Assembly (NCBI GenBank): GCA_000442015.1
Contig: KE560919.1
Coordinates: 1-33,295, forward strand
Direction: 5' to 3'
Source of the DNA: Rozella allomycis CSF55
Lineage: Eukaryota
DNA: 33,295 nucleotides
Part shown: positions 1 to 33,295 of the stretch, piece after piece
How positions within the stretch are numbered: the stretch's first letter is position 1
Layout of the letters: the number at the start of each line of letters is the position of its first letter
Notes under the pieces: generated by a model
Seen by the model: the letters and a program-made list of their open reading frames with translations, nothing else
Database searches by the model: none
Told to the model about the DNA's origin: nothing
Position numbers and translations under genes: made by a program

Positions 1-1526
1 TTTTCTTTTGGAAAAACACAGCCAACGCTTGCCACCACACAACCAGCGCCAGCAGATACTAAAACAAACGGATTTTCATTTGGGAGTAGCACAACAACTA
101 AACCAGCACCTGCAAGTACCTTTTCTTTTGGATCATCAAGCACTACAAATCCTTTAGCATCTACTACAACAGCGCCTGCTCCTACTACTGCTCCCACTAA
201 TGGATTTTCATTTGGTGCATCTCAACCTTCAACTAGTGCCACGAAACCTGCTGAAACGAAGACAACTGGATTTTCTTTTGGAGAAACAAAACCTGCTGAA
301 GCAAAAACAAGTGGATTTTCTTTTACAGCAAATAAACCCGAGGAATCAAAAACTGCGGATTCAAAACCCACTTTATCTTTTGGAGCTTCAGCTGCTGCTA
401 CATCTACTACTACCACTGCTGCGTCTACCGCTACTACTGAAAACAAGACAGGATTCTCATTTGGTGCTTCAACAACAACTGATAAGAAACAATCCACAGT
501 ATTTTCATTCGGAGCTACTACTGCTGATAATAAAGCATCAGAATCCAAAACATCGGAAGTGAAACCTGGTGGATTTTCATTCGGATCGAATACCACGACG
601 GAAACAAAACCAGCATCCGGCTTGACACTTGGAGCGACCAGTACTGAAAATAAACCTGCAGAAAACAAACCATCTGGATTTACGCTTGGTTCAACTACAA
701 CAGCTCCAACTGCCGTTTCTAATGTTCCAGCTAGTCAACCATCTGTGCCATTTACTCCAATAACTGTTCCCGATCAATCCAGTCTGTAAGAAATAATTAC
801 ATTTTTGATATTTAGGCCTGTAAATGCAATTCAAAATTTGCTGAATATCCAAGTTGGCGGGATTAATCGAAATACGAAATATCAAGATTTACCAAATGAA
901 GTTAAACAAGCGATAGAACAAATATAGTAACCTAATTGGTAATGAATTAATAGTGGATTGATTAACAATGCTAAAATGAGGGGGAATGCATTGAATAATC
1001 AATTGAGTGAAAAAGTGACAACATTCAAGTCTGATGTTGACAATGCAGCAAAGAAATTAGAGTTTATTAAAACGCAGATGAATTTTACTGGCGAAACAAT
1101 AAATGGATTGAAATCTGAAGTGTCTAAAAAGATGAAAACATGCGAGATGGCGTATCATACATTGAATGGACTTGTTCATGGTCAAACGAGTACAATGTTA
1201 CCTTCAATGACTGGCTATTTTGATGAGACGTTGAATGAATTTGAACAGAGGATTCAAACAACACAGCAAACGTTGTTTGAGTTGAATTCATCAATTGATT
1301 CATTAATCCATGCGAATCCACCGAATCCTGAAAGTAAATTGTTTTAGCATTAATTGTAGCGATTTCTAAAGTTATTCAACACCAACATCAAAGTTTTCTG
1401 GCATTGGCGTCTAAAGTTTCACATTTGCATCAACAAATTAATCAAATTTCAGTTCCAAATCAAAAGGCTAGTGAAAAGAATTTAAGCGAAATTGCAAAGA
1501 AGGTTTTAGTTCCTTTAAACAAATAA
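1..1526 (+). CDS. FG-repeat nucleoporin, Nup58/Nup49-like (5' end outside window); introns 786-815, 927-953, 1334-1359
   Basis: Frame 1 is open from base 1 with many FSFG/FTLG repeats in Thr/Ser/Pro/Lys spacers. Removing three GT-AG introns (30, 27, 26 nt) gives TKYQDLPNEVKQAIEQIY, a coiled-coil region, and QHQHQSFLALASKVSHLHQQI, resembling the Nup58/Nup49 helical domain. Stop TAA at 1524-1526. Confidence 0.8.
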
Positions 1527-1584
1527 ACTCTAGTAAAAGATTTTAAGTGAAAGGAAATAACCTTGAATTTTTTTATTCTAAATA

Positions 1585-2966
1585 TTAAAATGTTTCTTCT
1601 GAAGGATCGACATTTTCTTTGAAAGGATTTTCTTTAAAAGAAATCTCTTTGAATGGATTCTCTTTAAGCGAACTCTCTTTGAAGGGATTCTCTTTAAAAG
1701 AATTCAATTTCTTATCAACAATTGGCGAGAACATTAAATCTCCCTTTAAAGGATTTTTCTGTATCATCGATTGAAGCCACTGAGGGGTCGCCGGCTGCTC
1801 AACATTTTTCTCATTCTTCTTCTTTTCAAATTCTTCTTTCTCTTTTAAAAATGCCGCTCTCTCTTTCCCCAATTTAATCGCAGATTCCATAAACGTTTTC
1901 CTCTCATTTTCCAATTTCTCTTTTTCTTTCTGCAACTCAAAATCCCACTCAACTTGGTTTGGCTTTTCTTGAATCGAAAGTTGCTGCTGCTCCAAAACTA
2001 GCCGCATTTCCTCCAATTCTTGCTTCAACAATGAAACTTCATCTCCTTTGGCTTTCAATCTCTCTTCAACAAACCCCAATGGCTCCATCCACTCGCAAAT
2101 CGCTTTAACACTTCTTTCCCAATGTGTCTATTACTATCAACACTAAATCTTACCCATTCCAACGGTAAATCAAATTGTGCATCTTCAACAATCACGTCCT
2201 CAACATACTCTAAATCTTCTACAGTAGAATGATAATGTGCATAAATCTGTGATGCTTTTGTATACAATTCTTTAAAAATATTTTTCAGCAATTCATTCTC
2301 CCTCATCAGTTCTTGATTCGTTGCCTTGATCCCCTCATACGCCATTTGAAGAACCCCATCTTTATCTCCTTTACTCACAAAATTAACAGGCTTCTTCATA
2401 AACGATTCAGACACCACAGAAATCTTGGCATCCCGCATTTTCCCCGCTAATATCATATCAACCTTGTCCTTCAATCTCTCCATTTCCTTTTCCCTTCTTC
2501 TAGAATCATGCTAATCTAAACTAAATTAGCTCATTTACCGAATATTGCTTTTTCAATTGCTCCATCGTCATCTTGCACTTTTCCATCGCACTTTGATAAT
2601 TATTCGCTTGAATCACCGACTGCTGCAACATGCTCTCCTTCAGCTGCAACTGTCTCTGGATCTGGAAACTATTCCTCTCGGTCTGCTCCAACTTGCTCGC
2701 TATCCTCTCGTGGTGCATCTGCAAACTACGGTGATCATCCATCAATCGGTCCAAATGGTCTTGATATGATGCTGGTACACTCAAATTAGTAGTCTATTTA
2801 AATTGGTACATTTTATTACTGTTAAAAGAGTTTGTATTGTTTCTAGCATGTCTGTTCTGGTCATGTCAGTCTTTAGAGTTGGTAAATATCTTTTCTTAAG
2901 ACTCAAATTAATCGAATTCAAAATTGCGTCTTCTAACGCTTCATTGTTTTCCTGTGGTTTTTCCAT
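1585..2966 (-). CDS. Coiled-coil protein, SSX2IP/ADIP/Msd1-like (centriolar satellite / microtubule anchoring); introns 2794-2819, 2511-2538, 2128-2153
   Basis: Four listed ORF pieces join in frame through 26, 28 and 26 nt GT-AG introns. The spliced motif KKQYSHDSRRREKEMERLKDKV and the later ELMRENELLK and QFDLP segments resemble the ADIP family. Confidence 0.7.
1613..1703 (-). repeat. 30-nt coding tandem repeat (x3) encoding (S-x-KENPFKE-x)n
   Basis: The C-terminus reads SFKENPFKESSLKENPFKEISFKENPFKENV; 30-nt periodicity is visible in the DNA. Confidence 0.9.
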
Positions 2967-3338
2967 TTCTGAAATTTCATTGTGGAAATCACGGCCATTT
3001 ACACAGGATTTTAGTTCTATAGTTAATTTAAATTTAAACTATTTGATATCAGTTCATTCATTCTGCAATAAAAATTTAATATTGAAGTATACTGTATAGC
3101 AATCAAATGACAAAAGGCATCCTGCTGATTTTTGTAAAACATTAGGCACAATCGATAACGTGCTATGTGACTGTTAATTTGTGAAAATGACTCCATTGTG
3201 ACAGTGTCGAGTTTAAATGTGACATTCTTCTCGCCGAAAGTGGAATAAACCAAGTCTACTAGAAACGTATAATCTGTTCTTAGCGGAAGTTGGAATAACA
3301 AAAGGGAAGGAAGTTATTTGGAATAAATAATAAAAGAG

Positions 3339-3411
3339 CGCCCCAACGGGGGATCGAACCCCGAACCTTGCGGTTAAAAGCCGCACGCTCTACCGATTGA
3401 GCTATCAGGGC
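3339..3411 (-). tRNA. tRNA-Lys (anticodon UUU), intronless
   Basis: The reverse complement GCCCTGATAGCTCAATCGGTAGAGCGTGCGGCTTTTAACCGCAAGGTTCGGGGTTCGATCCCCCGTTGGGGCG folds as a cloverleaf with anticodon loop CT-TTT-AA and T-loop TTCGATC. There is no encoded CCA, and TTTT follows just downstream. Confidence 0.97.
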
Positions 3412-3443
3412 TTGAGTAAGGGAATTACATGCTAAATGTAACT

Positions 3444-4310
3444 TTATTCAACATCATCTAACGCTTCGTACTCTGTCCTCTTCTTGTATAAGTAAAAGTG
3501 CTGAATAGCAAATACCACATCAAATATAAGGCTTAGCATTCCCAGCCCAAATTTTACGGGATGTCCCAATATGCTCGTCCAATCATGTGACATGAATGAA
3601 TCCAAAATTATTTGCGCCGTTGAAAATGTCCCACCTATAAAGTCCTATTTTATCATTGATTGTAATTTTATACCAAAATGATGTTTTCAACCGACCACCC
3701 TTCCGTGCTCTTGCGCTTATAGTTTAGGTACACTTGGGGTAGATATTTCACCACACTAGTAACAAGTTTGAATGCAGATAGAATGTATAAAATAGAAATC
3801 CATGTTATTAATTGAGGGACGGCCAAAGACACTAAAATTGCACTTAAAACTGCGATGATAATCAGAATGGAATGAATGAACCTAGATTCTCCAGATTTAC
3901 TGGTCTTGAATGTAAAACTTTCAAAAAACTTACTTGGTAGTATTTCGACTGGACAAAGGTAATTAATGTTAATGTAAAGGCGTGAACTGAAAACAGCACG
4001 TCAGTCAATCGAACTACAGGATCGCTCCCATTATGGTCTTTGCGATATTCTTCTTTAACTTGTTGGCTAAAAAACATACATATATTAAATATAGCGTAAA
4101 ATCCAAATCCAATCATGTTGGCATACAGAAAATCAAATGATAAACCTTCAGAACTATTTTTCGCATTTGATTCATGTTACCTTTTTCTCTTCCAATTTAA
4201 TATGAGCTGTGGGTAAAAGCTCACAGTCCAACTAGTAAAATAAATCTATTGAACGGAATTGTTAATTGTACCCATCCGAAAATCGTTGAGACAACCGGTA
4301 AAATATCCAT
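3444..4310 (-). CDS. CTNS: Cystinosin / ERS1-like PQ-loop lysosomal-vacuolar cystine transporter (4 introns of 26-29 nt)
   Basis: The spliced product has [71 protein letters not shown] and a C-terminal YEAL tyrosine-type sorting motif. Confidence 0.93.
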
Positions 4311-4392
4311 GTGATTTGGAATTTAGGAAATACTTCCTTAAAATTTTCAAAAGTTTTTAGTAGAGGTAAATTCTAAATAATGTGTTATTGTC

Positions 4393-5027
4393 ATGGCAAT
4401 TCCAATGAAAAAGTCCCCATCCAACAACTTTAGAGAATCAGGATTATTAGGCACGAATAGGACAGATAGGGAGATATCTCTCGAAAGTACCATTGATTAT
4501 CTTCAAAAGCGGCATGAATCTTCACTTGAATTGTTACAACGAGAGATTTCGAAATTGCAAGACCAAAATTCTAGTAATACATTATATTCGACTTTATTGA
4601 TCTAATTTTAAAGGTCTTGAGTTTAGAAGAATCTTCGAAATCCGTGGAAACTAATGAAAAAGTTGTTCACAAGGAGGAAGTGGATGGACTAAGATCAGAA
4701 AATTCAATTTTGTCATCTGAGAATGAAGATTTGAGAAATAGGCTATTGTATTTGGAATCATTAGTTAAAGATTTAAAGAATAAAGTGAATAATGCAATGT
4801 CCTCGGAATCGTATTGGAGCAACAGGAATAACAATAGCAATAACGTAGATTTAAAGTCTGCAAACAATAATTCTTATTTTCCAAATATTCCATTAAAACC
4901 CACAGTTTTTAATACAACAAAGTCGTCAATTGAGAATTTGACATTACCGCCAATTGATGATAAAAGAAACTCAAAAGCTAGATTTTTTGCTAATTTCAAA
5001 GAAAAAGCTGCGAAATTGCTAGAATAG
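4393..5027 (+). CDS. CCDC92/CCDC74-like coiled-coil protein; one intron starting at 4574 (3' end ambiguous: 4599 TG or 4626 AG)
   Basis: SLESTIDYLQKRHESSLELLQREISKLQDQN resembles the CCDC92/74 N-terminal motif (LE..l.fLQ..H...L..L..EI..L...N). The downstream ORF 4617-5027 continues the coiled coil. Confidence 0.65.
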
Positions 5028-5122
5028 AAATAAATCTTTCCGTCAATTTTATCCAATTACTTGCCAATCGCAATATCAAATTTGATTATTTCAAAGCCAC
5101 CTACATACCTGTCAGACCATCA

Positions 5123-7541
5123 ATGAAATTCGCCCATTCACTGCAATTGAATGCCAAACCAGAGTGGTCACAAGAATACATTAATTATTCGTACCTGAAA
5201 AGGATAATCAGTCACATTGAAAAGTTAAAGTAAATAGAATGTAATAGCATTGTAGATTTGAAGTAATGAGGACGAATTTCGCATCAGGGAACGACGAAGA
5301 GCTTCAACTAATTTCTTCTGATGCAGTCGATGCATCTCAAGCAGCGCTGACAGAAGCCAATGAATCGTTTGTGAGCACTTTAGAAAAGGAGTTGGATAAA
5401 GTTTGCAGTTTTTATTCAAAGACCGAAAGAAGATTGTTAAATGAGCTGGAGAATATTACCATGGCTATTAGAGAATTTGAAGGGGTTGAACATGCGACCA
5501 AGCCATCAAGGCAGCCTTCATCTTGGCCTAAATCACCACTTTCTTCACCAACTTTATCATTCAAAAACCGGTTTGATCAAGAAAATGTGGAAAATATATG
5601 GGAAAATTTAAAAGATGAACATGTTTTAAAAGAGAAAGAATCGATGAGAATGAGGCTTTCAGAATTATTTATAGAATTAAATGACTTGAAGGAATATATT
5701 GATACTAATTATTCTGGATTCAAAAAGATCTTGAAAAAGTTTGACAAGTGTACCGAGGGAACTTTAAAGCGAACATTTATGCCAGTTGTAGATGCACACT
5801 TTTCGTTCAAGGATGGTTCAGTTGTTCAAGATGCTATGGATAATTTAGTAAAAATTTATTCTCGTGTTATTTGCCATGAGAATGTGGGTGATGCTTGGAC
5901 AGAATTAAAACAACAATTAAAAGAGCATGTAGCGTTTGAGAGATCAACTGTGTGGAAAGATATGATAGAATTAGAAAGAAAAGCAAAACCTGCGGTAGTG
6001 CTACCAGCGTTTGAAACTCTTCCCGCCAATGTATCATTTTGGCAAAGATACAAGAGTTTGATTCTTTTATGTATTGCGATTATTTTACTTTTAATTCTTT
6101 TGAGAGTGGAAATATTTAAAGATCGCGCCCAAAGGAATTGTTTCGCTCTTTTTATTTTTGTTTCATTTCTATGGTCTGCTGAAGTTATTCCTTTATTTAT
6201 CACCTCATTTTTTGTTCCATTTCTTGCAATTATTTTAAATGTCTTAAAGAACGACAAGGGGGAGACATTGAGTCCTCTTGATGCATCACCAATAGTTTTT
6301 CAATCCATGTTTTCCCAAGTGATTGTTTTACTTTTGGGTGGCTTTTCTATTGCAGCTGCTTTGAGCAAATTTAATATTGCAAAATCTTTAGCAGTTTCTG
6401 TTTTGAGTAAATCAGGCAATAAACCTTCGAATGTTCTTTTGGCCAACATGTTTGTCGCCACTTTCCTTTCAATGTGGATTTCAAATGTCGCTGCTCCAGT
6501 TCTCTGTTTTTCAATCATCCAACCAATTTTAAGAACTCTTCCAAATAATCATCCCTTTTCTAAATGTTTAATTATTGGAATAGCAATGGCTTCTAATGTT
6601 GGTGGGATGGCCTCTCCAATTTCAAGTCCACAGAATGTTTTTGCTTTGGAAAGAATGTCGTTGGCAGGTTCTGCACCTAGTTGGCTTGAATGGTTTTTTG
6701 TTTCTATTCCAATTTGCTTAATTTGTGATTTATTAATTTGGTCTTTTCTTGTGTTCATCTTTAATCCTTCAAAAGGGCTTCCAGAAGTCACTCCAATTCG
6801 TAAAACGGATGATCCAATTTCGAAACAACAAATTCTTATTACTTTATCAACAATTTTAACTATTTTACTTTGGTGTTTAAACCCAATCCTGAAACAATAC
6901 ACCGGAGAAATGGGAACTGTAATTATTCTTCAACTTAGTAAGGTTAGATTGCTATTCTTCCAATTATTATATTCTTTGGCACTGGAATTCTTCATAAAGA
7001 TGATTTCAATTCGTTTCCTTGGACTGGTAAACTTATCCCTCAACGTTTATCAAAGTTGTTATGCTAGCCAGTGGTGGATTGGTACTTGGAAAGGCTGTTA
7101 AGTCATCCGGCCTTTTATCAACAATAGCTGCTGCCATCCAATCTCAAATGGAAGGGCTAGGCCTTTGGATGATTCTTTTAATATTTTGCACTTTAATCTT
7201 GATAGTCACCTCATTTGTTTCACACACAGTTGGCGCCATGGTTATTCTTCCAATTGTTCAAGAAGTTGGTCAATCTCTTCCAAATCCACATCCAAAATTA
7301 TTGGTGCTCGGTGGTGCTTTTATGTGCTCAGGTGCCATGGGGTTGCCAGTCAGGTATTTCTTTCCATTTTCTTTTAAATAGTGGCTTTCCTAATATCACA
7401 GCGATGGCACTAGAAGATCAAACGGGTAAACCATTCCTCAACGCTAAAGACTTTTTAAAAGTTGGAATTCCGTGCTCTTTGATTGCATTCGCTTGTATTA
7501 TATCTTTGGGATATGGCCTAATGTTACTCATAGGCTTCTAA
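5123..7541 (+). CDS. PHO91: SPX-domain SLC13-type low-affinity phosphate transporter (Pho87/Pho90/Pho91 family); introns 5230-5255, 6919-6947 and two more near 7027 and 7354
   Basis: SPX start MKFAHSLQLNAKPEWSQEYINYSYLKR, NYSGFKKILKKFDK, ERSTVWKDMI, SMWISNVAAPVLC, ASNVGGMASPISSPQN, MGLPVSGFPN. The paralogue cannot be resolved. Confidence 0.93.
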
Positions 7542-7574
7542 ATTAATTTTAGAATAAACATAAACTAATTTATT

Positions 7575-8027
7575 TTAAAGTCTTCTTTGCTTCTTTGGTT
7601 TACATCCGTTCATTGGAACGGGTGTACAATCCATCATTTCTACAATCTCAAACGGCCTGCTTCTAAATTGATTAAAAAACGGGACTCTCAGTGTATTATA
7701 TCCTCTTAAATGAATCTTTAACTTGGCAATATCCAATTTCTTTGCTCTCTGTTCAAATTCATCAAGTAACGCTAGCAAGCATTTAGTAGACAGTTTCTTG
7801 GAATTTTTAAACCCAACTTTACCAGCTGAGAGACAAAAGAATGTTTTTTCTGGGTTAATACCATCAATCAAAGTAAGAAATACATTATTCATCGCAAAAC
7901 ACACCATTAATCGATGATAATTACCAACATCACGTTTAGGAAAGTTTGGCACATAACTCCAACATGCTTGACCTGTTAAATATCGTATGGAAGGCAATGC
8001 CTTCTGATAGAGTACCAAATTGGTCAT
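7575..8027 (-). CDS. MRPS11: Mitochondrial ribosomal protein uS11m (start likely 8027; ORF open to 8081)
   Basis: S11 motifs NNVFLTL, SAGKVGFKNSKK and C-terminal DCTPVPMNGCKPKKQRRL; intronless. Confidence 0.88.
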   Translation of the reverse strand: MTNLVLYQKALPSIRYLTGQACWSYVPNFPKRDVGNYHRLMVCFAMNNVFLTLIDGINPEKTFFCLSAGKVGFKNSKKLSTKCLLALLDEFEQRAKKLDIAKLKIHLRGYNTLRVPFFNQFRSRPFEIVEMMDCTPVPMNGCKPKKQRRL

Positions 8028-8114
8028 GGACGAAATTTCGAAATCGTGTATGGTGGAAATTGAGATATGTAAATGTGACATAATGATAAAAGTTTAAATT
8101 CTTTATTCCTTCAA

Positions 8115-9206
8115 TTAAATCATGCTAAAGGCAATGACAATGCCCAAAACCACGGAAAATAGATAAGTATAATTTGTGGAAGCGTCAGATGTTGGCGCCT
8201 TATTATCTTGTGAAGATGGAACTTGTTGAACTTGTCCTTGACCTGGTTGGTTGACTGTACTAGTGACTGTTGGGCTAGCAATGCCTTTACATTGACCTAC
8301 AGTCATGAGAGAGTATCCATTTGCCGTCATTTGAGGGAGAAAGTTGTTCTCGAAAAGATCAACACCACCTTGAAAAGTGTCATGTTCCAACGTAATTAAG
8401 CCATTTGAAAAACTTCCTCCAATTGCTGTTTGAAATCCTGAAACGACACCTGCGACTAGATTAGTATTACCATCTGTAGTATAATCATTTGTATCAAGAT
8501 TCCACATAACTGGTCTCAATCCCATGGCCGCTGCAATAGCTCTTACTCTATCGTCCAAGTCTCCTTGAGGTGGACGAAACAAAGTAGGTTTAATACCAAG
8601 AATCTTTTGAAAGGCCTGTACAGTAAATCCGAGTTCTGCAACAACTTGATCATTCGTCAAAGAAGTAAGCGGATGGTGAGACCATGAATGAACACCAAAT
8701 TCCATGCCTGCATTGTATAAATCTCTAACAATTTGTGCGTTCTGAACCATGTGAGCACCGACCAAGAAGAAGGTTGCCTTGAGGTTTTTACTTACAAGAT
8801 ATTGCAACAAAGTTGGAGTAAATGTTGTAGGTCCATCATCAAATGTCAATCCCAGTGTCTTTGCACCTTTGCAGTCACGAATATCGTCTGGTCTCCAGCA
8901 TTTTCCTGAAGGATCTGCTGTTGGTCCGCATGTCCACCAACAGGTACCAGTGTCACCGAGGGAAGCATCCACGTTAGCGGGACATTGTTGAGTAGAGGCT
9001 GCAGAGTTTGGTTTAATGGCAAGTTTGGAATCACCGGCAGGTAAAGGGAATGCGCTGAGAATCTGTGGAGTGGGTGCTGCAGTCACTGTATACCCTAGCC
9101 CGTCAGTGGATCCCGCAACTGATGGCCATTCTGAAGCAACATATGTGAAAGAAGGTAATGCCGCTAGCGTAAAGGAGCTAGCTGATAGCAGTAGCAACAG
9201 TTTCAT
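8115..9206 (-). CDS. Secreted, probably GPI-anchored chitin/polysaccharide deacetylase (CE4, NodB domain)
   Basis: Signal peptide, Cys-rich CWWTC region, TFDDGP, HSWSHH, RPPQG, DTNDY and LEHD motifs, Ser/Thr/Gln linker and hydrophobic C-terminal tail. Confidence 0.93.
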   Translation of the reverse strand: MKLLLLLSASSFTLAALPSFTYVASEWPSVAGSTDGLGYTVTAAPTPQILSAFPLPAGDSKLAIKPNSAASTQQCPANVDASLGDTGTCWWTCGPTADPSGKCWRPDDIRDCKGAKTLGLTFDDGPTTFTPTLLQYLVSKNLKATFFLVGAHMVQNAQIVRDLYNAGMEFGVHSWSHHPLTSLTNDQVVAELGFTVQAFQKILGIKPTLFRPPQGDLDDRVRAIAAAMGLRPVMWNLDTNDYTTDGNTNLVAGVVSGFQTAIGGSFSNGLITLEHDTFQGGVDLFENNFLPQMTANGYSLMTVGQCKGIASPTVTSTVNQPGQGQVQQVPSSQDNKAPTSDASTNYTYLFSVVLGIVIAFSMI

Positions 9207-9322
9207 CGGAGATAATACATTCGCGGGGAATTTCTTGCTAGAAATATGTGCTATTTTTAGATCTTTTTGTCAAAATAAAAAGTGTAACATGTGTATTTTA
9301 GTACGTAAATTGTAATTTATAG

Positions 9323-9647
9323 TTATTCATCCTTGGTTTCCTTTTTCTCTACTTTCGTTGCCCATTTCAATGGATGGCTTCTCAAGTACGGCCAAGAAGG
9401 CACAGCGGCCTATATAAGTTCAATTATAATAAACTACTATCAAAACTAGAATAAATGTGATTCCAAATATAGCCGCAGTGTATTCAATTTTCCCTGTGTA
9501 TAACCCCACCAACGCGCCTACCACAGCAGCTGGTGGCAGTGGCAGTTTAATAATCTTTTCCGCCAACACCTGTCCATGAAAATCCTATTTAACAATATAA
9601 TAACCTCATACAGCAGGCGTATCATTGATTATATCCAGCACAGACAT
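9323..9647 (-). CDS. SPC1: Signal peptidase complex subunit 1 (SPC1/SPCS1); introns 9585-9611 and 9410-9437; absent from the ORF track
   Basis: Spliced: MSVLDIINDTPA-DFHGQVLAEKII...two TM segments...AAVPSWPYLRSHPLKWATKVEKKETKDE. DFxGQxLAE and VPxWPxxxxHPLKW are SPC12-family signatures. Confidence 0.92.
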
Positions 9648-9652
9648 TTCCA

Positions 9653-9658
9653 AAATTT
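9653..9658. promoter_or_regulatory. Palindromic AAATTT element shared by divergent SPC1 and MAP1 (putative initiator)
   Basis: It lies in the 20-bp gap between the two ATGs. The same hexamer sits 4-5 nt upstream of the ATG in four other genes. Confidence 0.55.
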
Positions 9659-9667
9659 CCAAAACAA

Positions 9668-10855
9668 ATGAAAATCTGCCATTTAGAGTCTTGCCAAAAG
9701 GAGGCGAAATTCCAGTGCCCCAAGTGTGTCAAGGCAGAGATCCGGGATATATATTACTGCTCGCAGGACTGTTTCAAGGCGGACTGGCCTGAACACAAGA
9801 AGCGGCATCAGGAAGCGGGCCAGTATAATCCGTGGCCTGGATTTGGGTTTACGGGCACATTGAGGCCGTACCCCACGAGTGCTATGCGAAAGGTGCCTGA
9901 GCATATTAAGCGACCTGATTATGCAGAGACTGGTAAAACTGATTGATGGGAATGAAAAAGGGATTCCGGTGAGTGAGCAGGCTGAGCGTGGTAGCTATGC
10001 TATCAGAGTGCTGGACAAGGAGGAGATTGAAAAGATGAAGGTTGTTTGCAGACTGTCGCGGGAGGTGTTGGATATTGCTGGAGCGGCTGTTAAAGTTGGA
10101 GTGACAACCGATGAGATTGACAGGATAGTGCATGAGGAATGTATCAAGAGAAATGCGTATCCATCTCCTTTGAATTATTATAATTTTCCCAAATCATGTT
10201 GCACGTAAGAATAGATGTTAGTTATGAAAGATCTGTGAATGAAGTTATTTGCCATGGAATACCAGATATGAGACCGTTGGAGGATGGAGATATTGTGAAT
10301 ATTGACATTTCATTGTATTTTGATGGATATCATGGGGATGTGAATGAAACATATTTTGTTGGGAATGTTGATGAAAAGAGTCAAAAATTGGTTAGAGTTA
10401 CAAAGGAGTGTTTAGACTTGGCCATACAAATGGGTAAAGTAATTAAAAAGGAATGAAAAGTTAAACCAGGAGTAGCGTACAAGGAGTTGGGCAATGTAAT
10501 TCAGAAACATGCACAGAAGCATGGATTGTCTGTTGTTAGAAGTTATTGTGGACATGGAATTAACAAGTAATGAAAGAGTGGAATGATTATAGTTTGTTTC
10601 ATACAACGCCAAACGTACCGCANTAGTTTGTTTCATACAACACCGAATGTACCGCATTATTCGCGCAACAAGGCTGTTGGGATAATGAAGGCTGGACATT
10701 GTTTTACGATTGAGCCTATGATTAATGAAGGACATTGGAAGGAGAAGCATTGGCCAGATAATTGGACAGCAGCGACTATTGATGGGAAGAGATCTGCGCA
10801 ATTTGAACAAACGTTAGTTGTAACAGAGGATGGATATGAAATATTAACTGCATAA
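9668..10855 (+). CDS. MAP1: Methionine aminopeptidase 1 with N-terminal zinc finger (4 introns; apparent break at N 10623 is likely an assembly artefact)
   Basis: [25 protein letters not shown] zinc finger, [53 protein letters not shown]. Confidence 0.96.
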
Positions 10856-10896
10856 AAAGCTTTAAAAAGATTTAAAAAAGTTTTAAAATGTTTATT

Positions 10897-13800
10897 CTAG
10901 TCATCGTCATCTTCAATAGTAATTTTAGCTTTTCTTTTCTGAGATTTCATGATTGGCATTTCATTTTCTTTATCTTCTTCATTAAGTGACTCTTTGGTCA
11001 AATTTAGTTCATTCAATTTTGAATTCTCTGTCAAATTGGAATCATTAAATTCTTGACTTTTAAAAGTTTTCCTTCTCTTTTGTTTTAATTCAAGTAATAA
11101 TTCTTGAATTCTTTCTTGATCAACAATTTGTTCATTCTGATCATCGTTTTGACTAAAGACCATTTCATCAGTAGAATGTTTCTTGTTAGATTTAAAAGTA
11201 CCTTTAACACTCTTTCCACTCTTGTTCTTTTCTTCACTCTCTCTCCCTTCTACCTCACTGTCACCCTCAGCCCTTTCAACTTCTCCTTCATCTCCCTTTT
11301 CACCTTCTCCTTCAACTCCTTCTTTTCTCTTTTGCCTGTTGAGTTTTAATTGTTTTAATTTTTCCAATTTATTTTCCTTTTCAATTTCATGTTTATCTTT
11401 TAGTTGAGAAATGTAATTTTCAAATTCATCATTTTCAGAGTCAGAAGAAGAATAATTTAAATTGCTTAAAGATTGTTGGAATAAAGATTGATCAATTGAA
11501 CTCTTTGAACTCAAAATATAAAATGTTAATGGTTTATCTTCTGGTGGTTGAAATTGCTCAATTAGCGTTGAATTCAATATATCTACAATTTCTTGTGAAT
11601 TGAAATCTTGTGGGATTTTCCACAGTAGAGATTCATCATCTTATTTAAAGTGAATAGAATCTTTACCTTTGATTAAACCAATCAAGTCTAGCAAGAGATG
11701 AAAATATTTATTTGTAAACATTTTAAATTCTTTTTGATTCAAAGGTTTGAAATCTTGAGATTCATTGTTTGACAAGAATGATATCAATAGATTGATATAG
11801 TCAGTTTTATTCTTTTGAATTAAGATTGAAGCCACAATTTTAATCTGATCTATTTTAGAGAATTCAGGTGCCACGTATAGATCAAAAGAAGTATTTTTTT
11901 CATATTGCATTCTTGGATCTTTTCCAAGTGTGATATATTTAACATCATAAGATTGTTTTGGATATAAAATTTCCATAATGAGAATTGGATATTCAGAAAC
12001 TTTTTTCATAAAGATTTTAATAAAATAAGAAATAAATTTAAATAAATCTTTTTCTAATTTCATTTCAATCATTTTAAAAAAAGTTGATAGAATTGAAATC
12101 TTATAAAATACAGGGGTCATATTATGTTTAATTAAAAGTTTATGTAAAATTTTCAAACAAAATTCTTTTTCTTTTTTATCTAATATTTCTTTTCCATACA
12201 AAAGTCTCAAAATATTTAAAATTATTAATTCTTCTCCAAATTCCTAAATTTCAGAATCTAAAAATAGATTTTACAATTTCGAAATTTTCTAAATTTTCAT
12301 TTTTCATTCTTTTCAAAAGTTTCATAAAATTAAAAATCCCTCTCAAAATAATAGACAAGTATTGAACTGAAAATTTCATTCCATCTTTTAAAATTAAATA
12401 CAAAATTCTAAATACATTTCCCTCCAAAATTATATTCATCAATTCTTCTTCATTAATCAACTTTATCATCTCTGTCAAACTCTTCACTAAAATTTCAACT
12501 TGTTTCCACTTCTTTTCTTCAAACGATGATGCCAATTCATTCGCCAATGTTAAAATAAAACTTCTATTCAAAACACACTGAATCATTTCAGGCATCAAAT
12601 AAGGAGCATTAGTAGTAGTAGGGGGATTATCAACTACTTTATCACTCTCTTTATCAATTATATTCACTTTGAGCCCTTCACTGTTATTATCATCTTTATT
12701 ATTATGGTTTATATTTTCATCAACCATATCCACTCTATCTATATTCTCTTTATCTTCCACTCTATCATCTTTATTCTCTCCATTGTCCACTCTATCTTTA
12801 TTCTCCACTCTATCTTTAATTCTCTTAGTGGCTTCAACTTCATTGGATGATTCGTGATAGAATTTACAACAGAATGAAATAATATCATAAACTTTCTCAA
12901 CATCATCTTGACTCAAAAGATTATTCGTTTCAATCAATCTATTCGCTTTAGAAATTAATCCATTCATCCCACTTTCAATAAATCTCTTCTAATACCTTAA
13001 CTAAATTTACCTTTTCATAATCTTTTTTGTTATTTTTATTGTTTTAATATCCCCAGTTCTACTTGTATTGCAAAATGATGTCACAAGCTTTCTAGTCCCT
13101 TATCTTCCCACAATCAATCTTCTTTACCTTTAGGAATCGGCATTCTCACTTTCCCTCCACATTTCTTTTCTAAAATTTGTTTTCCATTATCAACCGCAAA
13201 TTCATTCGAATAAAACCTCGTATGTCTTGGCCTCAAATTAACCCTCTTCTCCTTTTGCTTCAATAAACTCAATTTATTAATAATTTCTTCCTTGTAAATC
13301 CCAATCGCACATTTATCTTTAATTATCCCATGAATAATCCCAATCATTATCGTTATCCACTGTGGATACTTTCCTTCATTCATCTCGCCGCAAATACTCA
13401 CAAATATTTCCACAAATCTACTTTGCTCCAACACCTGAATATATTTATCCTTTACATTTCATCTATTCCTCTTACATTAATCTCATCCTTTTGATGCTCA
13501 ATAACCATCAAATTTCTAATCAATGAAAGCACAAGCTGTAACATATTCTTATTCTCCTCATAATTCATCCTTTCTCCACACACTACACCCCCTTACTTGA
13601 ATAGTTTCGCAAAATACATAATCAACCTCTTCCATATCATCACATTACACATCGCTTGCTTATAATTCTGATGAATCTCCACAAAATTCACCCCCTCCTC
13701 CTCTATATTCCACGTCAACGGCACACATATCTCAACTAGTCTCCATTTCCTCATCTCCTTACCAAACAACTGACAATACACATCCTCTGTAGTATTCATC

Positions 13801-14045
13801 AGCATAGGCACCAAATGCTTCTCTATCACATTAAATTTTCCAAGCGTTTCAAACGAAAAATACTCGCGAGAATAATAGTCCTGCTTTAATAATCTCTTCA
13901 TGTCCTTCAAACAGTCCAAACTATTCTCGCCTGGAACAAACACTCCATTGTCTAAAACACCGATGCCAAGCGACAAGTTTAGCAACAGCGAGTGGATGAA
14001 CGGTTTAAGGCGTTCCTGCTTTTCCTCCTTTTCATTTTCATCCAT
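10897..14045 (-). CDS. TOF1: Timeless/Tof1/Swi1 replication-fork protection protein (7 introns of 26-31 nt)
   Basis: N-terminal FVPGENSLDCLKDMKRLLK, LGKFNVIEKHLVPML, LVEICVPLTW, LVLSLIRNLMVI and RHTRF match the Timeless N-terminal domain. ORF fragments join in frame through GT-AG mini-introns. Acidic/basic low-complexity C-terminus. Confidence 0.85.
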
Positions 14046-14224
14046 TTGCGAAATTTCAATGTTTAGGGTAAAGAAATGGCAAATCACCGTAAAATATGCA
14101 GTTAAAAATTCAACGAGATTTATTTCAATTCAATTATATCTCATTAATGATATCATAACGCCATTCCTATTGACACGNACGCCATTCCGATTGACACGAA
14201 AGTTTCTGATCAGTAAATTTCCGA

Positions 14225-15178
14225 ATGAAGTTCCAATCCATTTCATCTCTATTTCTTCTCTTTCTATTCCATCTTTCCCCTTCTTTTTGCTCTTACGGTG
14301 ACAACCAAGAAAGTTTTCGCAGATGCACCCAGTCTTGCCTAAACACTCTATGTCCAGAAAATGAACAATCAAAATCACATCTCAGTTTCTCTCTCAGATT
14401 GCTGCAATGGACATGTCTGGATGACTGCAAGTACCGATGCATGATCAATCAAACTGAAAACGACCTCAAACAAAATAACAGAATACACCAGTATTTTGGG
14501 AAATGGCCGTTTTATCGCATCTTTGGAATGCAGGAATTTGCATCCGTTCTATTCTCTATTGGAAATCTAATCGTGCATTACAGAGGATTCATCATTCTTC
14601 GTTCGTCAATGTCGAATCGTTACTACATGAAACCTTTCTATTTAGTAAACTCTCTTCTTAACATGAACTGCTGGGTTTGGTCAACCATCTTTCATGCTCG
14701 AGATACACCAAGAACTGAACGAATGGACTATTTTTCGGCTGTGTTGATTATAGTATATGGCGTATACTACATGCTACTCAGAATGCTTCAAGCAGATACT
14801 CGCAAAAAGCAGCTATTGTTTGGAATACCATGCTTTGTATATTACATTTTTCATATTTTGTACTGCACGAGAAATCCTAGATTTGACTACTCTTACAATG
14901 TCATCTCTGGCACTATATTCGCAGTTACATTCCAGCTTACATATTTTATTTGGGGATTGCGAAACTTGGACAAACCTTATGCTAAATTGGCAATAGCATT
15001 TACATTTTTGGGAACTTTGGTCATGGGCTTTGAAATATTTGATTTTCCGCCTTATAATTTACTAATTGACGCTCATTCGCTATGGCATCTTTCAACGATT
15101 CCTCTTGTGTCGCTTTGGTATCGATTTTTATTGCAAGATGGAAGATATGAGGCTTTAAGGAGAAAGCAGCTGTTATAA
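14225..15178 (+). CDS. PER1: Per1/PGAP3 GPI lipid-remodelling protein
   Basis: Signal peptide, SYGD, WTCLDDCKYRCM, QYFGKWPFYRIFGMQEFASVLFS, WSTIFHARD, DFPP..LIDAHSLWH; intronless. Confidence 0.95.
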   Translation: MKFQSISSLFLLFLFHLSPSFCSYGDNQESFRRCTQSCLNTLCPENEQSKSHLSFSLRLLQWTCLDDCKYRCMINQTENDLKQNNRIHQYFGKWPFYRIFGMQEFASVLFSIGNLIVHYRGFIILRSSMSNRYYMKPFYLVNSLLNMNCWVWSTIFHARDTPRTERMDYFSAVLIIVYGVYYMLLRMLQADTRKKQLLFGIPCFVYYIFHILYCTRNPRFDYSYNVISGTIFAVTFQLTYFIWGLRNLDKPYAKLAIAFTFLGTLVMGFEIFDFPPYNLLIDAHSLWHLSTIPLVSLWYRFLLQDGRYEALRRKQLL

Positions 15179-15198
15179 CGCAACAAAAATAAATTTAT

Positions 15199-16256
15199 TT
15201 ATTGGCATGAATGAAATAAAATGTCTCCATTGTGAGAGACTGAAACTGTCTTTGATCCCTGCTCATTAAACGCGACTCCCCAAACTTGATTCGTGTGGTC
15301 TTCAATAACATGAAGGCATTGGCGGTTGACTAGATCCCAAACTCTTATTTTCCTGTCACTCGAAGCTGAGGCTAAATAATTTAAGGTTGGATTCACATCT
15401 ATACTAAACACTGATCCAGTATGTCCACTTAACATCGCCAAGGTATTTCCATGCACCCTTCCTTCCAATTAACGTGATTAAACTTACGCGTCATAAAAGT
15501 GAATCTTTTTGTTATCGCCTGAGGAAATGATTGTCTTTGAATCATTTGTGAATTTCACACATCTCACTGTAGATCCATGACCTCGTTTGTAATATTTATT
15601 TTACTTACCTGAAAATGAATTTAACAATTTTCCGGAAGCGACATCGATCACAAATACATGTCCTGTTTCAGACCCTACACCCAAATACATTCCATTTGGA
15701 CTCTTTATCAAATCAATCAAACCTATTTACAAATTTCATCGCGGTGATAAACTTTCCTTTAGTTTCAATAACAGCTTCTGAATTTTGAAGCTCATTTGAC
15801 CAAAATGTTATTTTGCCTTGATAATTGCCAGTTGCAACAAGTTGTCCATTTGGAGAAATTGCAGCACACCATGCTTCGACTGGCCCAAGTTCGGCAGTCT
15901 TGATAGGGAGCAAATTCTGAGTATCCCATAATTTCAATTGGTGATCCAAAGATGTAGATACAGCCACTAAGCTGAAATCCTTTCAAACACATTTACAAGT
16001 AGAACTGATTGCACAATCAAGACTTGATGTTCCCAGATTGTGTCCCTGTAAAGCACTAAGCATCTCATAATTCTCACCATTCCTATGTTAAAGTTTCTCT
16101 TATTTTACCAGCACATTATTTGGCCATCAACAGATCCAGTCAAAATTCTATTTGATTTGTAATTCCAGCAGCAGTTCCATATCGAGTCTTTGTGTGCGTT
16201 TTTTATCGTATGCAAAGAAGCAAACTAGAGACAGATTTACGGCTCAAAATTACCAT
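15199..16256 (-). CDS. SKI8: WD40 protein Ski8/WDR61/Rec14 (6 introns; first coding exon is ATG alone)
   Basis: Spliced start M-FASLHTIKNAHKDSIWNCCW, LTGSVDG, GHNLG, STSLD, ELGPVEAW, GKF, LSGHTGSVFSI, SASSDRKIRVWD, HTNQVWGVAF match WDR61. Confidence 0.88.
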
Positions 16257-16332
16257 AATTCTATGGGCTTGTAATACAGAAATTTACGAATTGCAGCTAT
16301 GGTAAAGTCATATAGCATAAATTAAAAAGAAC

Positions 16333-16796
16333 ATGTTTACTGACTTTTCCTTGGCTCCAAATAGAAATGAAACTAAAGTAGAGATAAATGGGCCATACGG
16401 TGTACATGACACTCTTCGCCAAGGCTTTAAATCGGTCAGAAAAGAGTTTACAGCTGGTCATCCACTTGAGCCCGTGCTATCATCTGTAAGAATATTTTTA
16501 ATTACTAGATTAGAAATTGGAGACTGAAAACAAGATCAAATTATCGATGATGAGGAATAACTATGGACTTCACATGCCATTAAGACATATAATGGAACAA
16601 AAGATTGTTGGAATGCCAAAAAGGTTACCAGTTTTAAAGTCTAGTTCAATTGCAATGGATACTCTTTTAGGAAAGGATGAAACAATTGACGTTGAAGACT
16701 TTATGGGAGGTAAGATTATTGGGGTCTTTTATACAAGATGTTGAATTTCAACTTGCGTCCCACAATGTTCATGAAGTTATGGATTCAATGTTTTAA
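16333..16796 (+). CDS. UMP1: Proteasome maturation factor Ump1/POMP (2 introns)
   Basis: GVHDTLRQG, HPLE, RNNYGLHMPLR..ME, DTLLGKDETIDVEDF, terminal VHEVMDSMF. Confidence 0.93.
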
Positions 16797-16830
16797 ATAA
16801 AAATACAATGTGATTTTAAAAATATTGATT

Positions 16831-18903
16831 TTAACATTTATTGTTTGCATGATCGATGAATGCATAAAGGACAGAGTGTTCACTAGAAAAATGCCCTTCT
16901 GGATTAATTTTCAGGTATAGCTTTTTCTTCCATCCTTTTGGGAGATGGTGTCTTAATTTGGCAACCATTTTAGATGGTTCATAATAACCAACTCTTGAAT
17001 CTTTTAAGCCGGCTGTAAAAATAACGTTTGGAAAGTGTGAAGAAGGCAATTTATTATACGGAGAAAATCTTAAAAATTCATTGAAAATATCTTGATTATG
17101 TGGATTACCCCATTCTTCATATTCATAGATCGTCCAGGGCGTATTAATATCAATCATGTCACCTACTACATCAAGAAAAGGAACCTGAAGGATTGCAGTA
17201 TTAAATAAGTGAGGATATTGAAATAGCATTGCGCCGATAACCAAACCCCCTGCACTACGCCCTTGAATTACAATTTGTTCAGGCAAAGCCCAATTATTTG
17301 TTGAAAAATATTTCAAGACTGTCGCAAAATCATGAAAAGAGTTTTGTTTGTTTAAAAATTTACCATCCAAGTACCAATTATAGCCAAGGTCAGCGTCACC
17401 TCGAACATGAGCTATTATTATTGTGAAACCTTTATCAAGCAAGGGATACCAATTAATTTTGAATGAAGTTTCAATCATTCCACCATAAGCACCGTAAGCA
17501 TAAGCTAATAATGGTTTCCTGTACGGCTGGGATTTTCCTTTGTAAATAATAGAGACTGGTATTGAATTAATGAAAATCTTTTTTGATGAATAATCTTTAA
17601 AATTTATTAAAGAATTCGTTTCTTCTTCAACCAGTTCAAGACTTTGTTTAACAAAATGAATTCTAAAGATTTTGGATGGTTCATTAAATGAAGAATAAAT
17701 GAATGAAAAATAGTTATCATTAAAATTTCTATAAACTCTTTCTTCTTCGTCTTCAATTGCGTAAGGCATTAATGAATAAGGAAAAACTTTTGGTTTAAAA
17801 GGCATTACAACTTTAAATTCATCATTAGATTCATTTGGAAGCAAAAAGAGAAAATTCTTGGAACCTTTTTCCCAAAACCAAATCACAATCGCTTTATTGA
17901 AACTTTCAATTCTGGTCAAATATTTATTCGAGTGTTTTAATATGACTTTTGCTTTTTGTTTGTGAAAATCTTCAATTCCATTTAAAAGCAAAAGTTCGTT
18001 ATTTGGATGTTTTTCATCACCATAAAGTATTAAAAATTTATTGTTCCAATGTTCAACGTTAAAGCGAACATTTCTCTCCCTTTGACGAAATCTGAGTAGC
18101 CGGTCATTCCCATCTAAAATAATCACCTCTTTTGTTATTTGCCCAACAATTTCAATTGTTAGATACTTTCTATCATTTGTAGAACCAACTGCAACTGTCA
18201 AACTTTCATCTTCTTCATAATACAATAGTTCTTTTCTTTGCATTTCAACATCAATTTTAAAAATCTTTCGCGGTAAGCCCTTTTCATCCACAGAAGATGC
18301 AATAAGAAAATTATTTGCATCCCATCGTGCACTGTAATAAAATGATATTTCAGCGTCAATCAATTTGTAATTCTTAGAAATCATATCCACTACGCACAGA
18401 CGAAACCTCTCACTTCCATCCTCATCATAAGCAAATGCTAAATATCTTGAATCTAGGCTTATTTCAAAAAAGCCTACATTAAAGTATGACATATATTTTG
18501 AAAACAATGATAAATTAAATATCTCCTCAATGATATCCTCTTTCCTTCTATAAAACGCATTTTCGCCAGAAGAATTATGATTCTCGTAATATGTCCATCC
18601 ATCAATAACAACAGTTCTATGAATATAGACATGATGATCCTTTAACTTTGACAATTCAGCACGATAACTTTCAATTATGGATTCGCACGGTTTAATAAAC
18701 TTATCTTTTGTATAATTAGATTCTTCCGTTATGTACTTCATAGTTCTGCTATCGTTAAATTTCAACCATTCATAGTAATCAACAATTTTGTGTCCTTCAA
18801 ACAAAATCTCCGTTCTTATTCTCTCAGCTTTAGGCATTGATATGGTATAACAACTTTCCAGTAGGTAAAATATTAGAATAATTTGCACTAGCATTGCGAA
18901 CAT
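16831..18903 (-). CDS. Oligopeptidase B (peptidase S9A, PtrB-like) with apparent N-terminal signal peptide; intronless (ORF open to 18981)
   Basis: DYYEWL, DEDGSERF, YAYGAYG, AHVRG, GRSAGG nucleophile, VPFLDV, EYEEWGNP, DSRV and GH catalytic motifs. Hydrophobic MFAMLVQIILIFYLLESCYT start. Confidence 0.92.
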   Translation of the reverse strand: MFAMLVQIILIFYLLESCYTISMPKAERIRTEILFEGHKIVDYYEWLKFNDSRTMKYITEESNYTKDKFIKPCESIIESYRAELSKLKDHHVYIHRTVVIDGWTYYENHNSSGENAFYRRKEDIIEEIFNLSLFSKYMSYFNVGFFEISLDSRYLAFAYDEDGSERFRLCVVDMISKNYKLIDAEISFYYSARWDANNFLIASSVDEKGLPRKIFKIDVEMQRKELLYYEEDESLTVAVGSTNDRKYLTIEIVGQITKEVIILDGNDRLLRFRQRERNVRFNVEHWNNKFLILYGDEKHPNNELLLLNGIEDFHKQKAKVILKHSNKYLTRIESFNKAIVIWFWEKGSKNFLFLLPNESNDEFKVVMPFKPKVFPYSLMPYAIEDEEERVYRNFNDNYFSFIYSSFNEPSKIFRIHFVKQSLELVEEETNSLINFKDYSSKKIFINSIPVSIIYKGKSQPYRKPLLAYAYGAYGGMIETSFKINWYPLLDKGFTIIIAHVRGDADLGYNWYLDGKFLNKQNSFHDFATVLKYFSTNNWALPEQIVIQGRSAGGLVIGAMLFQYPHLFNTAILQVPFLDVVGDMIDINTPWTIYEYEEWGNPHNQDIFNEFLRFSPYNKLPSSHFPNVIFTAGLKDSRVGYYEPSKMVAKLRHHLPKGWKKKLYLKINPEGHFSSEHSVLYAFIDHANNKC

Positions 18904-19249
18904 AAAGATAATTTTCCTTTTTTGTAAATGCATGAAAAAAATTCCGTGCACATGAAAAGGAAAAATTATTTCATAATTCAATGATTCAATGACATGGAAA
19001 TCTATTTTCTATTCACTTCACAAATAACATAACTAGTCATGCTAAATGGAATAAATAATGAAATTGGAAATGAACAATTCTTTACGAAATGTGGCGGCCT
19101 TGATTTCCTTGCATGCAACCACATCATTTCAGTTTACTAATTACGTTATTGTTTTAACAATAAGGTATATTTTTGAGTCATCTGAGCACATACATTTACG
19201 TTATGCCTGATGTGCGTATTTCTAAATCTAGATTAGATTTCAATATTTC

Positions 19250-20555
19250 ATGTTACGAAACTTTGATAGATTTTGCCTTGCTCTGCATGGAATTTTATCC
19301 ATTCTTATCATTTTAAAGGTTTCATACACCGAAATAGATTATTCCACTTATCTGCAACAAGCCAAACTCTTCTGGGAAGGTGAACGAAACTATTCCAAAA
19401 TCCTTGGTGATTCAGGACCTTGTGTATATCCTGCTGTACATTTATATATCTTTTCTGTTATATACTTCATAGGTTCTTTCCTGGAAGAACAATACAGATT
19501 GTTATTCGGGCAATTGCTATGGATGATTATTTCAATTGCAACAGTCAAAATAGTTTTTTCTATTTACAATTCTTTATACAAGTAGAGTATGTCAATTCCA
19601 TTTATAAGGAATACGTCAAAGTTAGACGCCGCGCTTAAACTAATGCTGATATTGTCTAAGAGAACTCATTCTATTTACGTATTGCGAATGTTTAATGATC
19701 CTATAGCAATGATTTTCTTTTGGCAAAGCGTCCAAGCACTATTGGAAAATAATTTAATTGTGTCTGCTTTATCTTTAAGGTATCTGGTACTTTTTAAAGA
19801 GAAAGCCTTGCCTTAGGTGTTAAGATGAATATTCTTTTATCTTTTCCGGGAATATTCGTAGCATTATATGTTACAAAAGGGTTTAGAAAAACATTTTTTT
19901 ACTTTACAATCGTTGGAGCTTTTCAGTTACTAGTCGCGATCCCATTTCTTGCAACATTTCCTTTGGAATACTCTTCAAATGCTTTTAATTTCAAACGAAA
20001 GTAATTTTTGTATGAATTCTTGAGAGATTTCTTTACGAATGGACTGTTAACTGGAAATTCCTTCCAGAAAATGTGTTTCTCAGCCCTTCCTTCTCAATGT
20101 TACTTCTGATTTTACATTTATTAGTTTTGATCATTTTTATTTCTCTATTCTTATTGTAAGACCATTTCCTTGTGTGAATAGTAAAAAGAAAGGTGTGCAT
20201 CCATGGAAATTGATGAGATTGAGTGCTGTAGGACTATCCAAGAAAGACACACTTGATTTGATTTTAGTCTCAACTTTCATAGGTATTTTATTTTCTAGAA
20301 CACTGCATTATCAATTTTATTCTTGGTATTTTACAATGTTACCGTTCCTTCTACGAGACTATTACCTGTAAGAAACTTTACTGAAATCAAATTAGCTGGT
20401 GTTTATACCCAATTATTGAATGGGTATGGAATGTTTATCCCACTTCAGAAATATCTTCTTTTGTCTTGTTATGCTCACATTTAATGATCGTGGTAGTTCA
20501 ATTTATGAAGGTATTGAGAAATCACTACCCAAAGAAAAACAATAAATTGCATTGA
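19250..20555 (+). CDS. ALG3: Dol-P-Man:Man5GlcNAc2-PP-Dol alpha-1,3-mannosyltransferase (5 introns)
   Basis: KVSYTEIDY, GDSGPCVYPA, SKRTHSIYVLRMFND, SLALGVKMN, FLYEWTVNWKF, FSRTLHYQFYSWY, EWVWNVYP. Confidence 0.95.
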
Positions 20556-20610
20556 ATTTTTTTTGAAAAGGCATTAAAATCCATCAAAGAATTTAATGAT
20601 CAAGGACTAT

Positions 20611-20889
20611 TCATTTATTTTTGTCATCGTCGATAGCGTCTAGAAAGTCATCAGAAATATAGTCCAGATCAAATAGCACTTCTGGAGTTTGGCCATCAGG
20701 AAATGCGACACGGAAATCTTCTTCGGATGCGTGAACTCCAGGAAATGATTGTACTATATCAGCCTCCACTGCTTGACCTGGCACTTCGCTAGTTGTTTTC
20801 AAGTCAGCATTGTTGGTATCAGCAGGATCAGCATATGCAATATTTTGAAGAATAATTAAGCATATAATCGTTTTGTAGAGTAAATGCAT
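20611..20889 (-). CDS. Small acidic secreted protein of unknown function (92 aa)
   Basis: Intact ORF filling the gap between genes. Signal peptide ending AYA|DP; Asp/Glu-rich mature part; no recognisable family. Confidence 0.65.
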   Translation of the reverse strand: MHLLYKTIICLIILQNIAYADPADTNNADLKTTSEVPGQAVEADIVQSFPGVHASEEDFRVAFPDGQTPEVLFDLDYISDDFLDAIDDDKNK

Positions 20890-21042
20890 TGATTAAGGAG
20901 TTTAGGATTCGGAGTATTTTATCGACCGCCAATAACATTTGTTTTACTTAAGAGATGACAATGCAGTGGAATTTCACTTCTCGGGAACATATTTTCCAAG
21001 TCTAAATTCATAATTGAAATACAAAATACAATTTTATTGACG

Positions 21043-21937
21043 CTAAATTTGAATCATTTCCGGTACGGGCCAAACAACGTCTATGAGTAAGGCAAGAATA
21101 TTTTACCGCCGTCAAATTGAATGGGATCATCAGAATTCATGAAATTCATGTATTCCTGAATACTTAATAGATTTGAAGTTTGAACAAAAGCCTTTACAGT
21201 TTCCTTTTTCGGCACAAGAGTGCTGTATCTCCCCATCAAGTCATCCAATGCTGGCTTTAAATCTGCTTTAATTAAATTTGAGAGCTGTGATCCTAGATTT
21301 ACCGATGAATTTGTAATGGCTGTAACCTATTCGGAAATAGAGTCATGGAATACATGTTGAGGTATATTATCAAATGTTAGTTCTGATATATCAGACGATA
21401 GTGCGGAACTTTCTTCGGATTCTGCTTGAAGACTCCTGATAGCCCAGAAAGAAAAAGATGGCTTTCCAATCTAAATTGTTTCATAAAATAGATAATACAT
21501 CCTCTAAAAAGGTCAAAACTTTAGTATCCGTAAATAGTGTATGATCAGGCCTATTTAAATCATTTAAGACTTTTTGTATAGGTTTATAAGTAGCCTCTTG
21601 AAGATTCAATGATCATTTACTTCAATTAAATGGAAGTATATCTCTTTGTACAATAATAAGATGCCAGTTATTGAGTCCTCATTCTCTGTGTGTTGTGGGG
21701 GAAATAGTTTTTCATAGTAATTGTTATAATCATCTTTTGACTCATTTTGTGTCCTTAATGCACCAACAACAATTAACCTATAATAAAATGGCTGCTTAAA
21801 TATATTGATTAAACTGGAGTTACTCGTGAATTCACTTCTTTTCTTGTAATGTCGAGGTAATTAGTAGGTTCGATATCTTCATTTTGATGGTTATCATCGT
21901 CAATTATATCATCATTGTGATTGGATGTGGCCAGCAT
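21043..21937 (-). CDS. TEX47: TEX47/DYBLUP/MOT7-like BLUF-related ciliary protein; five introns (21795-21823, 21595-21620, 21471-21498 and two more downstream)
   Basis: Spliced: ...TNYLDITRKEVNSRQPFYYRLIVVGAL...YYEKLF...SITGILLLYKEIYFHLIEATYKPIQKVLNDL...TKVLTFLEDIGKPSFSFWAIRSL...LLSIQEYMNF...DGDVVWPVPEMIQI. ITG(I/L)LL.Y....H.IE and terminal VWP.P are characteristic of TEX47 as recalled. Confidence 0.78.
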
Positions 21938-22075
21938 GGATAAAAAAAAAAAAAATAGTCCTATTCGCGAGATACCGACTATGATGGGCAGCGTCACTTC
22001 TTTTATCGTGCACATATGCTCCAATAATTAATGCAGTATGATAGAACGCTGAATAAAATATGACAAGCCACTAAC

Positions 22076-22722
22076 ATGTCCAAAAGGACAAGAGCAGAAT
22101 GCTATAGAAACACCTTGAACGGTCTAGACGCTGTAATTTAACCTATATTTATATAAAAGTATACTAGACATAAAAAGTTTATCAACGACTACATTATGTA
22201 CTACAAAAAGGGAGAAACTGAGACGAAACGAAAAGGACGAAGTGAGACATCGATTATAAAAGAGCACTACAGGTATACTTTGCAGAATAATTTTATTTTC
22301 GATTTATACCAGATGCAGATGATTTAGACGAGAGCGTTTGGGAGAAAAGGCTGGCGAAAAAGTATTATGATCAGTTGTACAAGGAATATTGTTTGGCAAA
22401 TTTGTCTTTATACAAGGAAGGAAAGATTGCATTGAGGTGGAGAACTGAAGAAGAAGTGTTTCAAGGAAAAGGTCAGTTTGAGTGTGGCAATTTAGAGTGT
22501 GATGAAGTTGAGGGGTTAACGAGTTGGGAAGTTAATTTTGCGTATGTGGAAGCAAAAGTTAAGAAAAATGCACTTGTGAAATTAAGACTTTGTGATATAT
22601 GTTCGCGAAAACTAAATTACAAAAAGGAAATGAAGAGGGCCTCAATAAATAAGGACGCGCGTTATCATGATCATGATAATCATGATGAAGATGATGATGT
22701 TATAAATAAACTACTTGAATAA
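22076..22722 (+). CDS. FRA10AC1: FRA10AC1 spliceosome-associated protein; intron 22133-22159 and a second intron starting at 22273
   Basis: LDAYTRHKKFINDY, WEKRLAKKYYDQLYKEYCLANLS.YK, ALRWRTEEEV..GKGQFECGN, WEVNFAYVE..KKNALVKLRLC..CS.KLNY. Confidence 0.94.
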
Positions 22723-22837
22723 TACTTTTTAAAGTTTATGATTCGCCATGCGTTCTAATGCGTTTATATGAAAGGTACAAGCTATTAAAACCTCATTATT
22801 GACAATCTAAAATCCAAGTCATAATCATGGAAAGAAT

Positions 22838-25800
22838 TTATTGTTTTGAATACATTTTGTAAGAATCCAAAAGATCATCATTAAAAGATTTTGCTTCAGT
22901 GGATCTCGATATTATTTTATCCAAATCCAAAGCCTTTAAGTTTATAAATGTTTCAAACGATTCCAGCATTTTCAACGTTGAAACGTACAAAGAAATAACC
23001 AGGGTACAATATTCGGCGGCAATAATGCAACATTCAAACATGTTGTTCTTATCACAAACCTTTAATTCTGCTCTCTTATTCAATATATCGTAAACTATTT
23101 TGAAAATTGCTGGTAGACATGACTTTATCATTGTTGAAATCTCTTCAATATTTTGACCCTGGTTTATCAATTTTCTTCTAATGTTACCTGTAGTTCTGTT
23201 AACTTTGAATCACTTAATGTTTCAATGGTAGGTTTTGCGGTACCATCAAAGAGAATATGTAAATTACGAACTATTTTAGTTTCCAGAGTAGTTTTACCTA
23301 TCCTTAGGATTCTCTTTTGATCATTTTCATTTTGGCAATTCTCGTTTATAGATTTAAGAGAATTTATTATATCTTTAAAGAACAATAACAAGATTTTATA
23401 TGAAACGGACAGAATTAAGAGAGAGTTGGAATCATAGAAATCTTTTGAAGAATTAATGAACAGTTCAATGTCCATTTTGATATTTTCTTCTTCAATTGGA
23501 AAGTTTGCAATGTTTTCAAAATCTCCATTTCTCGATTCTTGCATCGAAGGTTCGAGAAATTCAATTAATAGTCCTTTAATCAATTCTTTGTCTTTTAAAT
23601 CATTTAAAAATTCAGAAACAACATTTTCAGGCAACCCCAATGAAATTTGATTGTCTTCTAGAGAGATAATAATGTTGTCGATGGGGATTTTACATAAAAC
23701 AGCTATTTCTTCCTTTAAAACATCTAAAGATTCTAAATTTTTATTATATTTAAAATTTGTAAAAGTTATATTGGATGATTCCAACAACTCGGGTTCATCT
23801 AGTGGCTTGGGTTGATCTAAGAAGTTTGTTTGAATTTCTGGTGATGCGATAGATTGCGTATACTGTAAAGTTTGATTATCATTTGCTTCTGTCAATTCTT
23901 TAGAGATTGAAATTTTAGAAATCTCATCGTTAGGAATTGCATCACTAGAAATCTCTTGTTTCGATATTGAATCTTTAGATAATGATTCTTTAATTTTCCT
24001 GAATGATTCATCGTAATAATCAAAGCTAGATTGCCTATTTTTCCTTCGTTTAATAAAAGTTGATCTTTTTAGTTTTTCTTCTAAACGTTTTTCATAAGCA
24101 AACGCGTCATCATCATTTTCATCACCAGAGCTTGATTCATCTAAGACAGGGACAGAGTAAAGATCTGTAGTTTCATTTAAAGATTCAGAAGGAAGTAGAT
24201 CATCTTCAGGACGTGTAATTTCGTCAAAGAAAGAATCGACTTGGTTTATCAATAAGAATAATTGTTCAGCGTCACTTGGTCTTGGGGTTATTGTAGAATG
24301 AGATTTTATTAACATTTCCATTTCCAATCTCGCATTTTCAAAATCTTCTTGAAAATCATTTTGAAAATCATCGTCAAGATCAACTTTGTCTATTTCTGAA
24401 TTTTCAAATTCTAATGCAACTTTGAATAGTTCAACTAGATGTTTATTGTTTTGCATGCAAGTATCAAATATCCAATTAATAAAACTTTTGGGAAATCCTT
24501 TCAACTTTCCAAAGGAAATCATTCTCTCTTTAATAAATGCTATTTAGTAAATTTCCTATATTTTACCCTGGTATTCTTTAGAGAAATTGTTTAGAAGAAT
24601 AAAGAGAGATTCTTTAATTGATGCCAAAGAGTCATCATAGTTGTATAATGAAAAGAAAGTTTTCTGAAAATCATTTATAGAAGCAAATCTTTTTAACGGT
24701 GAATTAAATGGATTACCTGGTTGAATGTAAATGTAAGAAAAACATTCCCAACTTGTTGAGATTTAATTTAGTGCATAAAGAATTTAAATTTAATCCTAAT
24801 GATGCAATGTCATTTTTGAGGGAAGGATTATCGCTTTTAATGTAATGAATAAAGAAGGGTAAAGATAACCAAATGATTGAATTTAACCCGCTGTTTGTAA
24901 GAGTGTTGATTGAATTGGTTAATAGAATGAGAAAAGATAGAGAATATTTGCTCTGATGAAGAATTGAGATTAAATCTAATAAAGTATTTTCAATTTGATT
25001 TTCAATTTGATTTTTAGTATGACTTTCATTTTGATTTTGAATTTTAATTGGTGAAGATTTGTTTAAAAGATTTTCAATTAAACGAAAAGTTTCAAATTTT
25101 TCATTTTCAGATCCATTAGCCTTTAAGATCAAAACGAGACCGTGGAATAAAAGAGAAAAATTTTCAAAATCATTTTCATTTAAAAAAGGAATGAAGAATT
25201 CAATAATTTGTAAAATTTGAATGACAAACGTAGAAATTTCAGAATGTTTATCACCAATGATGTTTGATAGACGATTGAATAATTCACAAAAAGGAAAAGA
25301 ATTATTTGAAAAGAGTTGATAAGAATTTAAAGAATGAAATATTTGAAGAGATCTGTAAGCTAAATGGCGTATTGGACAAGTTGTTATCCATTTAATACAC
25401 AATTTAGACCATTGAAGAATAAAAGAATTATTAAAATAATTTAATAAATATTTAATCAAAGAATTTAGTTTTGAAAAACTTTCCAGGGTTAAAAAAGAAT
25501 CTTTTGGATCTTCAAAATCCCAAATTAGATCTCTTAAATGTATTGAATTATTTAAATTATTTAAATCTTTCTCAATCTCAATCTTAATCTCAATCACATT
25601 CTCAGGCTTAATCTTATTCCCATCTTGAAAGTGAAAAATAATCTTTTGAATAATTTGCTGTGAATGAAAAACTAAAATTTGATTAAAATGATCTAAATGA
25701 ATCACACACGCCAATAAAATAACATCAAGGTGAGATTCAATTGAGTTGAAATTAAATGAAATTAATTCAGAAAGAAAAATTAAAGCCAATTGGCCAACAC

Positions 25801-28800
25801 TAAAATTTGGATTCTTTTCAATCTTTGGAATAAATGAATCCAAATTTGCCAAATAAATTTCATTATTTAAATTAGTTTGATAATTATTCAGCTTTGAATT
25901 ACTTGAGTGTAGTTGACTGTTTAAACTATGCTTTGAACCGTCTACTCGCATTGAACTACTTGGTTCTACTATTTGCTTTGAACTGCTTAATTCAATATTA
26001 CCTTCATGTCTTAATTCAATAGTTCCTTCATGTCGTAAGTCAATTGTACCTTCATGTCTTAAGTCAGTGGTACCTTCATGTCTATTACTCTCTTCAACTT
26101 GCTTTTGCTTTTTAACTTTTGGAATCATTGACTTTGGATTAATTTGATCAACAAGAAATTTAATTGAATCAGAATCATGAATTATTAAAACAATTTGATT
26201 AGCCAATGAAATTAAATCTGAATTTTTAGTTTCAATTCCAAGATTTATTAAAAATGAAAAAATTAATGAAAATTCGTTTTTATAAATTAACCAAATTTCA
26301 TTCAATAGATTAAAATGATTCTTTGAATATTTCAAAGTGAAAAAACAAAGATTTGAAATTATAGATGAACTACATGGGATAAACTTCAAAATAAACTTTA
26401 ATAGAATCAAAAAATTTTCTTCTTCTTTTGTTTCAATCAATTCACAAACTTTTACAAGTTCATTAAAAATAGAAATAGGGTCTAAGCCATCCAATAGATC
26501 TAGATTTGATAAAATTTTATTTAAATTATTTGAATAAACAATTGGAAGATTACTAGAAATCAACCAATAAAATTTTTCAACATTTAAAAGTTTTCTTAAA
26601 ATCTCAAAACAAGAAATTCTAATTTTAGAATCTGAATTGGAAATTTTCAAAAGTGAAAGAACGAAAAGAGAAGATTTTATTTCCTTCAATTCAAACAGAG
26701 AAGATTTTATTTCCTTTGAAGATTTTGCTTCACTCTCACATGATTTATCCTCTTTCAAATTAAAATGATTAGATGAATACAGAATTGAAATACTCTTTAA
26801 ATACCCTGGATTTGAATTGAATGCTTTTATTAAGAAATCATTCAACAATATATTATTGTTTATTAAAATAGATTGAATAGTTTGAATCCCCAATTCATTA
26901 ATTCTTTCTTCTGCATTGTTCAAAAGACTTTCAATCCAATTCATTACCCCTGCAATATTGAATGAATCTTTTCCAATTCCCTTTTCATCAATCAATTGCA
27001 ACGGCCCATTAATCAAACTAACCATTGCTAAAATTGCATTATCTTCCAATGCTTTTCTTTGTTCTTCCATCTTATTAGTCAATATTCCTTGTTAAGTCAA
27101 ACTATTCAAATTACCTCTTTCAACGATATCTTTTACTTGCTCTAAAATCATTGACATCATTTTCACTTCCTTTTCTCTTGTTGAATCTCTAAACTCTCCA
27201 TAGCCACTCCATTCTTTAAACAAATTAAATAATTCAATTCTAATCTTGAAATTAAAATGATTTGGGCATTTATTATAAAAGTTTGATATAAATTGACAAT
27301 ATATTTGTCTTAATCCAACAAAATCCCAATTTCCTTCAATTTCTTCACAACTCAAATATTCTTTAAACAAAACCATTGCATTCAAATATCTATTCAACAC
27401 CAATGGCTTCAAAGTGAATGGTTTTAAACGTAAAGTTTTTGCATGGTCATCTTTCATATTATTACTCTCTCCTTTACCTTTCATTGCTCTAAATTCCCCT
27501 GTCGACATTAGTGTTAAAATTTGTTGCATTTTTATTACATTTCCTTTAATGTTTTTTCTTCTAACGTCATCCAATATTGAATCAATCAAAGTCGCAATTT
27601 CTTCAAAAACAATTTCGTAAATTTCAGAAACACTAAAAGATTGGCAAATCATCATTCTAATAGCACTTTTATCATGAAATAGAAACGAATTTATTATTCT
27701 GATACAATTTCTAATCATTTTCTCTTCAAAATTTAGTTTTGATAATATAGTGAAATAGTAAATCATTTGAACAATCATTTCATCATTTTCTCCACTGGTT
27801 GAAGTAGAAGAAGAAGAAGTTGATTTCATTGAACTGAAAATACCACTTTTTAAAGTCGCTTCATTATTTAATGAAATATTTTCATAACAATTTTGAAATC
27901 TTTTATAGATAATCAGCACCATTTCTTTATCAAAATACTTTAAATCTTTGATCAAATTTATTAAATTTGAAAAATGTTTCAAATAATCTTGTTTCAATTC
28001 AGTTGACAGATGATGAAATTTATCATTAGCTTTATTTTTAGGTATTGATAAATTTTGATTAAAGAAATCAATCAAAGCAAAGGAAGTATCTATTTTTGAA
28101 TCACTTTTAACTTTTGAATCATTTACTTTTAGTTCTCTAATTTCGTTANAATCATTTACTTTTATTTCGCTAATTTCATTATCTTTATCAATACTAAATT
28201 TGAGACTTTTGGATTTCTTTAATAGATCTATAGCTACATTTCTGACTCCAACATTCATTGAAGTTAGGAAAATTAATGCCATTCTTTCAAGAGAAAATTC
28301 ATCATCAACAATTTCATTAAACATTTGAATTATTTTTATTATTTTTTGTGGGTTTTTATCACTCACAGTTTGAAGATAATTATTAATCACATGAATCAAA
28401 TTATTTCCTTTAACTCTTTCTTTAATCCTTTTAAACATTTCAATTACAACTCTTGATTGTTGATTATTCAATTGACCAACAAATTTACATCCAATTTGCA
28501 TCAAAATAAAATCATTCTTAGTTGGATAAATAAATGGAATCAAATTGAACATTGAATTCCACATTAATATCTCATTTTCACTCTCACTCAATTTCTCAAT
28601 CAATGGCAACAAATTTCCTAAATATTCATCAATTCTACTTAAATCCAAATTATGAAATTTCAAATCTTCTCTTTCCAATTCTGTTTCCAATTTACTTTCC
28701 ATTCTCTTTTCTTCTTCAAACTCTCTTCTACTTTCAATTTTACTACTTTCATTTCTTTTATATCCACAGGGACTCTTGATCACATCCCTTCTCGGAAATA

Positions 28801-30435
28801 TACTCTTGTTTCCTTTAACAATCCCTTCAACAATTCCTCTCAATGACTCCATCGCTACTATAATTCTTTCAACGCCTACATTATTAACATTCTCCACATT
28901 CAACAAATTATTCACTAAATGCGTCATACAAAATTCTGGAACTCTTCTTCCAATTATTTCAACGAAAATACTCAAATATTTCAAATTAACATCAAGTGGA
29001 TTCAAATGTCTTTTTCCTGGAGGCACTTTTTGCTTTATTATGCTCTCAACCTTTACGAGATTTGGGATCTCTCTCACTCTATTCAAATAAACCCACACAA
29101 TTTGAATTATCATCAACATTGCTTCATCTTTCATTGTTTTATCCTTGTTAATCATTCATTCTTCATTTACTTTCAATTTTGACACACAAATATCAATCAC
29201 TCCAATCCATTCGCCTTCAAAGTATTCTCTTCTAGTACTACACAGCAAAAGAACATAACACGGAAATATCATCTAATTCCACTTAAAACATCTCTTTACA
29301 TAATACTTCACTTTGGGCAAAATACTTTGAATACATCCAAGCACTCCTTCAATGCTCTTTGACCATCCTGGAAAATTGAACTCTGATTCAGCCGTTTCTA
29401 TTATTGGAATCAACAAAAAACTCAAAAATTGTATCAAATGTTGCTTGGTCTTTATGTTTTGACACCTTTTTATATTCTCACAGATGGATAGCACAAACCA
29501 CGTAGCTTCCTCAAATGCTTCAGGTGGATAGCTCTTTATAACTATTTTCACATTTGTATACTTTAAGCCTAAAATATTTCAATCCATACGCTAAATAATC
29601 ATATTTCGGATCCTTTAAGTCTTCAGACTTTTCAAATTCTGCAATAAATCGATCTGATACTGCTGTCAATCTTTCAATCATTGTTCTTAAACATTACCTA
29701 GTACTGGTCATTGCTCCAAGCAACTCTCCAAAAAGATCAAAGTTAAGAGTTCTAAAGGGCGAGTTAAACAGAGACTCACTATCATTACTTCTTTAATCAA
29801 TTACGGCTCACTATAAAGAATCTGTGAAAATGCCATGTCCTCCAGTTTGTTTCTGGTATTCACTGAAATCAATATCCCTTTTTCAAATATATCCATCAAC
29901 ACACGCACTAATACAAAATTAAGCATCACCTACTTAAATTTATCTCTTTAAATTACAGACTTTCTGTCTCTCAACATTTCATGAGCTTGCACATTCTTTG
30001 TCAAATTGTCATTCCTGTATCCAAAAAGATATTCGTCTTACATTAATCTTCGATTAATCACATTTTCCAAAACATCACTTTTATGTTTTCTCCATGACAT
30101 TAAACATTCAACCACAAGCTCTGGTGACACCTCTGAAAAACTGGAAACAATGTCAATAATGTCAGATGATGTCCCACCAAGTTTGAATTGATCACGAAGA
30201 GTTTCAATTGGCATTTCCTACTATTTAAAAAAGTCATTTATTTTACTATTGGTCCCATAATTAGCCTTTCTAATATTGGATCAATGGAGACCTTAAATTT
30301 AGTCATCATCTGATCAAAATACACAGCATACATTGACATAGAATTGATATTATTATTAACTTGGATTTTATCCTTCTTTGTACTAACTTTGGTCGTTCGT
30401 TCATCAATCGTGTCAGGTATTACAAATTGAGGCAT
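22838..30435 (-). CDS. TAO3: Tao3/Pag1/Mor2/Furry cell-morphogenesis scaffold (RAM/MOR network), about 12 mini-introns; exact 3' end uncertain
   Basis: Spliced N-terminus with LMSWRK, RDRKS-VMLNFVLVRVL, GELLGAM, AVSDRF, GLKYFRLKSYPPEAFE, and later LFKEWSGY, IHLDH, WSKLCIKWITTCPIRHLAYRSLQIFHSL. The ORF blocks 22838-30435 join in frame via 26-29 nt GT-AG introns. Confidence 0.88.
25986..26083 (-). repeat. 24-nt coding tandem repeat (x4) encoding RHEG(T/N)(T/I)(D/E)L within TAO3
   Basis: RHEGTTDLRHEGTIDLRHEGTIELRHEGNIEL; ccttcatgtc recurs every 24 nt. Confidence 0.9.
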
Positions 30436-33295
30436 AGCTGTAATGTGGCTAAGCCAATGAAATGAAATCTGCGGTACTCCAAGCTGAGTTGCCCCTATAA
30501 ATAGTATCAACGTGACATTATTTTTCAGCTTCTCCGTTAAAACAAAGCCATATATTTAGTCTCAGTATTAATAAGAAACAATGACAGTCATAGATACCTT
30601 AACAAAAGTTCACCAGTGACCTTGTCTTTAACAGTACAGAACCCTTCATTAAACAATACACAATTCATTTGAAAAAAATTGATTTATGATTGACTTATGG
30701 AACATAGAGACCATTAGATAAGAGAAAGCTTCACTGTGCCATCGCGAAATAGCACCTCGAGTGTGACAGACCCTGAACCTGGAGTTTCAGTTTTGATTAG
30801 CATGCTCTTGTCAATAAAGTTATTTATATTGTGGCTCATATGATGAGTTCATCATGTGTCAAATAGCAAAGTGTTACCCGATAATAATGCATGGTTAGCT
30901 TCTAAATTTACAACGTGGTCTACGGTTGCTGTTGTGTGTTGTAATAGTAAATTGTTGGCGGTTACATGAAGGCAGCTTAAGAAGAATATGATGGAGTTTA
31001 ATGGTGCTTCAACATTGTGAACAATTTTCGATTCAGGTTAGCAATGTTTGCCGCGTGTATTTGCGGGTTATCGAAATGTATACGAGGTGGTCGGGCACCT
31101 CGTGGTTTTCTTGTTAAAGGGGAATGTGGACAGTTCTGGAAAGTGTGACCAGCAGTGCGACAATTGCTGCAAAACAGATATTGAGGTTTTCCAAAGTGGA
31201 CGAAGACCGCAGATATGTGATGCGTGCTTTGTCAGGGGTCAGATATAACAGCAGCCTGGTGGCAATGCGGGAAAAAGATTATAATCTTTGTCTAAAAGTA
31301 ATAGAATGGATGGATGGATAGATAAAATAATAATATGAAAGTGAATCAGAGAGATGAGATAGAAACCGATTAGAAGCTGACTGACCTTATAAAAGGACTT
31401 TTGGTGAAAGTATATGAAGCTTTAAACTAGTTAACAGAATGTGATCCGGCGATAGCCGGAACTTGCCAGGATTTATGTAATGTTTTCGTGCTTTTATAAG
31501 GATCAGTTTNTGTAATGTTTGCGTGCTTTTATAAGGATCAGTTTCTATGGTAACAGGAGCGATTTCCTCTGTACGCTTCCATAATGTTCCTTACGTAATG
31601 AGTATCGCAGATTAAACACAATTAAATATATTTCATGTTAACAGAAAGCATTGCGTGATAGATGTCGTGACCTTTAGAGCAGTCTCCTTCCAGGGCGTCA
31701 TTGTTAAGTAATTGAAGGTGTTCATTTAAGGCTGATTGTGTTGATGGTTGATTTTGAAGAAGTGACACACCTGGGTTTTGGTATTGGTCTTAGGGGCTAG
31801 TAGAGGCTTTCTGAATAATTGAGGCATCATGAACTCTGTAACAACCGCGTCTTTGAAACGTCAATAACAGCGCTATACGTTTCTAGAGAAGACCATGTAA
31901 AGTTTCATGTTCTTTAAAAGTTGATTGCGTCCAAGTTGAATGTTGGCGTCATACCAATAGCTGAAAATGCCGTTTGTTTCTACCTTGAACACTGGTATTG
32001 TCGATTGGGCCGTTTATTTATCCACTCATACTGTTGGGACTTGATGGATGACTACACAAAGAACTTTTGAATGATGCTAAATCAGCTGATCTTAGTGAAT
32101 TAGATTTGAACTATGGCATCGTTGTGGACGTCAAGAGTATTCACTTTTGCATTTGAGAGTTTTGACAAACTCCTATTCTAAGAAGAAATAATATCATATA
32201 CAAATTGCGCCTGTTTGCAACAACTAGCGGACTAAAACTTCCTCATAAAATATAAATATCAATATAATAATATGCCTGGAAAGCTTAAAATCTAAATTTT
32301 TGACTCGCTTTATATTGAATACCATGTCAGGGGGTGTTCAGACACTCCGGGAGTGTAAAGATTTAGCAAGCAGCCTCTGGACCTCACAAGGTTCGAATTC
32401 ACAAAAGATTTTGCTTTGCGTGCGCTCATTCATCAAACAATGCAAAGCGTTACGTGCATCGCCAACTCTGGACATTGATCACCTTACAGCCATGATTTCG
32501 CTCAGTCAACCACATTCATGTCATTCGGGAACCGGAAGCCGACTCGTTGAATGTAGTAAAGATGAAAATCCATAAAATCAATATCATAAACGATCGTAGT
32601 TTCCGGGAAGGCCAAAAACATGAACATTAGCATCGAAGCCCCATGAAAAATTGTTGTCAAGGTTTTATGATTGGACTCCAAATGCAGGTGCCACAGATTA
32701 TCTTACCTTCAACACAGAAGACGTCAATACTTACGAACGTTTACCGACATCTATCACAGTCGCCAATGGTCAGTTTGCATTGTGAAAATCTGTTTTGATA
32801 ATGAAATATCCACGGTTATGTTCAATGAAATGTCCCGAATGCTAATCTTTGCCTCATTTCTATTAGTCGTCTTTGCATCAATCAACTATCAGTCCTTTTC
32901 TTTAATAATTGTTGCTATGTAATTAAGCCGAATACGCCTGTTGTGCCAAAAAAGCATGATTGAACTTTGTACATGTCAGAAGTTAACTTTTGTTATAACG
33001 GCGCTTTTAGAATTCGAACACGATTTTTCAACCCTATGACCGCTTCTACCTACCACTATTCGTGTTTTTGAATGGTAGTCGTTACAACGGCGAAGCTCCC
33101 ATAACATCAAGTCTCTAAAAGGAAACAGCGTAATCATATTAATACAATTTCTGTGAGCATATAACTAGCGTCTGCTACATCGAAAGTGTCGCTCCATGCG
33201 CTTATAGTATCTTAGTCCTCATAAATTGGATAGTAAATCGTAAAATAAAAGAGTTAAACTGAAGTCGATTGAGAATGGATTATCCTCCGTTCTAT

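Follow-up and report, generated by a model that had tools for sequence, protein, structure and literature searches.

The window, that is, the whole stretch of 33,295 nucleotides analysed here (Rozella allomycis CSF55, contig KE560919.1 of assembly GCA_000442015.1), carries 18 modelled genes, among them those for an FG-nucleoporin-like protein, a coiled-coil protein, a PQ-loop protein, an SPX-CitMHS phosphate transporter, MetAP1, Tof1/Timeless, a WD40 protein, UMP1, ALG3, a TEX47-family protein, Fra10Ac1 and PAG1/Tao3. Its genetic code is the standard one. Exons of the window match 'methionine aminopeptidase, partial [Rozella allomycis CSF55]' at 100% identity, one residue excepted, and a Rozella SPX protein at 99%; from one run sharing the species label, only spurious pieces of 20-45 nt aligned to the window. 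Thirteen of the 18 genes contain very short introns, which are listed in Table 1.

Table 1. Introns and other features of the window. Introns run from GTA to AG unless stated otherwise; positions of A and AG are counted from the donor. SF, shortest frame-restoring GT-AG; LP, placed by the model with a length prior; HG, homologue-guided alignment.
Feature	Length (nt)	Position	Strand	Gene	Evidence and remarks
Intron	30	786..815	+	FG-nucleoporin-like	LP; sole frame-compatible AG within 8-100 nt of donor; A at 23
Intron	26	1334..1359	+		Model class only; in-frame AG at 14 an alternative
Intron	26	2128..2153	-	Coiled-coil	LP
Intron	28	2511..2538	-		SF
Intron	26	2794..2819	-		SF
Intron	29	3645..3673	-	PQ-loop	SF; sole AG candidate
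Intron	29	3905..3933	-	PQ-loop	LP
Intron	27	4154..4180	-	PQ-loop	Pfam PQ-loop 8-28 in exon before, 31-60 from residue 2 of exon after
Intron	26	4246..4271	-	PQ-loop	LP
Uncertain: possible intron or gene boundary	53	4574..4626	+		GTAA donor; A at 23; no AG before position 40; no deciding homology
Intron	26	5230..5255	+	SPX-CitMHS phosphate transporter	SF; 32-nt GTT-donor variant equally in frame; of 6 homologues crossing, 1 chose 26 nt, 3 chose 32, 2 chose 47
Intron	29	6919..6947	+		12/12 homologues
Intron	29	7027..7055	+		12/12 homologues
Intron	28	7354..7381	+		12/12 homologues
Intron	28	9933..9960	+	MetAP1	8/8 homologues; identical in Rozella model P0003
Intron	26	10205..10230	+	MetAP1	8/8 homologues; position common to L060/L066
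Intron	27	10434..10460	+	MetAP1	8/8 homologues; SF
Intron (exception)	60	10567..10626	+	MetAP1	8/8 homologues; model P0003; canonical acceptor
Tandem duplication, 2.1 copies	34	10589..10657	+	MetAP1	Copies 3' splice site and first 30 exon bases of exon 5
Intron	27	11640..11666	-	Tof1/Timeless	SF
Intron	31	12244..12274	-		SF; sole AG candidate
Intron	27	12984..13010	-	TOF1	SF; frameshifting AGs at 22, 25
Intron	29	13099..13127	-		SF
Intron	26	13450..13475	-		SF; TIMELESS profile order across exons
Intron	27	13570..13596	-		SF; TIMELESS profile; internal TAG at 12-14, AG at 23
Intron	30	15458..15487	-	WD40	SF; frameshifting AG ending at 26 skipped
Intron	27	15582..15608	-		SF
Intron	28	15703..15730	-		LP; sole AG candidate
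Intron	30	15967..15996	-		LP
Intron	26	16083..16108	-		LP
Intron	29	16225..16253	-		LP; immediately 3' of ATG
Intron	28	16302..16329	+	UMP1	LP; immediately 3' of ATG
Intron	28	16486..16513	+	UMP1	SF; UMP1 profile 33/34 continuous across
Intron	28	16710..16737	+	UMP1	LP
Intron	27	19582..19608	+	ALG3	Homologue P0001; SF; ALG3 profile 99/100
Intron	26	19780..19805	+	ALG3	HG; ALG3 profile 153/154; AGs at 20, 22
Intron	26	20001..20026	+	ALG3	HG; frameshifting AG at 24
Intron	26	20156..20181	+	ALG3	HG
Intron	28	20368..20395	+	ALG3	HG; SF
Intron	27	21327..21353	-	TEX47-family	SF
Intron	28	21471..21498	-		SF; Pfam profile
Intron	26	21595..21620	-	TEX47	SF; Pfam profile; frameshifting AG at 24
Intron	29	21795..21823	-		LP; 32-nt variant in frame
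Intron	27	22133..22159	+	Fra10Ac1	SF
Probable non-canonical intron, GTA..CG	29	22273..22301	+	Fra10Ac1	A at 23; no AG between in-frame stop 22288-22290 and 22301
Intron	29	23159..23187	-	PAG1/Tao3	LP
Candidate intron	27	23271..23297	-		A at 23; spliced out in database model P0122
Intron	27	24540..24566	-		SF; 1/8 weak homologues
Intron	28	24689..24716	-		SF; 2/8 weak homologues
Intron	27	27088..27114	-		8/8 homologues
Intron	27	29144..29170	-		11/12 homologues; SF
Intron	27	29273..29299	-		9 homologues; SF
Intron	28	29534..29561	-		4 homologues; 10-nt variant in 3, 52-nt in 1
Intron	27	29671..29697	-		8 homologues; in-frame AG at 12 skipped
Intron	26	29779..29804	-		7 homologues, 287 nt in 1; in-frame AGs at 14, 17 skipped
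Intron	27	29930..29956	-		4 homologues, 212 nt in 1; SF
Intron	27	30015..30041	-		4 homologues; SF
Intron	29	30218..30246	-		2/2 homologues reaching site; SF

By inference from reading frame and homology, 55 introns were curated across the 13 genes, between positions 786 and 30246, so that the 'about 60 introns' over 786..30250 announced in an earlier note was about right. Fifty-three of them are GTA...AG introns of 26 to 31 nt, with a mode at 27 nt (26 nt, 13 introns; 27 nt, 16; 28 nt, 11; 29 nt, 9; 30 nt, 3; 31 nt, 1). In all, 54 fall inside the 26-31 nt band, and 54 have GT..AG termini, the remaining one being a probable GT..CG. The earlier note had every intron in this band and starting with GTA, which is true of the 53 but fails for the canonical-acceptor MetAP1 intron of 60 nt, and would also fail for the possible 53-nt intron at 4574-4626. 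The four introns that it quoted (20001-20026, 21595-21620, 12984-13010 and 13570-13596) were exact in length, strand and AG positions, and its gene names ALG3, TEX47 and TIMELESS were confirmed by Pfam. Per kb of coding sequence there are about 2.1 introns, a density consistent with the 2.53 tabulated for R. allomycis elsewhere (PMC8476143). All these counts refer to a single 33-kb window. Twenty of the 55 introns have lengths of 3n, and all 20 contain an in-frame stop; stop-less 3n introns are undetectable by frame methods, and the length histogram may therefore be incomplete. The candidate at 23271..23297, being in frame and stop-less, is invisible to such tests.

Regularity of this kind could arise from the reconstruction itself, if GTA...AG pairs some 27 nt apart had been picked wherever the frame needed mending, some 'introns' then being sequencing frameshifts or pseudogene lesions. 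Fifteen of the 55 introns are indeed model-only, having been placed by a model that combined a prior on length (26-31 nt) with an acceptor matrix learned from 28 introns, so that the regularity could be inflated; many junctions also offer shorter in-frame GT-AG options. The other 40 introns were recovered by methods without a length prior. A search for the shortest frame-restoring GT-AG, which had no preference for length or for the third base, put 38 of 66 junctions outside 26-31 nt; the 28 inside it compare with only 2 to 11 for 13 decoy dinucleotide pairs, and 27 of these 28 have A at +3, a preference that was not imposed. Homologue-guided spliced alignment, run with a flat prior of 8-300 nt, concurs, since 20 of its 21 forced introns measured 26-29 nt, whereas the same aligner applied to 17 MetAP1 loci of other organisms returned 34 forced introns of 29-320 nt, just one of them within 26-31 nt. 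Pfam profile coordinates run on exactly across junctions (in the TEX47-family gene, 71 profile positions are matched by 71 residues from the two middle exons), every one of the 13 coding sequences is open and in frame once spliced, and independent Rozella database models contain the same introns. An artefact is thus highly improbable. The evidence supports the view that the introns are real, numerous and held to a very narrow length band; judged by their sequence, they are probably ordinary U2-type GT-AG spliceosomal introns of Rozella allomycis or a near-identical strain.

How the acceptor is chosen was examined in 52 introns. Taking the first AG that ends at or after position 26 gives the acceptor in 50 of them, and this threshold performs best (48 with 25, 39 with 27). 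Internal AGs number 74, in 42 of the 52 introns, and are evenly spread up to position 24, only 4 lying beyond position 23; 22 end at positions 17-24, and 13 AGs skipped at positions 20-26 would shift the frame. That AGs closer than 26 nt to the donor are bypassed on frame grounds, as noted earlier, is borne out by the AGs at 22-25 in the quoted introns, all frameshifting. The bypass is, however, not confined to such AGs. Three introns yield a productive mRNA only if an AG with its end exactly at 26 is skipped, the next one lying at 30 (15458-15487), 29 (30218-30246) or 60 (MetAP1 10567-10626). Use of the AG at 26, in both cases a TAG, would leave an in-frame TAG stop in 30218..30246 and bring an in-frame stop 10 codons on in MetAP1. 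As for the probable CG acceptor of Fra10Ac1 at 22273..22301, the Pfam profile begins, at its position 12, on the first residue after the intron, and a canonical 62-nt intron would delete 11 residues that contribute 8.4 bits.

Within the introns, information content is confined to the GTAA of the donor, the AG of the acceptor, and one internal position. An A stands 23 nt from the donor (hereafter A23) in 41 of 53 introns (binomial P 3.7e-9 against the 0.375 share of A in the intron interior) and is absent from the other 12. It is found in every well-populated length class (26 nt, 11/13; 27 nt, 13/16; 28 nt, 8/11; 29 nt, 8/9), and the signal survives removal of the introns placed under the length prior (31/39 in the length-agnostic subset). 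At decoy GTA..AG sites of the same spacing, position 23 is an A in 68 of 184 cases (Fisher P 2.7e-7 against introns). The signal follows the 5' end, and no column counted from the 3' end is comparable: in the 29-nt introns, A occupies position 23 in 8 of 9 but position -4 in only 2 of 9. This 5'-anchored A23 is newly described here. T is elevated at positions 20-21, while at position 23 it occurs in just 3 of 53 introns. As the earlier note had remarked, there is no consistent CTAAC: a CTAAC-type motif was not found, CTAA occurs in 2 of 52 introns, and neither TACTAAC-like nor yTnAy motifs are enriched in the introns over shuffles.

The reading that we consider, by a little, the probable one is that these are U2-type introns at the lower length limit of the Rozella spliceosome, with A23 as the branch adenosine and the first suitable AG beyond it taken as acceptor. 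The shared plan comprises a GTAA donor, an AT-rich spacer devoid of motifs, weakly U-rich positions 20-21, A23, and an AG 3-8 nt further on. With A23 as branch adenosine, the lariat loop would have a nearly constant size, and the second step would pick the first AG to have its A 2 nt or more past the branch. AGs up to position 24 would be upstream of the branch or on it, and hence invisible, which would produce an apparent 26-nt ruler. In 15458-15487, where G fills positions 22-23 and A24 and A25 come next, the branch would fall within the AG ending at 26, and the acceptor is the following AG, at 30. A compact genome under deletion pressure may have shortened the donor-branch and branch-acceptor segments until each reached its minimum, leaving 26-31 nt. 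Precedents are the positional branch A reported for Stentor (PMC9505925) and the account given of mikrocytid introns of 16-17 nt, which combines a functional minimum with deletion bias (PMC10245619). In yeast, branch-proximal non-consensus 3' sites (GAG, BG) are reported to become usable once second-step control is relaxed (PMC11651659), a behaviour that the probable CG acceptor fits. A23 would mark the branch point, its distance would be set by spliceosome geometry, and the pattern may hold genome-wide. Some observations run against this reading. Twelve of the 53 introns lack A23. In 30218-30246 and in the MetAP1 intron, the AG at 26 is skipped despite the presence of A23, and the simple rule leaves both unexplained. 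Also, the thirteen 26-nt introns would place the branch 3 nt from the acceptor G, closer than any distance that we found documented (5 nt in Stentor, according to PMC9505925). Such a spacing may be impossible for steric reasons, and A23 would then be something else.

One such possibility is that splicing is conventional, with a degenerate branch at about 12-20 and ordinary scanning, the narrow band being an equilibrium between minimal functional length and deletion bias, and A23 reflecting a protein's binding preference or A-rich surroundings of the 3' splice site. We hold this to be unlikely, though worth serious attention: mikrocytid introns have been explained by such an equilibrium (PMC10245619), a branch lying 3-6 nt ahead of the acceptor would be unusually near, A is moderately elevated over -4 to -7 (26-30 of 53), and TGAA, TTTAA and TTGA are mildly enriched within introns (z 3-3.8). 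A branch at 12-20, however, would require the 22 AGs at 17-24 to be skipped, the A signal loses its sharpness unless counted from the 5' end, and yTnAy or TACTAAC-like motifs are nowhere enriched. Distance alone could also be proposed: starting from a strong GTA donor, the spliceosome would count off about 26 nt and take the next AG, the sequence or position of the branch being of minor importance; this is close to what the earlier note suggested. The success and optimum of the 26-nt threshold, the 13 skipped frameshifting AGs, the restriction of information to GTAA and AG, and the probable non-AG acceptor at 29 nt in Fra10Ac1 speak for it. We nevertheless find it improbable, because of the three AGs skipped at exactly 26, the 60-nt MetAP1 intron, and 45 exonic sense-strand GTA..AG sites of the same spacing that frame and homology criteria do not call introns, although they may be spliced; A23 means that an internal position counts, and splicing chemistry requires a branch nucleophile regardless. 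Of the earlier proposal, then, the threshold is supported and the bare ruler is not. If A23 is taken as a branch adenosine set at a constant spacing from the donor, distance matters, but probably through the branch site.

A bolder version, which we put forward tentatively and rate as rather unlikely, is that Rozella introns are defined by geometry and not by sequence: the branch A would be chosen 23 nt from the GTAA donor, giving a fixed-size lariat, and a second step with relaxed proofreading would take whatever lies 3-8 nt beyond, even the non-AG of Fra10Ac1, in a 5'-anchored measuring mode of independent origin. In yeast, branch-proximal non-consensus 3' sites (GAG, BG) are reported to become usable once second-step control is relaxed (PMC11651659), a behaviour that the probable CG acceptor fits.

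Introns of comparable size are known from other lineages. Ciliates (Paramecium, about 25 nt; Nyctotherus; Stentor, 15-16 nt) are described as intron-rich, like Rozella, with GT(A)...AG introns of very narrow length range and weak internal signals (PMC5014332, PMC9505925, PMC8997360), but Rozella has a standard genetic code and belongs to the holomycotan lineage. Stentor is reported to lack a strong branch motif but to keep its branch A at a set place, 5 nt from the 3' end, in introns of both length classes (PMC9505925), whereas the Rozella A lies at 23 from the 5' end and 3-8 nt from the 3' end. Paramecium is credited with a deficit of 3n introns; the 20 of 55 seen here come from a detection blind to stop-less ones. 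Mikrocytid introns of 16-17 nt, attributed to a functional minimum and deletion bias, are described in Mikrocytos mackini as sequence-conserved (PMC10245619), while those of Rozella measure 26-31 nt and are informative only at GTAA, A23 and AG. Dicyemids and myxozoans, also parasites with introns below 30 bp (median 22-26 bp), are animals (PMC13644364). Microsporidia (Encephalitozoon cuniculi and relatives), the sister lineage of Rozella, have short introns too (about 23-76 nt), but reportedly very few, the short ones poorly spliced; the window introns are neither few nor provided with the extended 5' splice site and branch motifs of that type. Whelan et al. (2018) mentioned, for the S23 gene of Rozella, two putative introns some 30 nt long, introducing stops and described as devoid of the microsporidian 5' and branch motifs (PMC6349667). 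This passing remark was all that we found in the literature on short Rozella introns, although the Rozella genome paper may already give lengths. According to a 2026 survey, introns below 30 bp were known, as exceptions, from ciliates, Microsporidia and Dicyemida, to which it adds myxozoans; Rozella is not named in it (0 occurrences; PMC13644364). With a typical intron below about 30 nt and a very narrow distribution, Rozella joins, on the sequence of this window, a known kind of ultra-short-intron lineage, alongside ciliates, mikrocytids, dicyemids and myxozoans. The earlier note was right to set this state apart from both typical fungi and microsporidia; the kind itself is not new.

In practical terms, intron lengths of about 26-31 nt need to be allowed for when Rozella genes are modelled; in one database model of PAG1 from the window, long stretches of open reading frame are left out. 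More generally, ciliates have been the main material for two open questions, namely what fixes the minimal length of spliceosomal introns and how introns nearly without signals are recognised. To these, Rozella would contribute an intron-rich opisthokont case with a standard genetic code, adjoining the microsporidia, which went the opposite way, that of intron loss. Its layout is possibly different, with a conserved A tied to the donor instead of the acceptor. If the geometric definition proposed above were true, it would represent a 5'-anchored mode, distinct from the 3'-anchored arrangement described for Stentor, that arose independently in the intron-rich sister of the nearly intron-less microsporidia.

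The window is AT-rich eukaryotic nuclear DNA (GC 0.26 to 0.42 per 2 kb) in which the standard stop codons apply and the longest open frames reach 792 codons. Pfam matches on the open frames revealed housekeeping genes packed densely on both strands, and two Rozella allomycis CSF55 database proteins matched the exons at 99 to 100% identity, with one residue different, so the DNA belongs to this species or to a nearly identical strain. Intergenic spacers can be extremely short; about 35 nt lie between the end of the deacetylase coding sequence and the predicted start of the mitochondrial S11 gene on the same strand (8081-8118, -). An Rfam search of the window returned nothing beyond one tRNA. 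From 30400 to 33295, a stretch with a GC of 0.37, somewhat above that of the neighbouring PAG1 gene, neither strand yielded a credible gene model, nor was there a Pfam match in frames of at least 55 codons. One RNA run under the species label had no real match to positions 1-20000.

Genes and other features of the window, with the basis or context of each
Feature	Position	Strand	Basis or context
FG-nucleoporin-like gene and coiled-coil genes	window		Pfam map
PQ-loop protein gene	window		Pfam
SPX-CitMHS phosphate transporter gene	window		Pfam
Mitochondrial S11 gene	window		Pfam
Polysaccharide deacetylase gene	window		Pfam
MetAP1 gene	window		Pfam
Timeless/Tof1 gene	window		Pfam
Per1 gene	window		Pfam
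WD40 protein gene	window		Pfam
UMP1 gene	window		Pfam
Prolyl oligopeptidase gene	window		Pfam
ALG3 gene	window		Pfam
TEX47-family protein gene	window		Pfam
Fra10Ac1 gene	window		Pfam
PAG1/Tao3 protein gene, ~2,390 residues	window		Pfam
tRNA-Lys (UUU) gene	3338-3411	-	between coiled-coil gene and PQ-loop gene
34-nt tandem duplication	10589-10657	+	MetAP1 gene
Predicted start-codon-only first exon	16254-16256	-	WD40 gene
Predicted start-codon-only first exon	16299-16301	+	UMP1 gene
Candidate stop-less in-frame intron	23271-23297		PAG1 gene

Three approaches blind to intron length were used against circularity. In the shortest-GT-AG search, a dynamic programme maximised the open coding length of each gene locus and accepted any GT...AG of 8 to 150 nt at a flat cost, so that the shortest variant was always preferred. 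Junctions of 26 to 31 nt made up 28 of the 66 found, and an A followed the GT in 27 of these 28, compared to 10 of the 38 others. When GT and AG were replaced by 13 decoy dinucleotide pairs, 2 to 11 junctions fell in the same bin, with an unbiased third base. In-frame variants of 8 to 25 nt were chosen at many junctions, and were overruled solely where homology or the trained model (see below) spoke against them. A protein-to-genome spliced aligner was then used with a flat intron penalty, any GT...AG of 8 to 300 nt being allowed, and homologues from other organisms. It forced 21 introns, 20 of them of 26 to 29 nt and one of 60 nt: 27, 26, 26, 26 and 28 nt in ALG3 (one homologue, with one additional 15-nt in-frame gap artefact); 28, 26, 27 and 60 nt in MetAP1 (each with 8/8 homologues); 29, 29 and 28 nt in the SPX transporter (12/12 homologues), whose first intron was ambiguous between 26, 32 and 47 nt; and 29, 27, 27, 26, 27, 28, 27, 27 and 27 nt in PAG1, backed by 2 to 11 of 12, or 8/8, homologues, a few homologues taking other variants. 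As a control, 17 metagenome MetAP1 loci gave 34 forced introns of 29 to 320 nt, one of which was in the 26-31 range. Pfam coordinates, finally, ran on across junctions: from 99 to 100 and from 153 to 154 in ALG3, from 33 to 34 in UMP1, and from 28 to 31 in the PQ-loop protein, with a split codon and one residue between, while in TEX47 the two middle exons together match 71 profile positions with 71 residues.

A model was trained on 28 robust introns, using splice-site matrices, a 26-31 length prior and a floor for other lengths, and its output was corrected by homology. The resulting curated set comprises 55 predicted introns in 13 genes, each of which has an uninterrupted reading frame once spliced. 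The lengths are 26 nt (13 introns), 27 nt (16), 28 nt (11), 29 nt (10), 30 nt (3), 31 nt (1) and 60 nt (1). The set comes from one window and depends in part on the length prior, 40 introns being backed by the shortest-GT-AG search or the aligner and 15 coming from the length-prior model only; introns in frame and without stops are undetectable by these methods. The introns have a GC of 27%, and GTAA starts 44 of 52. The earlier note had claimed that all introns with a canonical acceptor are 26 to 31 nt long and start with GTA: 53 of the 55 are GTA...AG introns in this range, and the generalisation fails at the 60-nt MetAP1 intron 4. The four introns it offered as examples proved exact in coordinates and structure. 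In the WD40 and UMP1 genes, a divergent pair, an intron predicted by the length-prior model only directly follows the ATG, leaving the start codon as the whole first exon. This arrangement resembles microsporidian and yeast ribosomal protein genes. Intron density, at about 2.1 per kb of coding sequence (55 in roughly 25.7 kb), comes near the R. allomycis figure of 2.53 per kb given in a published table (PMC8476143).

Several candidates were rejected. Codon-usage gene finders, which fused genes or over-called introns, were discarded. Two GTT-donor 'introns' (3017-3039, 23 nt; 3274-3299, 26 nt) were dropped because they precede the probable start codon (ATG at 2966) and adjoin the tRNA gene; for a third (7097-7127, 31 nt), homology favours two 29-nt GTA introns. 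'Introns' of 53 to 147 nt at locus ends were extensions into untranslated or intergenic DNA, and long, inconsistent ones in the C-terminal two thirds of PAG1 came from weak homologues (25 to 35% identity). The PAG1 database model (P0122; 22841-30339, -) has 1,430 residues compared to about 2,390 here and shares 6 of the 12 curated tiny introns; its 'introns' of 33 to 1762 nt excise open in-frame coding sequence, four of them (429, 264, 156 and 54 nt) having lengths divisible by 3. Automatic gene models of Rozella seem unreliable around tiny introns.

We then examined how acceptors are chosen. Internal AGs number 74, in 42 of 52 introns, and are evenly distributed up to position 24; 16 lie just 2 to 6 nt ahead of the acceptor, 13 ending at positions 20 to 26 would cause a frameshift if used, and only four bypassed AGs lie past position 23. 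Apart from GTAA and AG, the only informative column is the 23rd from the donor, where 41 of 53 introns have an A (A fraction of the intron interior, 0.375; binomial P 3.7e-9). This A23 is found in all the main length classes (26 nt, 11/13; 27 nt, 13/16; 28 nt, 8/11; 29 nt, 8/9) and persists in the length-agnostic subset (31/39). No column counted from the 3' end is comparable, A standing at -4 in 2 of 9 introns of 29 nt. T is elevated at positions 20-21 and almost missing at 23. At decoy GTA...AG sites of equal spacing elsewhere in the window the signal is absent (A at 23 in 68/184; Fisher P 2.7e-7). The earlier note saw no consistent CTAAC branch consensus, and indeed neither TACTAAC-like matches (mean best score 4.02, compared to 4.05 in shuffles) nor yTnAy (26 of 53 introns, compared to 23.1) were enriched.

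A few loci depart from the common pattern. At MetAP1 intron 4, the tandem duplication has left two copies of the 3' splice site and of the 30 bases that open the next exon. Splicing at the first copy would use a TAG whose last base is intron position 26 and would run into a stop ten codons on; the distal acceptor is also the one used by the Rozella database model. The copies show three differences in the 30 duplicated exon bases, all third-position and synonymous (ACG/ACA, CCA/CCG, AAC/AAT), and one base of the first copy is N. An AG ending at 26 must likewise be bypassed in 15458-15487 for the AG at 30, and in 30218-30246 for the AG at 29. In Fra10Ac1, the donor at 22273 must be followed by a frame shift of 2, no AG occurs from the in-frame stop (22288-22290) up to 22301, and the Pfam match starts, at profile position 12, on the first residue after 22302. 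A 62-nt intron is the only canonical alternative and would delete 11 residues contributing 8.4 bits; a PDB search with the exon gave no match. The best reading of the sequence would be a 29-nt GTA...CG intron, though the non-canonical junction could also be a sequence error. Use of CG as an acceptor at 6 nt from A23 is conceivable, given that yeast lacking second-step factors uses branch-proximal non-consensus 3' sites (GAG, BG; PMC11651659). Lastly, 4574-4626, with a GTAA donor, an A at 23, no AG before position 40 and no homology, may be a 53-nt intron or a gene boundary.

The simplest and most likely account is a fixed intron architecture. U1 and U6 would recognise GTAA, U2 would engage the stretch of weak U enrichment, position 23 supplying the bulged A, and exon ligation would use the first AG with its A at least 2 nt past A23. 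AGs before position 25, being upstream of the branch or on it, would be unable to compete, and this would generate the apparent 26-nt ruler of the earlier note; the donor-branch and branch-acceptor segments would both apparently be minimal. From the anatomy observed, we infer that A23 is the branch point and that the distances are fixed by geometry and not by history. The main doubt is steric: at a length of 26 nt, as in thirteen introns, the proposed branch and the acceptor G would be 3 nt apart. The earlier note had instead made acceptor choice depend largely on distance from a strong GTA donor. A rule taking the first AG ending at or after position N does perform best at N = 26 (50 of 52 introns; 48 at N = 25 and 39 at N = 27), but a ruler measured from the donor alone falls short: productive splicing must pass over three AGs that end precisely at 26, and a scan that recovers 51 curated introns also picks up 45 exonic sense-strand GTA...AG sites in the 13 genes with introns, each having its first AG at 26 to 31 nt, that frame or homology leaves uncalled. 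Unless mis-splicing is common, further signals must exist. About six of the 45 sites also have GTAA and an A at 23.

Ultra-short introns of narrow length range occur in the chlorarachniophyte nucleomorph. They are also known in ciliates, mikrocytids, dicyemids and myxozoans and, in small numbers, in microsporidia, as described in four papers (PMC13644364, PMC10245619, PMC9505925, PMC5014332). Our explanation of the minimal segments matches that given for the equally narrow mikrocytid introns, namely a functional threshold combined with deletion bias (PMC10245619). Stentor has a motif-less positional branch A, as proposed here, but one tied to the 3' end (PMC9505925). For Rozella, the sole remark found concerns a pair of putative introns in S23, each about 30 nt long and without microsporidian motifs (PMC6349667), the genome paper lying outside the literature covered. 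A 2026 survey of sub-30-bp introns (PMC13644364) does not mention Rozella, and the word 'intron' is absent from the Paramicrosporidium paper. Rozella database gene models include many of these tiny introns, so public annotation already contains the raw fact implicitly. Two AT-rich metagenome contigs with a MetAP1 62 to 65% identical have an intron at MetAP1 protein position 170, that of Rozella intron 2, of 32 nt in L060 (3556-3587) and 29 nt in L066 (1368-1396), both starting with GTAA; their remaining introns are 43 to 58 nt. Since introns of these AT-rich environmental relatives thus measure 29 to 58 nt, a band as tight as 26-31 nt may be confined to the Rozella lineage. The window adds an intron-rich member to the known ultra-short-intron lineages, one that its 5'-anchored A may set apart.

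Follow-up and report, generated by a model that had tools for sequence, protein, structure and literature searches.

A probable 26-nt GT-TG intron and an excess of G-ending non-AG acceptors in Rozella allomycis

The CCDC92/CCDC74-like coiled-coil gene of Rozella allomycis described here is very likely best read with a 26-nt GT-TG intron at 4574-4599. The reading is preferred because of the heptad pattern that it continues, its choice by a gene model blind to the acceptor dinucleotide, its usual length and the A at position 23 from the donor (A23), with heptad spacing standing in place of an alignment to homologues. The GT donor matches the genome consensus and the terminal AG is absent, while the stretch carries the commonest intron features of this genome, namely a GTA donor, T at position 21 (T21), A23 and a length of 26 nt.

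The window, i.e., the whole stretch of 33,295 nucleotides that was analyzed, is one contig of the R. allomycis assembly (11.86 Mb, 1059 contigs); it is AT-rich and gene-dense, and uses the standard code. Four sequencing runs, all of DNA and showing no intron joints, were compared with it, and splicing is inferred from sequence throughout. A self-trained two-strand gene model was applied to 820,295 bases, or 7% of the genome (the window and parts of three contigs). Restricted to GT-AG introns, the model returned 1572 introns, among which 1422 (about 90% over the 820 kb) were 26–31 nt long, 20 were shorter and 2 were of 53 nt; none was under 19 nt, with a model floor of 18. This bears out an earlier remark that 26 nt is a very common length here. 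Donors were GTA in 95% of cases, the introns of this set had no pyrimidine tract, and a model-free count also had an AG peak at 26–28 nt from the donor. Within the window, 61 of 62 modelled introns measured 26–32 nt. The lone exception, of 60 nt in a methionine aminopeptidase gene, was rejected as an artefact, since it overlaps an N within an assembly duplication (10567-10643) where the DNA runs skip 34 bases. A second duplication around a single N lies at 14158-14178 (21 bases skipped), and comparable ones also disturb the Prp8 model. Heterozygosity is dense and in blocks across 4200-22800 (e.g., 5236-5308, 5580-5670, and 8604-8694), where contigs come in pairs in X1 and X2.

The coiled-coil gene and its candidate acceptors

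The features of the gene, all on the + strand, are as follows.

4393..4573, +: exon 1 of the gene (CCDC92/CCDC74-like, coiled-coil), made up of 60 codons and one further base (PF14916 match, Atlas, gene model)
4574..4599, +: proposed GT-TG intron, 26 nt, phase 1, donor GTAATA (choice of the blind model, best score, heptad)
4594..4596, +: T21 and A23 of the intron (genome-wide donor-anchored signal), 4596 being the probable branch adenosine
4598..4599, +: proposed TG acceptor, holding the only G within intron positions 26–31
4600..5027, +: proposed exon 2, in which the coiled coil goes on and a low-complexity tail follows (the product is 202 aa long if the TG is used)
4612..4621, +: two out-of-frame AGs, ending at 4613 and 4621, both of which a 53- or 56-nt intron must skip
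4625..4629, +: rival in-frame AG acceptors for introns of 53 and 56 nt, at a cost of 9–10 coiled-coil residues

Exon 1 matched positions 6–37 of the 57 in PF14916 (CCDC92) at 4477-4572 (E 2.5e-4, 21.3 bits), and the match ended exactly at donor 4574. The exon alone scored 21–22 bits, below the cut-off of 28.3 bits, and PF14916 clusters came top for it in the Atlas (0.95, 10/10 hits, 208/256 features). The frame of exon 2 is open for 141 codons; scanned alone and in pieces, this exon had no family match. A word-index search of longer proteins, a full HMMER scan and metagenome contigs gave 0 homologues of CCDC92/74, a search of the PDB gave chance matches only, and neither the Prp18 exon nor any of three translations from the window had an exact copy in the protein collection searched. 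The gene lies head to head with one on the – strand at 4310 that we take to be cystinosin-like (82 bases between the start codons), and an SPX-domain transporter starts 96 bases past its stop.

The preliminary description had all its coordinates right, among them those of the GTAATA donor and of the first AG behind it (4613), and its premature stops were recovered, with splicing to 4613 (40 nt) giving 73 aa and to 4621 (48 nt) 61 aa; the unspliced product has 70 aa. The in-frame G-ending options from donor 4574, which scores above 37% of canonical donors in the gene model, give introns of 17 nt (CG), 26 nt (TG), 41 nt (GG) and 53 and 56 nt (AG). The model blind to the acceptor dinucleotide picked 4574-4599 unprompted, and under a neutral penalty TG 4599 scored 6.05, AG 4626 4.82 and AG 4629 4.39, a small lead of 1.2 log units over 4626. 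As had been proposed, excision to the TG extends the heptad pattern: the heptad positions after Ile-Leu-Asn (3-4 hydrophobic spacing) become Leu-Val-Leu with 4599 and Glu-Ser-Thr with 4626, and only the TG form among those of allowed length continues the heptad. A 17-nt GT-CG form keeps the hydrophobic spacing, but was rejected because no modelled intron is that short. The 41-nt GT-GG form was also set aside, being long and non-AG at once, as was a TG-AG tandem of the vertebrate type, for which the first AG is out of frame, 14 nt beyond the TG, and the first one in frame is 27 nt beyond it.

The canonical option noticed earlier, a 53-nt intron ending at AG 4626, is indeed in frame, and a further in-frame AG, not mentioned then, follows at 4629 (56 nt). 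Splicing to either would involve no unusual chemistry, their scores come near that of the TG form, and N-free GTA..AG introns of 41–62 nt do exist (14/1596 calls). Nevertheless, such an intron would skip two AGs, one of them in a strong context, and break the heptad, and its length makes it the outlier in the window that it had been said to be. AG calls of 33–70 nt carry A23 in only 13 of 33 cases, and many of the long calls lie on Ns or repeats. An origin by doubling is impossible at 4574, where the second half has no GT start, unlike in the two clean cases of 56–60 nt given below. A long canonical intron is considered unlikely here, and the 26-nt GT-TG form is retained.

Candidate G-ending non-AG acceptors beyond the coiled-coil gene

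In a blind test, the model could close introns of at most 40 nt at any non-AG dinucleotide, under one flat penalty and with no dinucleotide preference. It made 52 non-AG and 1544 AG calls, and all non-AG calls were 26–29 nt long. G-ending dinucleotides made up 29 of the 52 (TG 20, CG 5, GG 4) against a background of 9.3% (p 5e-17), and 18/33 and 36/78 under two other penalties. As a planted control, 260 real AGs were replaced by background dinucleotides, 22 of them G-ending: 149 were recovered as non-AG, 41 rerouted and 70 lost. Since only 11 of the 149 recovered were G-ending, the method is not biased to G, and it recovers about 57%. The G-ending class thus amounts to about 2% of unit-length introns as called (29/1458), and perhaps to about 3% in truth. 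A frame control, from which 3 junctions with an N were dropped, covered 49 N-free junctions; TG, CG or GG stood at 26–31 in frame in 33 of them, while the two remaining frames had 15 and 11. The remaining 23 of the 52 non-AG calls ended in a base other than G, and a G-ending site in frame, 3 nt further along, followed in only 4 of them. A model-free count of TG, CG and GG at 26–31 behind strong donors had no clear peak (109 sites). Two G-ending non-AG introns, one GG and one TG, were called together in a YEATS-domain gene, at G000:C861:498306-498333 and 498750-498777 (+).

The companion case named in the preliminary description, in FRA10AC1, was borne out.

22076..22722, +: FRA10AC1 gene, three exons (PF09725 homologues, gene model)
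22133..22159, +: first intron, ordinary 27-nt GT-AG (gene model)
22273..22301, +: proposed 29-nt GT-CG intron, the second non-AG case, chosen blind and carrying T21 and A23 (22295)

Against a profile of 120 homologues, the GT-CG form scored 279.1 bits and the best GT-AG form 245.3 bits. No tiny-intron relative was seen among 52 metagenome FRA10AC1 loci. FRA10AC1 is a late spliceosome protein, and reliance of its own transcript on a CG acceptor would make feedback on splicing fidelity possible.

Protein families gave a further test of the junctions, for which 24 of the 27 G-ending calls outside the window were scanned (two with short exons and one at a locus border were dropped). Seventeen were uninformative, and seven had one family on both sides. 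Four of these seven (ATG4 protease, DUF846, cytidine deaminase and M18 aminopeptidase) joined with an offset of zero, while the joins in FHA, CK2 beta and HMG-CoA lyase were off by one, 4 and 6 positions, respectively. In-frame AG alternatives at these junctions lost 4–26 residues or were lacking within 150 nt.

These joins also bear on the reading in which the coiled-coil gene is mostly unproductive or regulated, with retention or splicing to 4613 leading to products of 70–73 aa or to decay, and with the TG merely leaky. Such ends are minor and cryptic in yeast in the published account (Roy et al., 2023, PMC10711555), and TG, CG and GG do not compete with AG in Rozella. The long open frame of exon 2 speaks against this reading, as does the same pattern, with exact joins, in conserved enzymes that need productive splicing. 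It is judged improbable, somewhat more so than a long canonical intron.

AG rarely lies within 24–31 nt of the donor of G-ending introns (2/33). Conversely, TG, CG or GG upstream of a used AG inside the 26–31 window is not depleted (45/360, or 12.5%, against 14.6%; p 0.32), which rules out a "first G wins" rule and means that G-ending acceptors act only as a fallback, AG winning wherever it lies in that window. The suggestion that any NG serves as acceptor in a way governed by distance stands in so far as a genome-wide G-ending non-AG class exists; the four dinucleotides are unequal, AG being kept in 97–98% of introns.

It was also considered that the assembly may be wrong, or one allele broken, with AG at 4598-4599 in the true or other copy. 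In favour of this, heterozygosity is strong in the window, a contig retains just one allele where a variable site stands alone, and X2, which like X5 covers the site, has two differences somewhere in 4232-5235. Inspected in the DNA reads, base 4598 is T at full depth in X1, where one contig spans 4468-5235 at a depth of 276 with a single other letter, at 4977; X1 is possibly the source data of the assembly, and contigs can drop alleles. Among the 47 N-free non-AG calls, changes fell at –2 in 29 and at –1 in 4, which argues against error, and TG outnumbers GG 20 to 4, though A>G differences exceed A>T differences 40 to 19 in X1. Error or a broken allele therefore appears very improbable.

Other machinery is hardly credible, whether the minor spliceosome or an editing of the U-to-A kind that makes an AG before splicing. 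The minor (U12-type) donor motif is RTATCCTT. The donor GTAATA is of the ordinary GTA type of this genome, GTATCC starts only 2 of 1544 AG calls, and a full-length U6atac-like match is weak, at 26.8 bits under a cut-off of 33 (L168, G000:C12:4427-4533). Three different bases at –2 would be hard for one editing enzyme to produce.

A possible donor-anchored ruler and the second step of splicing

A23 is present in 1041 of 1425 (73%) unit-length AG introns and, by length from 26 to 31 nt, in 86, 73, 65, 74, 57, and 49%, with T21 in about half; it is also seen in a model-free count. G-ending non-AG calls have it in 23 of 29 cases, and those of 27 nt or more in 16 of 21 against a background of 32.7% (p 6e-5). 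T-n-A is the core of branch motifs, and A23 is probably the branch point, set by its distance from the donor. A branch so fixed would explain the hard floor at 26 nt. A23 may, however, be something else, as a tail of 3 nt is shorter than the minimum of 7 nt given for yeast (PMC10711555) and than the 5-nt tail of Stentor (PMC9505925).

Two of 31 calls of 50–100 nt consist of two unit GTA..AG introns placed end to end, with no exon between.

G000:C861:490927-490986, +: doubled intron, 60 nt (30+30)
L092:8786-8841, –: doubled intron, 56 nt (28+28), inside Prp8

The Prp8 protein requires the removal of all 56 bases, and the two cases suggest recursive splicing under a length ruler.

Genes for Prp18, Slu7, Fyv6, U2, U5, U6 and step-2 factors are present in Rozella, as is a gene that we take to be U2AF35-like. 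Loss of Prp18, Slu7 or Fyv6 as the cause is thereby rejected, and inspection by eye revealed no changed recognition motifs in U2 or U6. To our knowledge, the Prp18 loop is invariant more widely. In a comparison with yeast as the only other species, Rozella Prp18 aligned through helix 4 to residue 197, after which every position of 198–204 differs and one residue is inserted, the difference lying inside a single exon (L004:1561-1753); R205 is kept, and Phe replaces Q181. No part of the protein is said to be more conserved than this loop (PMC5873924). Mutation of Q181 in yeast also relaxes fidelity. A loop mutation in Arabidopsis acts in the opposite direction, with less use of a non-canonical intron (PMC5873924).

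A Prp8 exon of this genome is 100% identical to a public R. allomycis protein. Rozella Prp8 keeps W1575, E1576, Q1594, R1604 and W1609. Its differences lie in one exon.

L092:8559-8783, –: Prp8 alpha-finger exon with Ser 1578, Ser 1618 and Ile 1621

Ser replaces A1578 and N1618; of the best 120 homologues, all but Rozella's own public record (119) carry Ala and Asn there. Ile replaces V1621, where 115 of the best 120 have Val. Five of seven differences in near-invariant columns were given no weight, fungi being thinly represented among the homologues. Residues 1618 and 1621 are presumably co-mutated in classic alleles, for which no support was found in the literature.

Taken together, these results are consistent with 4574-4599 being an ordinary mini-intron of the major spliceosome, with T instead of A at –2. 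The donor would be read as GTA and the branch point chosen about 23 nt on, by a ruler needing little beyond T-n-A. The acceptor would have to sit 3–8 nt behind the branch, giving introns of 26–31 nt. An AG in this range would be used; failing one, the spliceosome would dock another G-ending dinucleotide. The last G of this dinucleotide would still find its partner in the opening G of the intron, whereas control of the base at –2, through its pairing to the branch A, would be loosened. In the P complex of yeast, pairs form between the –1 G and the opening G of the intron and between the –2 A and the branch A; the Prp18 loop lies against –3/–4 and, with the Prp8 alpha-finger, clamps the site (bioRxiv 10.1101/212811). 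A kept G with –2 freed is what a weakening of the contact between –2 and the branch A predicts, and a branch distance of 3–8 nt would be expected to strain this contact. The relaxation could come from the very short branch-acceptor distance together with the remodelled Prp18 loop, and perhaps from the changes beside the Prp8 alpha-finger. As a whole, this is likely to be the best explanation. The Prp18 change as the cause of the relaxed ends is a plausible suspicion held at somewhat less than even strength, and the Prp8 change is perhaps a cause.

More broadly, and only tentatively, the second step may have been rebuilt in Rozella, with the branch 23 nt from the donor, the acceptor 3–8 nt behind it and the Prp18 loop remodelled to allow this. 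Some hundreds of introns with TG, CG or GG as the only acceptor would be a by-product, and longer introns could be removed as two serial units. The branch-acceptor distance in this scheme is shorter than in the systems compared below.

Comparison with known systems

G-ending non-AG acceptors are not new: yeast mutants use them cryptically, human genes have them as alternatives, and curated catalogues record rare GT-TG introns, with one or two mentions each (PMC1557818, PMC4528330, PMC11590231). No paper on such acceptors in Rozella was found in a search that missed most subscription journals. New here are the blind test and the controls run on it, an A at position 23 that is fixed relative to the donor, and the difference from yeast in the loop of Prp18. 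If the proposal is true, Rozella has a wild-type spliceosome for which AG is dispensable in whole introns, a natural counterpart of the yeast fidelity mutants. The proposal ties together three matters accessible to experiment in yeast: how short the branch-acceptor distance can be, which part the pair between the –2 A and the branch A plays, and what is proofread by the Prp18 loop. In practice, gene prediction with a compulsory AG will misplace cuts in several percent of Rozella genes, and this genome commonly serves as sister-lineage reference for microsporidia (PMC8476143).

In Saccharomyces cerevisiae lacking Prp18 or its loop 187-211, 3' splice sites of the BG type (TG, CG or GG) are activated, as are ends that lie under 10 nt away from the branch (Roy et al., 2023, PMC10711555). 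The likeness to Rozella lies in the same dinucleotide class, the kept last G and, with A23 as the probable branch point, the short branch-acceptor distance. Exon adenosines may help in both, A standing at exon –2 in 27 of 33 Rozella cases against 807 of 1425, in a model that favours strong donors. The yeast BG sites, as reported, are cryptic, minor, confined to mutants and linked to poly(U), whereas in Rozella the site is apparently the sole usable acceptor, in the wild type, with no pyrimidine tract and with Prp18 present. Prp8 alpha-finger mutants Q1594A, W1575R, E1576V and W1609R relax acceptor positions –2 and –3 (PMC12707134); Rozella Prp8 is unlike these, in that all four residues are kept and the differences lie at 1578, 1618 and 1621.

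Human TG 3' splice sites in U2-type introns (Szafranski et al., 2007, PMC2374985) share with Rozella the major spliceosome and a distance constraint. The human sites, in 36 genes according to that study, always form a TG-AG tandem and are never the sole acceptor, while the Rozella class makes up about 2–3% of introns and has no AG in range. In Stentor coeruleus, introns of 15–16 nt have the branch A at position 10–11, a 5-nt tail and AG ends (PMC9505925). Stentor and Rozella are alike in a fixed intron length and, with A23 as the probable branch point of Rozella, in a branch A at a fixed position with no branch consensus; Rozella differs in placing this A at position 23, in its tail of 3–8 nt and in tolerating non-AG ends.

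Follow-up and report, generated by a model that had tools for sequence, protein, structure and literature searches.

In the fungal parasite Rozella allomycis CSF55, the housekeeping genes SPC1 (minus strand) and MAP1 (plus strand) are arranged head to head with only 20 nt between their start codons, and a single AAATTT element close to both starts is a candidate initiator for the two genes, whose mRNAs would carry very short leaders. We assign this reading a probability of about 50%. The window analysed, that is, the whole stretch of DNA under study, comprises 33,295 nucleotides and all positions are given relative to its first letter. The spacer between the two genes (9648 to 9667) is 20 nt long, reads TTCCAAAATTTCCAAAACAA and has a G+C content of 25%. 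It is bounded by the CAT at 9645-9647, which is the SPC1 start codon in the minus strand, and by the MAP1 ATG at 9668-9670, and the 20-bp distance between divergent starts given in an earlier, sequence-only reading of this DNA can be read directly in the sequence. Head-to-head genes with a short common spacer, a feature of bidirectional promoters, are found here on opposite strands and 20 nt apart.

SPC1 (also SPCS1), encoding the 12 kDa subunit of the signal peptidase complex, extends from 9323 to 9647 in the minus strand. It was modelled as 90 codons in three exons (9612-9647, 9435-9584 and 9323-9409, the last one including the stop codon) separated by introns of 27 nt (9585-9611) and 25 nt (9410-9434; 28 nt with an alternative GTAGTT donor). 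The Pfam profile SPC12 (PF06645) matched exon 2 from its first residue onwards, over profile positions 2-51 (E 1.1e-9; 38.7 bits, cut-off 23.6), and exon 3 over positions 52-69 (E 7.6e-4; 20 bits, alone below the 23.6-bit cut-off). The exon 3 match extends that of exon 2, and the profile is matched over the two-helix core that characterizes SPC12/SPCS1 proteins. The gene needs a 5' exon because exon 2 has no Met and is preceded by an in-frame stop; all six introns modelled in SPC1 and MAP1 measure 25-28 nt and, therefore, this first exon must be 9612-9647. The public partial model ROZALSC1DRAFT_30389, a hypothetical protein of R. allomycis CSF55, begins with MSVLDIINDTPA followed by DFHGQ, and its start Met and first intron are identical to those of our model. 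The start codon (9645-9647) is the sole ATG in exon 1 and no in-frame ATG occurs 5' of it before the stop at 9729-9731. In the orthologue searches with SPC1, the only match was the Rozella model itself; the chicken SPCS1 fusion chain 6wve_A aligned from SPC1 residue 2, weakly (E 0.11).

MAP1, whose product is methionine aminopeptidase 1 bearing a zf-C6H2 finger at the N-terminus, extends from 9668 to 10855 in the plus strand, with 348 codons in five exons (9668-9932, 9961-10204, 10231-10433, 10461-10566 and 10628-10855) and introns of 28, 26, 27 and 26 nt. The zf-C6H2 profile (PF15801) was matched from residue 4 (E 1.5e-15) and Peptidase_M24 (PF00557) matched three exons located after the finger, which is the order of domains, zf-C6H2 followed by the M24 peptidase fold, that defines MetAP1 proteins with an N-terminal zinc finger. 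The names SPC1 and MAP1 proposed from the letters alone were thus borne out by the Pfam matches. In 309 residues, the spliced translation showed a single mismatch to the public methionine aminopeptidase, partial, of R. allomycis CSF55, and the first 89 residues, encoded by exon 1, were 100% identical to the N-terminus of the public R. allomycis CSF55 protein. It must be noted that the region of the last exon (10593-10657) contains a duplicated stretch of 30 nt, with 3 mismatches, around an N at 10623. The segment 10593-10627 looks like an assembly artefact, as if two alleles had been joined by the assembler. One of the copies must be dropped because otherwise the reading frame is lost, and the public model also drops one. 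A metatranscriptome carrying the same species label yielded a single 44-nt piece with 90-95% likeness in the M24 domain; its flanks were unlike those of MAP1 and, therefore, it was rejected as a Rozella transcript.

Both start codons are correctly placed, as had been assumed in the sequence-only reading. The public CSF55 models use the same Met in both cases, including that of MAP1 at 9668-9670, whose upstream frame lacks any ATG as far as the stop at 9626-9628. The alignment of orthologues that had been proposed as a check on the starts was performed and gave N-termini of matching length (7 MetAP1 sequences; 6wve_A for SPC1, weak). In the 7 aligned MetAP1 N-termini the first Cys is located 3-10 residues past the Met, and the short leader peptide of MAP1 is likewise seen in metagenomic relatives. 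A mis-called start in one of the genes, with the true coding starts further apart, is very improbable. Such an error could be suspected from the public models, both marked as partial, and from SPC1 exon 1, which has just 12 codons in a protein of weak similarity to vertebrate SPCS1 (E 0.11), but there is no other in-frame ATG upstream of either start, a downstream MAP1 start would remove the first zinc-finger Cys, SPC1 exon 2 has no Met, and the six introns of 25-28 nt tie SPC1 exon 1 to 9612-9647.

The window as a whole is very compact. The six pairs of divergent genes have start-to-start spacers of 20, 76, 82, 138, 179 and 412 nt, convergent stop codons are 20-41 nt apart, and AATAAA is found within a few nt after stops, and within ~15 nt at most of the other stops in the window. 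The SPC1/MAP1 spacer is the extreme of this tight distribution and not an isolated oddity. Regarding the convergent genes, PER1 and a WD40-repeat gene have 20 nt between their stops (15179-15199), and this gap holds the palindrome AATAAATTTATT (15188-15199) with AATAAA in both strands, which could be a common two-way polyadenylation signal. A tRNA-Lys gene (anticodon UUU; 3338-3411, minus strand) lies between protein-coding genes and was the only finding of the Rfam scan at the gathering threshold. The region from 31 to 33.3 kb is without clean gene models; at about 31000-31400 (minus strand) it contains a broken frame with a CX2CX4HX4C zinc-knuckle-like stretch (CSNCRTAGHTFQNC), which may be a decayed retroelement.

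The AAATTT palindrome occupies positions 9653-9658; its distance to the ATG is 5 nt for SPC1 and 9 nt for MAP1. The spacer reads GGAAATTTTGGAA-ATG toward SPC1 (minus strand) and CCAAAATTTCCAAAACAA-ATG toward MAP1 (plus strand). The two sequence elements originally described for it are present: the palindrome common to both genes was located within the spacer, and the direct repeat TTTCCAAAA is exact, at 9647-9655 and 9656-9664. A better description is an exact tandem duplication of ATTTCCAAA at 9646-9663 (plus strand); its first copy shares the AT of the start codon of SPC1, and AAATTT arises at the junction between the two copies. An extended palindrome was considered and rejected, self-complementarity being limited to the 6-nt core. 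The element is accompanied by short C/G runs: toward MAP1 there is a CC (9659-9660) and toward SPC1 a GG (complement of 9650-9651).

Neither AAATTT nor the repeat unit is unusual in number. There are 74 AAATTT matches in the window compared with 82.7 ± 8.5 in shuffled sequences, i.e., the motif is not over-represented, and from the window counts one AAATTT is expected arithmetically in about 3% of 20-nt stretches. Sequences matching TTTCCAAAA with at most one mismatch number 56, near the expected 48.6. The exact 9+9 tandem does exceed chance: such tandems occur at 8 positions in 4 loci, whereas 100 first-order simulations gave 0.4 positions on average; the three further loci are at 11343, 25546-25549 and 28329. 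These data bear on a reading in which the spacer has no specific role, the 9-nt tandem being the product of neutral slippage or of an assembly error (the true spacer might then be 11 nt), transcription initiating diffusely in AT-rich DNA and the AAATTT near ATGs being no more than a consequence of an AT-rich base content there. We regard this as improbable. It draws on the lack of enrichment of AAATTT in the whole window, on the exact tandems at three other loci and on the artefactual near-duplicates around the Ns at 10623 and 14178, and we count as evidence against an initiator both that AAATTT is made by the junction of a 9-nt tandem, which slippage or assembly error could explain, and that the assembly has artefactual duplications elsewhere. 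Those other duplications, however, are imperfect and contain an N, whereas the SPC1/MAP1 tandem is exact and has none.

The position of AAATTT relative to start codons appears to be non-random in the window, albeit on small numbers. For this analysis, 17 gene starts of this single 33-kb window were called by eye on the basis of ORFs, Pfam matches and the rule of the first ATG, omitting a 5'-truncated nucleoporin, the ORF 3023-3313 and the 31-33.3 kb region. AAATTT was present within 15 nt upstream of 5 of the 17 starts (gene B at 2966, minus strand; SPC1; MAP1; Timeless at 14045, minus strand; PER1 at 14225, plus strand) compared with 25 of all 1366 ATGs in the window (binomial P 1.1e-5). Within 30 nt the figures were 6/17, the WD40 gene at 16256 (minus strand) being added, and 69/1366 (binomial P 1.3e-4), and the motif was absent within this distance at the other 11 starts. 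When SPC1 and MAP1 were left out, AAATTT was found within 15 nt in 3/15 starts (P 0.0024) and within 30 nt in 4/15 (P 0.0057). The preference for starts was maintained against ATG controls matched for G+C content (25/655, 3.8%, versus 6/16 starts; P 1.8e-5), which argues against a spacer without a role. So do the unsupervised 6-mer counts in the 30 nt upstream of the starts, in which the C-containing AATTTC and ATTTCC are enriched alongside AAATTT (AATTTC, AAATTT and ATTTCC rank second to fourth), and the spacing of 4-5 nt between AAATTT and ATG repeated in five genes (SPC1, gene B, Timeless, PER1 and the second ATG of S11 at 8027, minus strand). A wider form of the motif, AAATT[TC]C, was picked after the data had been seen. 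In contrast, gene starts could not be separated statistically from gene 3' flanks, which are also AT-rich and non-coding, at this sample size (near distance, 5/17 versus 1/14, Fisher 0.13; wider distance, 6/17 versus 2/14, Fisher 0.18), and this favours the absence of a specific role. ATGs located exactly 5 nt past an AAATTT showed only a modest excess (7 versus 3.0 expected, P 0.035) which, like the 11 starts lacking the motif, counts against an initiator. Other start codons of the window also have AAATTT 4-9 nt ahead of them, and 4 of the 6 divergent spacers contain it. At Timeless/PER1, with 179 nt separating the starts, each gene has an AAATTT copy 4-5 nt before its ATG.

Some of these genes deserve further description. 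The Timeless/PER1 spacer contains a single N at 14178 (region 14160-14200) flanked by near-identical duplicates of ~19 nt with 1 mismatch, like two alleles joined. The WD40-repeat gene has a first exon that apparently consists of the ATG alone (16256-16254), followed by a 29-nt intron and a next exon with FASLHTIKNAHKDSIW (16225-16256). Opposite to it, with 76 nt between the starts and one AAATTT, lies a small plus-strand gene (16333-16800) with at least one mini-intron, which by eye resembles a proteasome maturation factor (UMP1/POMP type: HDTLRQG, HPLE). In the mitochondrial ribosomal S11 gene, the first ATG (8081) is located 33 nt past the chitin deacetylase stop, with the AATAAA of the latter in between, while ahead of the second ATG (8027) lies CGAAATTTCG followed by 4 nt, and this ATG may be the real start. 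The AAATTT signal could guide the placement of start codons in Rozella gene models, this second S11 ATG being a candidate case.

The sequence-only reading had left two explanations for the spacer, either a minimal bidirectional initiator giving leaders shorter than about 10 nt or promoters lying in the coding sequence of the partner gene. We favour the first one because AAATTT recurs 4-9 nt before other starts of the window and because of an upstream ATG in SPC1. We infer that AAATTT acts as promoter or initiator and that transcripts would start at or near it. Given its palindromic 6-bp core, the single AAATTT copy could be read in both directions, as AAATTTCC-N7-ATG for MAP1 in the plus strand and as AAATTTTGG-N2-ATG for SPC1 in the minus strand. 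Transcription of both genes would begin in the element or right beside it, and the leaders would not exceed about 15 nt, in line with measurements in Microsporidia, the sister group. Timeless/PER1 would represent the unfused state, and SPC1/MAP1 looks like the same layout collapsed onto one AAATTT copy. A conventional TATA box, located about 30 nt before the transcription start, was ruled out, given that in five genes a mere 4-5 nt separate AAATTT from the ATG.

The second explanation, by which the divergent transcripts overlap, their promoters and starts lying in the first exon or intron of the partner gene, and the AAATTT of the spacer is incidental, is less likely though still to be taken seriously. 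Overlapping or multigene transcripts occur at more than 80% of the loci analysed in Encephalitozoon cuniculi, according to the Background section of PMC2803860, and in the window the tight spacing (a distance of 33 nt between the stop of chitin deacetylase and the first S11 ATG, and of 20-41 nt between convergent stops) forces UTRs into neighbouring genes. No ATG occurs in the 89 nt preceding the MAP1 start codon and, therefore, a MAP1 transcript starting inside SPC1 would carry no cost. This does not hold for SPC1, for which an out-of-frame upstream ATG is found at 9680-9682 (minus strand), 35 nt before its start codon; the uORF that begins there has 17 codons and overlaps with the start of SPC1. 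Any SPC1 mRNA beginning at least 36 nt upstream, with a leader of over 35 nt, would include it, so that long SPC1 leaders are weakly disfavoured. Additionally, no second AAATTT-type element was found in the 60 nt further upstream of SPC1 or MAP1, and the closeness of AAATTT to the ATG at other genes suggests that transcripts start near the ATG.

It had also been suggested that the pairing reflects the joint role of both proteins on nascent N-termini. This idea found no support, since no SPC1 relative was detected next to any of 80 metagenomic MAP1 loci searched by tblastn with spliced SPC1, a weak test in view of the short (90-residue) and divergent query; the best hit (E 0.77) was not upstream and divergent. 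At one of these loci (L004), GAATTTCC precedes the MAP1 ATG by 10 nt; the contig, however, has no introns and carries a Sec61-gamma-like gene (by eye) upstream in the same strand, and the locus was, therefore, discarded as a close relative.

If the shared initiator is real, the SPC1/MAP1 spacer would rank with the smallest bidirectional promoters that have been proposed in any eukaryote, and the locus would show how small a stretch of DNA can suffice for a eukaryote to start two genes. If this reading fails, SPC1/MAP1 would simply be an ordinary instance of crowded genes, the tightest one, in the compact genome of a parasite. In the literature searched, which included few subscription papers, there was no account of an AAATTT start signal in Rozella, and one may be published elsewhere; a search on Rozella UTRs, RNA-seq and compactness, with the same scope, gave nothing on transcript ends.

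Head-to-head genes with one common regulatory region are known from the bidirectional promoters of animals and yeast and from the AT-rich bidirectional initiators of Giardia. These regions typically cover hundreds of bp and, unlike at SPC1/MAP1, the leaders need not fit into 20 bp. The fungal RRPE element (AAAAATTTT) has the core AAAATTT and belongs to ribosome-biogenesis genes, which form one regulon, and it is located further upstream, whereas the Rozella element adjoins the start codon in Timeless, PER1, SPC1 and MAP1, which are unrelated genes.

The closest likeness is with the Microsporidia, the sister lineage of Rozella. In E. cuniculi, 5' UTRs of less than 7 nt were determined by RACE, a CCC-like motif was described directly before the ATG with an AAATTT-like signal before the CCC, and this signal helped to amend over 18% of the coding sequences (Peyretaillade et al., 2009, PMC2803860). 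Microsporidian AAATTT-like and CCC/GGG-like signals were also reported by Cornman et al. (2009), as cited in PMC2803860. As in these signals, the Rozella AAATTT is upstream of and near the ATG (5 nt at SPC1, 9 nt at MAP1), has C next to it (G in the other strand) and seems to recur among genes. It differs in that no CCC/GGG-like triplet but only CC/GG doublets are found between AAATTT and ATG, in its frequent distance of 4-5 nt from the ATG, nearer than in the microsporidian examples tabulated in PMC2803860, and in its presence at about a third of the callable starts in the window. By analogy, the SPC1/MAP1 element would work like the microsporidian signal, strict membership not being claimed as the triplet is missing. 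We tentatively propose, as somewhat doubtful still, that a core promoter of AAATTT type close to the start codon, together with nearly leaderless mRNAs, is common to Rozella and Microsporidia, and that one 6-bp palindrome drives SPC1 and MAP1, both essential genes, in opposite directions. The microsporidian start-proximal signal and ultra-short leaders would then be older than the extreme genome reduction of Microsporidia and would go back to the ancestor that they share with Rozella.

The nearest individual parallel is the E. cuniculi pair S16 (ECU03_310)/L13 (ECU03_320), divergent genes 35 bp apart for which a palindrome was proposed to serve both (PMC2803860). Like SPC1/MAP1, this pair is divergent, has some tens of bp between the genes and contains one palindromic AAATTT. 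At the Rozella locus the distance is 20 instead of 35 bp, the genes are non-ribosomal and the host is a cryptomycete with many mini-introns. The bidirectional use of the S16/L13 palindrome is a proposal, as it is at SPC1/MAP1. Finally, Nematocida parisii has short or absent UTRs and a mean intergenic distance of 418 bp (Cuomo et al., 2012, PMC3514677) and, like Rozella, it has a compact genome in which short intergenic distances constrain the length of the UTRs.

What the first reader, a model, noticed from the sequence alone, without database searches (positions are those of the whole stretch)
22273..22301. Candidate non-canonical GT-CG intron in the splicing-factor gene FRA10AC1
Seen: after CAC TAC AG the donor GTATAC begins at 22273 and unspliced read-through hits a stop. 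The AGs at 22285, 22312, 22318, 22327 and 22332 are all out of frame. Excising the 29 nt GTATACTTTGCAGAATAATTTTATTTTCG, which ends in CG after a T-rich tract, gives IKEHYRFIPDADDLDESVWEKRLAKKYY. This matches the conserved FRA10AC1 pattern (E.H.F.....WEKRLAKKYY) and the local 26-31 nt intron size. The first in-frame AG (22334) needs a 62-nt intron that skips several AGs and deletes the conserved Phe. Established: FRA10AC1 associates with catalytic-stage spliceosomes. Inference: this spliceosome may accept non-AG 3' sites, and a weak acceptor in this gene could act as an autoregulatory sensor.
Basis: partly seen in the sequence, partly recalled or inferred. Interest (0 to 1): 0.85.

Follow-up and report, generated by a model that had tools for sequence, protein, structure and literature searches.

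The report
Conserved tiny intron ending in CG
The splicing-factor gene FRA10AC1 of the fungal parasite Rozella must lose a 29-base intron that ends in CG instead of the near-universal AG in this assembly, but I could not check whether cells really splice there or this is one faulty gene copy.

Summary
The window is a Rozella allomycis contig. FRA10AC1 runs from 22076 to 22722 on the + strand.

Of 1951 in-frame junction models scored against a profile of 198 homologues, removing 29 nt is best (266.6 bits). Only the 22273-22301 version starts with GT, and it ends in CG. The public protein model uses a canonical 71-nt intron (22242-22312). That model deletes 15 conserved residues and scores 32 bits lower.

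An environmental homologue has a GT-AG intron at the same codon and phase. At least 21 other local tiny introns (26-31 nt) all end in AG.

So the intron and its borders are well supported, and the public model is probably wrong.

Whether CG is really used is open. No RNA data were found, and my only read-laying run did not show position 22300. Rozella is reported triploid and heterozygous, and the window differs from DNA runs at about 0.9% of sites. One crippled allele is therefore my leading reading (0.5). Genuine GT-CG splicing gets 0.25. That reading is intriguing because loss of FRA10 in Chlamydomonas lets a mutated 3' splice site A(-2) be used.

The parts
22076..22132 (+). FRA10AC1 exon 1 (ATG to GCT, 19 codons)
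   Evidence: Translation MSKRTRAECYRNTLNGLDA equals the start of the public protein P0122.
22133..22159 (+). Intron 1, 27 nt, GTAATT...AAAAG, canonical
   Evidence: Needed to join exon 1 to YTRHKKF. Also used by the public model. GC 0.15.
22160..22272 (+). Exon 2, ending ...SETSIIKEHY + AG of the Arg codon
   Evidence: The last 31 nt (22242-22272) are treated as intron by the public model. They are open in frame and match the family consensus D-[VI]-[IL]-[RK]-E-[NH]-H-[RK].
22273..22301 (+). The finding: 29-nt intron 2, starts GTATAC and ends TTTTCG (phase 2)
   Evidence: Best of 1951 junction models at 266.6 bits. It is the only one of the equal-scoring 29-nt shifts that starts with GT. GC 0.24, T 0.48. 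Same site and phase as the GT-AG intron of L058.
22300..22300 (+). The C at position -2 of the 3' splice site (A expected)
   Evidence: Read in the window. Not verified in independent reads (table cut).
22302..22722 (+). Exon 3 (A of the Arg codon, then FIPDADD...KLLE, stop TAA at 22720-22722)
   Evidence: Pfam PF09725 Fra10Ac1, E 1.4e-45, 154.6 bits, profile positions 12-118 of 118.
22242..22312 (+). Rival: 71-nt GT-AG intron of the public gene model
   Evidence: Joining 22241 to 22313 reproduces P0122 letter for letter. Scores 234.1 bits and deletes SETSIIKEHYRFIPD.
22273..22312 (+). Predicted unproductive splice: 40-nt GT-AG to the next AG after the CG
   Evidence: Out of frame, with the first stop after residue 59. 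A prediction only; no RNA seen.

Best explanation
Positions 22273-22301 are an ordinary, evolutionarily old, tiny U2-type intron of FRA10AC1 that the public annotation missed. It lies in phase 2, inside the Arg/Lys codon before the invariant Phe. In the copy assembled here its acceptor reads CG instead of AG.

The most likely reason is an A-to-C change in one allele of a triploid, heterozygous genome, or less likely an assembly error. This copy would then splice poorly or to the next AG at 22312, giving a frameshift. Working FRA10AC1 would come from the other allele(s), which would carry AG.

Shown: the intron's place and borders, the error in the public model, and that all other local tiny introns end in AG. 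Inferred: that the C is allele-specific and harmful.
For: Intron and borders:
- The 29-nt removal scores 266.6 bits, against 235.2 (62-nt GT-AG) and 234.1 (public 71-nt), among 1951 models.
- It restores a Phe present in 189 of 198 homologues.
- L058 has a GT-AG intron at the identical site and phase. L057 has one a single nt away. The L059 family best fits a GC-AG intron at the same site.
- In a control on other organisms' FRA10AC1 loci, the best canonical junction was within 3.4 bits of the best junction of any kind in 18 of 23 distinct junctions. Here the gap to the best GT-AG is 31.4 bits.

Ordinary class:
- Of 22 ORF-bridging GTA-donor candidates, 18 are 26-31 nt.
- Three more (27, 29 and 29 nt) were read by eye.
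- All end in AG.

Allele reading:
- R. allomycis CSF55 is reported triploid with high heterozygosity (passages of PMC6784888).
- The window differs from the contigs of DNA runs X1, X5 and X4 at 188, 180 and 175 places in 20 kb. One X4 contig across the gene carries 75 other letters in 6.5 kb.
- A per-site difference of about 0.9% is far above the 0.0206% share of GT-CG introns (19 introns) in a hand-curated fungal annotation (Table 1 of PMC11590231).
Against: - No A allele was seen in any call. The allele reading rests on base rates, not on observation.
- This copy carries no other lesion. All three exons are open and all 30 invariant columns of a 28-sequence alignment are intact.
- Independent DNA runs hold 0.82-0.92 of the sampled words of 21900-22900, so most of this stretch is shared with them. 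That cannot speak to one base.
- A heterozygous null is only expected to be tolerated; this is not shown.
Confidence: 0.5

Rival explanations
1. Genuine GT-CG splicing. The C is present in all copies and the spliceosome joins 22272 to 22302 to make the full 196-aa protein. In these tiny introns the 3' site may be set largely by distance, so a non-AG at the right distance can be used. The weak site may make the gene sense its own product.
For: - The copy is otherwise intact and conserved.
- 29 nt sits in the middle of the tight 26-31 nt class.
- Several local tiny introns skip earlier AGs, for example 23187-23159, 12274-12244, 1334-1359 and 24566-24540. Position matters, not only the dinucleotide.
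- GT-CG introns are real elsewhere. FlyBase lists 8, all with RNA-seq junction support (Table 3 passage of PMC4528330). Ganoderma has 19.
- In Chlamydomonas, loss of FRA10 raises wild-type splicing at a 3' site mutated at A(-2) (abstract and section 4.2 of PMC5881031). That is the same position that is C here.
Against: - GT-CG is about 2 in 10,000 introns where curated.
- All 21 other tiny introns I read in the window end in AG.
- The donor GTAT is also the minor form; 16 of 18 are GTAA.
- There is no RNA evidence of any kind.
- Triploid heterozygosity offers a simpler source.
Confidence: 0.25
2. The public model is what the cell makes. The 71-nt GT-AG intron 22242-22312 (or the 62-nt 22273-22334) is spliced, and Rozella FRA10AC1 simply lacks the EHYRF segment.
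For: - Both are canonical and in frame.
- The 71-nt version is the deposited model and is reproduced exactly from the window.
Against: - It scores 31-32 bits below the 29-nt model and loses a Phe kept in 189 of 198 homologues.
- The 'intronic' 31 nt are open in frame and match the family motif, which drifting intron sequence would not.
- 62-71 nt is outside the 26-31 nt class.
- The paper on this single-cell assembly says co-assemblies were annotated with the JGI pipeline. Its main text has 0 occurrences of 'transcriptom' or 'RNA-seq', so the model is probably not RNA-based.
Confidence: 0.1
3. Fixed decay. The A-to-C change is in all copies, the site is not used, and FRA10AC1 is being lost in Rozella.
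For: [quoted passage not shown]
- The same section states that FRA10AC1 is absent from Ascomycota and Ustilaginomycotina, so loss happens.
Against: No second lesion anywhere in the gene. The change would have to be very recent.
Confidence: 0.07
4. Not an intron. The frame change is made some other way: ribosomal -1 frameshift, an AT-AC intron (22287-22309), or a TA-bounded 29-nt excision (22276-22304).
For: The AT-AC model scores 257.1 bits and the TA..TA model 263.6 bits. A TATAC repeat flanks the region.
Against: - The AT-AC candidate starts ATAATT, not the U12 consensus (consensus recalled), and loses the Phe.
- The TA..TA version puts Tyr where 189 of 198 homologues have Phe.
- I found no X XXY YYZ slippery site by eye between 22291 and 22324.
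- A frameshift would insert about 9 residues that homologues lack.
- L058 has a plain intron at the same site.
Confidence: 0.03

Closest known systems
Documented GT-CG introns (Drosophila FlyBase 'rule-benders'; Ganoderma lingzhi curated annotation)
   Same: U2-type donor GT with CG in place of AG, and one base away from the canonical pair. All 8 FlyBase cases have a similar alternative splice. Here an AG lies 11 nt further on.
   Different: Those cases have RNA junction support (8 of 8 in FlyBase). This one has none. The nearby AG here is out of frame. The genomic base itself is unverified.
Chlamydomonas fla9 (IFT81 3' splice site A(-2) mutation) suppressed by loss of FRA10 or DGR14
   Same: The same position of the 3' splice site is altered, and the same protein family is the factor whose absence lets such a site be used (abstract and section 4.2 of PMC5881031).
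   Different: There the mutation is in an unrelated gene and is a laboratory allele. Here the altered site is in the FRA10AC1 gene itself. No experiment exists for Rozella.
Tiny-intron systems (about 30-nt introns already noted in Rozella S23; ciliates near 25 nt)
   Same: Very short introns of narrow length. A passage of PMC6349667 notes two putative ~30-nt introns in R. allomycis S23. The abstract listing of PMC5014332 gives ~25 bp for Paramecium and Nyctotherus.
   Different: The 21 other tiny introns read in this window all end in AG. A CG end is the exception, not a property of the class.
Allele-specific splice-site loss in heterozygous polyploid genomes
   Same: A single-base change at a splice site in one assembled haplotype of a genome reported triploid and heterozygous, with about 0.9% differences between the window and DNA runs.
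   Different: The other allele was not seen here, so this stays an inference.

Membership tests
FRA10AC1 protein family (Pfam PF09725) | Match to the family profile above the curated cut-off | tested here: met
   Exon 3 translation: E 1.4e-45, 154.6 bits against cut-off 27, profile 12-118 of 118.
FRA10AC1 protein family (Pfam PF09725) | N-terminal part of the domain (D-[VI]-[IL]-[RK]-E-[NH]-H-[RK]-F) joined without a gap to WEKRLAKKYY | tested here: met
   Met only by the 29-nt junction model (266.6 bits, ungapped against my profile). The public model lacks it.
Canonical U2-type GT-AG intron | GT at the 5' end | tested here: met
   GTATAC at 22273. GTAT donors are 2 of 18 local tiny introns; GTAA are 16 of 18.
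Canonical U2-type GT-AG intron | AG at the 3' end | tested here: not met
   CG at 22300-22301 in the window. The base was not checked in independent reads.
Canonical U2-type GT-AG intron | Length and composition of the organism's intron class | tested here: met
   29 nt against a local 26-31 nt class. GC 0.24 against 0.35 in the exons.
Canonical U2-type GT-AG intron | Orthologous intron at the same site in other species | tested here: met
   L058 has the same codon and phase 2, GT-AG, 127 nt. The L059 family probably has GC-AG at the same site.
Canonical U2-type GT-AG intron | Removal from RNA | not testable with these tools
   No RNA holder was listed. RNA run X11 gave only 24-31-letter pieces with 2-4 mismatches.
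Validated GT-CG non-canonical introns | Junction seen in RNA, and genomic CG confirmed in the same strain | tested here: inconclusive
   No RNA.
U12-type AT-AC intron | 5' ATATCC and branch-site consensus (recalled) | tested here: not met
   The only AT-AC candidates start ATAATT (22287) and score 9.5 bits below the best model.
Autoregulatory unproductive splicing of a splicing-factor gene | An alternative splice that gives a premature stop | tested here: inconclusive
   Splicing to the AG at 22312 would stop after residue 59. This is a prediction from sequence only.
Autoregulatory unproductive splicing of a splicing-factor gene | The choice depends on the level of the gene's own protein | not testable with these tools
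   The only analogy is Chlamydomonas fra10. By their listings, the 4 papers holding 'FRA10AC1' and 'autoregulat' are about repeat and fragile-site disease (listing only).

The most novel reading that the evidence does not exclude
The CG is the true and only 3' splice site of this conserved intron in every Rozella copy. Productive FRA10AC1 mRNA then needs the spliceosome to accept an acceptor with C at -2. That is the kind of site which becomes usable in Chlamydomonas when FRA10 is missing. The gene would therefore measure its own product. With little FRA10AC1 the spliceosome is permissive and the CG is used, giving full-length protein. With plenty of FRA10AC1 the CG is rejected and splicing goes to the AG at 22312 (frameshift, stop after residue 59) or the intron is retained. 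It would be the first splice-fidelity factor found to be wired to a non-AG site in its own transcript.
Probability: 0.12. Interest if true: 0.8.

Novelty: new member of a known kind. Interest (0 to 1): 0.4.

Why it matters
If the CG is only one allele or an error, three modest results remain:
- a corrected gene model, with 15 conserved residues restored to Rozella FRA10AC1;
- a clean example of how GT-AG-only gene prediction hides allelic splice-site damage in a polyploid;
- a local description of Rozella's 26-31 nt intron class.

If the CG is fixed and used, a minimal-intron spliceosome tolerates a non-AG acceptor in the gene for a factor implicated in policing that very position. That would make the function of FRA10AC1, still unclear, testable through a natural feedback loop. 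One read pile-up and one RT-PCR would decide between these.

Tried and rejected
- **RNA evidence.** No RNA holder was listed for 21900-22900. RNA run X11, laid anyway, gave 19 records, each matching for only 24-31 letters with 2-4 mismatches. These are not this organism's transcripts.
- **C at 22300.** I laid runs X1, X5, X4 and X11 on a 20-kb stretch to catch other splice junctions as well. That was a mistake. Position 22300 is therefore unresolved.
- **Exact-pattern scans.** Scans for the intron's first 27 bases found 0 matches in metagenome contigs and 0 in genome contigs.
- FRA10AC1 has no relative among solved structures.
- **Alternatives rejected on score or motif**:
  - a 13-nt intron to the AG at 22285, which is out of frame and too short;
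  - AT-AC 22287-22309 (257.1 bits, no U12 motif);
  - a TA-bounded 29-nt excision (263.6 bits, Tyr for the invariant Phe);
  - a 31-nt unit between the TATAC repeats (wrong frame);
  - a -1 frameshift (no slippery heptamer seen by eye).
- **Search for other non-AG tiny introns in the window.** A scan of GTA donors at the ends of coding-like frames found no convincing second case. It has low power and many false positives on antisense frames.
- **Literature.** James et al. 2013 (the first Rozella genome) is not in the library. What I say of it is recalled. Supplements were not consulted.

Full report
**What the window is.** One search found a 182-aa protein, P0122. NCBI names it hypothetical protein ROZALSC1DRAFT_27750 [Rozella allomycis CSF55]. 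Its longest recorded contig has 33,295 bases, the length of this window. reproduces P0122 letter for letter from the window by joining 22076-22132, 22160-22241 and 22313-22722. Neighbouring frames encode an SPX/CitMHS transporter, a polysaccharide deacetylase, Per1, a prolyl oligopeptidase and a MOR2/PAG1-like protein, which fits an early-diverging fungus. The best non-self FRA10AC1 relatives are 55-75% identical and come from gut fungi, chytrids, Mortierella-like fungi and animals.

**The observation.** Exon 2 ends CAC TAC AG at 22272 and GTATAC follows. Read-through meets a stop. From this donor the only in-frame AG is the one ending at 22334 (62 nt). Exon 3 translated from 22303 is a strong Fra10Ac1 domain (E 1.4e-45), but it starts at profile position 12 of 118. 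The first 11 profile positions must therefore lie upstream.

**Which junction does the protein family demand?**
- I built a profile from 198 homologues, leaving out the window's own two sequences.
- I scored every in-frame, stop-free way of joining 22200-22330 to a point up to 22345, 1951 models in all, whatever the border dinucleotides.
- The ten best all remove 29 nt (266.5-266.6 bits). They are the same junction slid over ten neighbouring positions, which changes little or nothing in the protein. Only one starts with GT, namely 22273-22301, and it ends in CG.
- The best GT-AG models are the 62-nt one (235.2) and the public 71-nt one (234.1). The best GC-AG is 250.2. A chance AT-AC of 23 nt reaches 257.1.
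- With the 29-nt junction the protein aligns without a gap to the family consensus (...DLDVLRENHRFLW...WEKRLAKKYY). It carries Phe in a column where 189 of 198 homologues have Phe, 8 have a gap and 1 has Met.
- The public model deletes SETSIIKEHYRFIPD. The 62-nt model deletes the Phe and ten more residues.

**Control for the method.** I applied the same scoring to introns of FRA10AC1 in 80 metagenome loci. Of 43 junction rows, 23 are not duplicates.
- In 18 of the 23 the best canonical junction is within 3.4 bits of the best junction of any kind.
- In 4 the gap is 6.0-8.0 bits.
- One gap of 19.2 bits is an in-frame TAA, not an intron.
- The Rozella junction is an outlier: 31.4 bits to the best GT-AG, 16.4 to the best GC-AG and 9.5 to the chance AT-AC.

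**Intron position is conserved.**
- L058 has a 127-nt GT-AG intron written cac ag|GTAAGA...CATCAG|g ttc. It is in phase 2 inside the Arg codon that precedes the invariant Phe, exactly as in Rozella (cac tac ag|GTATAC...TTTTCG|a ttt).
- L057 has a 63-nt GT-AG intron one base further on, in phase 0.
- In the L059 family (L059, L062, L064, L073, near-identical) the best canonical solution is a GC-AG intron at the same phase-2 site: 92.3 bits against 94.9 for the best of any kind. This one is an inference.
- So the Rozella intron is an old one, and its 3' border lies between 22301 and 22302.

**The local intron class.**
- A scan for GT-AG segments bridging two long, coding-like open frames gave 28 groups. 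Of these, 22 have a GTA donor and 18 of the 22 are 26-31 nt long (26x4, 27x4, 28x5, 29x4, 31). The rest are 35, 53, 54 and 57 nt. My choice rule preferred 23-35 nt, and some groups may lie on non-coding strands.
- Three more were read directly: 22133-22159 (27 nt), 6919-6947 (29 nt) and 7027-7055 (29 nt).
- All 21 end in AG. Donors are GTAA in 16 of 18 and GTAT in 2 of 18.
- Several skip earlier AGs inside the intron.
- The candidate fits in length (29 nt) and composition (GC 0.24 against 0.35 in the exons). It has the minor donor form and is the only one without AG.
- A passage of PMC6349667 already notes ~30-nt putative introns in R. allomycis S23.

**Is the C real, and is the CG used?** I could not settle this.
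- No RNA run holds the stretch.
- The one RNA run I laid gave only spurious 24-31-letter matches.
- DNA contigs of X1, X5 and X4 cover the region (depths 267/395, 280/287 and 17/17 in the two bins around it). It says nothing about 22300.
- What one search does show is that the window differs from each run's contigs at 175-188 places in 20 kb. One X4 contig spanning the gene (18584-25110) carries 75 other letters and 54 gap letters. Allelic length differences coincide with the window's four Ns.
- This agrees with the report that R. allomycis CSF55 is triploid with high heterozygosity (passages of PMC6784888).

**Weighing.**
- A validated GT-CG intron is rare: 19 introns (0.0206%) in the hand-curated Ganoderma annotation (Table 1), and 8 in Drosophila, all with RNA-seq support and all with a similar alternative splice (Table 3 passage).
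- A given site differs between this window and another haplotype with a probability near 0.9%. A null allele in a triploid should be tolerated. [quoted passage not shown]
- On base rates alone, a damaged allele is at least ten times likelier than a functional GT-CG site.
- Against that stands the identity of the gene. In Chlamydomonas, loss of FRA10 (and of DGR14) increases wild-type splicing at a 3' site mutated at A(-2) and at a 5' site mutated at G(+1). [quoted passage not shown]
- That the one non-AG tiny intron in this window sits in this gene, at that position, is either coincidence or a feedback device.
- My odds are 0.5 for the allele or error reading, 0.25 for genuine GT-CG use (about half of that with feedback), 0.1 for the public or 62-nt model being what the cell makes, 0.07 for fixed decay and 0.03 for non-intron mechanisms.

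**The public model.** The paper on this single-cell assembly says co-assemblies were annotated with the JGI Annotation Pipeline. Its main text has no occurrence of 'transcriptom' or 'RNA-seq'. The 71-nt intron is thus most likely what a predictor restricted to GT-AG made of this locus. Its supplements were not seen and might say otherwise.

**Literature limits.**
- No held paper has both 'Rozella' and 'non-canonical splice'.
- The 4 papers holding 'FRA10AC1' and 'autoregulat' are, by their listings, about repeat and fragile-site disease (listing only).
- FRA10AC1 is called a peripheral C-complex factor that binds ESS2 (passages of PMC12071946). It appears among LENG1-proximal spliceosomal proteins (legends of PMC13736545).
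- No solved structure contains a relative.

**Verdict.** The public gene model should be corrected. The non-AG end is a property of this assembled copy whose biological meaning is open. One read pile-up at 22300 and one RT-PCR would decide it.

Noticed in passing
window 22242-22312: The public protein model for this gene (P0122, 182 aa) splices out 71 nt. It thereby drops 15 residues of the conserved Fra10Ac1 domain. A 196-aa product fits the family 32 bits better.
   Followed up: yes
window, e.g. 927-953, 1334-1359, 6919-6947, 7027-7055, 7354-7381, 27114-27088, 24716-24689, 24566-24540, 23187-23159, 12274-12244, 11666-11640: There is a tight class of tiny introns of 26-31 nt, mostly GTAA...AG. 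Several contain earlier AGs that are skipped, as if the 3' site were chosen by distance.
   Followed up: partly
window 10623, 14178, 28149, 31510: Four single Ns sit inside or beside short tandem repeats (TRF arrays at 10589-10657, 14158-14199, 28117-28181, 31472-31544). At three of them DNA runs show length variants (21 left out at 14158; skips of 33 at 28145-28179 and 35 at 31470-31506). These look like allelic repeat-number differences collapsed by the assembler.
   Followed up: partly
window 12300-32299: The window differs from the contigs of three DNA runs at 175-188 places in 20 kb. At some places both letters occur in one run. This fits the published triploid, heterozygous state, and the contig looks like a mosaic of haplotypes.
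   Followed up: partly
L059, L062, L064, L073 (about 2353-2440 in L059): In a GC-rich environmental lineage the orthologous FRA10AC1 intron is best modelled as GC-AG. That is a second non-GT-AG border at the same intron site. The model is inferred and not checked with RNA.
   Followed up: partly
L066-L071 and L076 (e.g. L066 388-416): FRA10AC1 of another organism, some contigs from gut metagenomes, has a 29-30 nt GT-AG intron. This is another tiny-intron eukaryote.
   Followed up: no
L078 and L080 (L078 2603-2605): The FRA10AC1 frame is interrupted by an in-frame TAA where homologues have Glu, Gln or Lys. There are more in-frame stops upstream. Stop-codon reassignment (a ciliate-like code) is likely.
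   Followed up: no
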